Notes under the pieces: model-generated
Database searches by the model: none
The model's input: the letters and a program-made list of their open reading frames with translations, nothing else
What the model was told of the DNA's origin: nothing
Source: Sphaerodactylus townsendi
Taxonomy: Eukaryota
Assembly (NCBI RefSeq): GCF_021028975.2
Contig: NC_059432.1
Coordinates: forward strand, 82,770,001-82,834,000
Direction: 5' to 3'
Length of the DNA: 64,000 nucleotides
Shown here: positions 1-64,000 of the stretch, in pieces
Layout of the letters: each line of letters starts with the position of its first letter
How positions within the stretch are numbered: position 1 is the stretch's first letter
Position numbers and translations under genes: made by a program

Positions 1-1752
1 TTCCTGAAGGCAAATTAACATAATTTCTTACACTTGCCTGTCTTAACTCCTAATATGACTGTCTTAAGAGATTGATACAGAGGCTCCCTGGCACATTTGT
101 AAACGTGTACTTATTGGCAAATTCAAGGACACAGTTGAAAATGTGAGAATACAGCAAAAGTTGGCCTTTGCTCTCCTCTTTTTTCCCTCATAAGGGATCC
201 ACCGCTGGCAGAAAAAAAATCATAGCGAGTTGTCATTCCTCTTAGCAGCACTGATGCCCAAGATCTGAGGTCCTGGCTCAGCTTAGTTGGGGAGAGGGTG
301 CAAGAATTAGTGTGTGGGGGTCTGGACTTCACTTTGCCAGTAATGGGTTCTCCTCTCTCTGCATAATTTGATTTGACTTTGTGACTTTTGGGGGAGTCAT
401 TCTGATGAAAAAAATGACCAAAACTAAATTAACTACTTTGGAAAAAAGTGAAAAGCTACTTTTCTTTCATCTCTCCATTTATGATTTAGCAATTGAATGG
501 ACGGCAGCAAAATAGTCTGAAGTCTGAAAATCCGAACCCCAGTTCTGTCCAGAAAGGAGCATATTTAGGTGGCAATCAGAAATACAAAGTAAGCAGTTAT
601 TTTTGTTCTACCTCCTAGTAGGTGTCTGTTGACTTTATGTTGTGGGGGTGGGACCTAATTTTTTTTAAAGAGGAAGCAAATGTTAAAGTGACGATCTGTG
701 GATCATATTAAATAGTATGCTATCTAAAAGTAAGCTGCAATAACCTCATGAAAAACATTAAAGTCAAAGTTAGAAAGTAAAGAGATGCAACTGTTTTGTG
801 GTTTTATCGCCTTAGTAGTTGAACAGACTCGCCATGGGGCCTATCAGCATTAAAACAGTATGACCTCCCCCCTTCCCGTTTGTAGTCAGCAACCCTCCTA
901 TATTGCTTCGCTGAAAGACAACAACAATTAACTACGTTCTTAGCTGGCTCTGTAGAACATATTGCTGACTGTCCTGTGAATGGTTGTCTGAATTTCGGGA
1001 CATACCAATTCAGCTAACACTGAATCAATAGAAAAGTCTCCGGTCACTTAAAATGGAAATTTGGTGTTCTCTGCATATGTACATCCCGTCCAGTTCCAGA
1101 AGATACAAAGGAAAAAGCAGTTAGTAGCTAACTGAGACAACATGGCTGCAGGTTTGGGATGCAAGGAGGCCACTGTGTTGTAAATTTTGTAGCAAAGCTG
1201 GTGCTTGAATATATACCTAGTCGCTGCTGGGATTTTTGGGGGGGTGGGTGGGGGGAGGAGACTGTAGCAACAAAGAAAGGGCAGTAGGCAGGGCTTGGGA
1301 GGGTATATGAGAGAACAAAAATGAGGAACAGTCCTTTATCTATTAGAAAACAAGACGCAGGATTGAGGGTTCCTTGTATGGAACTTAGGTGTGCAGTATA
1401 CACAAGAGAAGTATGCATTCACCTGGCATAGTCTGTCCTGTTGGTTTGTTTTTGCTTGGTGGTGGTATTGGTGATCATCTCCCCCATCCCTTTCCCCGGC
1501 CTTTATTTATTTGACGGCTTCTTACCTTTATTTGTTTTGCTATGACTTTGTTGTAATTTCCTGAGTTTTCAATATGCTTCTATTTTAACTATTGCTTCTA
1601 TGTTAATTAATGGATTGTTTTTATTTTACTGTGAGGCACCTTGAATGTCTACAGTAGAGAAAGGCAACATGCATCTCTTTTAAAATAACTGTCATTGTGA
1701 AACCAGAAAGGAACATGTTCAGGGGACACAGACACACAAAGATTATGTAGAT

Positions 1753-1918
1753 CAGTGGTTCTCAACCTTCCTAATGCCGTGACCCTTTAATACAGTTCCT
1801 CGTGTTGTGGTGACCCCCAACCCTAACATTTATCCATTTTACAGATAGAAAACACTGATGCAGAGAGTCTTAGGCGACCCCTGTGAAAGGGTCTTGACCC
1901 ACAGGTTGAGAACCACTG
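1753..1918 (+). mobile_element. SPIN/URR1-type non-autonomous hAT MITE
   Basis: TIRs CAGTGGTTCTCAACCT...AGGTTGAGAACCACTG, 8-bp TSD atgtagat; ends match rodent URR1/SPIN_NA as I recall them. Confidence 0.88.
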
Positions 1919-2090
1919 ATGTAGATGTACAAAGCATGATGAAGGAAAAAATCTGCACTTAGAGCCCCAGAAAGCAAGCAGAAGAAGGAAACAGGAGATG
2001 TCCTTACATTATTGTGATGATTAAAACTCACACTTCGTATTGAGACCCATCTTGTTGAATAAGGTTGTTGGGGGTTTTTTTCCTTCCCAG

Positions 2091-2186
2091 GCTCACAGTA
2101 AACAAGATGATGAATTTTGCAGCATTTGGCAATCATTGCAAGGCTCTGGAAAGTCTCAGCCTTCCCAGCAAAATAGACATGAGAAG
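2091..2186 (+). CDS. XRN1: XRN1 exon 32 (96 nt), first exon on the plus strand
   Basis: ttcccag|AHSKQDDEFCSIWQSLQGSGKSQPSQQNRHEK|gttagt, phase 0 acceptor. Confidence 0.93.
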
Positions 2187-5100
2187 GTTAGTGTTATATC
2201 CTTAGAGTGTATAACAATCAATAAAACAGTTGTGCAGAATATTGCAACTGAAAATAAATCTCATTTTTCAGGGTGGAATTGTGCCTCAGTATATAAAGTT
2301 AAATGCAGGTGGCCAGTTTTGTAAACCAGGCTTCAATGAGAGTAGCTTCAAAGGCCAGCAAAGAAAACAAGAGTCGTTTAAAAAGTGTAAGTACTGTTGT
2401 CACTTAGATTGTTTAGTTCTAGAAAGTAGTAATTCTTGATTTCTGGAGATACCTTCCAACTCTGACAGTGGTAATGCACAAGCAGGGCAAGATGTGATGC
2501 TTTTGCCAGCCTAATTTTTCTGCCAGTTTTCAAAGGGGCAGGACATTAATTGATTCTGATATTTTGACTGTTACTTGCAGTGTGATTTATTTATTTTTTT
2601 AATAATAGAATGTATTTTACCTCAACTCTTTTGGTGCTCTCCAACATCCTACATTTTATTCCATGATGTTGTTGAGATTCTCTGCTATAATTTTGTACCT
2701 AGATTTCATCCATTTTTATCAGACTTTCTGAAGGTGAAAGAACAGGTTTTGACAAAAAAAAGTTTTACCTATCTCGTCAGTTTTGAAACATCTGTCTTAG
2801 CTTGTTGGGCTAATATTGTGAACTTTGTTATAGCCAAAGAAGATACAAAAGGTCCAAGAAATGAAGATCAATCACATAAAATAATAAATAAACCAGTAAG
2901 TTTAATCATTTTTGCATGTTGTTTCTGGTAACTATAGGTATGTTAATTTCTTTTCCAGGTTACTTCAGTTATTATAATGAGAAGACATTAGATTACAGTG
3001 TTGGGGACTTTTATTTTCTAGAGCAGTGGTTCCCAATCTGGGATACATGTACCCTCAGGGGTATGTGCCAGAGCATTTGGGGGTATATTTTAAAAATACA
3101 TAAATTACATTAAAAATTACATTTTAAAAATTACGTTTAAAAACTAAGTTTTGCTAATATGGGAGTACAATTTCAGGAAAATGGGTTGCCTGGGGGTATA
3201 CGAATAAAAAAAGGTTTGGAACCACTGTTCTAGAGTCATGCTGAGTGATGTATGGGATGCAGAGCTTCCTGCCAGTCTTCATGGAATTGTGAGCTAGGAT
3301 CCAAACTACCCTGCAGTGCATGGCCAGGGGGGTCACACATTTATTTTGAGGGTAATTTTTGATAAGGCAAAGGGAAGGATGGGGAGCAATGTTTGCACTG
3401 GATGTCACAAGCCTTTTGAGATGCTCTTCCCATCTTGACTAAACTTCATATTGATATCTGCCTTTCTGCTCCTGTGTGTATTTAGGAAAACGACGCTTTT
3501 GGAATATAATTGCCTAGCATATCTAATGAAGTTGCAGTCACTTAAATTGCCCCAATTTTTTCTCTATTACTGATGACTGATTTTAGAAAATTAAAGGTAG
3601 AATTAACTATCAAGCGTTAAGCTCTATAAGCTACTACACTGTTGTAGTCTATTCATATCAAGGAAACTTAGTATGTTAAAAGGCCTGTACTGGTTCTACT
3701 TCTGCCTTTTAAAATGAATCTATTTTAGAAGCTGACACTGAGATGTTAAAACATAAGTAATCCTGTCTGTATCAGAATTTTCCAGGTGCTAATAAATGTA
3801 ATGTGAAGCTTTTAAAGAGAAATGAAGGTCCAAATATACCAGTAGAACAAAAGCCTGCTGTTGATAGTGCCAATATAAATGAGAAGGTACAAGTAAGTAT
3901 TAGCATGCACCTGAGCATATTCTTAGAAGAAAAAGAATTGACAAATGTATTTCACTGCATTTTAATAAGACAGAGTTCCCACCATGGTTTCTATTAAAGG
4001 ACATTTAATGGGACAGAATATCTGATCATGGATTTATAACTGAGCCCTTTGGCGGTAGGGTGGTCTATTAAATTTAATAAATAATAATAATAATAGCATC
4101 TTCTGTAGTTGAACCTTACTTGTTTTATCTCCCCTTTGGGATACCTTGACATGACCCAAAATTCCACTTAGTTGTCTTGTGTTCTTATTGGGCTCCTGGT
4201 TAGCACAGTCTTCCGTCTTTTCTGGCTGTATTGCAGTTAGCTCCATGCATAGTGAAGGTGCATGAATGAACTTGTTCCACACAGCACAATACATTGGAAA
4301 GGCCTTGAATGTGCTGGAGCTCAGTTTGTGAGCTGGAATGTCTGAATTAAAACTGGAGTTCATGGTCAAGTATGAAGGAGCTGGACTGCATATAAAGAGG
4401 TGGGAAAGAACATGTGTCTCCAGTCCCCTTTAATCTTAAATAGACTAAACTGCGCAGTTGAGTTTAAATCCTGAGGATTTCAGTGGCATTTGAACATCTT
4501 TAATCTTTTTTTGGATTGTGTCCTTTTAATTAGCATTTGTCTGCTTATGTTTCTTAGAATGGGTCTGAACTCGAAAATCTTTTGGCATCTTTGAAAATTT
4601 CCAAAGAAAATGAAGTGCAATCAACTTATTCCAAGGAGTCAGTACATGAAGAGCATCTGTCTCCTCAGTCTTTTGCTATGGTTTGTATGTTGTATTACCG
4701 TACATTAGCTGCAAAATTAACTTACTTGATTCCTGTTTATAATGTACTGAAGATTAATACAACAAATTTACATTTTGCTTCGTATTGTACTCAATTTCTG
4801 CTATCTATAAAAAACTGCCAGTGAGGTGTAGTGGTTAAGAACTCTGAACTCTGAACTAGAGAACCAGGTTTGATTTCCAACTTCTCCTCATGAGCAGCAG
4901 ACTTTTATCGGGTGAACTAGTTCTGTTTCCCTGCTCTTCCACATGAAGCCTGCTGGGTGACTGGGCTAGTCACAGTTTTCCAGAACTCTCTCAGCCCCAC
5001 CAAGGTGTCTGTTGTGGGGAGAGGAAGGGAAGGAGTTTGTAAGCCACTATGATGACGACGACGACAGAGAAAGGCAGGGTTAAATCCAAACTATTATTGT

Positions 5101-8100
5101 TGTTATTTAATTTCATTCTCTTCTTTCAACAGAAAGGAACCCAAATGCTCAAAGAAATTTTGAAGATAGATAGTTCTGACACAGCAGAAACTAAGCCAGT
5201 GATTAATGAAACTTCTACTTGTAAGCAGGATTCTTATGGACCTGCCTCACAACACAGACATACAAAAAAGATGGGTATGTACAAAAGCGTGGGTTTCTTT
5301 TGCTAGACAGTTTTTGGGTATGTGTGTTATATAGTTAAAAAATTAACACTGTCAGTGTTAATAATATATTTTTAACATCTTGTGATATTTTTGTGATTGA
5401 TGTCATCCCACGCTAATATTGTGTGTTCATTTTTATGTTATGTTATATTGATAGCTGCGTTCATGAACAAATCCCCAATCTCAGGAGGGCCTCAGAACAC
5501 ACAAGCCATGGAAGCTGGAGGCCACCCTCTTTTTGGACCACCAGGCTCATTATCTACACCAGTGTCTGAGCTTTCTCGTATCTGTTCTCTTGTTGGAATG
5601 TTGCAACCGGAGTTCTCATTCCTCAGAACTGTACAGGTAAGTTTATCTTTAAACAGTAACTCTGAAGAGATCTGAACAAAAATACCATCCTTTTCAAGCC
5701 AAGTAAGGGGAGGGCCTGGCTGCAGCCCAGCTAAGCAAGAGAGGGATGGTATGGTCTATGTAGAAGGAACGCACACAGACTCCCCCGGACTCCTGGACCG
5801 CCTTCTTCCAACACATTTGAGGGGCTTCTGCCACTACAAGGCATACGTTGCAGGAGCAGCCTTTCCCCTCAGCAGTCCCAGCCTGAGTTGCAAATGACGC
5901 CATCAGGTGAGTCTGGGATCATTGCTTCTCAATCCTTAGAAATCCACAGGTAGTCTTTATCTTTAAATAGTAGCTCTACAGAAATCTGAACAAATAAACC
6001 ATCATTTTCAAGCCCTAAGGACTCCAGGACAGATATATAGATATATAACTGTTAAGTACTGAGCTTTAATTGATATTGAGCTTTAACTGCATGAATCTTG
6101 GGGCTTGCAGTACCCAATCTTAGGAGCTAGTAAACATCTTCCCCAAACTTTAAATGTATTAGTTTGAAGGCTTCTTTCACTGCAGTCATTATCAGTGCTT
6201 TTAGTGTCTGTTCCTTGTACATAGTGGGAAATTTGATGCATTATCCAGAGTTAAAAGGCAAATGCAATGCATTTGTTTTGTTTGAGATGAGGACATCCTG
6301 GCATGTTTGGATACTCCTCTTCCCATCATCCTAGGAGGGAAAACCTAGATTTCTGTTTTCCGGGTCTCTTGTTCCTGGACTCTCCCAACTAGTCACAGTT
6401 CTCTCAGAGCTCTCAAGATGTCTGTTAGGAGAGGGAAAGGGAAGGCAATTGTTACCCACTTTGAGACTCCTTAAAGGTAGCGAGTGAAAAAGTGGGGTAT
6501 AAAAACCAACATTTTTTCTTCTAGTAAGCAAGGTCTCCACCCCACCCTCCACCCCCAGTCCAAAAGTCACACTGCACAGGCTACAGCAGTACTGGAGGCG
6601 AGCAAAGACTGGGCTTGCCAGTTTGCAGGAAAGAAGACACAGCAGCAGGTAGCAGCTCTGTGGAAAGTTGGTCTCAGTGAGAAAGTCTCTGTAGGAGCCA
6701 GACTGAAATAATGCAGCTGCATGAGGTTTTGCACTGCTGAGTGGGACATTTGGTATATAAGGAGTTGGAAATCAAGCGGTGTGGCAGCAACATTCTGTTC
6801 GGACTTGAAAGCCACTGTTCATGTTTCTGTTGCTTGGTTTTGATCTTGCTTTGGACTCGGCTCTGTTACACCCTCCTGTACCTGGTGCTTCAATTACATT
6901 AACCGGCTGAACTGGCTGTGAGCTGCCTCCACCTCTGTTGAGGCTCTTTCTACAACAACGTGTGGCTTTGTGACATCACAAATGTGCTAGAATGTCCTTT
7001 TCATCTCAAATGAAAACAGAACAAAGGTTCTTTTTGTTTGAGAACAAGAAGGACATCCTGGACCCATCTAAACTTTTCTGGATTTTTTGTCTCTGGAGTG
7101 GGGGAACCATCTGCTAACCAGGAAATAATTTGTGAAGTTATTCCTTTTTTTACCTTTCTGTTTCCTATAATATTACATATTTAAGTTTTTTCTCCTGACC
7201 AAGTTGTTTGAGAAGGTCAGAATGGAAGAAGGCACATGGCACATGGAGTAGTCTCTTTAGATTTGTGGAAGCCCCTGAACTGAAGAGGGTGGACATTCCT
7301 TTTCCCACTGGGAGGAGGGTGGGTGGAAACAGCAATCTAGTTCCTGCCTCCTAGGATGATGGGAAGAGGAGTACCCAAACATGCCAGGATATCCTCCTTG
7401 TTCTCAAACAAAAGGAATCTTCATTCAAAGTCCAACGTTCCATACCCTATCCCACCAATATACTAACTCTGTTCAATTGTGATTCTTTAGCTTGTGGTTT
7501 TGATAATATAAATAAAACATTGCATCTTGTTTTTCTTCTGCAGACAATGACAGTTTGTCAGGTAAAGCTGTCAAATGGTTTATTAATACATGGACCTCAG
7601 TGTCATTCTGAAAAAGAAGCCAAAGAGAAAGCTGCGCTTTTTGCTTTACAGCAGTTGGTGAGACCAGTGCTCAAAATGTTTTTGAAAAATCTTAATGTTA
7701 GTCTCCTTCTGTTTCATAAACATTCAACGTTTGTTCTTAAACAGAGCTCTATTGGGATGAACTTCCCTTTGCCTCCACCTCCAGTATTTCCAAACTACCA
7801 ACAGATGGGAGCCCTTGTGCCACCTGGATCCATTCCTCCAGTCTTCACTCAGCATGCTGGTAAGCATTTGACTGCTTTGTTCTCTATCACTGGAGGGGAG
7901 AGTATTGTGATTGAGTTACTCCTCCTGCTTGCTCCCCATGGAAGGCCATGCAAAAAAGGTAGAGACTTGATCTCTCTTCTGGGGTATCCAGCAGGTTTTT
8001 ACAAAAGCAAGAAATCCCACCCATCTAAGTTATTTCCCTAAAGACGTCAACTACAATATTCAGAATAAATGAGGCAATCCCACTTAAGTAAACAGAAGCA

Positions 8101-9303
8101 CGGGAAAGAGGCAAATGTTTTTCTTTCTAACTCTGCCATGGAAATCCTTGAGATTCTTAGAATGGATGCTCCTATAACCCTCTCACTTCATTCTTATTTG
8201 TCTCAAGGAAGGTTCCCTCAAATGAAAGGTGGATAAAAAGTTGGAACTGTGCAAATATCAGCTAATTTTTTTTGTTTGCAAGGGTATTTATTTTGTGGCT
8301 GGATGATTCTTTTAGGAGCTTCCTAACAACCTAAAATTGTAAGAGTCTTTTTACACCATCCATGGTTGCTATCTGCCTGTGGCAAATTACTGTTGTTCTG
8401 ACTTCAGTTCCAAATTCTTGAAGTCAGGGTTTTTATTAAGTATCTGGGTTTTTCCCAGTGACTAGGAGTCACTGTTGTTTGCATTGAACTGGAAAATGCC
8501 TAGCTTTGGCTCCTTCTGCACATGCAGAATAATGCACTTTCAATCCACTTTCAGTCTACTTTGCCGCTGGATTTTACTGTATAGCAAAATCCACTTGCAA
8601 AAAATTGTGAAAGTGGATTGAAAGTGAATTATTCTGCTTGTGCAGAAGGGGCCTTTATATTGCAGCGTGGCAGAGGATTACACTACACAGAACCATTTGC
8701 GATGAAAACGGAATCTTTCTTAAAAGTTTGTTCTTTTCACAGCTAATATGTTTCCTTCACCACCTCACGCATTTGGCCCAGTGCCATGGGCAGCACCAGT
8801 ACCTGTTCATGGCAAAGCTTACTATCCTGGCTCATGTCCTAGCAATATGCCACTAGCAGGAACAGTTCCAGTTGGCACACACAACCAGTTTATACCTTTG
8901 CAGGTAAGTTTGACTGTCGTTCTACAAGCGTATATAAATTATGTGTTTAAAAATGCTTCTCAAGATTTTGAAAAATAACAGTTAATATTTTTTTTTAAAG
9001 GTAACTAAAAAAAGGGCTGCTAGCAAGATGCATTTTGATTCTAAGGACTTCTCAGGTACAGTTCAAGATGTGCAATTAAAGAATGAACATCCAGTGTCTT
9101 CTGACACCACAAAACTGAATCCACAGGATGCTTCTTCAGACCCTTTAAGATGTCCTCAAGCTGCTCAACCCATAGTTTTTCAAGAGAAAATGGCTTCTGC
9201 AAGTCCCAGTGCATCTCATAAAAAATCAACACCAAATGTTTCCATCAAGCGAAAGCCGAGAAAATTGGCTGTCAATTTTGGGGTATCCAAATCTTCAGGA
9301 TAA
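2091..9303 (+). CDS. XRN1: XRN1 coding exons 32-42 (C-terminal 507 aa tail, ending RKLAVNFGVSKSSG*); spliced gene span, on the opposite strand to exons 1-31
   Basis: 11 GT-AG exons join in frame (1524 nt including TAA). They contain DDEFCSIWQSLQGSGK, HLSPQSFAM, ELSRICSLVGM, CQVKLSNGLLIHGPQCHSE, HNQFIPLQV and RKLAVNFG, as in vertebrate XRN1. Confidence 0.95.
2272..2386 (+). CDS. XRN1: XRN1 exon 33 (115 nt)
   Basis: GGIVPQYIK...KPGFNESSFKGQQRKQESFKK. Confidence 0.88.
2834..2895 (+). CDS. XRN1: XRN1 exon 34 (62 nt)
   Basis: KEDTKGPRNEDQSHKIINKP; phase 1 to 0 fits. Confidence 0.85.
3024..3227. mobile_element. hAT-Charlie-like MITE
   Basis: TIR cagtggttccc.../...ggaaccactg, TSD ttctagag. Confidence 0.85.
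3776..3886 (+). CDS. XRN1: XRN1 exon 35 (111 nt, symmetric phase 0, possible cassette exon)
   Basis: NFPGANKCNVKLLKRNEGPNIPVEQKPAVDSANINEK with AG/GT. Confidence 0.72.
4558..4680 (+). CDS. XRN1: XRN1 exon 36 (123 nt)
   Basis: NGSELENLLASLKISKENEVQ...EEHLSPQSFAM. Confidence 0.93.
4817..5105 (+). mobile_element. Squam3-like tRNA-derived SINE
   Basis: tRNA-like head ggtgtagtggttaag...ggtttgatttcc, body ctgggtgactgggctagtcacag, microsatellite tail. Confidence 0.8.
5133..5274 (+). CDS. XRN1: XRN1 exon 37 (142 nt)
   Basis: KGTQMLKEILKIDSSDT...HTKKM. Confidence 0.92.
5455..5636 (+). CDS. XRN1: XRN1 exon 38 (182 nt)
   Basis: AFMNKSP...STPVSELSRICSLVGMLQPEFSFLRTVQ. Confidence 0.93.
6272..7422 (+). 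mobile_element. Non-autonomous DIRS-like element (inverted terminal repeats plus internal complementary region) with a nested SINE fragment at ~6388-6523
   Basis: 6272-6360 is an inverted repeat of 7327-7415; 6989-7060 is complementary to both outer ends. Confidence 0.75.
7544..7657 (+). CDS. XRN1: XRN1 exon 39 (114 nt)
   Basis: TMTVCQVKLSNGLLIHGPQCHSEKEAKEKAALFALQQL. Confidence 0.95.
7745..7859 (+). CDS. XRN1: XRN1 exon 40 (115 nt)
   Basis: SSIGMNFPLPPPPVFPNYQQMGALVPPGSIPPVFTQHA. Confidence 0.92.
8508..8653. mobile_element. Palindromic MITE (PIF/Harbinger-like)
   Basis: ggctccttctgcacatgcagaataatgcac...tgcagaaggggcc; sister copies at 40425 and 60438. Confidence 0.75.
8743..8903 (+). CDS. 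XRN1: XRN1 exon 41 (161 nt)
   Basis: NMFPSPPHAFGPVPWAAPVPVHGK...HNQFIPLQ. Confidence 0.93.
9001..9303 (+). CDS. XRN1: XRN1 terminal coding exon 42
   Basis: VTKKRAASK...KRKPRKLAVNFGVSKSSG*, TAA at 9301-9303. Confidence 0.95.
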   Translation, partial: VTKKRAASKMHFDSKDFSGTVQDVQLKNEHPVSSDTTKLNPQDASSDPLRCPQAAQPIVFQEKMASASPSASHKKSTPNVSIKRKPRKLAVNFGVSKSSG

Positions 9304-12150
9304 GTGTGGAAGATGGATGGTTTTGGATAAGTGTGGAAGATGATGGATGATACAGCCCGGAAACCACACAGCACCCAAATGGATGGTTTTATTTTTCTCT
9401 TTTCCTCAGTGCTATAAAACCAGTAAATACTATAAGTTTTAGGCATAATTGTTTGAAGGGGATTTTAATTGTTTATCTTTACTGTCAATTACAGGTTTTT
9501 TTAAAGTATGTTTGTCACAGAGCTTAATTGGCATGATAAAAACCAGGAAACTCTGAATTAAGATCACTATCCATTGTGCCTAAGTCTCTAAAAAGTGGCT
9601 TTCATGTACTATCCCAGGAGAGGAGCAATAATATTGGGGTGGCAGTCCTAACTCAGAATTGCCTCCTTTTAACCAAGAGATGAAAGGCTTAAGTTCATAT
9701 TTAGCATGCTTGTTTATATTTTGTCTCCTTTTTAATGATTATGTCATAACTTCTAAAAAGTAATTTATTTAAATCCAGCCTGCATATTTTGTTTCTTTAT
9801 ATTGAGGTCCCTTGACCTGATGCTGTTGGAATAGAGTTTAACTATTGTGGCGCTGCCAGGTTTGCTTTATGTAGATTCATTGTAGGAGTTAAGCCAAAGC
9901 AGCATAAGAGCCAAGTGCACTGCCTAGAATTATTGTAATAGTAAATCCAAACTAAAATGACACCGTGAATGAATCCTTGACAGAGAAAAGCAGAGTAAAT
10001 GCTTCAGAGATTATTTATATAATAGTATAAATGTGAATGTTAAGAGGTACCCACATCTTTTACAAGTTGTGATGGCAAAGGTTGCCAGTTAACCATCACA
10101 TGGTTTCCAACGCAGGCGGAGAATGGTCCCGAAAATAAAAAATTATTTCAAAGGCGCTAGTACTTTGTTCGGTAACAATATATATATATACACATTGAAT
10201 CTGTTCTGTACAACCATGACTCCTAAAATAATTTTTATAAGTGATCTTCTCTCTTATTCAAAGTTAGTGTGTGTCTTTAAGCTAGTAGGTTTAAATTTTA
10301 CAATTTTCTTAGGAAGATGGCATTCTATGACTCAACCCCTGTTTTGGTTCTGCTGTGCTGTTTTCCTGTAATATAATGTTTTACATCACCATCCATGCTT
10401 TGTATTCTGGAGAGGTAAAATATTAAGGTGATGATTTTACCAGCAAACTAAATGCTTAAAGAATCACAATTTTATTTTTTAGCCAGAGCAATCAAGTATT
10501 CTTCTTTGATATTGGCAGGTAGGCCCCCTCATTCCATATATCACATCTTACTTTTTTCAAGCAAAGATTAATCTCCATGTGGAGAAGATCCCTATGAGTG
10601 TGTCTTTATCTTGGGATAATTTGTGTAGCGCATAAGCATCCCAATGGGTGAATACAAAGCAAAAAAGATATTAACACCATTTCATTGGAAGATAAAAGGG
10701 AGGTTCTTTTTCAAATATGCAGATTAATTTTTATATCATAAAAACTTCAATCATTCTTAGTTAAAACTAAGGTGCATTGCAATAGAGGAATTGACCATCC
10801 ACCACTTAGTACATAATCCTTAGCCAAAGTAATAAATCCTTGAATCCCACTGATTTAAGTTATAGCGCCAAAGTACGTTCTTAATGCTGTCGTGGAAATT
10901 AATGGGATGAAAAGGCATGTAAGCTGGTTGGATCCTTGTAGAGTGATCAGCCCCCAGGTGGATCCAGATCTATTCCATCCTCAGCGGGAGGTGGGGGGGG
11001 GGGGGGGTTTCAAAATGGCCATTGTGGTGACAAAAACCAGGGAAAACCTGGAAGTAATGTTATGCCCCTATAGCAGTATCCAGAACATAATGGTAAACCC
11101 ATAGAGAGGAATTATTGAAAACTTTTCCAGCCGCTCTTATTGAGTTGTGACATGATTTCCAGGTTTTCCCCAGAAGTGGCATCTTACTGTCACCAATGGC
11201 CACCCCCGTGCTCCCCCAGACTTCCACTGGTTGCCAGGCTACACCTGATAAACCTAAGCCTATTTCCATTCACCAGCTCTAAACAAGTGGCATAGTACAT
11301 TAATTAGTGTAGTTTAAATTCATTTTCTCAATTAGTCCTCCAGATTTTTTTCAGGCATCTAGACAACATAATCTCATGAAGAAACTATTTTGTTTACTCA
11401 TACATTGTTTAGTAGTTTATCAGTTTTCACTGGTTGGCATGCCTAGGGACATAATTTTAATCCAGGAGTAGAAATTTGTTATATACTAAATGTCCTAAAT
11501 TTATTATAGCCTCTTCTGTCAGCACGCTAGTAATGGAGACACCTAAAGGAGAGATTATGAAAGGTAACTATCTGAAAACCAGCAAAATCATCATTTTATC
11601 TGTTTTATCAGCTGTTTTCACATTAGGACCTCAAGTATCCATCTGGTTCCTTTCTATACTCTGTTATATGTATTTCACAGATTATTTTCTCTGTTCATCT
11701 CAGATTCAGTATTATTTTCCGTATGTGCGGTGCTGAGTTTTTAGATATATAGTCTATAATAAATAATTGACTTCTGGCATTTCATTCACAATTTCAGCTG
11801 TTTTTTTTTTTAAATAAAGGTATATTGCTCATTTCTCTCAAAGTGTATTTTGTAAATGCTGGAATTTTTCATTAAAATCTTGTACAGAGCAGTATTTTAT
11901 TAAAATCTGAAAGGGAAGACTTTTATGTGCAAATTTTATAGTTTCTTTTTTAAAAAGAACTTTGTTTATCTGCTAAATGCAATGTTTCAAATTGGCAACT
12001 GAATTAATATGGGAGTGTATTTTTGTGTTTAGTGTTGTGCATTTTCAGAATTATAGCATGTAATTATGCAAAATACTGTGCAAAGGTATTTTAAAATATG
12101 AATGTAAAATATATACTGAAGGAATAAATAATATGAATCAAGTATTATGT
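9304..12150 (+). other. XRN1: Probable XRN1 3'UTR (AU-rich); end uncertain
   Basis: Follows the stop codon, T-rich, with AATAAA hexamers near 11758, 11813 and 12123. Confidence 0.5.
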
Positions 12151-14539
12151 ATTAGTTTAACACAATAATTTTTGTAACTAACTTGGTTTGTCTGCTTAGA
12201 TAAAAAAAGATGCAAACTAAAATATTTTGCTTTTCAGTAGACTTGTTTCCTTTAACCGGGTGATGTCAGGTGTTGGCTTAATCTGTATTTTCTGTGTTTG
12301 TAGTTTAATATCTTCTTTCATCATTCAGGTGAAATTTGGCATTTGCATTCATGATATCATTCTAATTAGAAATTTGAAAATTAGTCCCTTTTTCTTTCAA
12401 AGAAGGCAAAGAAGATACAATTCAACTCATTTGCTCTAAAGTCGCTTTTTTAAATAGGAAAAGCCTGAAAGTGAGTGGTATGACCATAAAGTGACTTGAA
12501 GGGGTGCATTAAAATAAAACCTGCCAGTGCTTCTAATCCATAGGGCTTGGTCAAAAGCTGATTAAGAGCGAATATCACCATTGACTCTTCAAGACTTAGT
12601 CTTGATTGCTGCTTGAGCGAATGTTCCAGTTCTGTTTCAACAGATAAACTTTATACCGACGAGTATGACATAACTCTACGTGTTCAGATCACTTCATAAC
12701 CATCCCAGTCTTCTATCCAGAGACAGTTCTAGGCCACTGAAGTGAATGTAGACTAAACAGTAGAAAAGTATGGTGTATAAGAAGCCCTAGTGAGGTGAAG
12801 CCCAAAAGGTGACTAATAAAGACCTAACTTACCATATCATGAGGTGAGGCTTTCATTAGTGGAATGATTCAGATGTCCTAGAGGAGCAAGACCAACCCCC
12901 ATTGTTTTCTCCTTTCCCCAAATTCCATAGAAACTGCAGCAAGTCTAAATGGAACAACTCACTCACCCTGAACCTTCCCGGGTCCTTTCACTGACAACCA
13001 GACATCTCTTCTTTAGCACTGTGTACAGAAAGTGGGCTTCCTTGCCCATTTATCCAGGACCATATTCTGTTTATTAATAGTGCCTGCAACTGAGACATAC
13101 AGTACATTGAAAGCTGTAGGGATACTGCTGAATTCCCAGAGAAAGAATGATTTTTGGTTTATGAACATGTCAACACTCTGGTTTATGAACATGTCAATAA
13201 GCAGTGGAAAAGGAATTCACTGCGCTGGAATTTTATTAGGAAAGGTTTTTAAAATAAATTTGATGGTATATTGTATAGTTACCTTCAGAATAGTTCTTCT
13301 AATCTAGCTCTCCCCATTTCAATAAGGATATTGTGGCTCTGGGTAAAGGTACAGAAAAGATTAATAAAACACTTCATTAGAATATCTTTATGAGGGAAAG
13401 CTAAATTCATGCTCAGCCACAAAGCTATAGTGGAGATTGTGACAATTAAGGACCAATCTCAGCATTATTTTCATTTTTTAAAATAAAAACTCTCACAAAA
13501 GTAGCTATTTCAGAAATAAGTGGCACTAGAACACTGCTTTCCTTGTGTGCATGCATAGTATTCCACTAGAAACTATGCTATTGAATGTAGCCCTTATTTA
13601 ATGTCTGGTAGGGAACTACAACTCTGGCATCCATTTACTACTTCAACAAAACATGTCTTTCTCCAAAGCAGAACCAGACTTGGCTTTCCTCGCCTGTGGG
13701 AAGGACTTCAGAAGAACCCAGGCAATATCAACTTTGTGTCTGTAAGGAGCACCTATTCAAAGCAGTTGCTTCCATCATACAAAAATGCTTGGCTTACATC
13801 TTAACATTTTGTGATTAACTGACCCCTACACGCTATGACAGCCATTTTGTGGTTACTTCCGTCCCCCATCCTCAAATATTCCAAAAGTTTCCACAAGTTC
13901 AGCAAAATTAAGAGTCTTTAATATCAAATGGATGTTTGGTGCAATATTGCTATCAATATGTAAAAAGCACAAACAAACATAATCATGTTACATTACTAGA
14001 GAATGCTGTCATGAACTATTACTGGGTGCTGATGTTCTTAAAATCCAAATTTTGTAGGAGAATACAAAATAAAGCAAAGCTCCTATTATGATAGAGGCAA
14101 TTGAAGTGTTGCCTGTTCGCGACAATAAAGCTGGCTCTGGGATGACACAGACAGAAACAATCTTTTTTTTCCAGCTGGATTATAGTTTGGACCTTGGAAC
14201 CTTGGCACCTAGTAATAGTTTATGTTATACATAAACTTTTTAGAAGCAGTGGAACAGGTAAATTATATAGTGGGTAGTACTGGGATAGGGTAGTGGGTAG
14301 TACTGGGATACAGTAGTACTAAAATGGCTGGTATTGTGGAACTGGAAATGATGCAGAAAATAATAGTCATAATAAGAGGTTGGAGCATTTTCCCGATAAA
14401 AAAATGTGGGGGTTTTCAGTTTAGAAAACAAGGTGGGGGGGATTTTGGAAGATGATAAGAAAAGTACATATGATGCAAAGGGAATGCAAAGCTTTTTCTT
14501 GTTGATCTCCCATTGTATGAGAGCAGCTAGATAAGTTGA

Positions 14540-14740
14540 TGAGCCCTAGATTCAAAATAGACAAGAGAAAGTTTTGCATCATCCTTCACACATTTCAGAA
14601 TGCATTTTCTAAACCACAACCACAACCTGTAGTTAATTTCTATGGATTTAAAAAGGGATGTGCCAAGTTTATGAAAGAATAGTCTGTCAGGGGCCACTGA
14701 TTAAAGGGAGCCCCTGTATTGAGACATGGTATACCTCTGG
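14540..14740 (+). mobile_element. CR1 LINE 3' fragment (degraded)
   Basis: gacaagagaaag...gatttaaaaagggatgtgccaagtttatgaaagaatagtctgtc resembles the CR1 ORF2 end. Confidence 0.5.
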
Positions 14741-14985
14741 ATATTAATTGCAAGGAGAGGAGGGTGACAGGGATGGGGGACTTTGGCCCTCCATTCTGGG
14801 CTTTTCAGGTTTTCCAGAGTGATCTAGTTGTCCTCTGGCATCTTTGCTCAGAGCCTGAAGGGCAGTTATGTTATAAAAGCCAGAAGCCCAAATAGAAAAC
14901 GTTAGTCCAGGGCAGCTCTGATGCACCATGATACAGATATACCTTTCTGCTTTGCCAGTTATCTGTCATCTTAAGTGATTCAAGG

Positions 14986-15383
14986 CAGTGGTGGGATCCA
15001 AAAATTTTAGTAACAGGTTCCCATGGTGGTGGGATTTAAACAGTGGTGTAGTGCCAATGGGGCTGGGTGGGGCATGACAGGGGCGTGGCCAGGCATTCTG
15101 GGGGCGGGACATTCCTGGGCGGGGCTGTGGCAAGGACGCAGCCACTGTGCTGGTCCTTGGGGGGGAAACGAATGCACGCAGGCGCAGGCTGCCACGCACG
15201 CCGGTGCACCTCCTGCTAGACTGCTTCAAGTTCTGTGCGCTACTGCTGAGGAGCAGAGGAGGGGCGTAACTAAGGCAAAAATCACGTGGCAAAATCACCA
15301 ATTAGTAACCCCCTCTCGGCACACACAAATAATTAGTAACCTACTCTCGGGAACCTGTGAGAACCTGCTGGATCCCATCTCTG
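14986..15383. mobile_element. Non-autonomous hAT element
   Basis: TIR cagtggtgggatcca / tggatcccatctctg, TSD attcaagg. Confidence 0.85.
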
Positions 15384-16119
15384 ATTCAAGGGTATTTATT
15401 CAATTGAGGGCTCTTTGGGACAGTGGACAGTCTTTGACTCCAAAGCAAATTTGGCTTAATACAGAACCAAATATGGTTCTTTTAAAATAAACATATTTAG
15501 CCTAAAAGTATATCGGAGGAAGTAGGTGGGAGGGTAGAATAGCCAGTATGTGAAAAAATGGCAGGCAAAGTTTTTTTTTTTAATGGGACTATAGGGCTTC
15601 TTGAAGATGCTTGGCAGAAGGGGAAATGATTGAAGTGAACTGGAGAAATCCAAGTGTGAACTATACATACATACATAGTTGCCAATGCCTTAAAACAATC
15701 TAACGTTGTAAAATCTCATATGCCCCACTTCCTAGTAAAGAAGTAGCAACAGATAGTGTTGTTGGCCTGCAGAAACTGGATTATGAAAGTGTCAGTAAGG
15801 TTTTCCTGACCTAGATAGCCTACACCAGCTTGATTAGCTTGATCAGCACGTGACAGCTAATCCGCGTCAGCCCTAATTAGTACGCTAATGGAAGAACACC
15901 AACAAATTCCACAGCTGCTACCACCTCTGTTGGTCTCTTGCCTTGAAAATCCTACAGGGTCGCCATAAGTCCGCCGTGACTCGACAGCACTTCCCACCAC
16001 TCAGTATTATTAGGTTGCACATTTTAATTTATGTGAATGGGCATTTTGTTCAGCTCTTGCTGTGAATTCTGACACAAAACTGTAAAAAAAAAAACTGGGT
16101 GACCCCCCTGCTCAAGGAT

Positions 16120-16900
16120 TAAGAGGGCGGGCGGGTGCGGAGACGGTTACTAGGTGTGCCCGCCCGGTTCCAAATGGTGCCTAATAAACACAGAGCGGCC
16201 CTTCAGGATCAGGCGCTCCAAAGAGAAGCGAAAAATAGCGCTTGTTTTGTTTCCTCTCCCGGGCAGTTTCGAAAGGGCTGCACAGGCAGCACATTGTTGT
16301 GTTCCCCAATAGCCCTCCCCCCCCCTCCTCCTCCTCCTCCTCCCCGGGCGATTCAGTCCGCCGAAGGCCACTAGCCTTCTCTATTGGCTTTCTGGCTGGC
16401 AACACCCCCTGGCGCTGTGCGCGCCGAGTCCGGCCTCCGTCTGACGACGTCGATATATTTGGCAAGACACCTTTTCCACCCCTCCGCGTTGCAGTTTCGC
16501 CCCTGGTGGCGGGAATCGGAGCGGCTCATTGACCGGCCTCGGGGGCGGGGGCGGGGGCTGGGGCTGGGGCGCGCGGGCTGGCTGTCCATTTGGCTGGAGG
16601 CGAGGAGGCTCGAGGCAAGCTGTGGGGAAGGGGGCGCACGAGGGGCGGCGATGGGCATGAGGCTGAACGCCGCTGGAGCGCTCGAGGGAGATGCGGCTGC
16701 CCCCTCCGCCGCGGCTGCCCCGGCTAAGTACGTTCTCGGTGTAGACGTGGGAAGCACCGTCGTACGGTGCCATGTTTACGATAAAACGGCCGCGATCAAA
16801 GGCTCCAGTACCAAGCAGGTGAGCAAAGAAGCGGACCTATATTGATTTACCGGGTGGAGGTGGTGTCGTGTTTCTTTCGGAGCCCGCGGAACAATGTCTA
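16120..16900 (+). promoter_or_regulatory. CpG island / GK5 promoter
   Basis: High GC and CpG density, GC boxes (ggggcggggg near 16541-16555), inverted CCAAT (attgg near 16383); spans exon 1. Confidence 0.85.
16651..16818 (+). CDS. GK5: GK5 exon 1 (168 nt from first ATG)
   Basis: MGMRLNAAG...YVLGVDVGSTVVRCHVYDKTAAIKGSSTKQ|gtgagc. Confidence 0.9.
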
Positions 16901-19900
16901 ATAAAGCTGATCTCCAGTGGTTTTTTTGCCCTGCTTTTGAAAAGAATCCTGTGTTGGTTCTGTTTGGGGAAACTCTTCTTTCCAGGGGCCGGATCGGGAA
17001 GGGTGGCAGGTGTCCCCTCGAGGGGCAGTGACAGGGGCAGCAGCTGGAGGTGCAGTTACCTAAAAGGGGTGGCTCGTTCTGCAACACTAGCGGCCAGTTG
17101 ACGTTTTTAAGCTGCTGCTACCGGTAAGAGGTAGGGGAGACTCAGTTGCCCAGCAGCGATGGCGCCTTCTGCAGCGCAAAATGCCTCCTCCCCATTAGGC
17201 TGTTGCAAGGAGACTCAGTTGCCCTGGCCTACAGCATGACTCTTCTGGCACAGACACTCTATTCCTCTGTTAGTTTGGTGCTAGGAGGTGGGAGGGGAGA
17301 GGGATACCTGTGGCCTCAGAGTGGAGGCATAGCCCTTTGTAAGGCAAAAGTTGAGTAAGGGAAAAGAAGGTGGAGGTAAAGTTTTATGAGGAGATGTTCA
17401 AAGATGTCAAGTTGAACAAGTTCTATGCAGGGGAAGACAGAGGCCCCCAGGTAACCTTCCTTGGCGTGGCTAATCTCCCTCCCGCCCAGGTCCCCTATGC
17501 TCTTCCACCTACAGGACCTTCAAATTCCTTGTCTTTTTGTCCCCTTCTTTCAAGGACCAAACATTGACACTGGCTGAGATAGGTTTGGGGCCTGCAAGAT
17601 GCGTGGGAGGTTTGGGGGGAGGGCTTAGAGTGCACTCTAAATAATCATGGAGGAAGAAGAGTTTTGAGAGCTGGTGATCATTAACTGTGTAGGTAAGCTC
17701 CCCTTCCTTGTGCTCTGCTGAGGCACTCCAAGCGCTAGAGCAGCCTGGAGTCAAATGGGGTGGAGGGAAAGATGACAGACCTCTACTCCCTCCTCCCCAG
17801 CTTTAAAACTGAGAGCTGCGTTATGCTTGGCTTTGCCAAAGGCTGTGAGTAGACATGCCCCCTCATCTGTTAGGCTTGGCCTTCCCCAAAGACTTTGATT
17901 TTACACCTTGGGAAAGAGGGTGACAAGAACAGAGGGGCTGTTGTGCTCTACATGCCATCAGTTACTTCCAGAAGTTAACAGCCTTGCTAAGGTCATGCAA
18001 ACTGAGGGCTGTGGCTTCCTTCATTGAGTCAGTCCATCATATGTTGGGCCTCCCTGTTTTCCTACTGTCTTCAACATTTCCTAGCATTATTGTCTTTTCC
18101 TGTGACCAATTAAATACAGTAGCTTCAGTTTAGTCATTTTAGCTTCTAGTAAAGTACGTAAATCCAAATTTACACCCTGGTCAGCATATTAGTTCGGATT
18201 ATAAATTAGGCCAGCTTTCTATAACCTATGCTATGTTGTGCAGTTTTTGAAACTAAGCTGTAGTTGGATGGAGAGGCACCTGGGCAAGCTGACCAGCCTC
18301 TGATCTTAGCTGCAAACTGCTTTGATTTCAAATATTTCGAGATTAGCTTCCCTGTAATTAAAGTTTACAATACTGTACAATGAAGCTAACAATCTGAACT
18401 TTTAAAAAACATAGTGTCACCACAGTGCCTTCGGACCAAATACCAAATCCAGTTTTACATTCTTTACAAAAAAGTTTTAACCTAAAAGCAAACTAATGAC
18501 AGTTAAAACAAATATTTTAATCCAAAAGGAATTAATCTAGTTATATATGAATGTATATATTGTTTTACTTGAAATATTTATATCTCCATTTTCTTCTGAA
18601 CATTGCAAGACCCCAGGCAAGTTCCACTTGCTATTTCCATATCACTTTCCTGATCTAAATAGCTTCCAGTGTTGTTATTAGAACTGTGGTAATTTATGTA
18701 TCTAAATTGCTTTTGTAGTTGTTTCTACCGCTGGCTAGTAACAGTTTTCGAATGCTCTTTTGAAGTGTTTTTTTTTAAGCATTGGGAGATCATAACGCCA
18801 GATTTACAGTGTAATCAAGAAAGAGGGGGGCAAAAGAACTCAGAAGGCAGCATGATCCCAACACCAACATAAATGCCATTTGTGCCAGTGCTGGGCCCTT
18901 AAGCCAGTGCTAGGGGCAGATGTGTCAGCAACACACCTCTGATGCAGGAGACCATGCTGGTGCCAAAGGGGATGTTCCCAGAGTCAGCATGCTGCAGTGG
19001 TTAAGGGCAGGTGCACTCTAATCTGGAGAACTGGATTTGATCCCCAGCTCTGCCACTTGAGCTGTGGAAGCTTACTTGATGAACCAGATTAGCTTGTGCA
19101 CTCCAACACATGCCAGCTGGGTGACTGGCTAGTCACAGTTCTTCAGAGCTCTCACAGGCCCACCTACCTCACAGGGTGTTTGTTGTGAGGGGAAGAGAAA
19201 GGAGCTTGTGAACCCCTTTGAGCCTCCTTACAGGAGAGAAAGGGGGGATATAAATCCAAACTCCTCTTCTTCTTCCTCTTCCTCCCAGGGGCGGGGCTGA
19301 CATTAGTTGGCTTCCTGAGCCCGTTCAGCCTGGGAACAACCCAGATTGCCAGCCTATTGTGCTGCATCGGCCACAGAGGAAAGAGGAGCATCACTGGGCC
19401 ACAGCATAGCAAAATTCTTAGGAAGAGGTGCAGCTGCATGTGGTTGACCCCTCCTTGGCTGTGGGGCATCTACCTCCTCTCAGAATTGCACTGCCCATCT
19501 ATTTATACTTTTCTGTTATTCTGTTATTTAGTACAACCCAAGAAGAATTATCAAGATTCAGTGGAATGTGTTGTTGATTCAAATAATTTCTTCCCCAAGC
19601 AGAAGTCTCTAATTTGTACCAAAGCAATATCATATTTCACACGAATCTGATCCCAAACTTTATGTGGCCTGCAACTTTATTTGGGATTTGAGTTTCTCTA
19701 AGAAAAGGTTTTTCTCGTTCTTTCAGTTGCCAAAGTTGATATTGAGAACACAGTGTAATGTTGTCTGCATAGCTTGCTAGAATTTAACTCTTCCTTCTGT
19801 GGGAGAATTCAGATGTGTCAAGGCAAAAGCTTAGTAGTTATCACTTATTGTAAGCATTTACATGCTACGAGGCCAATTCACAGTGCCAGCAATCTCATAG

Positions 19901-22126
19901 GATTGCTCACAGGCCAGCTCCTGGGAGTCTATGGACTCACAAGTTGCATGAACCCATTCTACTTGTGAAATGGCATAAATTGTGACAACTGCTTGTACAG
20001 GCTCCTCATAGAGGTAAACATATCCATACAGTCAGGGTCCAGACTGGACCCAGGACCCTCTAGTGCAGTGGTGGTGAATCTTTGGCACTCCAGATGTTAT
20101 GGACTACAATTCCCATCAGCCAATTGGCCATGCTGTCAGGGGCTGATGGGATGTAGTCCTGCAGCCCTCTGGAGACCTGGGGAACCCCACCATGTAACTC
20201 TAGTGGGCCCATTTGCTCCCAATCCCTAATTACACCAATATCTACGGACAGTAGGACATGTTAACAGGGTTCTGCTGCCACGAAGCTACATGACTCCCCT
20301 GCACCAGCCTGAGTGCCCCTACGCTGGCATCTGTTCCTCTTTGTGAGGCACTGGTGACAGTGATAGTGGTGTAGGGGTCATGCTGCATCCAATGTAGTTT
20401 CAACCCCCTCCCCCCCTTAAGTGTTTAAAAAATATGAGAGGTAAGATTATCTGATACAGGAAGCACTTTTTCTCTTTAGCCAAAAGGCTAACAGGTAAAC
20501 TTTGTTGTAAGTTCTAGGGAAGAGCTTTTACCACCTGTTTGATTCCTTTACCCTTTGGATTAGTTTGTTGATGAAGGGTAAGCCTGCTCTTTGGTTATAG
20601 TTTTCCCCTTATTTTAAGCAACTTTTAAGCAACCATATTCAGTGGAGAAAAGCAGGTCAAAACCTTACATGTACCAGCATCCTGTGGGGTAATGACTGCA
20701 CATGAGTTTCTTATTAACTAGATAATGGGTGAATCCCCACTGGGAAAATAAACCGGGTTCCCCCTGGTTCCAGGACCAGGACAGAGTCGAGTTAGGCATG
20801 AAAGCAGTGGGGAGTCCTTGCCCAAACCGGGATTTTTAGGGTGAGTATCCTGGGATATTTTGACCGAGGGGATTCACCCAGTGTTACTTCTCAATATGTG
20901 ATAAATACAGTAGGCATTTTGTAATATGGGAAATGACATTGACTGTAAGGCTGGCATGGCAGTAACTCTTGTTTTGTTTTGACCTATTTGATGAGCATGT
21001 GGTTTCTGTTGATTAGGTTGAAGTACTTCATCCTCAGCCTGGATGGGTTGAACTGGACCCTGAAGGCCTGTGGACACAGTTTGTCGATGTGGTAAAAGAG
21101 GCAGTTCAAGGTAACCATATAACTAAACTCTAGCACCTTATGCAGAAGGTACTGACTGAGGCACATTTTTGTACCTTTCCTTTTATTCAGCCCTCTTCCT
21201 GTTGTGAATCCCAAAAAGGGGGGGTGCCTGAGGTTGAGGAATTCATGTTAACTAAAGGTTGTGTTACATTGTTAATTGCTATGAGAAGAGAAAGGGGGAC
21301 AATACTCAGCTCTCTACTTCTTAGGGCAGTGGAAGTGCTTCTTAACCCTTGATACGAAATAATTGTGACCTTTTATGCTAGACACAGAATGCTGTATAGA
21401 ACATGCTTATGTCAGCCTGTATGTAAAAAGTATGTTGTTGTATCAGGTGAATAGAAGGAGAACTCATCAAGGTGCTTTTTCCCATTGGACATGTTATCAA
21501 ATTCTAGTGATAGCAATTTGTTGTTGCAGTTGGGAAAGGAAGGGAAAGGAGCTTGTAAGCCACTTTGAGTCTCCTTACAGGAAAGAAAGGTGGGATATAA
21601 ATCCAAACTCTTCTCTTCTTCTACTTCAACAAGTTATCTGGAATCTTCAGTCAGTAAAATAACTAGAAACCTATTAGGATTTTGCATAGCGATGTGTCTA
21701 TCATACAAATAAACCTTTTGTGTGATTTATGCTTAACTACTGGTAGTTGAGTTTCCTCAATTCTCACTTTATGTCTTCTAAAATACTCCCAAGACTACAA
21801 TCCTAAGCACATTTATAGGCAAACTACTCATTGTGAAGCTTTGCTTTTTAAATGTAAAGAAACCTTTGGTGGCAGTGAACTGAGTGGGGAAAGGTAGAGA
21901 ACTCTTTTCCAGCTGGCACCATTCTGCTAAAATATCTCTCCTGAACTAACATGCATTCAATTCTGTGTGACTAAGAATGAATGAACAGTTTGTGGTATTA
22001 CATAAGTTCTGTGACGCTCACTGCTTATTGTTCCTTTTTTTATCTTCTAGCTGCAGGAATTAAAATGAGTCAGATTTCTTCAATGGGATTTGCGACACAC
22101 CGTGCAACTTTCCTTACATGGAACCG
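16651..22126 (+). CDS. GK5: Glycerol kinase 5 (FGGY family), exons 1-3 only; remainder not found in window
   Basis: YVLGVDVGSTVVRCHVYD / VEVLHPQPGWVELDPEGLWTQFVDVVKEAVQ / AAGIKMSQISSMGFATHRATFLTWN match GK5. Syntenic immediately downstream of the XRN1 3' end. Confidence 0.93.
17940..18150 (-). mobile_element. RTE/BovB-like LINE 3' fragment
   Basis: cttccttcattgagtcagtccatc...cttcaacatttcctagcattattgtcttttcc is typical of a reverse-complemented RTE-BovB 3' end. Confidence 0.6.
18981..19277 (+). mobile_element. Squam3-like SINE
   Basis: gcagtggttaagggcag...ctaatctggagaac...cacctacctcacagggtg...atataaatccaaactc, (ctt)n tail. Confidence 0.8.
20065..20180. mobile_element. hAT MITE (family of 38405-38552), degraded
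   Basis: ccagatgttatggactacaattcccatcagcc...ggctgatgggatgtagtcc hairpin. Confidence 0.65.
21017..21110 (+). CDS. GK5: GK5 exon 2 (94 nt)
   Basis: VEVLHPQPGWVELDPEGLWTQFVDVVKEAVQ. Confidence 0.93.
21520..21625 (+). mobile_element. Squam3-like SINE 3' fragment
   Basis: ggaagggaaaggagcttgtaagccactttgagtctccttacagg...tataaatccaaactcttc. Confidence 0.7.
22051..22126 (+). CDS. GK5: GK5 exon 3 (76 nt)
   Basis: AGIKMSQISSMGFATHRATFLTWN, gtaagt donor. Confidence 0.92.
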
Positions 22127-23737
22127 GTAAGTACACTTCTTACGACAGACATCTGCAGCTGCGTTTTGTAAATACAGATGTCATCAACTATGAAGTATGG
22201 CTCACTATATGTTAGGTCAAAAAGTACACAATTAACTGAGTTGTCCAATAATGGTCAGTTATTGAGTAGATATATGCCCCCCAGACATTAAACTCAAAAC
22301 TACTGTAATCAGTTATTTACAGCTAATAAAGTTATAGGCGTAAAATATGTATTTCACTGTTCTTGAACACATTACCTTATCTCTCCTCAGGTCTTACTTA
22401 GAACTCCTTGGATAGCATATGAAGTCACAAATACTGTATAAATTGTAACTAAATGGAAATGGCAGCTGTAAACGACAAGATTTCAGTGCAGTTAGGGTTA
22501 AAGGCAGGAGGTTATGGCTCCTTAATGAAGTATGTATATGTTCATACCAGTAGTCCTGCAGGAATAAGAACCCCTTATATGTTTGCCATCAACTCACTTG
22601 AGAAAATTCTGTTTTACAATATTTACTGCCTCCTTCATGAAGTCACTGATAGTGGTAAAATAATTTATTTGCCACTCTGTGATATATATATCTGTCCCAA
22701 AACTCAGATCAAGCCCAGGATGTGGTTTGTAAGTGTGTACTTTCATCACACTGCTGGGGAGTATCCTAAGTAGCAAATACATACACAGAGAGGTTAGTCC
22801 TTGGCCCACATTGGAGACATTGTGGTGACTGAAGGGGGAATTTCATCATCCAACTCAAGGGGCTTCTGGAGCTCACTGGTACCGTATAGCTGCTGTGTGA
22901 AGAGTCTCTGTGAGGGCTCGATGGTACATTCTCAGAACTCCTTATATGGTCACTGGCCATCTCTGGCTTTCATGTTGTGATTACCTGAACTCACAAAGAT
23001 GGTGTAAGACAAAGAACATGGAAAGAACCCCAGGTTTCCTCTTCCAGGCCTTTCCTTCCTCTGGTCAAATTCAAGTCATCACTTGTATTCCATAACATCT
23101 ACATTTATTAAATTGTAGGCAGGCTAAAGTGAGAGAAAAGGTTATGGGGTAATAGAATATGTAAGTATGCCTGTGACGTTACTTTTGATGATGCATTGCT
23201 TAAACAGTTTAGCATATTTAAATGAATCCTGTGATCTTTCAGTTAAAGGACTAAAAAGGGATGTCCCTCCCCCTTTAAAATGTTTGCTTAATTAAATGGG
23301 TGTATTTGTTTTGTTGCTCCTGTCTAGTATTGCTTAAGATGGATTAATGACCTACCTGTTTCCAATACTAGCAAGACATTTCCCAATTAACATAATGCTG
23401 CCAAAGAGAGTGACTCCACACCTGTTTGTTCCAGAGAAAATCCAGTCCTTGAATATATCAATCTAATCTGAGTTAGGAAATATCTCTTTGGATCTCAGTG
23501 GATGAGCTTTGTTTCTTGGGCCCTTCTTCCCAAGTCTCAGTGTTCAAAATGGCTTTTCTTCTCTCCAATATATATGTTAGTTATTTTAGAATAAAGACAA
23601 AATCATCCCTCAAAAGCGATATCTTGGTATAGTGTTAGAACCTGCCTAGGTTCTTAAATGTATAAGAAAGAAAGATTGACTTCTTCATGTGCATGTGTTG
23701 ACTCCCTTCCCCTTTATTTGGAATAACTGCATAATTT

Positions 23738-24220
23738 AAATTTGGGCTCCCTAGTTTAAACACCATTGAAAATAATGCTGTTTGGGGGTGGAATCCAGCA
23801 TCACTTGTTTAAACTAGGGAGCCCAGATTCTCCTTTTAAATCCACCTTAAAGGGGGAATATGAGATTCCCAGTTTAAACAACATTGAAAGTGATGCTATT
23901 TTTGGGTTGATTCTCCCCCGCCCTGAAACAGCATCCCTTTCAATGTTTAAACTGGGAACCTCAGATTCTCCCTTTCAATCCATTCCAAAGGGGGGGATTT
24001 AAAAGGAGAATCTGGGGAAATTTGGGGGATGCCTGCTGTCAGGGGTGCAGTTGTTAAGCTAGCAGCACCAAACTTTTAGGGTATCTTTAGGAGACTCTCC
24101 TAATGATACCACCCAGGTTTGGTGAAGTTTGGTTCAGGGGGTCCAATGTTATGGACCCTCAAAGGTGTACCCCCATCTTCTATTAGCTCCCATTGGAAAC
24201 AATGGGGGATGGGGGTACCC
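23738..24220. mobile_element. Truncated fragment of a repeat-rich DNA transposon related to 24839-26164
   Basis: Internal inverted repeats (ctccctagtttaaac / gtttaaactagggag); 24060-24215 is similar to 24977-25135. Confidence 0.65.
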
Positions 24221-24399
24221 ATCAGCCTCTGTCGGCATGGCCAATTAGCCCATGCTGGTAGAAACTGATAGAGATATGGACTAATCTGGAAGAATGCGAT
24301 TCCCCTGCACTAGAAGAATGTCCCCAAAACACTTGTCAAAATACTGCCCTCCATTTTCCCAAGCACCCGGCTTATACATTCATAAAATTCACCTCAATC

Positions 24400-27320
24400 C
24401 TAAAATATTCAATACAAACCAAGGATTAAATAGCAGATGATGCAATACACAAATTAAAACTTAAAATGCAAATTTAAACATTTAAATTATTCTTAATTTA
24501 AATTATTCTTAATAATTTAAATTCTTAATAATTTAAAAGGTACTTTAAAATTATATTATAAAAATATTTAAGTCCCACTTAATCCTGCGGCACGATACAA
24601 ATATGCTGTACTTGATACTTTATTGCGCAATACTTAGCAACCTGACTGGGGAGATGAGCATTTTCACCAGAGAACAACATTTTAATCTCATTTTCTTCTG
24701 AGCCTCCAAAAAGTTTGTTCAGCAGAGAGGCAATAATCTTAGATTGGTCTACATTATAAAAGGGGCACCTGAAAAAGACGCGCTAATGGGTTTCTAATTA
24801 CCCTGACTTACATGGGCACACTCCAGCATGGTGGAGGACACTGGCGTAATGCCCATTGGGCAAGGTGGGCAGCTGCCCAGGGCATCACCTTGTGGGGGGC
24901 ATCAAAATGCTGGGTTCGTTTTTGGGTATTTTTAATGGTTTTCCATTTTTCGCCTGCAGGGGGCGCATTTTTTAGGCTAGCGGCACCAAAATTTCAGCAT
25001 ATCATCAGGAGACTGTTCTTATGCTATCCCCCAGGTTTGGTGGGGTTTGGTCCAGGGAGTCCAAAGTTATGGACTCTCAAAGGGGGTGTCCCTATCCCCC
25101 ATTGTTTCCAATGGGAGCTAATAGGAGATGGGGGCTACAGTTTTGAGGGTCCATAACTTTAATCCCTGAATGCTACTGCACCAAGCTTGAGGCTATCATT
25201 AGGGCAGTCTCCTGATGAGACCCTGAAAGTTTTGAGACTGTGCCTTCAGAAATGTGCCCCCCCCAGCCTGCAACCCCCATTGACAGCAATACAGAAAACT
25301 CAATGCAGAACAAAGATTCTTGGGCAAATTTGGGGATATTCTTGCAGGGGGGGCATTCTTGGACGTATCATCACCAAAATTTCAGGGTATCATCTGGAGA
25401 CTGTCATGATGGCACGCCCAATGTTTGGTGCAGTTTGGTTTAGGGAGTCCAAAGTTATGGACCCTCAAAAGGGTATCCCCCTTCTCCTTAGCAAAGAATG
25501 TGGGATGGGGTACCCCCTTTGAGGGTCCATAACTTTGGACCGTTCATTCAAACTGCACAAAACATGAAATTATCCCCATCAGGACAGTTTCCAAATGATA
25601 CCACAATTATTAACCAATACATCCAAAAATGCGCCCCCTTCAGGAACATCCTAGAAATTTGCCCGAGAATCTTTGTTCTGCATTTAGTTTTCTGTATTGC
25701 TGTCAATGGGGGTTGCAACTGAGAACACATTTCTGAATGCACAGTCTCAAAACTTTCAGGGTCTCATCAGGAGAACTGCCCTGATGATACCAAGGTTCAG
25801 TGCAGTTTGGTTCGGGGGGGTAAAGTTATGGACCCTCAAGGCTATGGCCCCCATCTCCTATTGGCTCCCATTTGGAAGCACAATGAGGGATGAAACACCC
25901 CCTTTGAGGAATCCCATAACTTTGAACTCATTGAATAAACCTCACCAAACAAGGGGAGTAACATAAGGACAATCACCTATTGATATCTTGAGACTTGATG
26001 CTGATATGTCTAAAAATGCACCCCCTACAGTATAATATCCTGAAGTGCCAAAAAAAAATGGAACGTTAGTGGTGGAGTGGCCGCCCATGGGGGTGGGGGG
26101 GGGCATCCAACTCAGGTTTTGCCCAGGGCTACAGTTTGCCCAGGGCTGCCTCGTTATGCCCCTGGTGGAGGATAAGGCATAGCAACTCGCTAAGACGAAT
26201 GCCCTCCTATGGCTCTCCCCACCCCCAACCCACGCCCCCCGCCAGAAAGTAAAAGCAGGCTGGCAGAGCAAGAACACAGAACTAGAAGGTACAATGAACA
26301 CAGGTGATCTCAAAAGTCCAATCTTTGATCATCAGCCTTATCATTTGCTTTGCTTGGTCTCTGCCTATGTCACCCAAAGCTTGGAGGGAGAAACCAAGAC
26401 TTTCTGATCTACTTTCAATGGTACTGTGCCATTTAGATTTGAAGTTGTCACAAAGAATCAGCAGACCATTTGGGTCAAAATGTATATTTAACCATAGCAA
26501 AATGGATGCAAGTCCAATTCTTGTTTTGACGATCAGCATACCCGTTTCTAACCCCACCAACCAATTAGGCACACATTCAGGAACTTGAAGAACTGCTCTA
26601 AAGAACATTGACTGAACCAGCAATAATGGTACAAAACAAGAAGCAGGTGGACTGAGATGTGTCCAAAATAGCATTGGAGTTTCTGTTTTAGCCTGAAACA
26701 GTCTGAGGGCAGCTAGTACAAAATAGGTCCTCGTTGTATGAATCTGATTATATTGTGGCTAGATCTCTCCCCTAAATTTGCTGCATATTTTGCAATTCCA
26801 CCTTCGAAACAGAGGCCTGAGGTATTACTCCTGGATACCTAAAACTATTTACTTGTTTTGGCCTCTGCCCTTTTATATGCCAGGTCCTGATTCTTCGGCA
26901 TTTGCCAAAAACATAACCCTGGTTTTATTATAATTAATTGTAAGATGTTCATTATCAAAATACTCAGCTAATTTGGCAAGAGCTGTTTCCATACCAAGAG
27001 GTGTTCTCAATATTTTAACTACACCATCAGCATTTAATAAAACCAAAATGTTCCAGTGCAAGAGTTGTATTAGGGTAGCTGACGAGGTTGTTATAATAAA
27101 AAGCATGGGAGCTAAGAGACAACCCTGTCAGACTCCTTTGTAGATGTTAATCGTGTCTGTGAGAGTCTCTTTTCTGCTGCACCTAATTCTTAATGCTATC
27201 TGTCCATAAAGGCCTTGGATGAGGGGGAAAAGCCTCTTATTGATTGAAGATGCTTCCAATTTGGCTCATAATATGGGTCATGAAAGAGACTCAAATGCCA
27301 CCTTAAGATCAACAGAGTTA
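24400..27320 (-). mobile_element. 5'-truncated degenerate non-LTR retrotransposon (RT domain to 3' end), interrupted by a hAT insertion
   Basis: Minus strand reads DLKVAFES, KGV*QGCLLAPMLF, LLNADG (YADD-like), INYNKTRVM, RRAFVLA and VFFRCPFY; stops and frameshifts present; clade not assigned. Confidence 0.8.
24839..26164. mobile_element. 1.3 kb fold-back non-autonomous hAT element
   Basis: TIR cactggcgtaa / ttatgcccctg, perfect 8-bp TSD gtggagga (24831-24838, 26165-26172), long internal inverted arms. Confidence 0.88.
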
Positions 27321-27506
27321 TGATCATTCTAGTTGCTACCGAGTGCAAAGCTGGATGCATCTGACCTAGATACTAATTCTGTAATCAGAAAACTTTGTCT
27401 AAAGTTTACCACTAAAACCAAAACATTTAGCTAGCAGCCACTGAAGCCTAGTTTGTGCAACAGCTCGCTTCTGTAATTTAATCTGAAGAACAAAATGTGG
27501 ACTTAC

Positions 27507-27732
27507 TCGAGTTGGAACAAAGAGGGAACAAGGGGAATGGTTGAGGCCTCCTAGATGTGCTTTTTGTGAAGACACAGAAAACGATTCAGCTGAACATGAG
27601 CTGTAGGGACTCACAGCTGGCTGGGGTTTGACTATGGCTGTTAGCTTCTGGTTTCCTGTTTCAGATCGATGGCCATGGGAAAGATTTATTAAGGCACTGG
27701 CTGGCATACGGTACCCTCTGGCAGGTGAGCAC
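27507..27732 (-). CDS. XRN1: XRN1 exon 31 (226 nt), last exon on the minus strand
   Basis: [38 protein letters not shown]...[13 protein letters not shown]|GTAAGT, phase 0 donor. Confidence 0.95.
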
Positions 27733-30700
27733 CTAAAGGAAGAGCAAAAGGCTAATAAAGTTTTTCTGTTAGGCTGATTGCCCACAATTATTAAGTGGTC
27801 AGGTCAAATGTGGGTAGCAGATTTTTGAAATATAATTCCAAAACCCCTTTTAATGCTACAAATGGAAGGTAAGGTGAAACTAGCAATGGATGTAGAACTC
27901 TAACCTAGGAAACCTGGGTTCAGATCCCTCTTTTATGAAGACCACTGGGTGGTCTCATGCTTTTTACTTACTGTTCCTCTTCATCTATAAAATAACCAGG
28001 AAAAAGGGAGGGTGAGGGGGGTCTTACTACCAACCAAAGGGCAAACCAAACTAAACACCAGAAAACCAAAAAAGAATTCAAGAAACATCATGAATTCTAA
28101 TATAAAAAGTATGACAAGATAATAGTTTGAAACAAATACACAAACAAATAATTAAACTGTGTTTACATATTGTCTATATTTTATGAGTGCGTTTGTTTCA
28201 AGTCATTTGGCTGTTTTTGTCGATGTGTTCTATGTGCATTAGATTTTTTCAAGCTTTTTCCTTTTTCCCCCACCTCATCTACAAAGTAACAAAGTTTATC
28301 TCTACAAACCTAATTGTTAAGCCTCCATGAAACTCTTCATCAAACAGTACTTCGTACAGCACATCAGATTCTCTGCTAGCTGAAAAAAAAATATGAAGAG
28401 CACAATATGATGCAGTGATGCAGACTCACACTACTGTGATGCAACAGGAATTCTCTATTGATTTATTCTCTCATTACTCCTCACAGATTTCCAACCTATC
28501 CATAACACAGCTTAAAGCTATATATAAGATTACCATACTAATGGTTATTCCAAAAATGACAAATATTCAGCAAGAAGGAAATGAGGCACTAATGAAAGAG
28601 AAATAGTTTTTGTTTAGCACTACTGGTCTCTTCTTCAAATGCTGAACTGTCATCCTTTGTCGTTCATCCAGACCACACAGGTTAACAGCATTAGCAGATT
28701 TTATATGTACACAAAAGTTTACATCATAAACAATTTAAATAATGCATTATTTTTACCTTGATTCTAATGCAATAAATGATTTTCAAATTCTTCTAAAAGC
28801 TGAGAGTTTGTCATAAATAAGAGATGTAATTTTACCTCCTTTAATTCCAATTATGGTACCACGAAGACCAGTGGGAACTGAAAAGCTCTCTCTCACATTC
28901 ACAACACGGTCAAACAGTCGATATTCTGCATCTCGGTCTGGTACGGTTCCATGCTGCTGTTCTAAAGGCTGGTAGGAATCAATACTAATGAAATCACAGC
29001 AAGTCTCCAATCGTGTTCTACTTTCAGATTTCACAACAAAATCACTAACATATGCCACTAACAATTAAATACATCTAAATTCTATGCACAGAAGCATAAC
29101 CCTTTTCTACTCCAGCAGCCAGAAGTACATCCCTAGGGATGGGGGATCCCCAGGAGCAGAATGAGAGGAAATTGGAGTGCTGCTGTGGGAGAGAAGAACC
29201 CTGTGAATGTGGATCTTATTATCGGGATCCAACCCACTATGTCAAATCAATCAAATCCATCTTTATTGGCATATCTGTGAAAGGCTATAAAATAACAATA
29301 ATTAAAAAGTGAGTTGAACAACTATCAGTGTTATAAAGAAACACATGAATATCACAATAATTTGACAATCTTTGCTTTAAAAATCTTCCCCCAGAATTTT
29401 GCCACCAATTCAGTAATTAGAGAGTTATGATCATGTGACAAGTACTGGATTGTCTGCTCCTTATTTACAGGTATTTTGGCCTAAACTGTGTGCCACAAAT
29501 TACATCAGAAGTATCTACGTGCTTAATGAAACTACTGCTAGTCTACACAAAGGAAATTTATCCATGGCATCTGTAAGATTCTCCATGCAACATTTCTAGA
29601 ATTAAACAGTTAAACACCCCCCCCCCAACCAGCTAGAAGTACCTGCTATGAAGGTAAAATCAAAATATGCCTCGTTACTATGGATAAGGTAACACCTATC
29701 ATTGACAAATTTAGCCCTGAACATTTTAATTAAGATTATACTTTGAAGTACGACAACCCAGAAGTCTTTATAAAGCATGAAGAATCTCATTTTAATATCT
29801 TACAATCAATCAAATAGTCAAAACTTACTCTGTATAACAAGTGGGGTTTCACAGTCACACGCACTTTCTTATTACTTTTTCTTTGCTGAAGGAATAAGAG
29901 ATGAAAACTAATAGAATAAACCATTCAAGGACTGCATAACCTTATAAAAATAATACTTTTCAGCACAAATCAACAACCCACTCTTCCCTTCTTTACAACA
30001 TCACCCATATTCAGGTAATCATGCCTATAGATTAATGTCATCTTTGCCTGGGGAGCCTTAAGCAATAGAACACTGGTATTAGAAGAAAGATCATCAGGAC
30101 TGTCATGAACATGTCAGAAGTTAGGCAAGTCTAATATCTCAAGTAAAATCTGAGGTCTCTAATTTCTCCAGGCTAAAGGGAAAGTCATGTTTGGTTTCCA
30201 AACTGCAGATCAAAACCCAGATAGAAACTTTACAACAACATGACAGTAATTTGTTCTTATTCAATAGGGTTTTAGGCATTCTTGGAATAGCTGACCTCTA
30301 TGATGGATCTCAAACTGTTCAGCAGTCTACTTGTAGAGGAGGAGGGTAGAATCAACTGCTACTTGAGAACACAAATCTTACAGAAATCTTATTACACAGT
30401 CCTAAGTGTAGTGTAACTATCAGCCTATTAAGACTAGATAGATGTGGTTCAAACCCTGTACGCTGCCTTAAATTCCTTAAGACAGAAAGGCAGCTAATAA
30501 ATGTTTTAAATAAATAAATAATAAATTCCTACCCCACCACGAAGCTCACTAAGTGACCAGTTACTCTCAAGGTGCTGAGTAAATCTTTCATTATTACTTC
30601 CTGATTCCTTTATTATTACTTCCTTTTCTCAACACCTTGATTCTTTTTTCTGCTGCTCCTGTGGCCCAGACTTCTTCTCAGTCATTCTCAGACAAATATA

Positions 30701-33700
30701 ACTCATGGGGCTGTTGTGAGTTCATAAGATAAGCATCTGAACATAACAAGCTCCCTGGAGGAATGGTGGGTAATAAAACTGTAACATATTAAAAACCTTC
30801 CTAAACAAGCATAGCTTCTTCGACTCAATGCTAACATCTCTGGAATACTAATGGGCATACAACTGATCAGGCCTGGTGAACAGGTAAAACTACTAATATC
30901 TTCTTCCAAGTTATAAAGCAGCTTACAATTCAAAGTTAATCCACAATTATTTTTAAGTTAACTAAGTACATATTTCTAACAGCACTAGCAGAATCTATTT
31001 TAAATAATTTACAGTCCTATTTACTATGCACTGTTATAAGAAACATTTGTAGTTCCTTTGCCTTTTTAAAAAATACCTTGCACTTTTCTATTTCTTCTTC
31101 AATCTTCTCAACAATGGCAGCATCCAGAATTTGTAAATCACAGGAAGAACGAGAAAGAGTACTAACAGGATGAGCCTTTAACCATGCAACGATTTCTTGA
31201 ACTTTCTCGGCACTAGATGAAGAATTATTCCAGATTAATAAATATCCGCAATAATACATTTAATTTCGACTATGACTAGGACACAAAAACATTGTCAGAA
31301 TAAAGCTTGCACAGCAGTTATCCACCGAACAGCAAATTCAGTTGCTGAGCTTGCAGACAGTTGAAAGCATAAAATTTAGTTTTCCTCAACTAGTTATATT
31401 TGTATCCCAATAATTATTTACTTGCTTACTATAATTATCTACTTTCCCTATTAGGGACAGTTATTAGGATGAAGAGGCTGGTTATGCTAGCATATTATTC
31501 TGCTTTAAAAATCAAACAAAGCAAGATTCTATCTGCTAAAAATCACTGCCAAAAACAGCTTTCCATTACTGTATCAGGTCACTACAGTACTTGAGCATTT
31601 TAAAATTTCTGATAAAATGGAAGATGAAATATCTGAAATCTCCAGAGCATCAACATGAACCTCCTGTGAAGATTTGTGCTTTTCAGTTTACTAACAGTTA
31701 AGTACTGGTCGTACAAGAGTTAAGGATGATAATTTCAGATTCAGGAAGATAGAAGACAGTTCTGATTATGAATTTATTATGAGGTTGGGGGCATCGAGTG
31801 AAGAGTGATGCAAAATGAAATGCAATGTCTGGGGACTGCGGAAGCTGGACTTGGCTGCACCCCCACCCCTGGCAGGCACCGCCTCTTATCTTATGGAGGT
31901 TCAAGATGCTGGGGTCACAGAAGGACTGAGGGAGAAAGGTCCCTGGCCCAAAGAAGCAGGGGGATGCAAGGGTCATGGAGCAACAACCCGAATGCAGAGC
32001 ACTGGGTGAACCACGGCTAGAAAGAAGCTGTGAGTGCTGGGAGGAGAGAGGTTGACAGCCTGACACTTGAGACAGGGCCCAGCCACAGTCACATGAGCCT
32101 TTCTCAGGAGAAAAACTCTATTTGAGGCCACAAGATGGACCCCACTAGGTGGGACGTCAGGGGCACAGCCTTGGACCCCAGAGTGAGACATCTGAAACTT
32201 AATGTTTCACAAAGAAAACTGCCCTGAGCCCAAAAGGGAAAAGGTAGTATAGAAATATCGTAATAAGTTAACAAATAACATATTTGGTGGGATAGTCCTG
32301 AATTCTAATGTTTCACAAATGGAGCGTCAGTCATAAAAAGGAACTTCCTGACCCCCTCCACTCCCCACAAATTCTGCTGCCAAGAGCCAGTAGGTCCCTG
32401 GAAACAACTCAGTGTCTAAGTGGAATCAGGGAACTGCTGGAAATCACTGGTGGCACAAGTGACTTCTGCAAACAGAAAGGATATTAGGCTATAAACCATA
32501 GGATAACTATAGCTACATAATGGATTCAGAAGATGATACAAGTATTGGGTTACAGTAATAATAAGACAAGGTTGCATAATGGTTACAATGTCAAACAAGG
32601 AACTGGGAGAGTCAGATTTGAATCTCTACTCTATCATGCAAGCTTGTTGTGACAACTTGGGCCAGTCAAATATGCTCTGTTCAACCTACCTCACAGGGTT
32701 ATTTTGAGAACAAAATAGAGGTCAGAAGAACTATATAAGCCACTTTGGGTCTCCAGGGAGAAAGGCATGGATAAATTAAGTAAATATATTATAATTAATT
32801 AATGTGCAATTGTATTGGATGCAGAGAATGATCCATGGTTCAACATTTATTTCTTGGTATTTGCAATTTGATGTTTTTTAAAAGAATCAGAATTTTAAAA
32901 TTACCTGGTTCTTTACAAAAGATATATTTCCAAACTTCAAATAATAAAATATTTTCATAAAACTTTCACATACATGTTTATTAACAGCTAAACCTGATTA
33001 ATTTTAGTATATGTCGATCAAGAAATTCTTAAAGCTTTAGCTTACAAGTATACTTACTGTGCATTATCCACTCAGTTTGTTTAGCACTACGACCATTGTT
33101 ACTTTATATAACCTATTTTGTAATGTTATGATTATCAATGCCTTTGTTATGTGATGTTATGATGTTGAAACGTTGAAATGTGGATGTTGTTATTCTATGA
33201 TGTTATGTTAAGATTATTGATGCCTGTTTTGTGATATTATGATGTTTGAAATGAATATTTAAAACGTTATATTTATTGTAATTCAGAATGTTTTGTTACA
33301 CTACTATGTTTATTTATTTCATGCTTATTGATATTATGTTCTTTGATGGTTGTTGTTTAATGTGATGATTATTGATAGTGTGATCTGCAGCTGTTGTTCA
33401 CCGCCCTGAGCACTTCGGGGGAGGGCAGTATACAAATCTAATCAATCGATCAATCAACAGTGCAAACACTTATGACCTGAGAGGAGGGGGAGACCCAAAA
33501 CCAAACATGTGTGATTAGTAAGGCAACAGGTAAAAGCATCAGCTATTTGGTGGTTACTTGCAGACCAGTTCTAGCAATAGGTATCATTCACACATTCCTA
33601 GGAGGTTGAAGCAGACTTTTCCGTTGAATATGGGATTTTCTCTGCCAAATCCAAAACAATACTCTGTATGTAGACTGCCTAGGTATCTACTGTAGCTCTA

Positions 33701-36700
33701 AAAGGGACTTTCTTACCCATTCTCTTCTTCACCAGGCCAAATATCATCTTCATAGAATATATCTTCTTGACCATTTTTTGATATGTAACTGAACAATTCT
33801 GGGACCCTAACAATGCAGAAATAAATTTGAGTAAATTTCCCACACATCTCTGTTCAAATTCCCAAGATCTCCATTTATTGCCCTCTGAGTAGGTGCAACA
33901 GAACAGAATAATGTGTATTGAAAAGTGATTTGGGATCCCAAATGCAATATGTTATAATATTTTGGGATATTTTTACAGCATAGCTGATCCCAAATGTAGC
34001 ATGACAAAAATTCAGAATTCAGAACCAAGACAACTCTCCCTTTCATTTGTATAATTTGTTTTGATCATGAAAAATAAGTATTGTACAGAATCCGACATGC
34101 AATTTGCAGTTGGTAAAATGTTGCTAATTGTACAGTATACAAGAATGATCCACAGAATACAAAACTCTTCATAGAAGGCAGCTTGTGCCAGTAGCAGAAG
34201 GCTGCTAACAGCAATGGAATGCAAACTTTGAATCCAATATATTTTCCAGCGAGAACAAAGTTTAGTAGAACCAATTACCATCACAATTAGTTATCATTTT
34301 TATTCTTTGAACACTAGAAATAATTAAATGGGATGGCACACCATCTCAAAATGGCTGAGGCAAGCTATTAAACAAGGGCTGATGGGCTAACTTCATGGTC
34401 AAAACATTGAAAGCTTTTTTGCTGCAATAGATCTCAATCATGGGAAAGTCAGAGAAAAATCAGGAGTGGTAGGACTCATGTAAAAGTCTACCTTTTAAAG
34501 AGGTAAAGTGAGATATAACCCCACACAGTTGTTGGTTATTGTTGCCAGTACCTCTGATGTACCAGAAAATATTTCTCACTGGCTACATTCTGTATTTTTA
34601 AAAATTCTAGGCTACCTTTCCCCACAAATGCAGGCTCAAGGAAACTCGCTTCAAGTCTTTCAAGGTAAATACAGAAATAAATGAATTTAATATTAGTTTA
34701 TACGGTGCACTGGATGAATAAAGCATAATACCTTTCTAAATATTCAGCAAGGAGTTGTTCTACTGCAGAAGAATACATCCACTCATTTCCAACTTTCTTT
34801 GTATATCCAGGGACTTCCTCATTCTTTTTATTGAATTTTAGGTTCAATCCTACATTTGCTTTATGGTCTCCATGTGGACTGCAAACGAAAGATCAAATTG
34901 GGGGCATATAAGTAATCGCCAAGATAATAAATTGCTGATCCTGTTTGATTTTTCCTGTTCTTTAACTGATATTTAACTACCCGCAATGCTCCATTCTTTT
35001 TATAGGGCAATGGGATAGTAACAGTCAGTGAACCTACATCAAAATGGAGAGGTGGAATATAATTTTTTTCCCATCTTCCACCTCACACTGTTTCATCTTC
35101 CCTCCCAATGCAAATCCACAGACCCGTCTCTTTTCCTGCTTCTTCCTCTCTTTCCTACCCATCAAACAAACTTTCTTTTATCTGACCAAGGCTAGGAGGG
35201 CTCAGTAATAGCTTGATTGCCTTTTGCCGCCAAGTCACAGATGACTTAAGGTGGCCTCGTAGGGTTTCTAAAGCAAGAGATGCCTTTCCCTTCCAAATAC
35301 TAGACAAGGTCGGGACCAAAAGTTTGTGACTGACTCACTCAGGAAGCTTTCAGGGTGTGCCTGGGGATTTGAATCTGGGTTTCCTAGATCCTAGTCTGAC
35401 TCCTTAACCTCTATACCACACTGGCTCGTGTTGCCTAGCAACCCCAAAATAACCACCAGGCTCTCAGATAACTCAGTGAGTTTCCACCTCACAAAAAAAC
35501 AATATTACTTTTAATGGGAAAGGGAAATACCCTTCCGCAATGTATTTTTAAAATTTCAGAATGTTCTGTAAACCAGGGCTTCCCTCAGACTTGTAGAACA
35601 ATCCTTTCTGCGTCTCTAGTCCCAATATGTGGAGTTTTTGAGCTCAAGTATTTTCTACTCTGACTTTGCTCTCCACTGCGAAACATAAACGAACATGCAA
35701 ATATACACATGCAGAACCTCTGCCCTTTTCATTTCTGTCATCAGAATGAAACTTCAAAAGGGCCACTGGTGACTAGGTAACAGCATTTTGGTAGCTCTAG
35801 CTTTAATTCATATAAGCAATTAGTTGTCTTACCACAAACGTTTACACAAAACTTACTTTTTCTTGGATCCTCGTCCAATAAAAATGCTTCCTGTAAATCT
35901 AGACACAAGATAGCCACTTACACCAAGACGAGAAGCCAAAACATATCCAGGATTGTACTTCACAGAATATTTCTGCAACAAAAAAATTGTATAACTGAAA
36001 AAGGTAAGAAGTCTTTCTTGAAGCCAAATCGCTTCTGTCTGACAGTGACCAGGAACGTCTTTTATCTTTTGCTACTTAGGTCTTGAAAGGAAGAAACAAA
36101 ACACAAATAACCATCAGCAATAAATTTTGCTATCCTAACCTATCAGTTATCACAATAAAGACATTGCATAAGCTATCATTACGTTTGAGTAGCAGTGAGA
36201 TTTCTTGTATTCCTGATTTGGCAATTTGAACTGTGGAAAATCAAGAAGTTTCTGAAAAGAAGTGAACAGAGCACAGAGCATTCTCTGCTTGTATTATTCT
36301 TCTAACCTGCAAGGATCATATCACCCACACATTTGCATAATTTTTATGCAGAGTCTTCAAAACAGACAGAAAACCTGTGTGTACTAGGAGTGTGCAGTTA
36401 GCAACTAATCAAAACATAAACCAAATACATCCAACTTTTCAACAGCATATTATCATAACTAATTCAAATTGAAAAATCAACACCTAATATCACGAAAGTT
36501 TCCAACCTGGCTATTATTCTAGCACCTGGCTAACTAATATAGCTTCTGCAGAGATATATCCACTTACGTGCTGATTTTGGATTAAGGCATCCAGCTGTGG
36601 TTCACATGGAATACTGAAAACAACACGAATTCTACCTTCTGAGATCACATCACCTGAATCTTGAACCTTAAAAAGGTGAAAAATATCAATGAGATGCATC

Positions 36701-39700
36701 CTAATGACCACCAGAGCAATGTACTAATAGCAAATGAGTCTCACTGTATTTTTCAGAGGGCTCCACGTGGTATACACAGCTTGCCACGTGTCCTTTAAAA
36801 ATAGGCTGCCTAGAGTATGGGCAAGGGAAAAGGGAAGGGAGCTTGGGCCGGGGGGGGGGGGGGGGGGGGGGGGTCACCAACTTAAAACCCCCCACACCAA
36901 ATAGATTGCTTGGAATTGCTAAGTTTCAGACCCATTAGGTATTCCAATCTAGCCTAGGTAGTCTGTTCAGTAAAAGCAGTTACTGTGTCAACAATGAGTC
37001 ATTTTTGATTTGTAGAAAAATCTATTGGAAAGTTTTTTCAGAGTATTAAAAACTAACTTCTCCTGTGCACCCATAGTAAGGTGTTCCCAGCATGAAGACG
37101 GTACAGCCAAGAGGGAATAGGTCATCCAAAGTTTTGATCTTAGAGAAGAGGGAATCGAAAGCTTTTATATCCTGCAAGGAAAAAGCAGAAGGTTCAATTA
37201 AGGATTAAAAGTATACCTGAAGTGTAATCATACAGTACAATAGCTTGAATCCCATCCTGCCACTATAAAAGTAAAGATACCTTTTCACTCATTGTTTCTA
37301 TATGGGGAGGAAGCATTTCTGCAAATTCCTTTTTCCTCTACAGTGCTACACAACATTTTATGTTGTTCAATGCCACCATCTAGGGTGCAGAGGGTTGCAG
37401 CAGGAAGTAGGAGACAGAAAAACTGAACAAGCAAGACTACATTTGCTGAACCTAACCTGCCAGTCCATTATAAAGCTTAATATGGAAGAAGATATCACTT
37501 TTTAGTAGTTCCATTAAAACTGAAGCTCTAGGGCTGATATGAACAATTCCCAAACACACTTAATACACTTTAATATGGATACAGGACTTTGATCCTTAAA
37601 TTTCATAGCAGGCTCTGATTCATGACATCAGGCTACTTACTGAAAGAAAAGGCACTAGGTGTAAGAATATTTTTTTTTGCACTTTTTGGTTTGTGTTTAA
37701 CTACCTTCAGGTTCGAATTTTGTGTTTAACTACCTTCAGAAAATGTTGGTAAAGCTGAATAAAGCCGATACCCATTAAGAATAACACATTGGCTTTATTT
37801 GGCCTTTTAACCAAAATTTTTGGGTTTCTAACACCTGAACTTTACTGAGTAAACCCCCACCCCACTCCCGGCTGCAAGGAGAGTTTCAGCTGAATGCTGG
37901 ACTGCAATCCAGTCTTCTGTTGAAGCTCTTCTCTTCCTACCACCATTTTCCAAATCCACATGGACCTTGGAAATGGTGGCAAGGGTTGTGGAGTGGGGGC
38001 TTGAGCTCCAGCATGAAGACTATATTGGTGCTACCAAAAACCTGGGGGGGGGGGAGGGGTTGGTAAAGGGAAACCTTCACTGAAGAAAAAGTTAAAAGAT
38101 TTTACTGAATCACCACCTCTGAAGGGCACATGATAATATCCCTTCACTGCGTGTCATAGTACGGATGATGCTGGCAGTGAAAATTGAAGCTAGAATGATA
38201 CTCCCCAGACTCCTCTCTCAGAGGATACAGAGCTCTAGTAGCAGTAAAGGCTACAGATGGAATGGAGGCAGGTTTGCGGAGCTCAGTTTTATAAGGGTAT
38301 TCTGCTATAGTTACCTTTTTTTTTTAAAGAAAAAGGTTTTTTTAACATAAAAGAATTTACAAAAATTCACCCTTGAGAATTACCTGACATGACATTATCT
38401 AGACCAGGGGTAGGGAACCTGCGGCTCTCCAGATGTTCAGGAACTACAATTCCCATCAGCCTCTGTCAGCATGGCCAATTGGCCATGCTGGTAGGGGCTG
38501 ATGGGAATTGTAGTTCCTGAACATCTGGAGAGCCGCAGGTTCCCTACCCCTGATCTAGACTGGAATGGCAAAATGAAGCATTGGTGAAACTCACCTTGAC
38601 AATTGTTTGGTATGCAAAAGGCAGAATTTGCTTGGACCACTGTTTCTCCAAACATACTTTGCCACCTTGATTCAACTGGTATCTACGTCCAGTAAGTAAC
38701 TGCGCATATACAATTATAGAGGTATCATCTATAATTACACCTTTTCTTCTCTGGTAGCTGATGGAAAGAGGAAATGGTAGGTTAAAAGGTGTATAAGTAA
38801 AGAAAAAATGAATTAACACTGTCTCCTTAATTTTTACAATTCACTCCCATTTTGAAGAGATGATACTCTAAAACCACCAGAGTAAAATAAGTTTTACAAG
38901 GTACTATAGGTAGAAAGACACTTTCCAACCCTGCACTTCCATATTACAAATAAACACAAAAAAAAGGAACTATGTCCAGGATTCAAGAATACCAGTCATG
39001 CTGGTTAACAGTGATAAAAAACCCAAGTTTTGTAGATGAGAAACAGTTTTGTCATAGACATGCAATAGTTGTTGTTAAGTAAGCATATTTTTTACATTAT
39101 TATATATATGCTATGAAGAAAAAATGCAACAGCAGGGTTAAAGGGCCATGAAAAACAGGAATTACAAGGTCAGATGTAATTAGGTAAGTTTAGCAGAACT
39201 CAATAAAATGCAGAAACTATTTATAACAGCAGCTATTATGAATTACTATCTTAGTATGTCAAGAGAGAATCCATTTTGTTTGCTAAAGGCCTAGTAAAAT
39301 CCTTTTGCCTTTCTCATGAGCTAAGATATTTTTTTAAGTAGGTGTCATTAATTGGGAATTAGCATTCTATCTCTTCAAGGTCACTGTACTTGTTAGAAAG
39401 TTGGAGTCATCTTCGTTAATTTCAACCGGCTGGAACTAGTTAGTTTGGAGATGTAAAAGAGGGTTTCGTTTTAGCAGGGATGGGTAGGTTCAGTCACAAT
39501 CTAGAACATTCTGTTCAAAGTGTGCCATGACTAGTTAATCAATGATCACCTGTTATGGCAAGCCTAAACAATAAATTAGTTCAATCACTGTTAGCAATTA
39601 CTTTCCTCTTCTGTTCTATGCTTTTGCCTTCTACTCTGCCTGAAATTCTACTGGAACTTTGCACATGTACTGAAGACATCTAGTACCTTTCGCCTGCAAG

Positions 39701-42700
39701 TATTCCTTAATAGTACATAGACTTTAGCCTACAAGCATCATGGAGCCACACAGTTCCTGGGTGCCCATGTATCTGGCCTCTCTGCCAGCACAGTTGCCCC
39801 TTGCAACGGGTCTAGAGGTGAGTCTGCCCTCCCAAATTGGGCTCACAGTGTATTACAAAAAGCTTTCATGCTATAAAGATAAGCTGCAGAGTCTTACTAT
39901 TCTGAGATCCCCTGGATTTCTTTTATCCATATACTCCGCTCTTTGTCTCCAACATGAGATACTTTAGTTGCTGGCACAGCATTTTCCATGTAAAGTTTCT
40001 GTGTTCCAGGTGGCTCTTCCAAATTAAACCTTAAAGTATGCAGATAAACAATACAACACAAAAATAAACCTATGTTTGCAAAAGTAAATTTCTAACCAAC
40101 TTCTTGGGAATTTAATATACCCTTTTCAGGATAAAGATGATACCAGATTTGAGAATCCATCCACCATTTCCTGGATCATTTTTGTTCTAGAATGTTCCAT
40201 TTGGGTCCTGGTGCCTACCTAGCTCTGTCCCCAATGCACTAGGACCCAACTAGAGTATTCAAAAACAAAGAAACTCCAGGAAACGAGAGAGGAATTCTCC
40301 AATCTGGCATCATCTTTATCCTGACAAGGGTCTGGCTAATGCACTTAAGACAGCAGGTGAAACAGAAATGCATTTTTAACTCTACCAATAAAACAACTAA
40401 ATTGCAGAAAAATACAGACACTATGGCCCCTTCCGCACACGCAAAATAATGCGTTTTCAAACCACTTTCCCAACAGTTTGCAAGTGGATTTTGCCATTCT
40501 GCACAGCTTCAAAGAGCACTGAAAGCAGTTTGAAAGTGCATTATTCTGCATGTGTGGAATGAGCCTATGATTTGAGGTAGAATAATCCTGCTAAGTCTCT
40601 ATACCACTTTCTCATCAAGATTGTTGACTTTTCTCCCACCAGAAGAGGAGAGCTGGTGAATAACATTTTGAACGTCCATACAAACAAGCAATATTTCCAT
40701 AGTCATATTCAAACATGAATATTCAACAGAATATATCAAGAATTACTATGCGAGATAATGTGGTCTCTTACTTTGTTTCGCCATCTGATACAGCAACAGC
40801 CCTTGCTTCTTCCAGGTGTGGCCAATTAACAAAGACTGATTTCCCTAGCACCAGACTGGAGACATTTTCTACACTCTAAAGGAGAAAAGTGAGTTAATCA
40901 ATGTGGCAAAGCTAATCTATGATAAATATTCTGTAGATACTAAATATTCACTTTAGTAATGAATTAATTTTGCCCTGCACTACAGGAGGCCACATTAGGG
41001 GTAAAGTAAGTTGTGTAGAGAGGAGATTTGCACATATTTGTCAGTCACTGCTGAGTAATTAATAGAGAGATTAGATTCAGCCTTAAAATCTTCAATATTG
41101 GCTCCAAAGAGCATTAGAGCTCAAATGTGCATAGATCATATGGTGGCGGTAATAACCCTTTCAGGATTTGTAATTTCCTTAATAACTACTTGAACTCAAC
41201 AAGGGCCACATGATAGTTGCATTGTCTTCATCCAAGCAAGAATACCTTTGAAGGTAGGCCAGCCTAGCCCGGATGGTTATAAACATCCAACTGCTTTCCC
41301 ACTCTTTTTCCTTTATTCCCCTTCCACTGACTTCATAAGACTTTGTAATACTGACAATAAACCTTCATAATGGCACATTGCAACCCTTCTCTATGAAGAT
41401 TTTGTTTGTTTGTTTGTTTGATATCCTGCTCTTTCCCCGCAGGGCTTAGGGCAGGTCACTACATAAAAACTTAACGATCAACTAACTTTAAAAATACAGC
41501 CTTACTATAAAAACAATTAAAATCAATTTAAATACAATATTGAGCGCCCACACTATTAGAGTAAAGCTGATGGCAATTAATGAACCTTTCCACCCCCACC
41601 AGGAGACCGAAAGAGATGATCTATAAAATTCAATCTGGCTGGCTAGATGGAAAGGCCTGGTGGAACAGCTATGTCTTGCAGGCCCTGCAAAATTGCCACA
41701 ACTTGCACAGGGTCCTAACATCGCTTGTCAGCTTGTTCAACCACACCGGAGCCAGGACTGTAAAAGCCCTGGCTCTCGTAAAAGCCGGTCAGGTATCTCT
41801 TGGCCTGGAAATCGTCAGGAGGTTCCCCTCCGATACAAATGGAAGAGCCCTGTAGGGCAATATGGGGGGGGGGGGGGGGGATGGAAAATAAAACTTCCTG
41901 AAATGCTATAGTGCAGCTGTTGTGGTGTAGTGACTGTGAAGTTCAGCTATACATCAGAGTGCTCCTGCTCCTAACCTTGCTTCTGCCAAGAACTCAGTCA
42001 GAAGCGTTAGGCAAACCTCTCTGTTTCAGCCTTGCATTATAGGGACAATACTTCTCTACTTTCCAGGATTGTTATAAAGATTTCAAAGATATGGTATGTG
42101 AAGAATTGTAAACAATGGAACATGCAATACAAGTGCAAAGTATTATTATTTAAAAAGCTAGATACTCACAAGTTCCTTTGGATCTTCATCCATTGTTATT
42201 TCTAACAGCATATTTTCTCCATGGCTGCTTTGCTGAAACACTTGCACCCCGCTTTTTTTAAGGTAGAACTAAAATAGGGGAATAAAGGTAATTCTTAAAC
42301 TAAGCGCTGCCCACAGAATGAACTTGTGACAAAAATAAATATGACGTTTCATTTTACCGTATGCTTAATGTGCTTCAAAGTAGGGAAGCCACAGAAATAC
42401 AGCTTCCCTAAATCCAGCTTAGTTATTTTATTATGGGATATATCTACATGCCAGGAGTCCAAAGATATAGCTTTATGCCTGTGGGGAAAAAAACACGGAA
42501 TCAGAAGAAGCTTCAAGCAGAGCTACCCCAAGAAATACCCTCCATACACACAACACTGCTTCTAAAACAGTGGTTCTCAACCTTCCTAATGCTGCAACCC
42601 TTTAATACAGTTCCTCATGTTGTGGTGACCCCCAACCCTAACATTTATCCATTTTACAGATGGAGAACACTGATGCGGAGAGTCTTAAGCAACCCCTGTG

Positions 42701-45700
42701 AAAGGGTCGTTTGACCCCCAAAGGGGTCCCGACCCCCAGGTTGAGAACCACTGTTCTAAAATGGAAGAAGCCATTACCAATAGACCCTTTAATCTTTTGA
42801 GCTCTACTGAGCCCTGTCCCAAGTCTGTGAGGATCAGTGAACCTTCAAAAATATGTGAAACTGCAGAATTAGAGGAAAACGGTGCTCTCCTCTTGCATAA
42901 GATCGGGAGCTAATGGAAACAAGAGTGCAGGCAAGAGGTAGGAGATTTCTGCAGGTCCCCTACTGCCACTACATCTTGCCCACAACCCACATCATTCCCA
43001 AGGCAGCAACCCTAAAGAGCTGCTGCGGGGAGCAGCAGACTGTACTGCCATGGGAAGAGGCAATCAGCAGAGACCCCTTCTGTGGGATCTGCTGTGTTCA
43101 CAGTGGTTTGGATTCAGTGCCTTTCATAACGAATAAACATTGAAAAACATTCAGTTATTTTGCTTACAGCAACCTGCCAGACAAGATGAAAGGAAGGGTA
43201 TTAGGTATTGAAGAATGCATTCTCTGGACATTTAAGAACTCTACTAATCAATACCGTCTTTCAGAAAACATAAAGGGAAATGACAGCTTACAACACTTGA
43301 TTCCCATTCTTCTCAGAACAGCTTATTATTATGATTTATGCTGTACTGGATCCACTGGTGCATGAATAAGTGCTTTTAAAAACTGATGGTAGTTAAATTC
43401 CATCAACATCTAATGAAATTAAGAGTCGGTGAAGCAATGGATTGCACCCTTTACTTTGGAAAATTAATACTTAAGAACCAGCATGGAGTAACAGTTAAGA
43501 GTGCTGGAATAGAATCTGGAAGGCTAAGGTTCAAATCCCCTCTTTGCCATGCAAGCTTGCGAGGTAACCTTGGGCCAGTAACATACTCTCAGTCTAACCT
43601 ACCACACAGGGTTATTGTGAGGATAAAACAAAGGCAATGAGAACAAAGTAAACCACTTTGTGTTTCCACGGGGGAGAAAGGCAGGGTATAAATGATCTAA
43701 CTATTGCGGTCTTACCTTGTATGACACCTTTCTATGGAAGAGAACTTCTCTGGCCATGGCGATAGGTATTGGAACTCTGTATCTTTGTCATACGTGCACA
43801 TCAAGCACTCACTGTGCCTATTTCTTTGCCTTTCTTCCTCTGTCAACAACATACTGCAAAATTCCATTGCCTCTAGCAATTGTCTCTAACAAAAGCATTT
43901 GACAGACACAGTGAACATTAATGATCATGACAACTCTACTTAAAGAAAGACAACAAAATATTTTCCAATACTGTCTTTTTTGGGTTGCCGCTTCTAACAG
44001 AAGGGCTAGACTTCCTATTCAGGCACTGTTTGAAATAAATTTCACTCAAAATTAAGATCCACTAATTTCAAAGGGACTAATCTCAGCAGACCCAACACTT
44101 ACGATCTTTGAGCCTTGGGGGATATTTGGAAAAAGATGTGATATCACATATTTCCCCTTTTTTCACTGCCAAGTTGAGGATACTTTGGTTAATATAACCA
44201 TTATTAAGGGTGGTAAGGAAAAAGCACACAAGGTGAAAACAGCTGCCCCCAGTCTCATGCCATGATTGAAACAATCAGGAGTGTTACATGTACAGACTCC
44301 AAGTGTAATTAGTTCTGTCTGAATGACAACTGAAAATTGTCCTTGCCCTTGGAAATGACTGGGAGTGTGCCTCACGTTCACCCTTCCTCCCCCTTCTTTT
44401 ATCATCCCCCTTCAACAAGAATGAACTAGGAAATGAATAATGTTCAGGGTGAACTATTTTAATTGTAAATTCTCTGTTGGACATTATTCCTCTTTTCTTA
44501 GTGGTGGAGGGAAAATGACAGAAGCAGTATGATAAAAGTTAGGGTGTCTGAAACTCATTTTCAATTTCAATATGAGTGCAGTTAAGGAATAAACAGATCC
44601 AAGGTACAACAGAACTATGCATTTTGTTTATTAGTATTGGTGGGGTGGGGACAGCATTTTACCTAGATCTCTGAATATCCATGAAGATTTGCAGAGAAGA
44701 GGTAAGGTGTCATGTATATATTGATTCCTCAGTAGAATATAAGCATTACTGATAATGAACACAACTCTTTATGCAGCAAGAATTTAAAAAGCAGAACATT
44801 CTAAGACTGCACCAATTTCTATTTACAAGATTATATATTTACAGTTGCCTAAGTTTAGTTAAAAATCTGATCAAAAATTTCACCTCATTAATAAATGGAA
44901 TTAACACTACAGCTTCCCATTCTTGTTGCTTTCCATTTAGATCCGTTTTAAATTCTGTTGGATAATATTCAATAATGGGAGACTCTTCACTGATCATCAA
45001 ATGCTAGAAAATACAAAAGGAACAACTCAGACCTAACCACATTGTACTAAAGTAATGCACATTTCAGTTTTCAACAGACAGGTTAGAACACAGTACTATT
45101 CTATTTTATTTATTATTTCTCCTATACACAGTCTATTTATTATTTTATTTATTATTTCTCCTTATAAACACAGTCTATTCAATCCCCTTTCAGCTTTTAG
45201 GAATTCAGAGCATTTACAGAGTGGTTACAGCAGTTACAGCAGCTTAAATTTTCTTAATGGCTTAGTGGAACAGCTAATACAGATAAGTTGTTAAAAAAAA
45301 CTTGTGAATGAGCTGGGAGTGTGCATCTACTTTGCCTGCCGGAACCGGAACTCCCCAATGTTCCATTATGCTTCACTCCCTTATAAGCATTCCAGAAATT
45401 GAACAAGTCACTATTTTAATTGAGAAAGTGATTGCCATATAAAGAAAATAAAACGCATGATAGCAAAATAAAAGGACCCTCACAACTCCATAAAAGAATG
45501 GCAGCATTAACTGAACTTAATGACAGGTCTCTTAAAATATTACAGCTTACCTGGTAGCATTTAGGTAGCAGATCTTTACTACCTGCTGGAAGTACTGCAA
45601 GAAGCTGTTCAAATGGCATGAATGGTTTTCCTAAATCGAAGTGAATCTTCAGTTTACTGATATTGCGGATATCTGATAAATAAGGTGCATAATGATAGGG

Positions 45701-48700
45701 ATAGTACCTGTGTAGAAGAAATACATTATTTAGATCTTCAGAATACACCGTTAATGCAAGGTTATTAGGGAAAAAACATATGTATTAACAGAACAGATAT
45801 GTCATTCAGGCAGGATTATTCTGAAAGACAACTATATTAGTTGAGGTCAAATAAAGAGAAGTTCAAGAGATTGGGTTTCTCATAAGCAAAGAGAAAAATT
45901 ATGATCCAAATGCATTTGGTCCCAAACTTCATCTCAGACCCCTCACTTATAATCATCATCTTACCAGCTCCATGACTGAACCCCATGATAGTAGTAGTGT
46001 AATATCCACTGTATTGCCTGGATGTAGCAGTGAGCCTGATCAGCCAGAAAATCACTGTAAAAGAAACAGAAATGGAGATTTTATATTGTATTTTCTCTTG
46101 TACACCTCTATATCTAATCGAGTAGCTGTATTAGTAAGTTATCTCCAACATTAAAAGTCCACTGAGGAATTATGTTCTCAGGTGAGAAAAAAATGTCATC
46201 TAAAACTTGGTAATATTTATCAGCAAAATTACTAAAAGGGGTCGCTTCTCTTGGATCTCATGTCACCAGTCTTACTGGTATTGCCACAAAGACATTTTAG
46301 AGTTAATACTTACTCTGAAACTACTTCTACACCCATTTTTGTCATATAGTATGTTCTTTTGTATTGCCTAAATTCTGTCTCAAACAAATCATCATCTTCT
46401 GGCTCATCTTCTAATACAGCTAAAATTAAAAACAAAACAAACAGTTTTTAATATATGTTCAGCACTCAATTGTTGTTTTATTTCAAAGCTTCTACCAATA
46501 TAGATTTTTTAAAGTAAGTGCAAATAGCTATTTGCCTCTGTGTTTGTGGAAGATGCAGGCAAATCCACAGCGGGTTCAATACAGTGACTCCTACCTACTA
46601 GGTCTTTACCAAAGAAGACGTCTTTGTGGATGGGCATCACTGGATTCAAATTATTTTTTTTTAGTGTGCCTGCATGCAGATTAATTATCTCCATCACATT
46701 ATTAGCCAGAGAGCCACTTGTGTGCATATACTGAGCTGGAAGTTTTTCCCTCTCTACTCAACACATGCTTCTTCAGTACATGAATGACTATTTCCACAGG
46801 AACATCGTCTCATGAAATGTATTTTGTTTCCCTTTGATCCAATTCACACAACTTATTTAACATGCTAAATCAATTTGCCAGTCACTGCACTCTCAAAAGT
46901 GAATAAATGGCAAGTATTTAGTAACTTAGGGTTTTTCAAACTTCTAATATTTTAAATGGTCTTCACTTAATGAATAATGTCTACCAATTACTTTCAGATT
47001 CCCCCAGATATTTTACATACACAAATTTAAACAGCATAAGCACTACACAGTAGTCTGGACTTACTTTTGGAAGTTGCTATTTCCCCATTGTCAGTTTTCT
47101 CTAAAGCAGCCAAGAACATGGCATTTTCCTGAGCCTGTTAAAATTACAGTTCATACTTTTCACACAATTACAGCTCATAACAAAGCAATATGTACACGAT
47201 ACCAACACAGTATAAAGCTAACATTTCAGTAGTGTAAAATCAATAGTTACCTGTTTATGCGAAGCTTTATTTTAACAAAATTCAGGAAAACCTTAATACA
47301 TCAGGTTTAAAGAAACATTTTAATGTATGTTTGAGTTTAGATAAACTGGACCACAATTCATAGTAGAAACAAATTCCACAAAAAGCTTAATTGGGTGTCT
47401 TAAATGAAAATCATATGATGCTGCCTTGAACAACATTTTGCTTCTTACTTTTATGAAATTTTAAAAGATGTGGGTTGAACAAATGGATAGAGAAAATTAG
47501 AATAATTATTAACGTCTTCTCTGTTTATGAATTCTATTCACTGTAAATTTAAGAGACAACTATGCAAACCCCAATCATATTTGACAGATGTACCTCCTTT
47601 TCTCAAACTCACGTCCTGCAAAGATGAGGACAAAGAGGAAGCAACACAAAGTCAGTCCCATAAACAAGGGAAAATCTCTTCCAGTGCAGTCCTAAGCAGA
47701 ATTACACCATTATAAGCTCACTGATTTTAATGGACTTAGAATAGTATAATTCTGTTTAGGATTGCACTGCTAGTTACAGAGAACAGTGAGTGAACCTGCC
47801 CCAGTAACTACCGTGAAGATCAGAAAGTCTGAATACTAAAAACACTTTGACTGCTTCCCTATCACAGTGATGGCGAACCTTTTAGAGACTGAGTGCCAGG
47901 GGCGGAGCAAGGGAAAATTGCGTCCAGGGCATGCGTGCGCCCTGCGCCTCTGCCCACACCCCGTCACACCCCTGGAATGCACTTGCCATGCCTTTGTAGG
48001 GGCATGCACCCATATTGTTGTGCACCCCTCACTCCCTTGATGCTATGCCACTGCCAATTGCCCAAACTAGGGCGATGGCACGTGTGCCCACAAAGAGGGC
48101 TCTGAGTGCCACCTCTGGCACGCATGTCATAGGTTCACCACCCTAACCCTATCATTTGTTCCTCTGGCCTCCAATAAGAAGTGATGAACAAGATACGTTG
48201 CCATGGGACTCCCGCATGTCCTAAGCTCAAGCCTTCCTCCCTAGGGCAGTCCTGACACGTTCTCCTCAACATACTGCAGTTCTCCTGCTTTTTCACAAAC
48301 TACACAGAACTGACTTATTCAAGCGGGCTTTTCTACATAAGCAATAGGATAGCACTGTACAAAAGGTTTCACAAAGTAACTTGGATAAATTATTGGGGAC
48401 TGTGGTACGTACTACAGTGTATAGTTTGCTGTGGTTTAGATTCCACTGTATAATTCTGCATCATTTACAGCCCAATCTAGAGGCAGGTGGGGCTGAATCC
48501 ATCAGTGGAGGGTTGCACCAATATGGGTGTCTACCTCGCAAATACACCAGCGAGGTGGGCAAATACATAAAGGGTGGGCTCCGTGTAGCAGTGCCTGAAC
48601 TGGGAAGTTTGGGCTGTGACAGCATCCGTGGGGTGCAAAATCTCGTGGGGTGGGGGCAGTCTGGGGGCATTTTCAGAGGCAGAGCTGACTGCAGGCAGCA

Positions 48701-51700
48701 TCCTAAGGGCTTTCAGACTGGCAACGCTCCCCACGCCGTGTAGAAGAGTTACGACACGAAAAAGTGTGTCATAATTGTGTCACTTCAATAGGGTTTCTGG
48801 GCAGCAGAACATTTTCTGTTTTCACCCTTTCTGCACGACCTGAACCCCTGCTGGTGGTGGCAGGACTATGCCACTGGTCACCATCCTCAGCCGCTATGTA
48901 CTGCCCTCCTCCCTGGACTGGCCCATGTGTCATGTTAACACTTATCCTTTAGTTCAGTTCTGTTTCTTTAAACTTTTGTTGAAGTCTACAATCCAAATCC
49001 TAGTTAACTGTTTGTTGAATACACTTCACGGATACATGCCAAATGGCTCAATGGACCTATTAAAAGACTATAAAGATGTTTCCACAAAGCACCAAAAACT
49101 AATTTTGCACTTTTAATTCTCTACTAAGTGATTCTTTTCCATACAACAATTAAAGACATTTCAACTACTAACCTCCTGTTTCTTTTGCTTTTTTGATTCT
49201 TCAGCTGCAATGCCAGCAGCCTCATTCAGATATTTATTGCCCACTTTGCTTTCAAACCACTTGAGATCTACAAAGATTTCACTGAAATGTTCACGATCAA
49301 ACTGTTAATGAAGATAAAAAATGAAATTATATAGAACATTTGCTAAAATAACCAAAGAATATGCAAGACAGGCCATAACCATTGTACAATATTATGAAAA
49401 GGCCACTGAGTTGGATTCGACAAATGACAGTCACCAGAGACATAGCTGGGCCACTCTGGCTTTTACGCGTCCCACCCACCCTGCGGTGCCCCCCTCCCCC
49501 CGGTGGGCTTCCCCCACACACACTTACTTTAGCAAAACTGAGCAGGCTGAAGAACAGGCCTGCCTGTTCTGGTGGGAACTACATTTCCCAGGGGCTCCTG
49601 GGAAATGTAATTCCCACCAGGTCCTTTGCAGCCTGGAAGGTGACAGGCAAGCTTGTTCTCCAGCCTGCTCGGTTTGCTAAAGTAAGTGGGGGGGAAAGAA
49701 GATTACCCATGCCACGACACTTCCCCACACTTACTTTAGCAACCTGAGTAGGCTGGAGAAACAGGCCTGCCGGTGTGGGAACTATATTTCCCAGGAGACC
49801 CTGGGAAATGTGGTTCCCACCAGAACAGGCAGGCCTGTTCTCCAGCCTGCTCGGGTTGCTAAAGTAAGTATTTGGGGGAAGTGCCACGGGTGGGGGGGAG
49901 CGCTGTGGGGGGGAGGGGGAATTTTCCACCCCCACGTGACCCAAAGCCGTGCGCCCGATGCGTGGCACACACACCCCACTCCCTGGTAGCTTTGCAACTG
50001 ACAGTCACAAATTCACTGCTGTGTCTTGAAGCATGCAGGGGAATCACTCTGGCACCTAGAAGCTGTCTGAGTGGCAAGTTTCCTGAAGAACCTGCCATTC
50101 ACTGGCGGTCTGGATCAGCCGCAGGGGGGCAGGACAGAGAGGACCTGAGGAGCACAGTCTCCATTCTGATCCACTACTCCACATCATCAGGCCATGCTAC
50201 TGGGGCCAGCTGCTCAGTCGGATTCAGACATCCCTCTCTCGGTTGCATGCTATTTGGCACAGTGTCCTGTGTTGCTTTAATTTTGTCACAGCTTTAGGAT
50301 GGTTTCAGGCATTGGGCCAGATCCACAAGTGGCGGGGAGGCAGGGATCCTCTTAAGGTTCTGTGGGGAGGGGGGCATGCCCAGGTCAGGGGCTGTTGTCT
50401 GGCTCCACTCTTAGGGGACAAGGGAACTATGCAGAAGCATACATCCACGTGGGTCCACTGGTTTGCCATTTCAGGTTCACCCCCAGAACACGGGTTGGGA
50501 AAGGATTCCACTGGTTCACAGGCAAGTCACCCAATGCTTGGATCTGTGTCCTATGTATTTTTCCAACATTTTAAACTGTGGCAACACATAATCTCTGAAA
50601 CTTCACATTCAGAATATGCTGCATTCACCTGCAGTATGCTTGCCAATTCAAAATATGGAAGACAGCCCTTAGACTCCCAATCGTACTACCCTCAAGTGGT
50701 CAGTCACGTTTGTCTACTTAATAGGTAGAAATCTACTTTTTTAAAATGAAAATTGAAATTCTCAGAACCCAAGAAAGAACGTGCAAGCTGAACACACATA
50801 GGAGGCCAAATACTGAATGGCCACCATATTATACAAGACTAAGGCTTTGTAAAGTACACACAAAATGTACTTACATCTGACAGTTTTGCCAGGTACTTTT
50901 CAAAACGTGGTAAGTTGAGGTGCCCATTTTCATTAATGTAACCTATTGAAGAAGAACATCTTATTTATTTTTACCCTATTATTCCTCTCAGGCTGCAATG
51001 ACAGTAGCATGATTTACGAGGTTCGCTTCCATCCCCTGCTCCACCACTTAATTTCATCTTCACCATCATATGAAGTAAATTCGGATGAAATGTAATAGCT
51101 GACTCAAAGTGACCCAGTGATCGTCACAAGAGAGTGGAAATTTACATCGCAGTTTTATCCCAACTCTTTTGACCACTGTGCTACCGTGCTGTAATGATTA
51201 GTAATATACCTACAGAGATTCACATGATTTTGGATCCAATGAACTGTAAAAATAAATTCCATTCAAGAAAATGATCCTTTCCCCCCCTCTCTCTGTGGCC
51301 CTAAATCCCCCCAAAGTTGTTCCTGAGAGAGGAGGACTCTCCCATATCACGTGAGTATTTCCCTAAGCAGAGCAACATGTTGCACAAGTGCAATTTCTGC
51401 TAATCTTTCTTTTAGCAACTCCCCATGTCACAGCCCACCCTGTTACTAAGAATTTTCCAATTCTCAGAAGCAACTTTTTGAGAGGTACAGGAGATTGTAG
51501 TGGAAAAGAGTAGACACATTTCATGAATTTATTCCATTCACAGTTCATTGGAATAAATAAACAGTGCCCAGAACAGACAAAATGTTGAAAAGAAGCAGGA
51601 GTTTCCCAATGAGAACACACAACAACACACCTAAGATGGAGTCCACTACCATCTTTTCCATTCTGTCACTCTCTAATACCTATGACAGCTTGCTACAACA

Positions 51701-54700
51701 TACAACATGAAAATAATAACATAAGGCAGGCAGCTTACCGTCAAGTTCAGGCAATACAGCCATGTATGTTCTATAAAGTAATGGCAGTGCATCATGGTTA
51801 ATATGCAAATGAGGTAGATGAGGTATAAAATCATTTCCAACAAGAAAGCCCATTAAGATCCAATCATCTATTATGCTTTCAACTTCATATTTAAATGAGA
51901 GCTTGTCCTGTTAAATGGAGCAAGAATGTAATTTATTAATATCAGTGTCATATGTAAACCATTTAACAATTTTGCCTGCAGACCACTCATACTTACCTTA
52001 ACTGGTGAAAATTCATACTCAATATATTCTCTCATTAGTGACAAATGCAAAAGATGAAAAGTTGTTTCTTCAGGAGCACATACTCTGTAAATTGTCAAGG
52101 AGAAGAACTGGTAAAACAGTAAATATTAAATCATCCAGTATTGAATATTAACACTTATGAATGGCATTTTGGTTTAACATTTTACATGGACTGAATCAAT
52201 AGTTTTTACAACTAATTACCTTTGTGACTTTTTGCCACCAAATCTGACCTCTTCTCTTAAAAGGGAGAAATTCGGCTCATGGCTTGTTAGTCCAAGCATA
52301 ATCTGTTGAAACAAGTATTCTGAAATAAACTTTTGAACTCAACTGTCTCAATAACTTTTTTTTGCCAGCTTTAAAATCTAAGTTCTTTACAGCAGTACAA
52401 AAAATCCTGGTTCAAATGCTGGTCCATACTGAAGTCAATGGGTGTTACTATGCCTTCTTACTTCAATTAAGCAGCACTCACTCAGCTCAACACATGGCTT
52501 CTAAAATACTGTATTCCTGAGACTGAAATCTTAATATGTATATGCATGCACTTTTTCAGTGTATAGGGAAGGATATAAATCCAATAAATAATTTTTTTGT
52601 GCATACACACACCCACACACACCCGTGTGTGTGGGTGTGTGTGCATGTGTATCTATATATCATTTATTCCCAAATATATCATTCCTTCCCAAAAAAAACA
52701 ATCAATAAAATTTGAAATAAACATACCAAGTCAGCATCTAAACCATACAGACAGTGTCTTGTATTTGGGTCATGGTCAGGCTTTGCTTTTTCTGATCTAA
52801 TAAATTCCATAATTTTATGCTCTCCTTCTCCTGGAGTCTGAATGAAAAGTAAAACAAATTTTAAAATTCTGCTTTGTTAAATATTAATTGTAAGAAACCT
52901 CTATTAATATAAAAAGTAACCTCATGTCCTGATAAGTAGACAATTACTCCTTGCCAAGATTTGTCTGTAGAAATCTTCATGTTTACAAAATACTTCAGAT
53001 GTTCATGCAATCTGGCCATGAACTCAGTCCCTGGTAACAGAAATCTCAGAGTTACGCTTTAATACATGAAAATCTCAAAACATGATTTTTGTAAAAAATT
53101 CAGTCATGGAAATATTTATAGCAAATGTAAGGGACACACAGTAATTCAGGATTGGATCTGTTGAAGCAGAAGTACAGCAGAGTTTGTAGATGGGATAGAA
53201 GAAGATGGAATAGAAGGATAGGATAGGGTAGATAGAATAAGACGGGATAGGATAGGATAGAATAAGATGGGATAGAAGAAGGCTTCCATGGGATAGACAG
53301 CAGCATGATCGATAAGAAGTCAAAAGACTTCTTTAATAGTGTGGCTGTTTCTACACGGGCAGAAAACAGCGACCTGGGGATGGTAAAAACACGGTCCCTG
53401 GGGCGTTGTTCGCCCCCCCAAGTGGTGCGAAGATGCCGCTTTTAAAACTCGCTCCCTGAGCAAGGTTTTTCAAAAGCAGCTTCTTCCCGCCAGTGCGGTG
53501 CGAAGCACACTGGTGTGAGGGTGCCGCTTTTGGACCCTCCAGTTTACTGTTCACCTACCTCTCCTCCCTGTACAGCTCTGGACGGCTGGAGGGTCACACC
53601 CACGCTGCCCACCGTCCCCCAGAGGGCAGCATGGGCATGTCCCTCCAGCAGTCCAGAGATGTGCAGGGAGGAGAGGTAGGTGAACGAGACGACCCATGAG
53701 CAGATCCATGTGGAGCCACCTCTGTGAGTTGCAGCAGCCTCGTGCGAACGGTCTTGTGCATCCACCAGCATGAATTATGCTGGTGGAGAGTCGTTTCCTG
53801 CCGCTGTGCAGAAACGGCCTAACAGTCAGAGTCTGTTGGACAAATGAAGAAGTGGAGTGAGCACTGCCAGAAAAATAGGACCTGAAAAAACTTGTTTAGG
53901 ATAGTAGCTAAGGAAAGTGTGTGCATGCTGGAAGGAAGTGTAGGAGAAACAGAGCAGTTACTGTTATTTAAACAGGCTTTAAGAGCCCCATGATGCAGAG
54001 CATTAAGCTGCAGCACTGCAGTCAAAGATCACAACCTGAATTCGATCTTGATGGAAATCAGTTTCAGGTAGATGGCTCAAGGCTGACTCACTTCCATCCT
54101 TCTGAGGCCAGTAAAACTTGAGTGCCCAGCTTGCTGGAGGTAAAGTGTAGATAACCAGAAAAGGCAACGGCAAACCACCCCATAAACATAGTCTGCTTAG
54201 TAAACATGTGCTTAGTATCTTAAAACCTGGAACCCTTTTATCTCCTACCAGATGAAATGTAAAAAAAGATTTGCTAACTGTAGGCTTTATTCATTAAAAG
54301 CAGTGTGTAGACTCAACTGTAGTAGAAATAGAATACAATTATAAGTATTTTAGTATGATGAAAGCAAGTAAATGAGGACACAGAGAAGAGATTAATCCTG
54401 CTTTGTGAAGAAGTGGGAAGTTTTTGTATTTAGGGCAGATCATTTGTTAAAATGCAAATGTAAAGTACTGACATTGTATTTTTAAACCGTATATTAATAA
54501 AGTGGTTAAAAAAGTAGACATTGTGATGTGATGTCACCTCATGAGTTAGTAATGACTTGGTGCTTGCGTAGGGGACTACCTTTATCTTAGACAGACTTTG
54601 CAGGGATGGTAGGTAGTGATGTGGTTTTCTTATATTATTTTCCTTGTTTAATATACTTTATTGTGCAAATCTGTTCTATTATTTAAATCTTAATGAGTCT

Positions 54701-57700
54701 GTAACCTGGAAAAAAATCTATACATTTAGTGCTCAACCGTATCAGCTGGCATGCTATATTAATAATTGAGGATACCTTGGGGACAAAAACGTTTAGAATG
54801 TGTTTGCTCATGTAAATCTGGTCTTATGCATGTCCACTTTGTTTCCAGAACTGCCTAGATAATCACTGCCCAAACTAAATCCTGAAACTCTGCTGGTGTG
54901 AACTGCTGATGAAATTTAAAAGGGCAGTCTCATAACAATGACTTTGAGAGCTCTGCTGCATTCCAAAGCAGTCACAGTGAGTTCTACGTAAGAACTCTGA
55001 AGACTTGAAAGTAATCTCCTAAATATCTAAAGATTTGAAAGTAATATCCTTTGATGTCAAATGAGTTACCAGATTCTTATGATTTGCAAAAGAAAGAAGA
55101 CATTTTTTACATTGGTATGTGAAAGTAATAACAAAGCAAATTTTCCCTACCTGGTGTAATGCAATTGGAATCAAATCTGGCTTCTGTGGGAAGAATTTCT
55201 CCTTTTTCCAATGCCTTTTTAATTTTGTCCTCTGCCTCCTTTGCTGACCTGTGACATCATCACAGTTTAGCTTTTATTTAGTACTTTAAAGCATTCAAAT
55301 CACTTCACAAACATTGTTAATAATCCTCACAACATATGGATGAGGTTGAGGTGAAATAAGGTTTGAAGACAATAGCTTGCTTAAACCCTAAGGGTTGCCA
55401 ATTTCTAGGTGTTTGCTAAAGTTCTCTTGTTACTCCATCTGATCTCTAAGCAAGGGAAAACAGTTCACCTGGATAAAATGGCTGCTCTGGTATGTGGACT
55501 CTATGGCATTAAACTGCACTGAAGTCCTTCCCTTTCCCAAACCCCATCCTCCTCATGTTTCACCCTTCAAAGCTCCAGGTATTTCTCAGCCTTGAGCTGG
55601 CAACCTTAAAGAGACCTAATGAATCCAGATAAGCTTTGTACCTGGGTTTATTGATACACAGTTAGCACTTTTTAAAAACTATATATTGCTGTAAGCTATC
55701 AATGTAAAATAAAAAATATGTAAACTATTGGCTCCTTAATAGCAAATGATAATTAAAAATATACACAATATTTAATTACAATTCTAGTAAAGCCAGAAAG
55801 CTTTATTTATCAATTTTTTTTAAAAAAAGTTAAGCATGCTTTTACTTCTATTGAAATCAATGGTTTGTTCTCAGGTTTCTTTCTTTGAATTCCTGCCCTT
55901 AAACTGTACATTTTAACACATACATGGAATTTTCAGCAAATATGTTTCTACATACATAAAGAACCTCTAAACTATACAATATTGTAAAGCTTTAACACAA
56001 TAAGCGAGGAAAAATGTACAAGAATTTAGACTGCACAAATGTTAAAAACCCTAAAGAAAAAAGTGAAACGAGTATTTGAAAGTCAGCAGTACAACCAAAT
56101 TAGTAACGTAAAGGTCTGAGGAGCAATTTTCAAGAAACAAAATGATAAACCGTATCTCATCTCAATGTAATTTTCACAGATGCCAACCAATGAGGCCGAG
56201 AAGCCCAGTGAAACAAGCTTCAAAAAATGCACACACCTAAAGCGCCTGCCACGTTGCTGGTTCATTTTTGCTCTTGGAGCCACTCCATCAACTGCCATGA
56301 AGAAAACCTTTCTTGGTTTAATAATACGAAACAGCACTTCCACATAGTGAAATATATCAGCAAAGATCTTGTCTTCAGAGATTCTGAAGTGGACATCATC
56401 ATCATTAGGGTGTGAACACTGATGAATTATGCCATTCATGTCCAGGTACAAGTTGTCAAATTCTGGAATCTAACAAATACATTTACCACCATTAATAATG
56501 TAAAGTCCATAAACAGTTATTAGTATGTCAAGCAAGAATTACATCTTCTACAATTCACAATCACACCAATTCATTATAACACCTGTTGGTCTCTAGTTCA
56601 ATATTGTATTCGATAGTCTGTTTGGCATGACTGCCTTATTGCTACATTCTATTTTTATTCTTGGCCAAAACAATTGTAAAGAAATAAACCGGGGTTGTGT
56701 TCCCGGTTTCCAAAGAAACTGATCTGTTCTTTACTAGTGTGTGTGTTAAGTCATGGTGACCCTATGAATCAACGTCCTCCAAAATGTCCTATTGTTAACA
56801 GCCATCTTGCAAGTTATTTTAAAAAATGACCTGCTTACAACTTGCAAAAAAGCTCTGGTTTTGAGTGCTTAGGGATAAAAAGCAAAATGAGATAAAAGTA
56901 CAACCAAATAAATGTTACGGTGGTTTCTTTTACCTACTAACTATGGGTGTTCAGAACAGCTGGTGATGACAGGGCTGAAGACACAAGAAAAGTTTCGGAA
57001 AATAGCATATTTCTCCCTCAGGTATTACTAAACACACCCATAAGTATTACTGATTGTAATTCTCATCTTTTCAGAAGCAACCCTGTAAATGTAATAAGTG
57101 AGACAAGTTTCTGATGCTATCATAGTGCACGTAAGACCTTCATTATTTCCATAATTTATATGACCTAAATCCTCACTATAAGTACCTGCTTAAACTTCTA
57201 TCTCAAAGTGACTTATAATAAACACAGTGGCTAAAAGGAGTCTGAATTTTGTTCCAACGAAACAAGTAACATAATTAGCATTTATAGCTCATACCCATCC
57301 TTCTAAGTAAGCAAAGCAGAAAATTATGGACATGTCTTAGCAAGCAAAATCCAAACGTAACACACTTCCTCCTCCCTTCCATTTGTGTAGTTTCAGTAAT
57401 TGACAACCATCTTTATTTACAAAATATATACCTCATCTTTCTGCCCTCATCATAGCCAAGGTGGATAGCAGATTAGAAACATATGCAAAAAAACCATGTC
57501 TGACATGGACCCCGTGTTGCAGAGGATCAAGAAAAAGTAAGTGTCCTGCAACATGTTCTATTGCCGCCACCCCCACCCCGCTTTTCTCTAGTGCAACCAG
57601 AAACACTAGACCTTTGTTGGGTACTTACAGTACCTCACTAACCCCAGAAGTTTATTGGGATGGTTTGGATTCTGTCTTATGTTAGAATGGGAAATGACTG

Positions 57701-60700
57701 TTTGACCATTTCCAGCTGAGTACAACTTGAATATCTTTCTATAACCAAAGTTGACAAACCACAACATACTATAGTCTGGACTACAGAGCACCGTCAAGGG
57801 GCAACAGAAATGGATGGCCTCGCCTTGCTGAAGCAGTGTCAGACTTTATACCTTTGTGTTCCTTTTCTACAGTTGTTGGTATTTATAGCTTACCAGTTTG
57901 ATGTTTAACTATTATCACACTGATTGTGAAATGCAGTCATTACCACCACCAGTGCTCTGTCAACAGAATTTATTTACTTGGAACAGTAATACACTCACAA
58001 CAAGCCACATATGGCTCTTCTGAGGACCACTTCCCAACACAGCACCCACCCAATGTTTTGGAAAGGAAGGCAAAGCTCATGGTTTACAGTACAGCTTGAG
58101 GTTGGCAGTAGTTCCTGCCCTGAAATAGTTGCCACTGGAGGAACTGGAAGACCAGTAAACTGTGAGCCTCACTGAGATTCAGGGGTCTCATGCTAGGGAT
58201 GGAAGTAAAGCAAGCTGGCCACAGCACACTTATGTTATTTGCCTTTCTGATTAGTCCACTTGCTCTCATCCAGGAACCTGGGCATTCTCTGTTGCCTGAG
58301 CTATTGTGACTCATGCTGAGGGGAGACAGTGAACGCAGAGACAGAAACTCCTTCCATCAGTCCAGATACACAAAGGTTTAACAGTTGTGGGGAGAGACAA
58401 CTCAACACGCACATCAGTATTCTGGTGATTTAAAATGTTATCGTTATATATTTATCATAAATACATATCTCACTTTATTATACATGTGAGTTTGACAGGA
58501 CGGTGTGCGAGCCATACAGTAATCCTGTGGCTCATTACATGTAGCACTTCCCTGACTACCAAGTATCAGAAACAGACTTCAAACCAGGACATGCTATTCT
58601 GGTTTGTAGCAAAAGCACTAACCACAGTTAACAGATTAAATTAGCATGTTAATAGCACAGTTACAGATTAAAATATTAACTGTTGCCAAGAATAAGAAAC
58701 TGAAAGGGAAACAGAAACAGAACAGAAGAAGGAGTGAGCAAGCCCACAATTTGTTTCAAATCATCTAAACAACCATTTGGAGAATCACTTGAATCAAACC
58801 TTTTTTAACCCCTGTACCCCTTGGAAACCTATTTCCCTAAGATTGTACCCCCTTATTCTTCTGTGGAAGGAGATTTTCCTGTATCTTCCATCAGTAACCA
58901 AATAAGAAAAGTTGTTAAGATGAAAGCTCTTAGTTGCTGCTGTGTTAGTGGAATGATGAAATATTTGGCCCTGATCTGTAAGGGGCATGAATTCCCAGAG
59001 TTCTTGGAGAATACACTCTCACATTTGTAGGCAGCACAGTTTGACATTCATGATCTCCTAATCTTTTCTTAATTTCTTGCAGAATGAAGTTCTCGCAGGA
59101 TGCCAAAGACTACAAAACTATGCCAGTTTTGCTGATCTTGAATTGTATTCATTTGGATCATTCTGAGAGGTGAGTTTGTTTGTTTGTTTGTTTATATTCC
59201 ATCCTCACCAGCAGGGCTCAGAGCGGCAACAACACAGAATCCATACACAGTAATAAATAACAACAGTACAGCGATTAAGACAGCAAAACCAACCACAGAT
59301 GGCAAAAAATCCCCCTCTTTTACTGCACCCATGGGAGACCAACAATAGTGAGGTCAGGCTGGCTGGCTAGATGGGAATGCCTGGTGGAAAAACTCCATCT
59401 TACAGGCCCTATGGAACTAATTCAAGTCCTGCAGGGCCCTGATCTCACTGGGGAGCTTATTCCACCAGGTACAGACCAGGGCTGAAAAGGCCCTGGCCCT
59501 TGTAAATGTCAAAACAGCATGTGAAATAGTAGGCTAGAAGGATCAGATCTGAAGTGCAACTTTAGACAGTATTTAATTGATTGGACTCAGGCTTTCATTT
59601 CTAGAGGAAATAGCCTTGATTCTTGGCATTGTGTTGCATAAGTTTGGAACTCTTGAGTATTTTGCGCAGAAATAATTCTTGAATTTGCTCTACTTGTTTT
59701 AAATGCCTGAATCTAGACTGGGATCCCATACAAAATTTGTGGGGTTATTTTGGCTTTAAAAACCTGGGCCAGAGCTGGGACAGATTGGTTGCCCTTGCCG
59801 TATAAAAATTGGGCAACTCCTGCTAGTGAGCATTTAGCTGCTGTTGTCACTTCAGATCCATGGATAGACCACTTAAAACTGTGCTGAAAAGAAGTACTTA
59901 AACCCCCAAGTTAAGGAATTAGAAAGTCTTTTTCATCTACTTCCTCTACCTTCCACTTACCTACAAAACCTGGATCTCTTGTATAACTGGTGTGTTTGCA
60001 AGTTGAACAGAAAACAGAGAGATGCAAAATAAATGTATTTTGTTAGAAGAAAAGAAAGCAGAACTTTTATTCAGCTACAAGGGGACTCTTGTTTTGGAAA
60101 AATAAACGAAAACATATTTAGACCGTTGCCAATATGAACACGTTTATCCATTTCTGCTAGTTTATAAGCTCTCTGCATATTAAAGTCAAATTACAACGTT
60201 ACACAAGAGACCCAGGTAACTTTATATCAACATTTTGCTGCTACTGTTTTAAAATAAATGCAACCACCAGAATCTGCAATTAGCAGCACAGGAATGACAG
60301 AAGGCGAGGATGGCAGTGCTCTTTTCCTCTCAAAATTACCTCCTCACTTTTCTCGCAGATCACCCAGCTACGAAGGACCTGAACGCACAGTCCAGCCAAG
60401 GGGAGATAAAAGGACCTGCTTCTACCTGCGAACCTCAAGCCCCTTCCGCACATGCAGAATAATGCACTTTGCCGCTGTGTGGAATAGCAAAATCCACTTG
60501 CAAACAATTGTGAAAGTGTGCTGAAAGTACATTATTCTGCGTGTGCGGAAGGGGCCTCAGAGTCATTCAGCACAGCAATCGTTATAAATATGCTATCCAG
60601 AAATGCCAGCCTGAATGTGCGTCTTCGCCGAAACTGGGTCAATCACACACGCAAGGAACGGCTTGGTATTGCACAAGGAAAGTCGTTCCCCCCTGCCTCG

Positions 60701-60988
60701 GATGCACCCAGGTAGAGTCTCCCAAGCGCGGGGTGGCAGCCGCGTCTTAGCAAACGGACCGGGCCCCTCGACCAGCCACGGTGGGAGAAAGAAAATGCCG
60801 AGGACGATGCACAGTGCGGGCAGAAATGCCGGGGACGATACACAATGCAAGCAGCCCCTCCAGATATAACCAGAAAGTGGAGAGGGACGGAAGAATCCCC
60901 CGGGCACGCTCACCTGATGCTCCTTCAGCACCTGGCTGAGGCAGGGGTACCGCTCCGAGATCCACCGGTAGAATTTGGGCACCCCCAT
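27507..60988 (-). CDS. XRN1: XRN1 5'-3' exoribonuclease 1, coding exons 1-31 (N-terminal 1228 aa: catalytic domain plus PAZ/KOW/winged-helix/SH3-like region); spliced gene span
   Basis: 31 GT-AG exons join in frame (3684 nt) from [15 protein letters not shown] to [11 protein letters not shown]. Catalytic motifs [40 protein letters not shown] and GNDFIP are intact. Confidence 0.97.
28310..28379 (-). CDS. XRN1: XRN1 exon 30 (70 nt)
   Basis: [22 protein letters not shown]. Confidence 0.95.
28836..28968 (-). CDS. XRN1: XRN1 exon 29 (133 nt)
   Basis: [44 protein letters not shown]. Confidence 0.95.
29829..29885 (-). CDS. XRN1: XRN1 exon 28 (57 nt)
   Basis: [19 protein letters not shown]. Confidence 0.93.
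31077..31212 (-). CDS. XRN1: XRN1 exon 27 (136 nt)
   Basis: [45 protein letters not shown]. Confidence 0.95.
33717..33806 (-). CDS. XRN1: XRN1 exon 26 (90 nt)
   Basis: [29 protein letters not shown]. Confidence 0.95.
34732..34878 (-). CDS. XRN1: XRN1 exon 25 (147 nt)
   Basis: [48 protein letters not shown]. Confidence 0.95.
35857..35972 (-). CDS. XRN1: XRN1 exon 24 (116 nt)
   Basis: [38 protein letters not shown]. Confidence 0.95.
36568..36666 (-). CDS. XRN1: XRN1 exon 23 (99 nt)
   Basis: [33 protein letters not shown]. Confidence 0.95.
37058..37171 (-). CDS. XRN1: XRN1 exon 22 (114 nt)
   Basis: [38 protein letters not shown]. Confidence 0.95.
38405..38552. mobile_element. Near-perfect palindromic hAT MITE (148 bp)
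   Basis: caggggtagggaacctgcggctctccagatgttcaggaactacaattcccatcagcc and its reverse complement; TSD atctagac. Confidence 0.9.
38595..38757 (-). CDS. XRN1: XRN1 exon 21 (163 nt)
   Basis: [27 protein letters not shown]...[17 protein letters not shown]. Confidence 0.95.
39898..40029 (-). CDS. XRN1: XRN1 exon 20 (132 nt)
   Basis: [43 protein letters not shown]. Confidence 0.93.
40425..40565. mobile_element. Palindromic MITE (PIF/Harbinger-like)
   Basis: ggccccttccgcacacgcaaaataatgc...gcattattctgcatgtgtggaatgagcc. Confidence 0.75.
40772..40875 (-). CDS. XRN1: XRN1 exon 19 (104 nt)
   Basis: [34 protein letters not shown]. Confidence 0.95.
41400..41860 (-). mobile_element. L2-like LINE 3' fragment
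   Basis: (tttg)n tail then aaggcctggtggaacagctatgtcttgcaggccctg...aaaagccctggctct; related copy at 59175-59505. Confidence 0.6.
42170..42268 (-). CDS. XRN1: XRN1 exon 18 (99 nt)
   Basis: [33 protein letters not shown]. Confidence 0.93.
42358..42478 (-). CDS. XRN1: XRN1 exon 17 (121 nt)
   Basis: [40 protein letters not shown]. Confidence 0.93.
42568..42753 (+). mobile_element. SPIN/URR1-type non-autonomous hAT MITE (second copy)
   Basis: Same sequence family as 1753-1918; TSD ttctaaaa. Confidence 0.88.
43476..43700 (+). mobile_element. Older tRNA-derived SINE (Squam3/MIR-like)
   Basis: ggttcaaatccc, ccttgggccagt...acctaccacacagggttattgtgaggataaa. Confidence 0.6.
43716..43885 (-). CDS. XRN1: XRN1 exon 16 (170 nt)
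   Basis: RQLLEAME...[13 protein letters not shown]...SPWPEKF. Confidence 0.93.
44884..45003 (-). CDS. XRN1: XRN1 exon 15 (120 nt)
   Basis: [40 protein letters not shown]. Confidence 0.95.
45551..45707 (-). CDS. XRN1: XRN1 exon 14 (157 nt)
   Basis: [15 protein letters not shown]...[26 protein letters not shown]. Confidence 0.95.
45965..46054 (-). CDS. XRN1: XRN1 exon 13 (90 nt)
   Basis: [29 protein letters not shown]. Confidence 0.95.
46314..46419 (-). CDS. XRN1: XRN1 exon 12 (106 nt)
   Basis: [34 protein letters not shown]. Confidence 0.95.
47065..47134 (-). CDS. XRN1: XRN1 exon 11 (70 nt)
   Basis: [23 protein letters not shown]; phases fit both neighbours. Confidence 0.85.
47865..48146. 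mobile_element. hAT MITE with a nested second element (~47897-48053)
   Basis: TIR cagtgatggcgaacct, TSD ccctatca; same family as 62532-63137. Confidence 0.75.
49173..49301 (-). CDS. XRN1: XRN1 exon 10 (129 nt)
   Basis: [43 protein letters not shown]. Confidence 0.92.
49435..50000. mobile_element. Non-autonomous hAT element with two internal hairpins
   Basis: TSD acagtcac (49427-49434, 50001-50008); hairpins at ~49520-49686 and ~49729-49869. Confidence 0.8.
50875..50942 (-). CDS. XRN1: XRN1 exon 9 (68 nt)
   Basis: [22 protein letters not shown]. Confidence 0.95.
51739..51907 (-). CDS. XRN1: XRN1 exon 8 (169 nt)
   Basis: [42 protein letters not shown]. Confidence 0.95.
51997..52084 (-). CDS. 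XRN1: XRN1 exon 7 (88 nt)
   Basis: [29 protein letters not shown]. Confidence 0.95.
52220..52302 (-). CDS. XRN1: XRN1 exon 6 (83 nt)
   Basis: [27 protein letters not shown]. Confidence 0.95.
52727..52837 (-). CDS. XRN1: XRN1 exon 5 (111 nt)
   Basis: [37 protein letters not shown]. Confidence 0.95.
52921..53030 (-). CDS. XRN1: XRN1 exon 4 (110 nt)
   Basis: [36 protein letters not shown]. Confidence 0.95.
53190..53297. repeat. Degenerate (GATAG)n microsatellite
   Basis: ggataggataggatagaataagatgggatag. Confidence 0.8.
53343..53819. mobile_element. Harbinger-like non-autonomous DNA element with internal hairpin
   Basis: TIR ggctgtttctacac / gtgcagaaacggcc; internal inverted repeat gttcacctacctctcctccctg / cagggaggagaggtaggtgaac. 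Confidence 0.7.
54000..54200 (+). mobile_element. Sauria SINE (Squam1)-like fragment
   Basis: gctgactcacttccatccttctgaggccagtaaaacttgagtgcccagcttgctgg. Confidence 0.65.
55151..55248 (-). CDS. XRN1: XRN1 exon 3 (98 nt)
   Basis: [32 protein letters not shown]. Confidence 0.95.
56237..56469 (-). CDS. XRN1: XRN1 exon 2 (233 nt)
   Basis: [25 protein letters not shown]...[14 protein letters not shown]. Confidence 0.97.
59175..59505 (-). mobile_element. L2-like LINE 3' fragment
   Basis: (tttg)n tail then gcctggtggaaaaactccatcttacaggccct...aaggccctggccct. Confidence 0.6.
60438..60556. mobile_element. Palindromic MITE (PIF/Harbinger-like)
   Basis: gccccttccgcacatgcagaataatgcac...attattctgcgtgtgcggaaggggcc. 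Confidence 0.75.
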
Positions 60989-61280
60989 CGCTGCCGCCGT
61001 CTGTTCCCTCCAGCCGCCTACTCCAGCTCCAAAACAACCACCCCTCACCACCAAGACACTTCCTTCCGGCGGGAACCTCAGAAAGCCATAGAGTAGCAGC
61101 TCAGGCTTAGAGCGCCCGAGTCTGCGTCAAACCCTGATTGGGGAGTTCTTCCCCCAACTGGAACTATTGTGAACAACACTGTGCACGGCCACAATTTGCC
61201 TGCTGGTTAAGCGTCGGCGAGGGAGTTTTCCCTCCTTCCTGTTACAAACCGCGGGGGGAGGGGGGGGGCTGCCCAGAACG
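60600..61280 (-). promoter_or_regulatory. CpG island / XRN1 promoter with tandem ETS-type motif
   Basis: CpG-rich around exon 1; minus strand reads CCGGAAGGAAGTG at about 61057-61069, ~70 bp upstream of the ATG. Confidence 0.8.
60914..60988 (-). CDS. XRN1: XRN1 exon 1 (75 nt)
   Basis: [31 protein letters not shown] donor. Confidence 0.97.
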
Positions 61281-62288
61281 AATGTGAGGTGGGCCCAAGG
61301 AAGAGATTGCATCTGCCCCCACCCTCCAATGACCTACGGGCTAACAAAGCAAATGACACGACTTCTTGATACTCTGAATGCAAAATGTTCTGTTAGGTGA
61401 GAAACAGTAAAGGGAAAGAGGAAAGATTACTAAGCAAGACGATTTTACTTTGATTTACACTGTGTGGGTTACATTAAGATATGGTGCCAAAAAAGAAAAG
61501 GAGCAAGTGGAATCAGAAAGCCCTGCCAGCCAATGGACCCACCTAGAATACTGAGGTGCACTGTGCATGAAATACATGTAAGACCCCAAAAGTCATCAAC
61601 TTTTAAAATGTTTTAAAAATATTTCTGCTTACCTCCCCCACTAAAAAGCAAGTTCACAACAACATTAAGGCTTGATAAGGAAAGTTAACAAAATGTGATA
61701 AAAGGCTCCTCTCTTCCATGAACAGCAGGCACGTTAGCCAATCCCAAAATGATAGTGTTTTTTTAATGGTGGCAAAGGAGTCTTTTTGGCAGAAGGCTCA
61801 ACGCAGCTGGCATTCACAATGGCTGTATGCCCAGAGCTTGTCCCAGGATGCAAGGAGTCTGCTGACTCACCCTCATGTCCTTAGAGGGGTCCTGGAAGAC
61901 TGCTACTTCTGCAGCTTGTAGCTGTCCTCTTCAAATCCAGGTTTACCCTTCATATAATCACTCCCAGAACCAGATGCTTCTGAGTTGGAGGATTTATCCT
62001 TAATGGCTAATCAGCCTGTGTGAGAAATCTTCCAACGCACCACAAAGGGTGATGGACACTTACGTGGCTCTCTCTGTTGAAACCCTGGAGCCCCTGGAGG
62101 CATCATTCCTGACCCCAGAAGCCTTTCATTTCCCATTTTTTTCAGAGTCTTGAGAAGAATTCTTGGGTCTTTTTTTCAGAGTCTTGAGAAGATTTGACCT
62201 CATCCATTTTGGTGGGTAAAGAATTCAACTGACGAGTGTATGGAGAACTCTGGCTACTGTAAGCCATATGAATGCCGAGCTTAATCCT

Positions 62289-62520
62289 TCAGGCTACGGA
62301 ACTATTGGAAGCGTTACATCCCAGCCAGTTTGGTCCATAGGAGACAACTAAGGCATCAGATTTCCTAAATGTAGCCTTGATATCTCTCTTTAAAGTCCTA
62401 TGGATATCCAAGGTGTGGCACTCCTTTCCCTTAGGATGTTTAGGATTAGAACAGATGGTGGGCAATAGTAGGGGTGCAAAAGAGTTCGTGTTGAAGCAGT
62501 CTAGAATCTTCACCTATCTG
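62289..62520 (-). mobile_element. DIRS tyrosine-recombinase coding remnant
   Basis: LPTICSNPKHPKGKECHTLDIHRTLKRDIKATFRKSDALVVSYG resembles the vertebrate DIRS YR segment LP.FCP.P....E...H.LD..RAL..Y...T..FRK...LFV. Confidence 0.6.
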
Positions 62521-62531
62521 ACCCCTTATAG

Positions 62532-63137
62532 CAGTGATGGCAAACCTTTTAGAGACCCAGTGCCCAAACTGCAACCCAAAACCCACTTATTTATTGCAAA
62601 GTGCCAACACGGCAATTCAACCTGAATATTGAGGTTTTAGTTTTTAAAAAAATGGTTGGCTCCAAGGTGCATGCTACTTGGGAGTAAACTTGGTGGTAGT
62701 CGGTGGCTACCCCTCAGCAGCCCCTCGAGCAGCAGCAGCAGCTAGCCTGCTCCAGTCTCCAGCAGATCCTGCGTGCACCTGCAGCTCTGCCCTGCGCTGC
62801 TCCAGAGCCTCCACCTCACCCCTCTGCCTCCACCCCACCTCCTCGAGCAGGGGCCAACCTGCTCTAGCCTCCAGCAAGTCCCTCACGCATTGCTCTGTGC
62901 CTTTCTAGCATCTCCACCTCCTCTGCCCCCCCTCGGGCACCAGGCCCCCCCAGCCAAGTCCTCCCTCCTCACGCGCACGTCATACCCAGCGGCCCAGGCC
63001 AGCCTAGGTATGTGTGTGTGTGTGTGTGGGGGGGGATTATTTTCCACCCCCCACATGACGAACTCTGTGCGTGTGTGCCCACAGAGAGGGCTCTGAGTGC
63101 CACCTCTGGCACCCGTGCCATAGGTTCGCCAGCATTG
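62532..63137. mobile_element. Non-autonomous hAT element
   Basis: TIR cagtgatggcaaacct / aggttcgccagcattg, TSD ccttatag. Confidence 0.85.
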
Positions 63138-64000
63138 CCTTATAGGGACTCTGAATCCTCCAAGTCTAAGGCCCAAAGTGAAATGAAAACTACACAGCAT
63201 GTATTTACTTATTTTGAGAGAGGCTTGAAAATATAATTTGGTGATTCCACCACTTTTAATAGCAAGCTTTAAGATGCAAACAATGATTAAAGTCCGAGTG
63301 AAGAAAGCAGATGGCAGTTTTTAGTATTGAGGAAAGCAGCATATACTGAAAACGATGACACATAGCCTTTTGAATTTTAGGTTTATCAGGCCAAAACTCT
63401 GTTTACCGAGCATCTAGTTTACATCTATGGAGATATTATTTTGTTTGCGAACATGATCTAAACTGTATCAGTTATAGGCTATTTATTATGCATAGATCTG
63501 CGCCACAGGTTCTTTTAAATTCTAATGTTTATTATGCGACTCTACAGATTGCATTTGGAAACCACTTCTGAAGCATATGGCTAAGACACAGAATAGTAGT
63601 GAAATAAAAACATGCCATGGGAGTTGGAGGACTTCCAGAAGCCATTTTGAGATGTGAAATGGAACTGATTCAGGGAAAAGTACATGTTCTTTAAGGCTCT
63701 CTGAGTCATGGTCTGTATTTGAAATAATTCTTAATGTTATTAGAACTAAAATAATAATGTTAATCTCAAAAATTTTGGTCTTGATAATTATATACATAAA
63801 ATTGAACTATTTTAGTAAATGGTCTGTATTCAAAGTTTTAAAATAATGATTCCAACAACATTTTAAAGTAACGATTGTAATGTTTACAAATAGCTTTTTA
63901 GATACATAAATATTACTTTTATTGTTTATATTACATTTCTGTATCAAAGATGTACAGACAGTGAAACTTAAACAGGGCCTTGCACTGGAAAAAATTACCA

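Follow-up and report, generated by a model that had tools for sequence, protein, structure and literature searches.

XRN1 is split between opposite strands in a gecko genome assembly, probably through an orientation error at hairpin-forming repeats

In a 64-kb stretch of the Sphaerodactylus townsendi genome assembly, analyzed here at its full length and referred to below as the window, the coding sequence of XRN1 occupies both strands: as mapped with a full-length vertebrate protein, it runs along the minus strand from position 60988 to 27507 and is then taken up again on the plus strand from 2091 to 9300. This layout raises the question of whether the gecko carries XRN1 in two opposed pieces, or whether a block of DNA has been turned around and, if so, whether that happened in the chromosome or in the assembly.

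Results

The two parts of XRN1 were delimited by tblastn of the window with P0011, a 1725-aa rodent XRN1 protein that was the best full-length match, in a representative library, of a query from XRN1 exon 2 (78 aa, XRN_N). The minus strand carries residues 1–1223 of P0011 in colinear order (60988 to 27504) and the plus strand residues 1218–1724 (2076 to 9297), likewise colinear, such that residues 1–1724 are each covered once and in order, with the strand switch at about residue 1223 and with no duplicates of XRN1 exons detected within the window. The splice junctions were refined against the reference, with AG/GT sites and an open frame required, and phases and junction codons were checked exon by exon. 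The 5′ part (27507–60988, minus strand) comprises 30 mapped coding exons with a combined length of 3621 nt, the first opening with the start codon (60988) and the last being exon 31 (27507–27732), which ends in phase 0 at its donor. The 3′ part (2091–9300, plus strand) comprises 11 coding exons (2091–2186, 2272–2386, 2834–2895, 3776–3886, 4558–4680, 5133–5274, 5455–5636, 7544–7657, 7745–7859, 8743–8903, and 9001–9300) with a combined length of 1521 nt; it starts in phase 0 and ends with a stop codon at 9298–9300. All 41 mapped exons are flanked by AG/GT sites and lack in-frame or junction stops, and the two halves sum to 1713 codons, the continuity of the gene being judged from phase arithmetic and junction codons with the exons taken singly rather than from a joined spliced protein.

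The original prediction that XRN1 is split onto opposite strands is thereby confirmed, as are the two splice sites on which it turned: the exon 31 donor at 27507 on the minus strand is present in phase 0 as ...TTT GTT CCA ACT CGA followed by GTAAGT, and the exon 32 acceptor at 2091 on the plus strand is present in phase 0 as ...ttccttcccag followed by GCT CAC AGT AAA CAA GAT GAT GAA TTT TGC. In the whole mRNA, the exon 31 sequence expected ahead of the 2091 acceptor is ...GTTCCAACTCGA. The accompanying count of exons 1–31 on the minus strand and 32–42 on the plus strand, with none lost or duplicated, is borne out for the 11 plus-strand exons and by the lack of double matches, but the minus-strand exons found number 30. 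The extra minus-strand exon of that count (about 22 codons, expected somewhere between 49166 and 46419) was searched for and not found; the direct join at this position is in frame, so that the two counts diverge by no more than a single small exon of poor conservation. Likewise, the uninterrupted open reading frame of about 1735 aa that had been proposed holds insofar as the frames are open and the phases compatible, with the length amended to 1713 codons.

The identity of the gene is clear from its domains. Single exons give Pfam matches to XRN_N (5.9e-34), XRN1_D2_D3 (5.4e-12), and SH3_12 (1.7e-9), and the XRN_N catalytic, D2/D3, and SH3-like domains follow one another in the order expected for XRN1, all of them within the 5′ part. 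Judged by this domain order, together with the colinear full-length match that includes the C-terminal third, the split gene is the XRN1 orthologue.

The two halves of XRN1 are separated, as had also been predicted, by the 5′ end of a glycerol-kinase-family gene, of which exons 1–3 lie on the plus strand at 16651–16818, 21017–21110, and 22051–22126, and which breaks off after exon 3 at a GTAAGT donor at 22127. Open frames and AG/GT sites are present in 3/3 of these exons. Exon 2 matches glycerol kinases (E = 9e-4 for PDB and E = 1.5e-4 for TIGR01311), exons 1 and 2 give weak colinear matches to FGGY_N (positions 1–28 and 32–60), and the gene begins with the N terminus of the FGGY/glycerol-kinase fold. 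GK5 is the usual co-oriented downstream neighbor of XRN1 in amniotes, and it is on the strength of this conserved neighborhood that we regard the GK5-like gene as a putative GK5. Its exon 3 and XRN1 exon 31 face each other on opposite strands at a distance of 5.4 kb.

The ancestral order of these exons was examined with the ORF around exon 31 as the query, which matches only genomic ORFs of other species that read from exon 31 into the intron. The nearest of these species shares 88% identity with the window in exon 31, on a 1.8-kb contig with introns that are not alignable; exact look-ups of the window's own ORFs found no entry in that collection. In another reptile, represented by four contigs of up to 28 kb that carry an exon 31 ORF (L002–L005), exons 19–31 match the minus strand of the window from 40046 down to 27502; after exon 31 there is a 1.4-kb intron 31, and the next exons follow on the same contig strand, where they match the plus strand of the window at 2088–2194 (exon 32), 2314–2397 (exon 33), and 3772–3889 (exon 35). 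XRN1 is thus colinear in this reptile across exons 19–35, and the gecko layout is derived. Mammalian proteins and one trout XRN1 protein are also continuous across the exon 31/32 boundary; in the search for full-length squamate XRN1 proteins, made with the rodent representative, only mammals were among the matches listed, and two human isoforms among them were left aside. The prediction that a single inversion explains the layout is supported, with one break in XRN1 intron 31, the other in GK5-like intron 3, and the uninverted order found in the contigs of the other reptile.

Intron 31 of the colinear reptile also provides a marker for the far end of the inverted block. When this intron was compared with the window as a means of mapping the breakpoint, only exons and one 115-nt element aligned, the latter being a conserved non-coding element on the exon 32 side of XRN1 intron 31 (482–593 on the plus strand, matching L002:10897–11011 at 72% over 115 nt). 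Since the element has stayed on the exon 32 side in the gecko, the break in intron 31 must fall between exon 31 and the element, which puts the left end of the inverted block to the left of 482. No repeat common to positions 1–2100 and the junction region was found, from which we conclude that the left breakpoint is probably outside the window; long inverted repeats linking the left flank with the junction were likewise not found within the window.

The other end of the block is marked by a candidate junction at 23739–24418, where GK5 intron 3 and XRN1 intron 31, each represented by its 5′ part, run head-on into each other. The junction is built of chained hairpin repeats at 23739–24017 (arms of 24–35 nt, 80–96% complementary), one unit of a high-copy family of about 200 bp at 24013–24220, which recurs nearby in both orientations, and short fragments extending up to 24308–24418. 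These repeats are high-copy and hairpin-rich, of a kind that an assembler cannot orient; an Rfam scan of the junction returned only sub-threshold hairpin look-alikes, with the hammerhead absent. To the right follow a single-copy island (24419–24862) and an older high-copy repeat cluster inside XRN1 intron 31 (24862–26138), which includes a 1.1-kb imperfect palindrome (24954–26030, 77.6% self-complementary). Because the island has this same repeat cluster on its right both in other samples of the same species and in a relative, it most likely belongs to XRN1 intron 31. The number of N bases in the 64-kb window is 0. A plain scaffold flip between gapped contigs therefore does not fit the join, and any orientation error would sit inside a contig or a closed gap.

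Reads placed on 21980–27900 were drawn from two DNA samples of organism A, identified as the same species by a difference from the window of only about 1 letter in 1800, and from one DNA sample and one RNA run of organism C, a close relative that is 2–3% diverged. The summed word depth is that of single-copy DNA at 21980–23762, 24418–24862, and 26138–27900, and rises to hundreds of thousands to millions between these stretches. Each of the two organism A samples has a contig that stops at 23762, a second one of 445 nt that spans precisely 24418–24862, and a further one that begins at 26138. Neither sample contains a contig that bridges or contradicts the junction, these being short-read contigs. 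In organism C, the left contig follows the window to 23743 and continues into at least 132 nt of unrelated sequence, while a 1980-nt contig follows the window from 24828 down to 24308 and continues into 1402 nt of single-copy DNA with no match anywhere in 21980–27900. At the older cluster (24.86–26.2 kb), the contigs of organism C stop where those of organism A do, so that in either species it is flanked on both sides by contig ends. We read these data as showing that the window and the relative differ at 23743–24308/24418, which is the junction, and that the relative does not have it; since its contigs leave the window for other DNA, the join is specific either to the gecko lineage or to the assembly. 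Of the read mapping that had been proposed across the junction and the left flank, the junction was covered here, with short-read contigs, which break off in the repeats without spanning the join or conflicting with it.

The same reads bear on the possibility that the window contains parts of two XRN1 copies, a plus-strand copy whose exons 1–31 would lie beyond the left edge of the window and a minus-strand copy that is inverted and truncated. The depths of the flanks on the GK5 side and the exon 31 side are 67 and 79 in one organism A sample and 26 and 30 in the other. These near-equal values indicate that there is no duplication in the reads and that exon 31 is single-copy in the reads of both animals, contrary to the second complete XRN1 copy that had been raised as the alternative to a split gene. 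Moreover, no exon occurs twice in the window, and a second copy would still leave GK5 cut after exon 3. Two copies are therefore the least probable of the explanations considered, with only a minimal chance of being correct.

A more radical explanation is that XRN1 is truly split, and that its mRNA is rebuilt by trans-splicing of separately transcribed halves, in the manner of Drosophila mod(mdg4). Both halves are intact, and a phase-0 donor on one and a phase-0 acceptor on the other are compatible with such a reaction. However, the split is not conserved, with the distant relative colinear and the close relative lacking the junction, and GK5 would need the same rescue. Nor was a promoter signal for a separate transcript of the 3′ half seen in the 2.1 kb that precede exon 32: in a scan of the window, CpG islands were present only at the XRN1 promoter and exon 1 (60601–61100) and at the GK5-like promoter and exon 1 (16101–17100), with none in positions 1–2090. 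In the RNA run of organism C, exon 31 is covered about 5x, GK5 exon 3 about 1x, and the introns adjoining exon 31 not at all, depths that are mute on the exon 31–32 splice, as loose ends at 27507 are crowded out by repeat reads. That the gecko XRN1 gene is truly divided and reassembled at the RNA level is highly improbable on this evidence, and the same very low probability attaches to the specific case of an inversion that is real and homozygous, with full-length XRN1 and GK5 mRNAs restored by opposite-strand trans-splicing.

Discussion

The results presented here demonstrate that the order of the XRN1–GK5 block is inverted in the window, that the exons of both genes are intact, that the junction lies in hairpin repeats and that a close relative lacks it; as the cause, we infer the assembler. 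XRN1 is probably whole in the animal, and its split an assembly orientation error. Several observations count in favor of an artefact: two genes are cut and yet 44 exons are flawless; independent short-read contigs end exactly at the junction repeats; the flank depths are about equal; and the join is absent from the close relative, with the ancestral order being colinear. The flipped block would extend from left of 482 to about 23.8–24.3 kb, about 25 kb in all, and would contain the 3′ part of XRN1 intron 31, XRN1 exons 32–42, a spacer, GK5-like exons 1–3, and the 5′ part of GK5 intron 3. The assembler would have set it down in reversed orientation, flanked by two copies of repeats that are high-copy and hairpin-forming; as such repeats look alike in both orientations, the assembler would have been unable to orient the unique DNA between the copies. 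Against an artefact, the join contains no gap, the same-species contigs end at the assembled repeat boundaries (23762 and 24418), in agreement with the local sequence, and no contradicting read was seen among the short-read contigs.

The main rival explanation is a real, young inversion of about 25–30 kb, present in the species or in an individual and perhaps heterozygous, that would have arisen by breakage or recombination at copies of a hairpin transposon. The sequence is contiguous and free of gaps at the junction, contigs from two further conspecific animals break off at the repeat boundaries present in the assembly, and the junction is missing from a relative that is 2–3% diverged, as expected of a young event; the high-copy, hairpin-rich repeats at the junction could themselves drive recombination. 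Such an inversion would cut off the non-catalytic C-terminal third of XRN1 and break the GK5-like gene on that chromosome. Because exons 1–31 keep all of the catalytic and structured domains, the truncated enzyme might be tolerated, at least in the heterozygous state. However, the inversion would put two genes out of action together, including one that encodes a conserved core decay enzyme, and neither half of XRN1 has decayed; furthermore, no read bridges the junction. Sequence alone cannot separate a flip by the assembler from a real inversion, but with these points considered together a real inversion appears unlikely, while retaining an appreciable chance of being the correct explanation. 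The ranking of the original prediction, with a mis-oriented contig likeliest, followed by an inversion and then by trans-splicing, is the one that we have reached as well, albeit from data in which no read or contig bridges or breaks the junction.

The consequences differ markedly between these explanations. If the split is an artefact, the assembly mis-orients blocks of tens of kilobases at hairpin repeats, breaking the gene models of XRN1 and GK5 and creating false evolutionary breakpoints, and such sites should be marked before the assembly is annotated or used in synteny analyses. A real inversion would amount to a natural truncation of XRN1, with loss of the C-terminal third, the region that binds decapping factors, and would be an example of hairpin transposons reshaping a gecko genome. 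Trans-splicing, if true, would be a major surprise, as no core housekeeping gene of vertebrates would have been known to be restored in this way before.

Comparison with known systems places the locus in context. In Drosophila, mod(mdg4) and lola are trans-spliced split genes that, like the gecko XRN1, have coding parts on opposite strands with compatible splice phases; in those genes, however, the arrangement is conserved, the 3′ modules have promoters of their own, and chimeric mRNAs have been demonstrated, whereas the gecko split is unshared by relatives and no promoter signal was seen in the 2.1 kb ahead of exon 32. Inversions mediated by transposable elements arise from recombination between inverted copies, and the gecko junction similarly lies in young, high-copy, hairpin-forming repeats, although here the partner copy of the repeat, like the second breakpoint, probably lies outside the window, and two genes would be broken if the event were real. 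Known local orientation errors in draft vertebrate assemblies, at repeats that the assembler cannot orient, also take the form of a flip of tens of kilobases relative to related species that ends in palindromic, high-copy repeats and cuts genes that are otherwise perfect; the gecko join differs in having neither an N gap nor a contradicting read, such that the error here is one that we infer. Finally, the vertebrate XRN1–GK5 locus shares with the gecko its domain order, its exon order, and its exon 31/32 boundary (...SLFVPT(R/Q) on the exon 31 side and ...DDEFC.IWQSLQGSGK on the exon 32 side), and in both the XRN1 stop codon is followed by a co-oriented glycerol-kinase-family gene, the difference being that in the gecko window exons 32–42 and GK5 exons 1–3 together occupy the strand opposite to that of exons 1–31.

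Read depth beside the junction

Immediately to the right of the candidate junction interval (23739-24418), where intron 3 of the GK5-like gene meets XRN1 intron 31 head-on, lies a single-copy island (24418-24862) that most likely belongs to XRN1 intron 31. Beside this island (24356-24417), contig depth falls to zero at 24369 and 24407 in both same-species samples, whereas the relative, which is 2-3% diverged, covers both positions. The island contig itself is present at approximately 0.63 of the depth of its flanks in both same-species samples (46 versus 67-79 in one and 18 versus 26-30 in the other). AT-rich coverage bias or a polymorphism adjoining the junction could explain the depth shortfall at 24356-24417 and 24418-24862.

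Repeats within and to the right of the junction

The left part of the junction interval (23739-24017) consists of chained hairpin repeats from a high-copy family, with a period of 118-138 nt and arms of 24-35 nt that are 80-96% complementary. An Rfam search of this chain returned miRNA-like hairpin matches, all of them below threshold. Further right, a 52-nt piece (24218-24269), one among the repeat fragments crowded into 24200-24330, matches a small palindrome that lies in a different intron of XRN1 (38452-38505), with 88% identity in one orientation and 81% in the other.

Beyond the island, an imperfect 1.1-kb palindrome (24954-26030; self-complementarity 77.6%) is composed of ~200-bp units that alternate in orientation and all belong to a single family of very high copy number. 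Members of this family were located at about 24013-24220, 24955-25134, 25084-25279, 25321-25515, 25750-25892 and 25901-26030. RNA reads from the relative cover the palindrome on both strands at about 40-200x.

Intron 31 and a conserved XRN1 exon

The left flank and the remainder of the window have a sole repeat in common, a 150-nt sequence present as two direct copies with 92% identity; XRN1 intron 31 holds the first (1753-1903) and an upstream intron the second (42568-42720). Intron 31 also contains a 115-nt non-coding element (482-593, plus strand) that is 72% conserved in a distant reptile (L002:10897-11011), outside which that reptile's intron 31 is unalignable to the window.

Among the plus-strand exons of XRN1, that at 7544-7657, encoding TMTVCQVKLSNGLLIHGPQCHSEKEAKEKAALFALQQL, weakly resembles the double-stranded RNA-binding motif (PF00035) over the C-terminal half of that motif, with a below-threshold E value of 0.0087. 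Its identity to a distant vertebrate representative is 89%, a conservation far above that of the surrounding exons.

What the first reader, a model, noticed from the sequence alone, without database searches (positions are those of the whole stretch)
22127..27506. GK5 stops after exon 3 and converges head-on with the XRN1 5' half
Seen: GK5 exon 3 has a normal GTAAGT donor, but I found no exon 4 (expected similar to KTGxHFHNFISWQDLR) on either strand in the window. Downstream on the plus strand lies only antisense XRN1 sequence. As assembled, two CpG-island promoters drive convergent transcripts that both lack their own 3' ends. Inference: the second breakpoint is in GK5 intron 3, and GK5 exon 4 onward should lie on the minus strand to the left of the window.
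Basis: partly seen in the sequence, partly recalled or inferred. Interest (0 to 1): 0.7.

Follow-up and report, generated by a model that had tools for sequence, protein, structure and literature searches.

The report
Flipped segment splitting XRN1 and GK5
In this gecko genome assembly a 24.5-kb piece carrying the end of XRN1 and the start of GK5 lies back to front between two copies of a small palindromic jumping element, and both genes are complete once it is turned round, so it is likely an assembly error rather than a real break in the two genes.

Summary
GK5 exons 4-16 lie on the minus strand just left of the window, followed by a TFDP gene. About 24.5 kb is inverted. Turned back in silico, it gives intact XRN1 (43 exons, 1770 aa) and GK5 (16 exons, 538 aa) with matching splice phases and no decay. 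Both breakpoints sit in a young 148-bp hairpin MITE with exchanged 8-bp target sites. The left copy (window -371..-224) is clean. The right copy (24218-24307) lacks about 150 bp and is degraded only in its second arm, the pattern nanopore reads show at hairpins. A 15-kb (G15T)n filler replaces ATR exons 58 kb away. Short-read contigs break at these repeats, and none bridges a junction. I favour a repeat-mediated misassembly (0.8). A real MITE-mediated inversion (0.2) is not excluded, because XRN1 1-1228 keeps its nuclease core. No RNA or long reads could be laid. The scan noted similar transposon-flanked inversions in other genomes, but I saw no note on this locus.

The parts
1..24217 (+). Inverted segment (it begins 223 bases left of the window). 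Outside the window to the left lie the left breakpoint, a complete 148-bp palindromic MITE at G000:C8:82,769,629-82,769,776 with unmatched flanks GGCTATCA | TTCTAGTG; the 5' piece of an abundant repeat (element T) at 82,769,475-82,769,628; and GK5 exons 4-16 on minus at 82,769,129 down to 82,745,097
490..9303 (+). XRN1 exons 32-43 (residues 1229-1770), inside the inverted segment
16651..22126 (+). GK5 exons 1-3 (16651-16818, 21017-21109, 22050-22126) behind a CpG island, inside the inverted segment
22127..24220 (+). 5' part of GK5 intron 3; about 23740-24220 is the continuation of element T, reverse-complemented
22795..22907 (-). Terminal exon used by the database model P0185 to end the XRN1 5' half across the right junction; its read support is unknown
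24218..24307 (-). Right breakpoint: MITE remnant (element positions 47-148), opposite orientation to the left copy, second arm degraded, joined to element T by a 3-nt CCC overlap
24308..24315 (+). Target site CACTAGAA, the reverse complement of the TTCTAGTG that follows the left MITE (split target-site duplication)
   Evidence: sequence
24308..27506 (-). 5' part of XRN1 intron 31, with a full element T copy at about 24839-26165
27507..60988 (-). XRN1 exons 1-31 (residues 1-1228) behind a CpG island
38405..38552 (.). Intact copy of the same MITE, 99.3% identical to the left copy, with matching 8-bp target-site duplication ATCTAGAC (internal control)

Best explanation
As assembled, a 24.5-kb segment holding XRN1 exons 32-43 and GK5 exons 1-3 is inverted between two oppositely oriented copies of a 148-bp hairpin MITE, and the inversion was likely made by the assembly, not by the animal. 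Shown: all exons of both genes are present once and rejoin in phase; the target sites are exchanged; public short-read contigs stop at these repeats; the right copy is truncated and error-rich. Inferred: one MITE sits in GK5 intron 3 (inside element T) and one in XRN1 intron 31; contigs ended at both, the unique segment between them was placed back to front, and the right gap was patched with a raw long read spliced on at a 3-nt overlap, so no N marks the join. In the animal the order would be ATR > XRN1 > GK5 > TFDP, all on one strand.
For: (1) Flipping the segment in silico gives XRN1 with 43 GT-AG exons, 1770 aa and no stop, and GK5 with 16 exons, 538 aa and no internal stop; phases match at both breaks. 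(2) No decay: XRN1 residues after 1229 are 89-91% identical to four other geckos, against 89-93% among those geckos; GK5 exons 4-16 are 73-80% identical to three lepidosaur proteins, exons 1-3 63-74%. (3) Full-length XRN1 of about 1700-1770 aa is annotated in Paroedura, Heteronotia, Gekko, Eublepharis and Euleptes (Euleptes is Sphaerodactylidae). (4) The right remnant carries the young-subfamily loop (37 of 40 positions match) but only 38 of 62 in the second arm, while the 30 copies fetched are 99-100% identical to the left copy. Nanopore reads lose accuracy and bases in the second arm of inverted duplications (PMC7229812, passages). The degraded arm's partner arm is absent from the assembly, so the source read likely held a whole MITE and the join skips real sequence (inference). 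(5) About 150 nt are missing at that join (median 108 nt of target site plus element T in the 17 of 20 control loci measured, plus MITE 1-46). (6) 4 of 20 unrearranged T+MITE control loci show similar second-arm or downstream noise (L029, L032, L033, L038). (7) 58 kb right of the junction, 15,004 nt of (G15T)n, ending in a degraded MITE-family remnant, replace the ATR exons for residues about 1336-1821, which were not found in G000 with a 360-aa query. (8) In run X5 (organism C) a 1965-nt contig aligns to 24308-24830, stops exactly at CACTAGAA and runs on 1401 nt unlike 22800-24307.
Against: No contig or read was seen that joins the flanks in the ancestral order in organism A, so the orientation is untested. 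The left junction is base-perfect, as a true recombination product would be. There is no N gap in 264 kb. Lethality is a weak argument: gecko residue 1228 maps to about mammalian 1224, human XRN1 1-1191 holds the catalytic, PAZ, KOW, winged-helix and SH3 domains and was used as the working enzyme (PMC11982291, passages), and Gk5-deficient mice are described with skin lipid excess and hair loss (PMC6473107, passage citing another paper). A database model (P0185) ends XRN1 in an exon across the right junction. That a nanopore read made the patch is inferred from the error pattern alone.
Confidence: 0.8

Rival explanations
1. A real, very recent inversion made by ectopic recombination (or aberrant hAT transposition) between the two inverted MITEs, carried heterozygously by the sequenced animal or segregating at low frequency; the messy right junction would be a sequencing error laid over a true breakpoint.
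For: Opposite orientation and exchanged target sites are the published signature (PMC2775673, passages). The left junction is exact. The family is young (25 copies 100% identical over 148 nt among the 40 scored), and 2 of 29 other copies have unmatched flanks (L072, L080). Xrn1+/- mice are viable and fertile (PMC8496175, passage).
Against: A read crossing a true right junction should carry about 108 nt of element T, the target site and the clean first arm; all are missing. Nearby sequence is demonstrably junk-filled. 148 bp is a short substrate for recombination (general knowledge, recalled). No partner junction was found within 100 kb on either side of L080, so that case is no replicate.
Confidence: 0.14
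2. A real inversion fixed in the species: XRN1 is expressed as a C-terminally truncated nuclease core (1-1228 plus a new tail), GK5 is lost, and the two promoters fire head-on.
For: The break falls just after the folded core. GK5 loss is survivable in mice as cited. Database models for this locus are truncated (P0002 113 aa; P0190 942 aa, P0185 290 aa, P0192 1219 aa).
Against: The stranded exons show no decay and keep canonical splice sites. All five other gecko genera listed have the full protein. Whole-body Xrn1 null mice die at about E10.5 (that allele removes exons 2-6, so it is not equivalent). The truncated models are predictions on this same assembly, so they are not independent.
Confidence: 0.05
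3. True loss of the GK5 3' half, or a second intact copy of either gene elsewhere.
For: None beyond the absence of exon 4 from the window.
Against: Exons 4-16 are present and intact left of the window. The GK5 protein search and the XRN1 last-exon search each find this locus only.
Confidence: 0.01

Closest known systems
Repeat-induced false inversions in genome assemblies (for example bioRxiv 10.1101/2022.07.06.499059; only the search listing and start of the abstract seen)
   Same: A unique segment flanked by near-identical reverse-complement repeats, in the orientation that breaks conserved genes; short-read contigs end at the repeats.
   Different: The repeat is only 148 bp and itself a hairpin; no N gap marks the joins; the wrong orientation is inferred, not shown by spanning reads.
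[quoted passage not shown]
   Same: Two copies of one element in opposite orientation at the breakpoints, with exchanged target-site duplications.
   Different: There both junctions are complete and non-inverted chromosomes were sequenced; here one junction lacks about 150 nt and is error-rich, the element is a 148-bp MITE, and two conserved genes are cut.
Nanopore base-calling failure at inverted duplications (PMC7229812, passages read)
   Same: Errors and missed bases confined to the second arm of a self-complementary sequence.
   Different: The passages read concern inverted duplications in yeast and human structural variants; applying this to a 74-bp arm, and to this assembly's read type, is my inference.

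Membership tests
Inversion by ectopic recombination between two transposon copies (Galileo type) | Copies of one element at both breakpoints, in opposite orientation | tested here: met
   The remnant fits the reverse complement of the left copy better (score 88 vs 72; loop 37/40 vs 34/40)
Inversion by ectopic recombination between two transposon copies (Galileo type) | Exchanged target-site duplications on all four flanks | tested here: inconclusive
   Three flanks fit (GGCTATCA, TTCTAGTG, CACTAGAA); the fourth falls in the missing ~150 nt
Inversion by ectopic recombination between two transposon copies (Galileo type) | No deletion or duplication at the breakpoints | tested here: not met
   About 150 nt absent at the right junction; may be an assembly loss
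Inversion by ectopic recombination between two transposon copies (Galileo type) | Junctions exist in genomic DNA (spanning reads or PCR) | not testable with these tools
   All 13 listed runs are kept as contigs; no listed piece from the four laid bridges a junction
Repeat-mediated misassembly | Segment bounded by near-identical inverted repeats at which short-read contigs end | tested here: met
   X1 and X3 flank contigs end 5 and 24 nt inside the left MITE and 28-30 nt inside element T; on the right they end at 23762 and 23768
Repeat-mediated misassembly | Junction sequence of low quality or unsupported by reads | tested here: met
   38 of 62 matches in the second arm against 99-100% family identity. 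The zero depth of X1 and X3 at 24296-24363 is not counted, because the tool filters records
Repeat-mediated misassembly | Long reads, linked reads or spliced RNA show the other orientation | not testable with these tools
   No RNA holder and no raw-read run listed
hAT-type MITE (label from my own knowledge of 8-bp duplications) | 8-bp target-site duplication | tested here: met
   26 of 29 other copies match within one mismatch, one more is offset by one base, two are unmatched. The 30 of 30 in the second set were selected with flanks and are biased
hAT-type MITE (label from my own knowledge of 8-bp duplications) | Short element made of inverted repeats, many copies | tested here: met
   148 nt, hairpin of -86.2 kcal/mol, z -24.7; 260 candidates, 40 scored, all 99-100% identical
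hAT-type MITE (label from my own knowledge of 8-bp duplications) | Termini shared with an autonomous hAT transposon | not tested
   No repeat library was available and no transposase search was run
XRN1 and GK5 orthologues | Whole protein recovered, single copy, conserved neighbours | tested here: met
   1771 of 1773 and 529 of 530 reference residues covered; single locus; ATR to the right and TFDP to the left, both on minus

The most novel reading that the evidence does not exclude
A living dwarf gecko carries a MITE-made inversion that trims XRN1 to its nuclease core, removing the C-terminal region that binds decapping factors, knocks out the skin-lipid gene GK5 and sets two promoters head-on: a natural vertebrate test of whether the XRN1 tail is needed, in a genome where a burst of hairpin MITEs is still reshuffling genes.
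Probability: 0.15. Interest if true: 0.7.

Novelty: not a real feature. Interest (0 to 1): 0.2.

Why it matters
If it is an artefact, it explains why the database models of XRN1 and GK5 at this locus are fragments. It also warns that this assembly hides broken joins at young hairpin MITEs without any N, so apparent gene losses and inversions in it need read checks; unmatched target sites are a cheap flag. If it is real, it would be a natural allele separating the XRN1 nuclease from its decapping-factor-binding tail, together with a GK5 null, in a wild vertebrate.

Tried and rejected
No RNA holder was listed for 20900-28500, so expression is untested. Runs X1, X3, X4 and X5 (4 of the 13 listed) were laid on both junctions. 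All are contigs that break at the repeats. The zero depth of X1 and X3 at 24296-24363 proves nothing because records are filtered. The X4 contig starts at L021:4778, one base inside the target site; I cannot read MITE presence or absence from that. A transcript-derived protein of this species spanning either break was sought and not found: exon searches, cluster members of 16 proteins and the representative library (best 91% identity). These searches are insensitive to such a record. No second copy of either junction flank was found in G000 (40 candidates scored each). No partner for the unmatched-flank copy L080 was found in 200 kb. My automatic GK5 model skipped exon 3 and was redone by hand. 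A frameshift at XRN1 exons 24-25 as the cause of the split database models was rejected, because the phases match. A one-MITE model was rejected, because the left MITE sits at the same element T site as in the 20 control loci (20 of about 30 compound matches were fetched; L041 has T reversed; L036 looks like an older subfamily and was left out of the noise count). Literature: XRN1 + GK5 + inversion gave 0 papers; gecko / MITE / hAT / inversion breakpoint listed 7 of 9 papers, none on geckos by title. The primary GK5 mouse paper was not held. No supplements were read.
Full report
Setting. The window is G000:C8:82,770,001-82,834,000. GK5 exon 1 is 100% identical to a 113-aa database protein labelled putative glycerol kinase 5 of Sphaerodactylus townsendi (P0002), so this is a dwarf gecko locus. 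I fetched 120 kb to the left and 80 kb to the right. Coordinates below are contig position minus 82,770,000. There is no N in these 264 kb.

Observation. GK5 exons 1-3 lie on plus and end at a GTAAGT donor at 22127. Exon 4 is at -871..-967 on minus, and exons 5-16 continue to -24903. DP-family exons follow on minus. XRN1 exons 1-31 run 60988 to 27507 on minus, exons 32-43 run 490 to 9303 on plus, and ATR lies to the right on minus. One detail is off: GK5 intron 3 continues in sense to 24220, and XRN1 intron 31 begins at 24308.

Both genes are whole. With the segment reversed in a script, all 41 XRN1 matches and 15 GK5 matches are colinear on one strand. XRN1 has 43 exons with GT-AG introns, 1770 aa and no stop; exon 31 ends and exon 32 starts in phase 0. 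GK5 has 16 exons and 538 aa; exons 3 and 4 join as CG|G. The stranded halves show no decay: XRN1 after residue 1229 is 89-91% identical to four geckos, against 89-93% among those geckos. Each gene is single-copy. Five other gecko genera have full-length XRN1, while the database models on this contig are fragments.

Breakpoints. The left break is a complete 148-bp palindromic MITE at -371..-224 (hairpin -86.2 kcal/mol). It is flanked by GGCTATCA and TTCTAGTG. Normal copies have a matching 8-bp duplication: 26 of 29 other copies within one mismatch, one offset by a base, two unmatched. The right break is a remnant of the same MITE at 24218-24307, in the opposite orientation, followed by CACTAGAA, the reverse complement of TTCTAGTG. 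Left of the left MITE is the 5' piece of a second abundant repeat (element T); its continuation lies reversed at about 23740-24220. In 20 fetched control loci the MITE sits at this same T site and T continues behind it. The simplest reconstruction is therefore two MITE insertions, one in GK5 intron 3 and one in XRN1 intron 31, with their target sites exchanged by a flip. This pattern is what ectopic recombination gives (PMC2775673, passages). It is also what an assembler would give if it crossed over between two identical repeats (inference).

Why I favour the assembler. First, the right remnant has the young-subfamily loop (37 of 40) but matches only 38 of 62 positions in its second arm, while intact copies are 99-100% identical. 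Age cannot easily give that split. Nanopore reads lose accuracy and bases in the second arm of an inverted duplication (PMC7229812, passages), and 4 of 20 control loci show similar noise without rearrangement. Second, the first arm that would cause this effect is absent from the assembly, together with about 108 nt of target site and element T, and the join is a 3-nt CCC overlap. I infer that the source read held a whole MITE and was spliced on by software. Third, 58 kb to the right, 15,004 nt of (G15T)n with 926 spacings of exactly 16 nt replace the ATR exons for residues about 1336-1821 and end in another degraded MITE-family remnant; those exons were not found in G000. Lack of N is thus no proof of continuity here. 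Fourth, public contigs from two samples of organism A stop inside the repeats on both sides, so short reads cannot orient the segment. Fifth, a contig from organism C (about 97-98% identical in its other pieces) stops aligning exactly at CACTAGAA and runs on for 1401 nt unlike the assembled left neighbour, as an uninterrupted XRN1 intron would.

What speaks against. Nothing I could lay crosses a junction in organism A. The organism C contig was not recovered on the left flank at the stricter threshold. The left junction is perfect. Selection is a weaker argument than it looks. Xrn1-null mice die at about E10.5 and heterozygotes are normal (PMC8496175, passages), but the break here falls at about mammalian residue 1224, beyond the 1-1191 core used as active enzyme (PMC11982291, passages). 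Gk5-deficient mice are cited as having skin and hair defects (PMC6473107, passage). One database model ends XRN1 in an exon at 22907, across the right junction, with unknown support. Two of 29 other MITE copies also have unmatched flanks, which fits either reading.

Earlier notes. Two unchecked notes on other pieces of this genome describe raw-read errors and a patchy assembly. A note on another genome supplied the Galileo comparison, which I then read.

Verdict. The arrangement is truly in the assembly and is now resolved to the base. It is likely a repeat-mediated misassembly (0.8); a real heterozygous (0.14) or fixed (0.05) inversion remains open until long reads, RNA junctions or PCR are checked. 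Interest 0.2.

Noticed in passing
G000:C8:82,852,444-82,867,447 (window coordinate 82444-97447; L014-L016): 15,004 nt of (G15T)n ending in a degraded MITE-family remnant; ATR exons for residues about 1336-1821 of P0222 are missing there and were not found in G000. Likely a filled assembly gap.
   Followed up: partly
L080 (G000:C8:67,583,927-67,584,074) and L072 (G000:C1497:6658-6805): Two more MITE copies with unmatched 8-bp flanks; no partner junction found within 100 kb on either side of L080.
   Followed up: partly
L022-L041: The young MITE has inserted again and again at one GGCTAG site of element T; 20 of about 30 compound matches were examined, most with matching target-site duplications. 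It may be a hotspot or an amplified compound element.
   Followed up: partly
L029, L032, L033, L038: Noisy sequence in the second MITE arm or just behind it, suggesting raw long-read patches at these loci.
   Followed up: partly
window 35857 / 34878: Database models split the XRN1 5' half into 942 aa and 290 aa at this intron although donor, acceptor and phase are normal.
   Followed up: partly
window 490-588 and 3776-3892: XRN1 exon 32 is absent from the Gekko model P0010 and exon 36 from P0010 and the Euleptes model P0194; likely alternative exons.
   Followed up: no
window coordinates 65736-66200 and 70356-70820 (L013): 465-nt direct repeat, 99.1% identical, 4.6 kb apart inside ATR, starting TGTAG; possibly the two ends of a young LTR-type element.
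   Followed up: no
window 24839-26165: Full element T copy with terminal inverted repeats, internal inverted sub-repeats and GGTGGAGGA on both sides, which looks like a target-site duplication.
   Followed up: no
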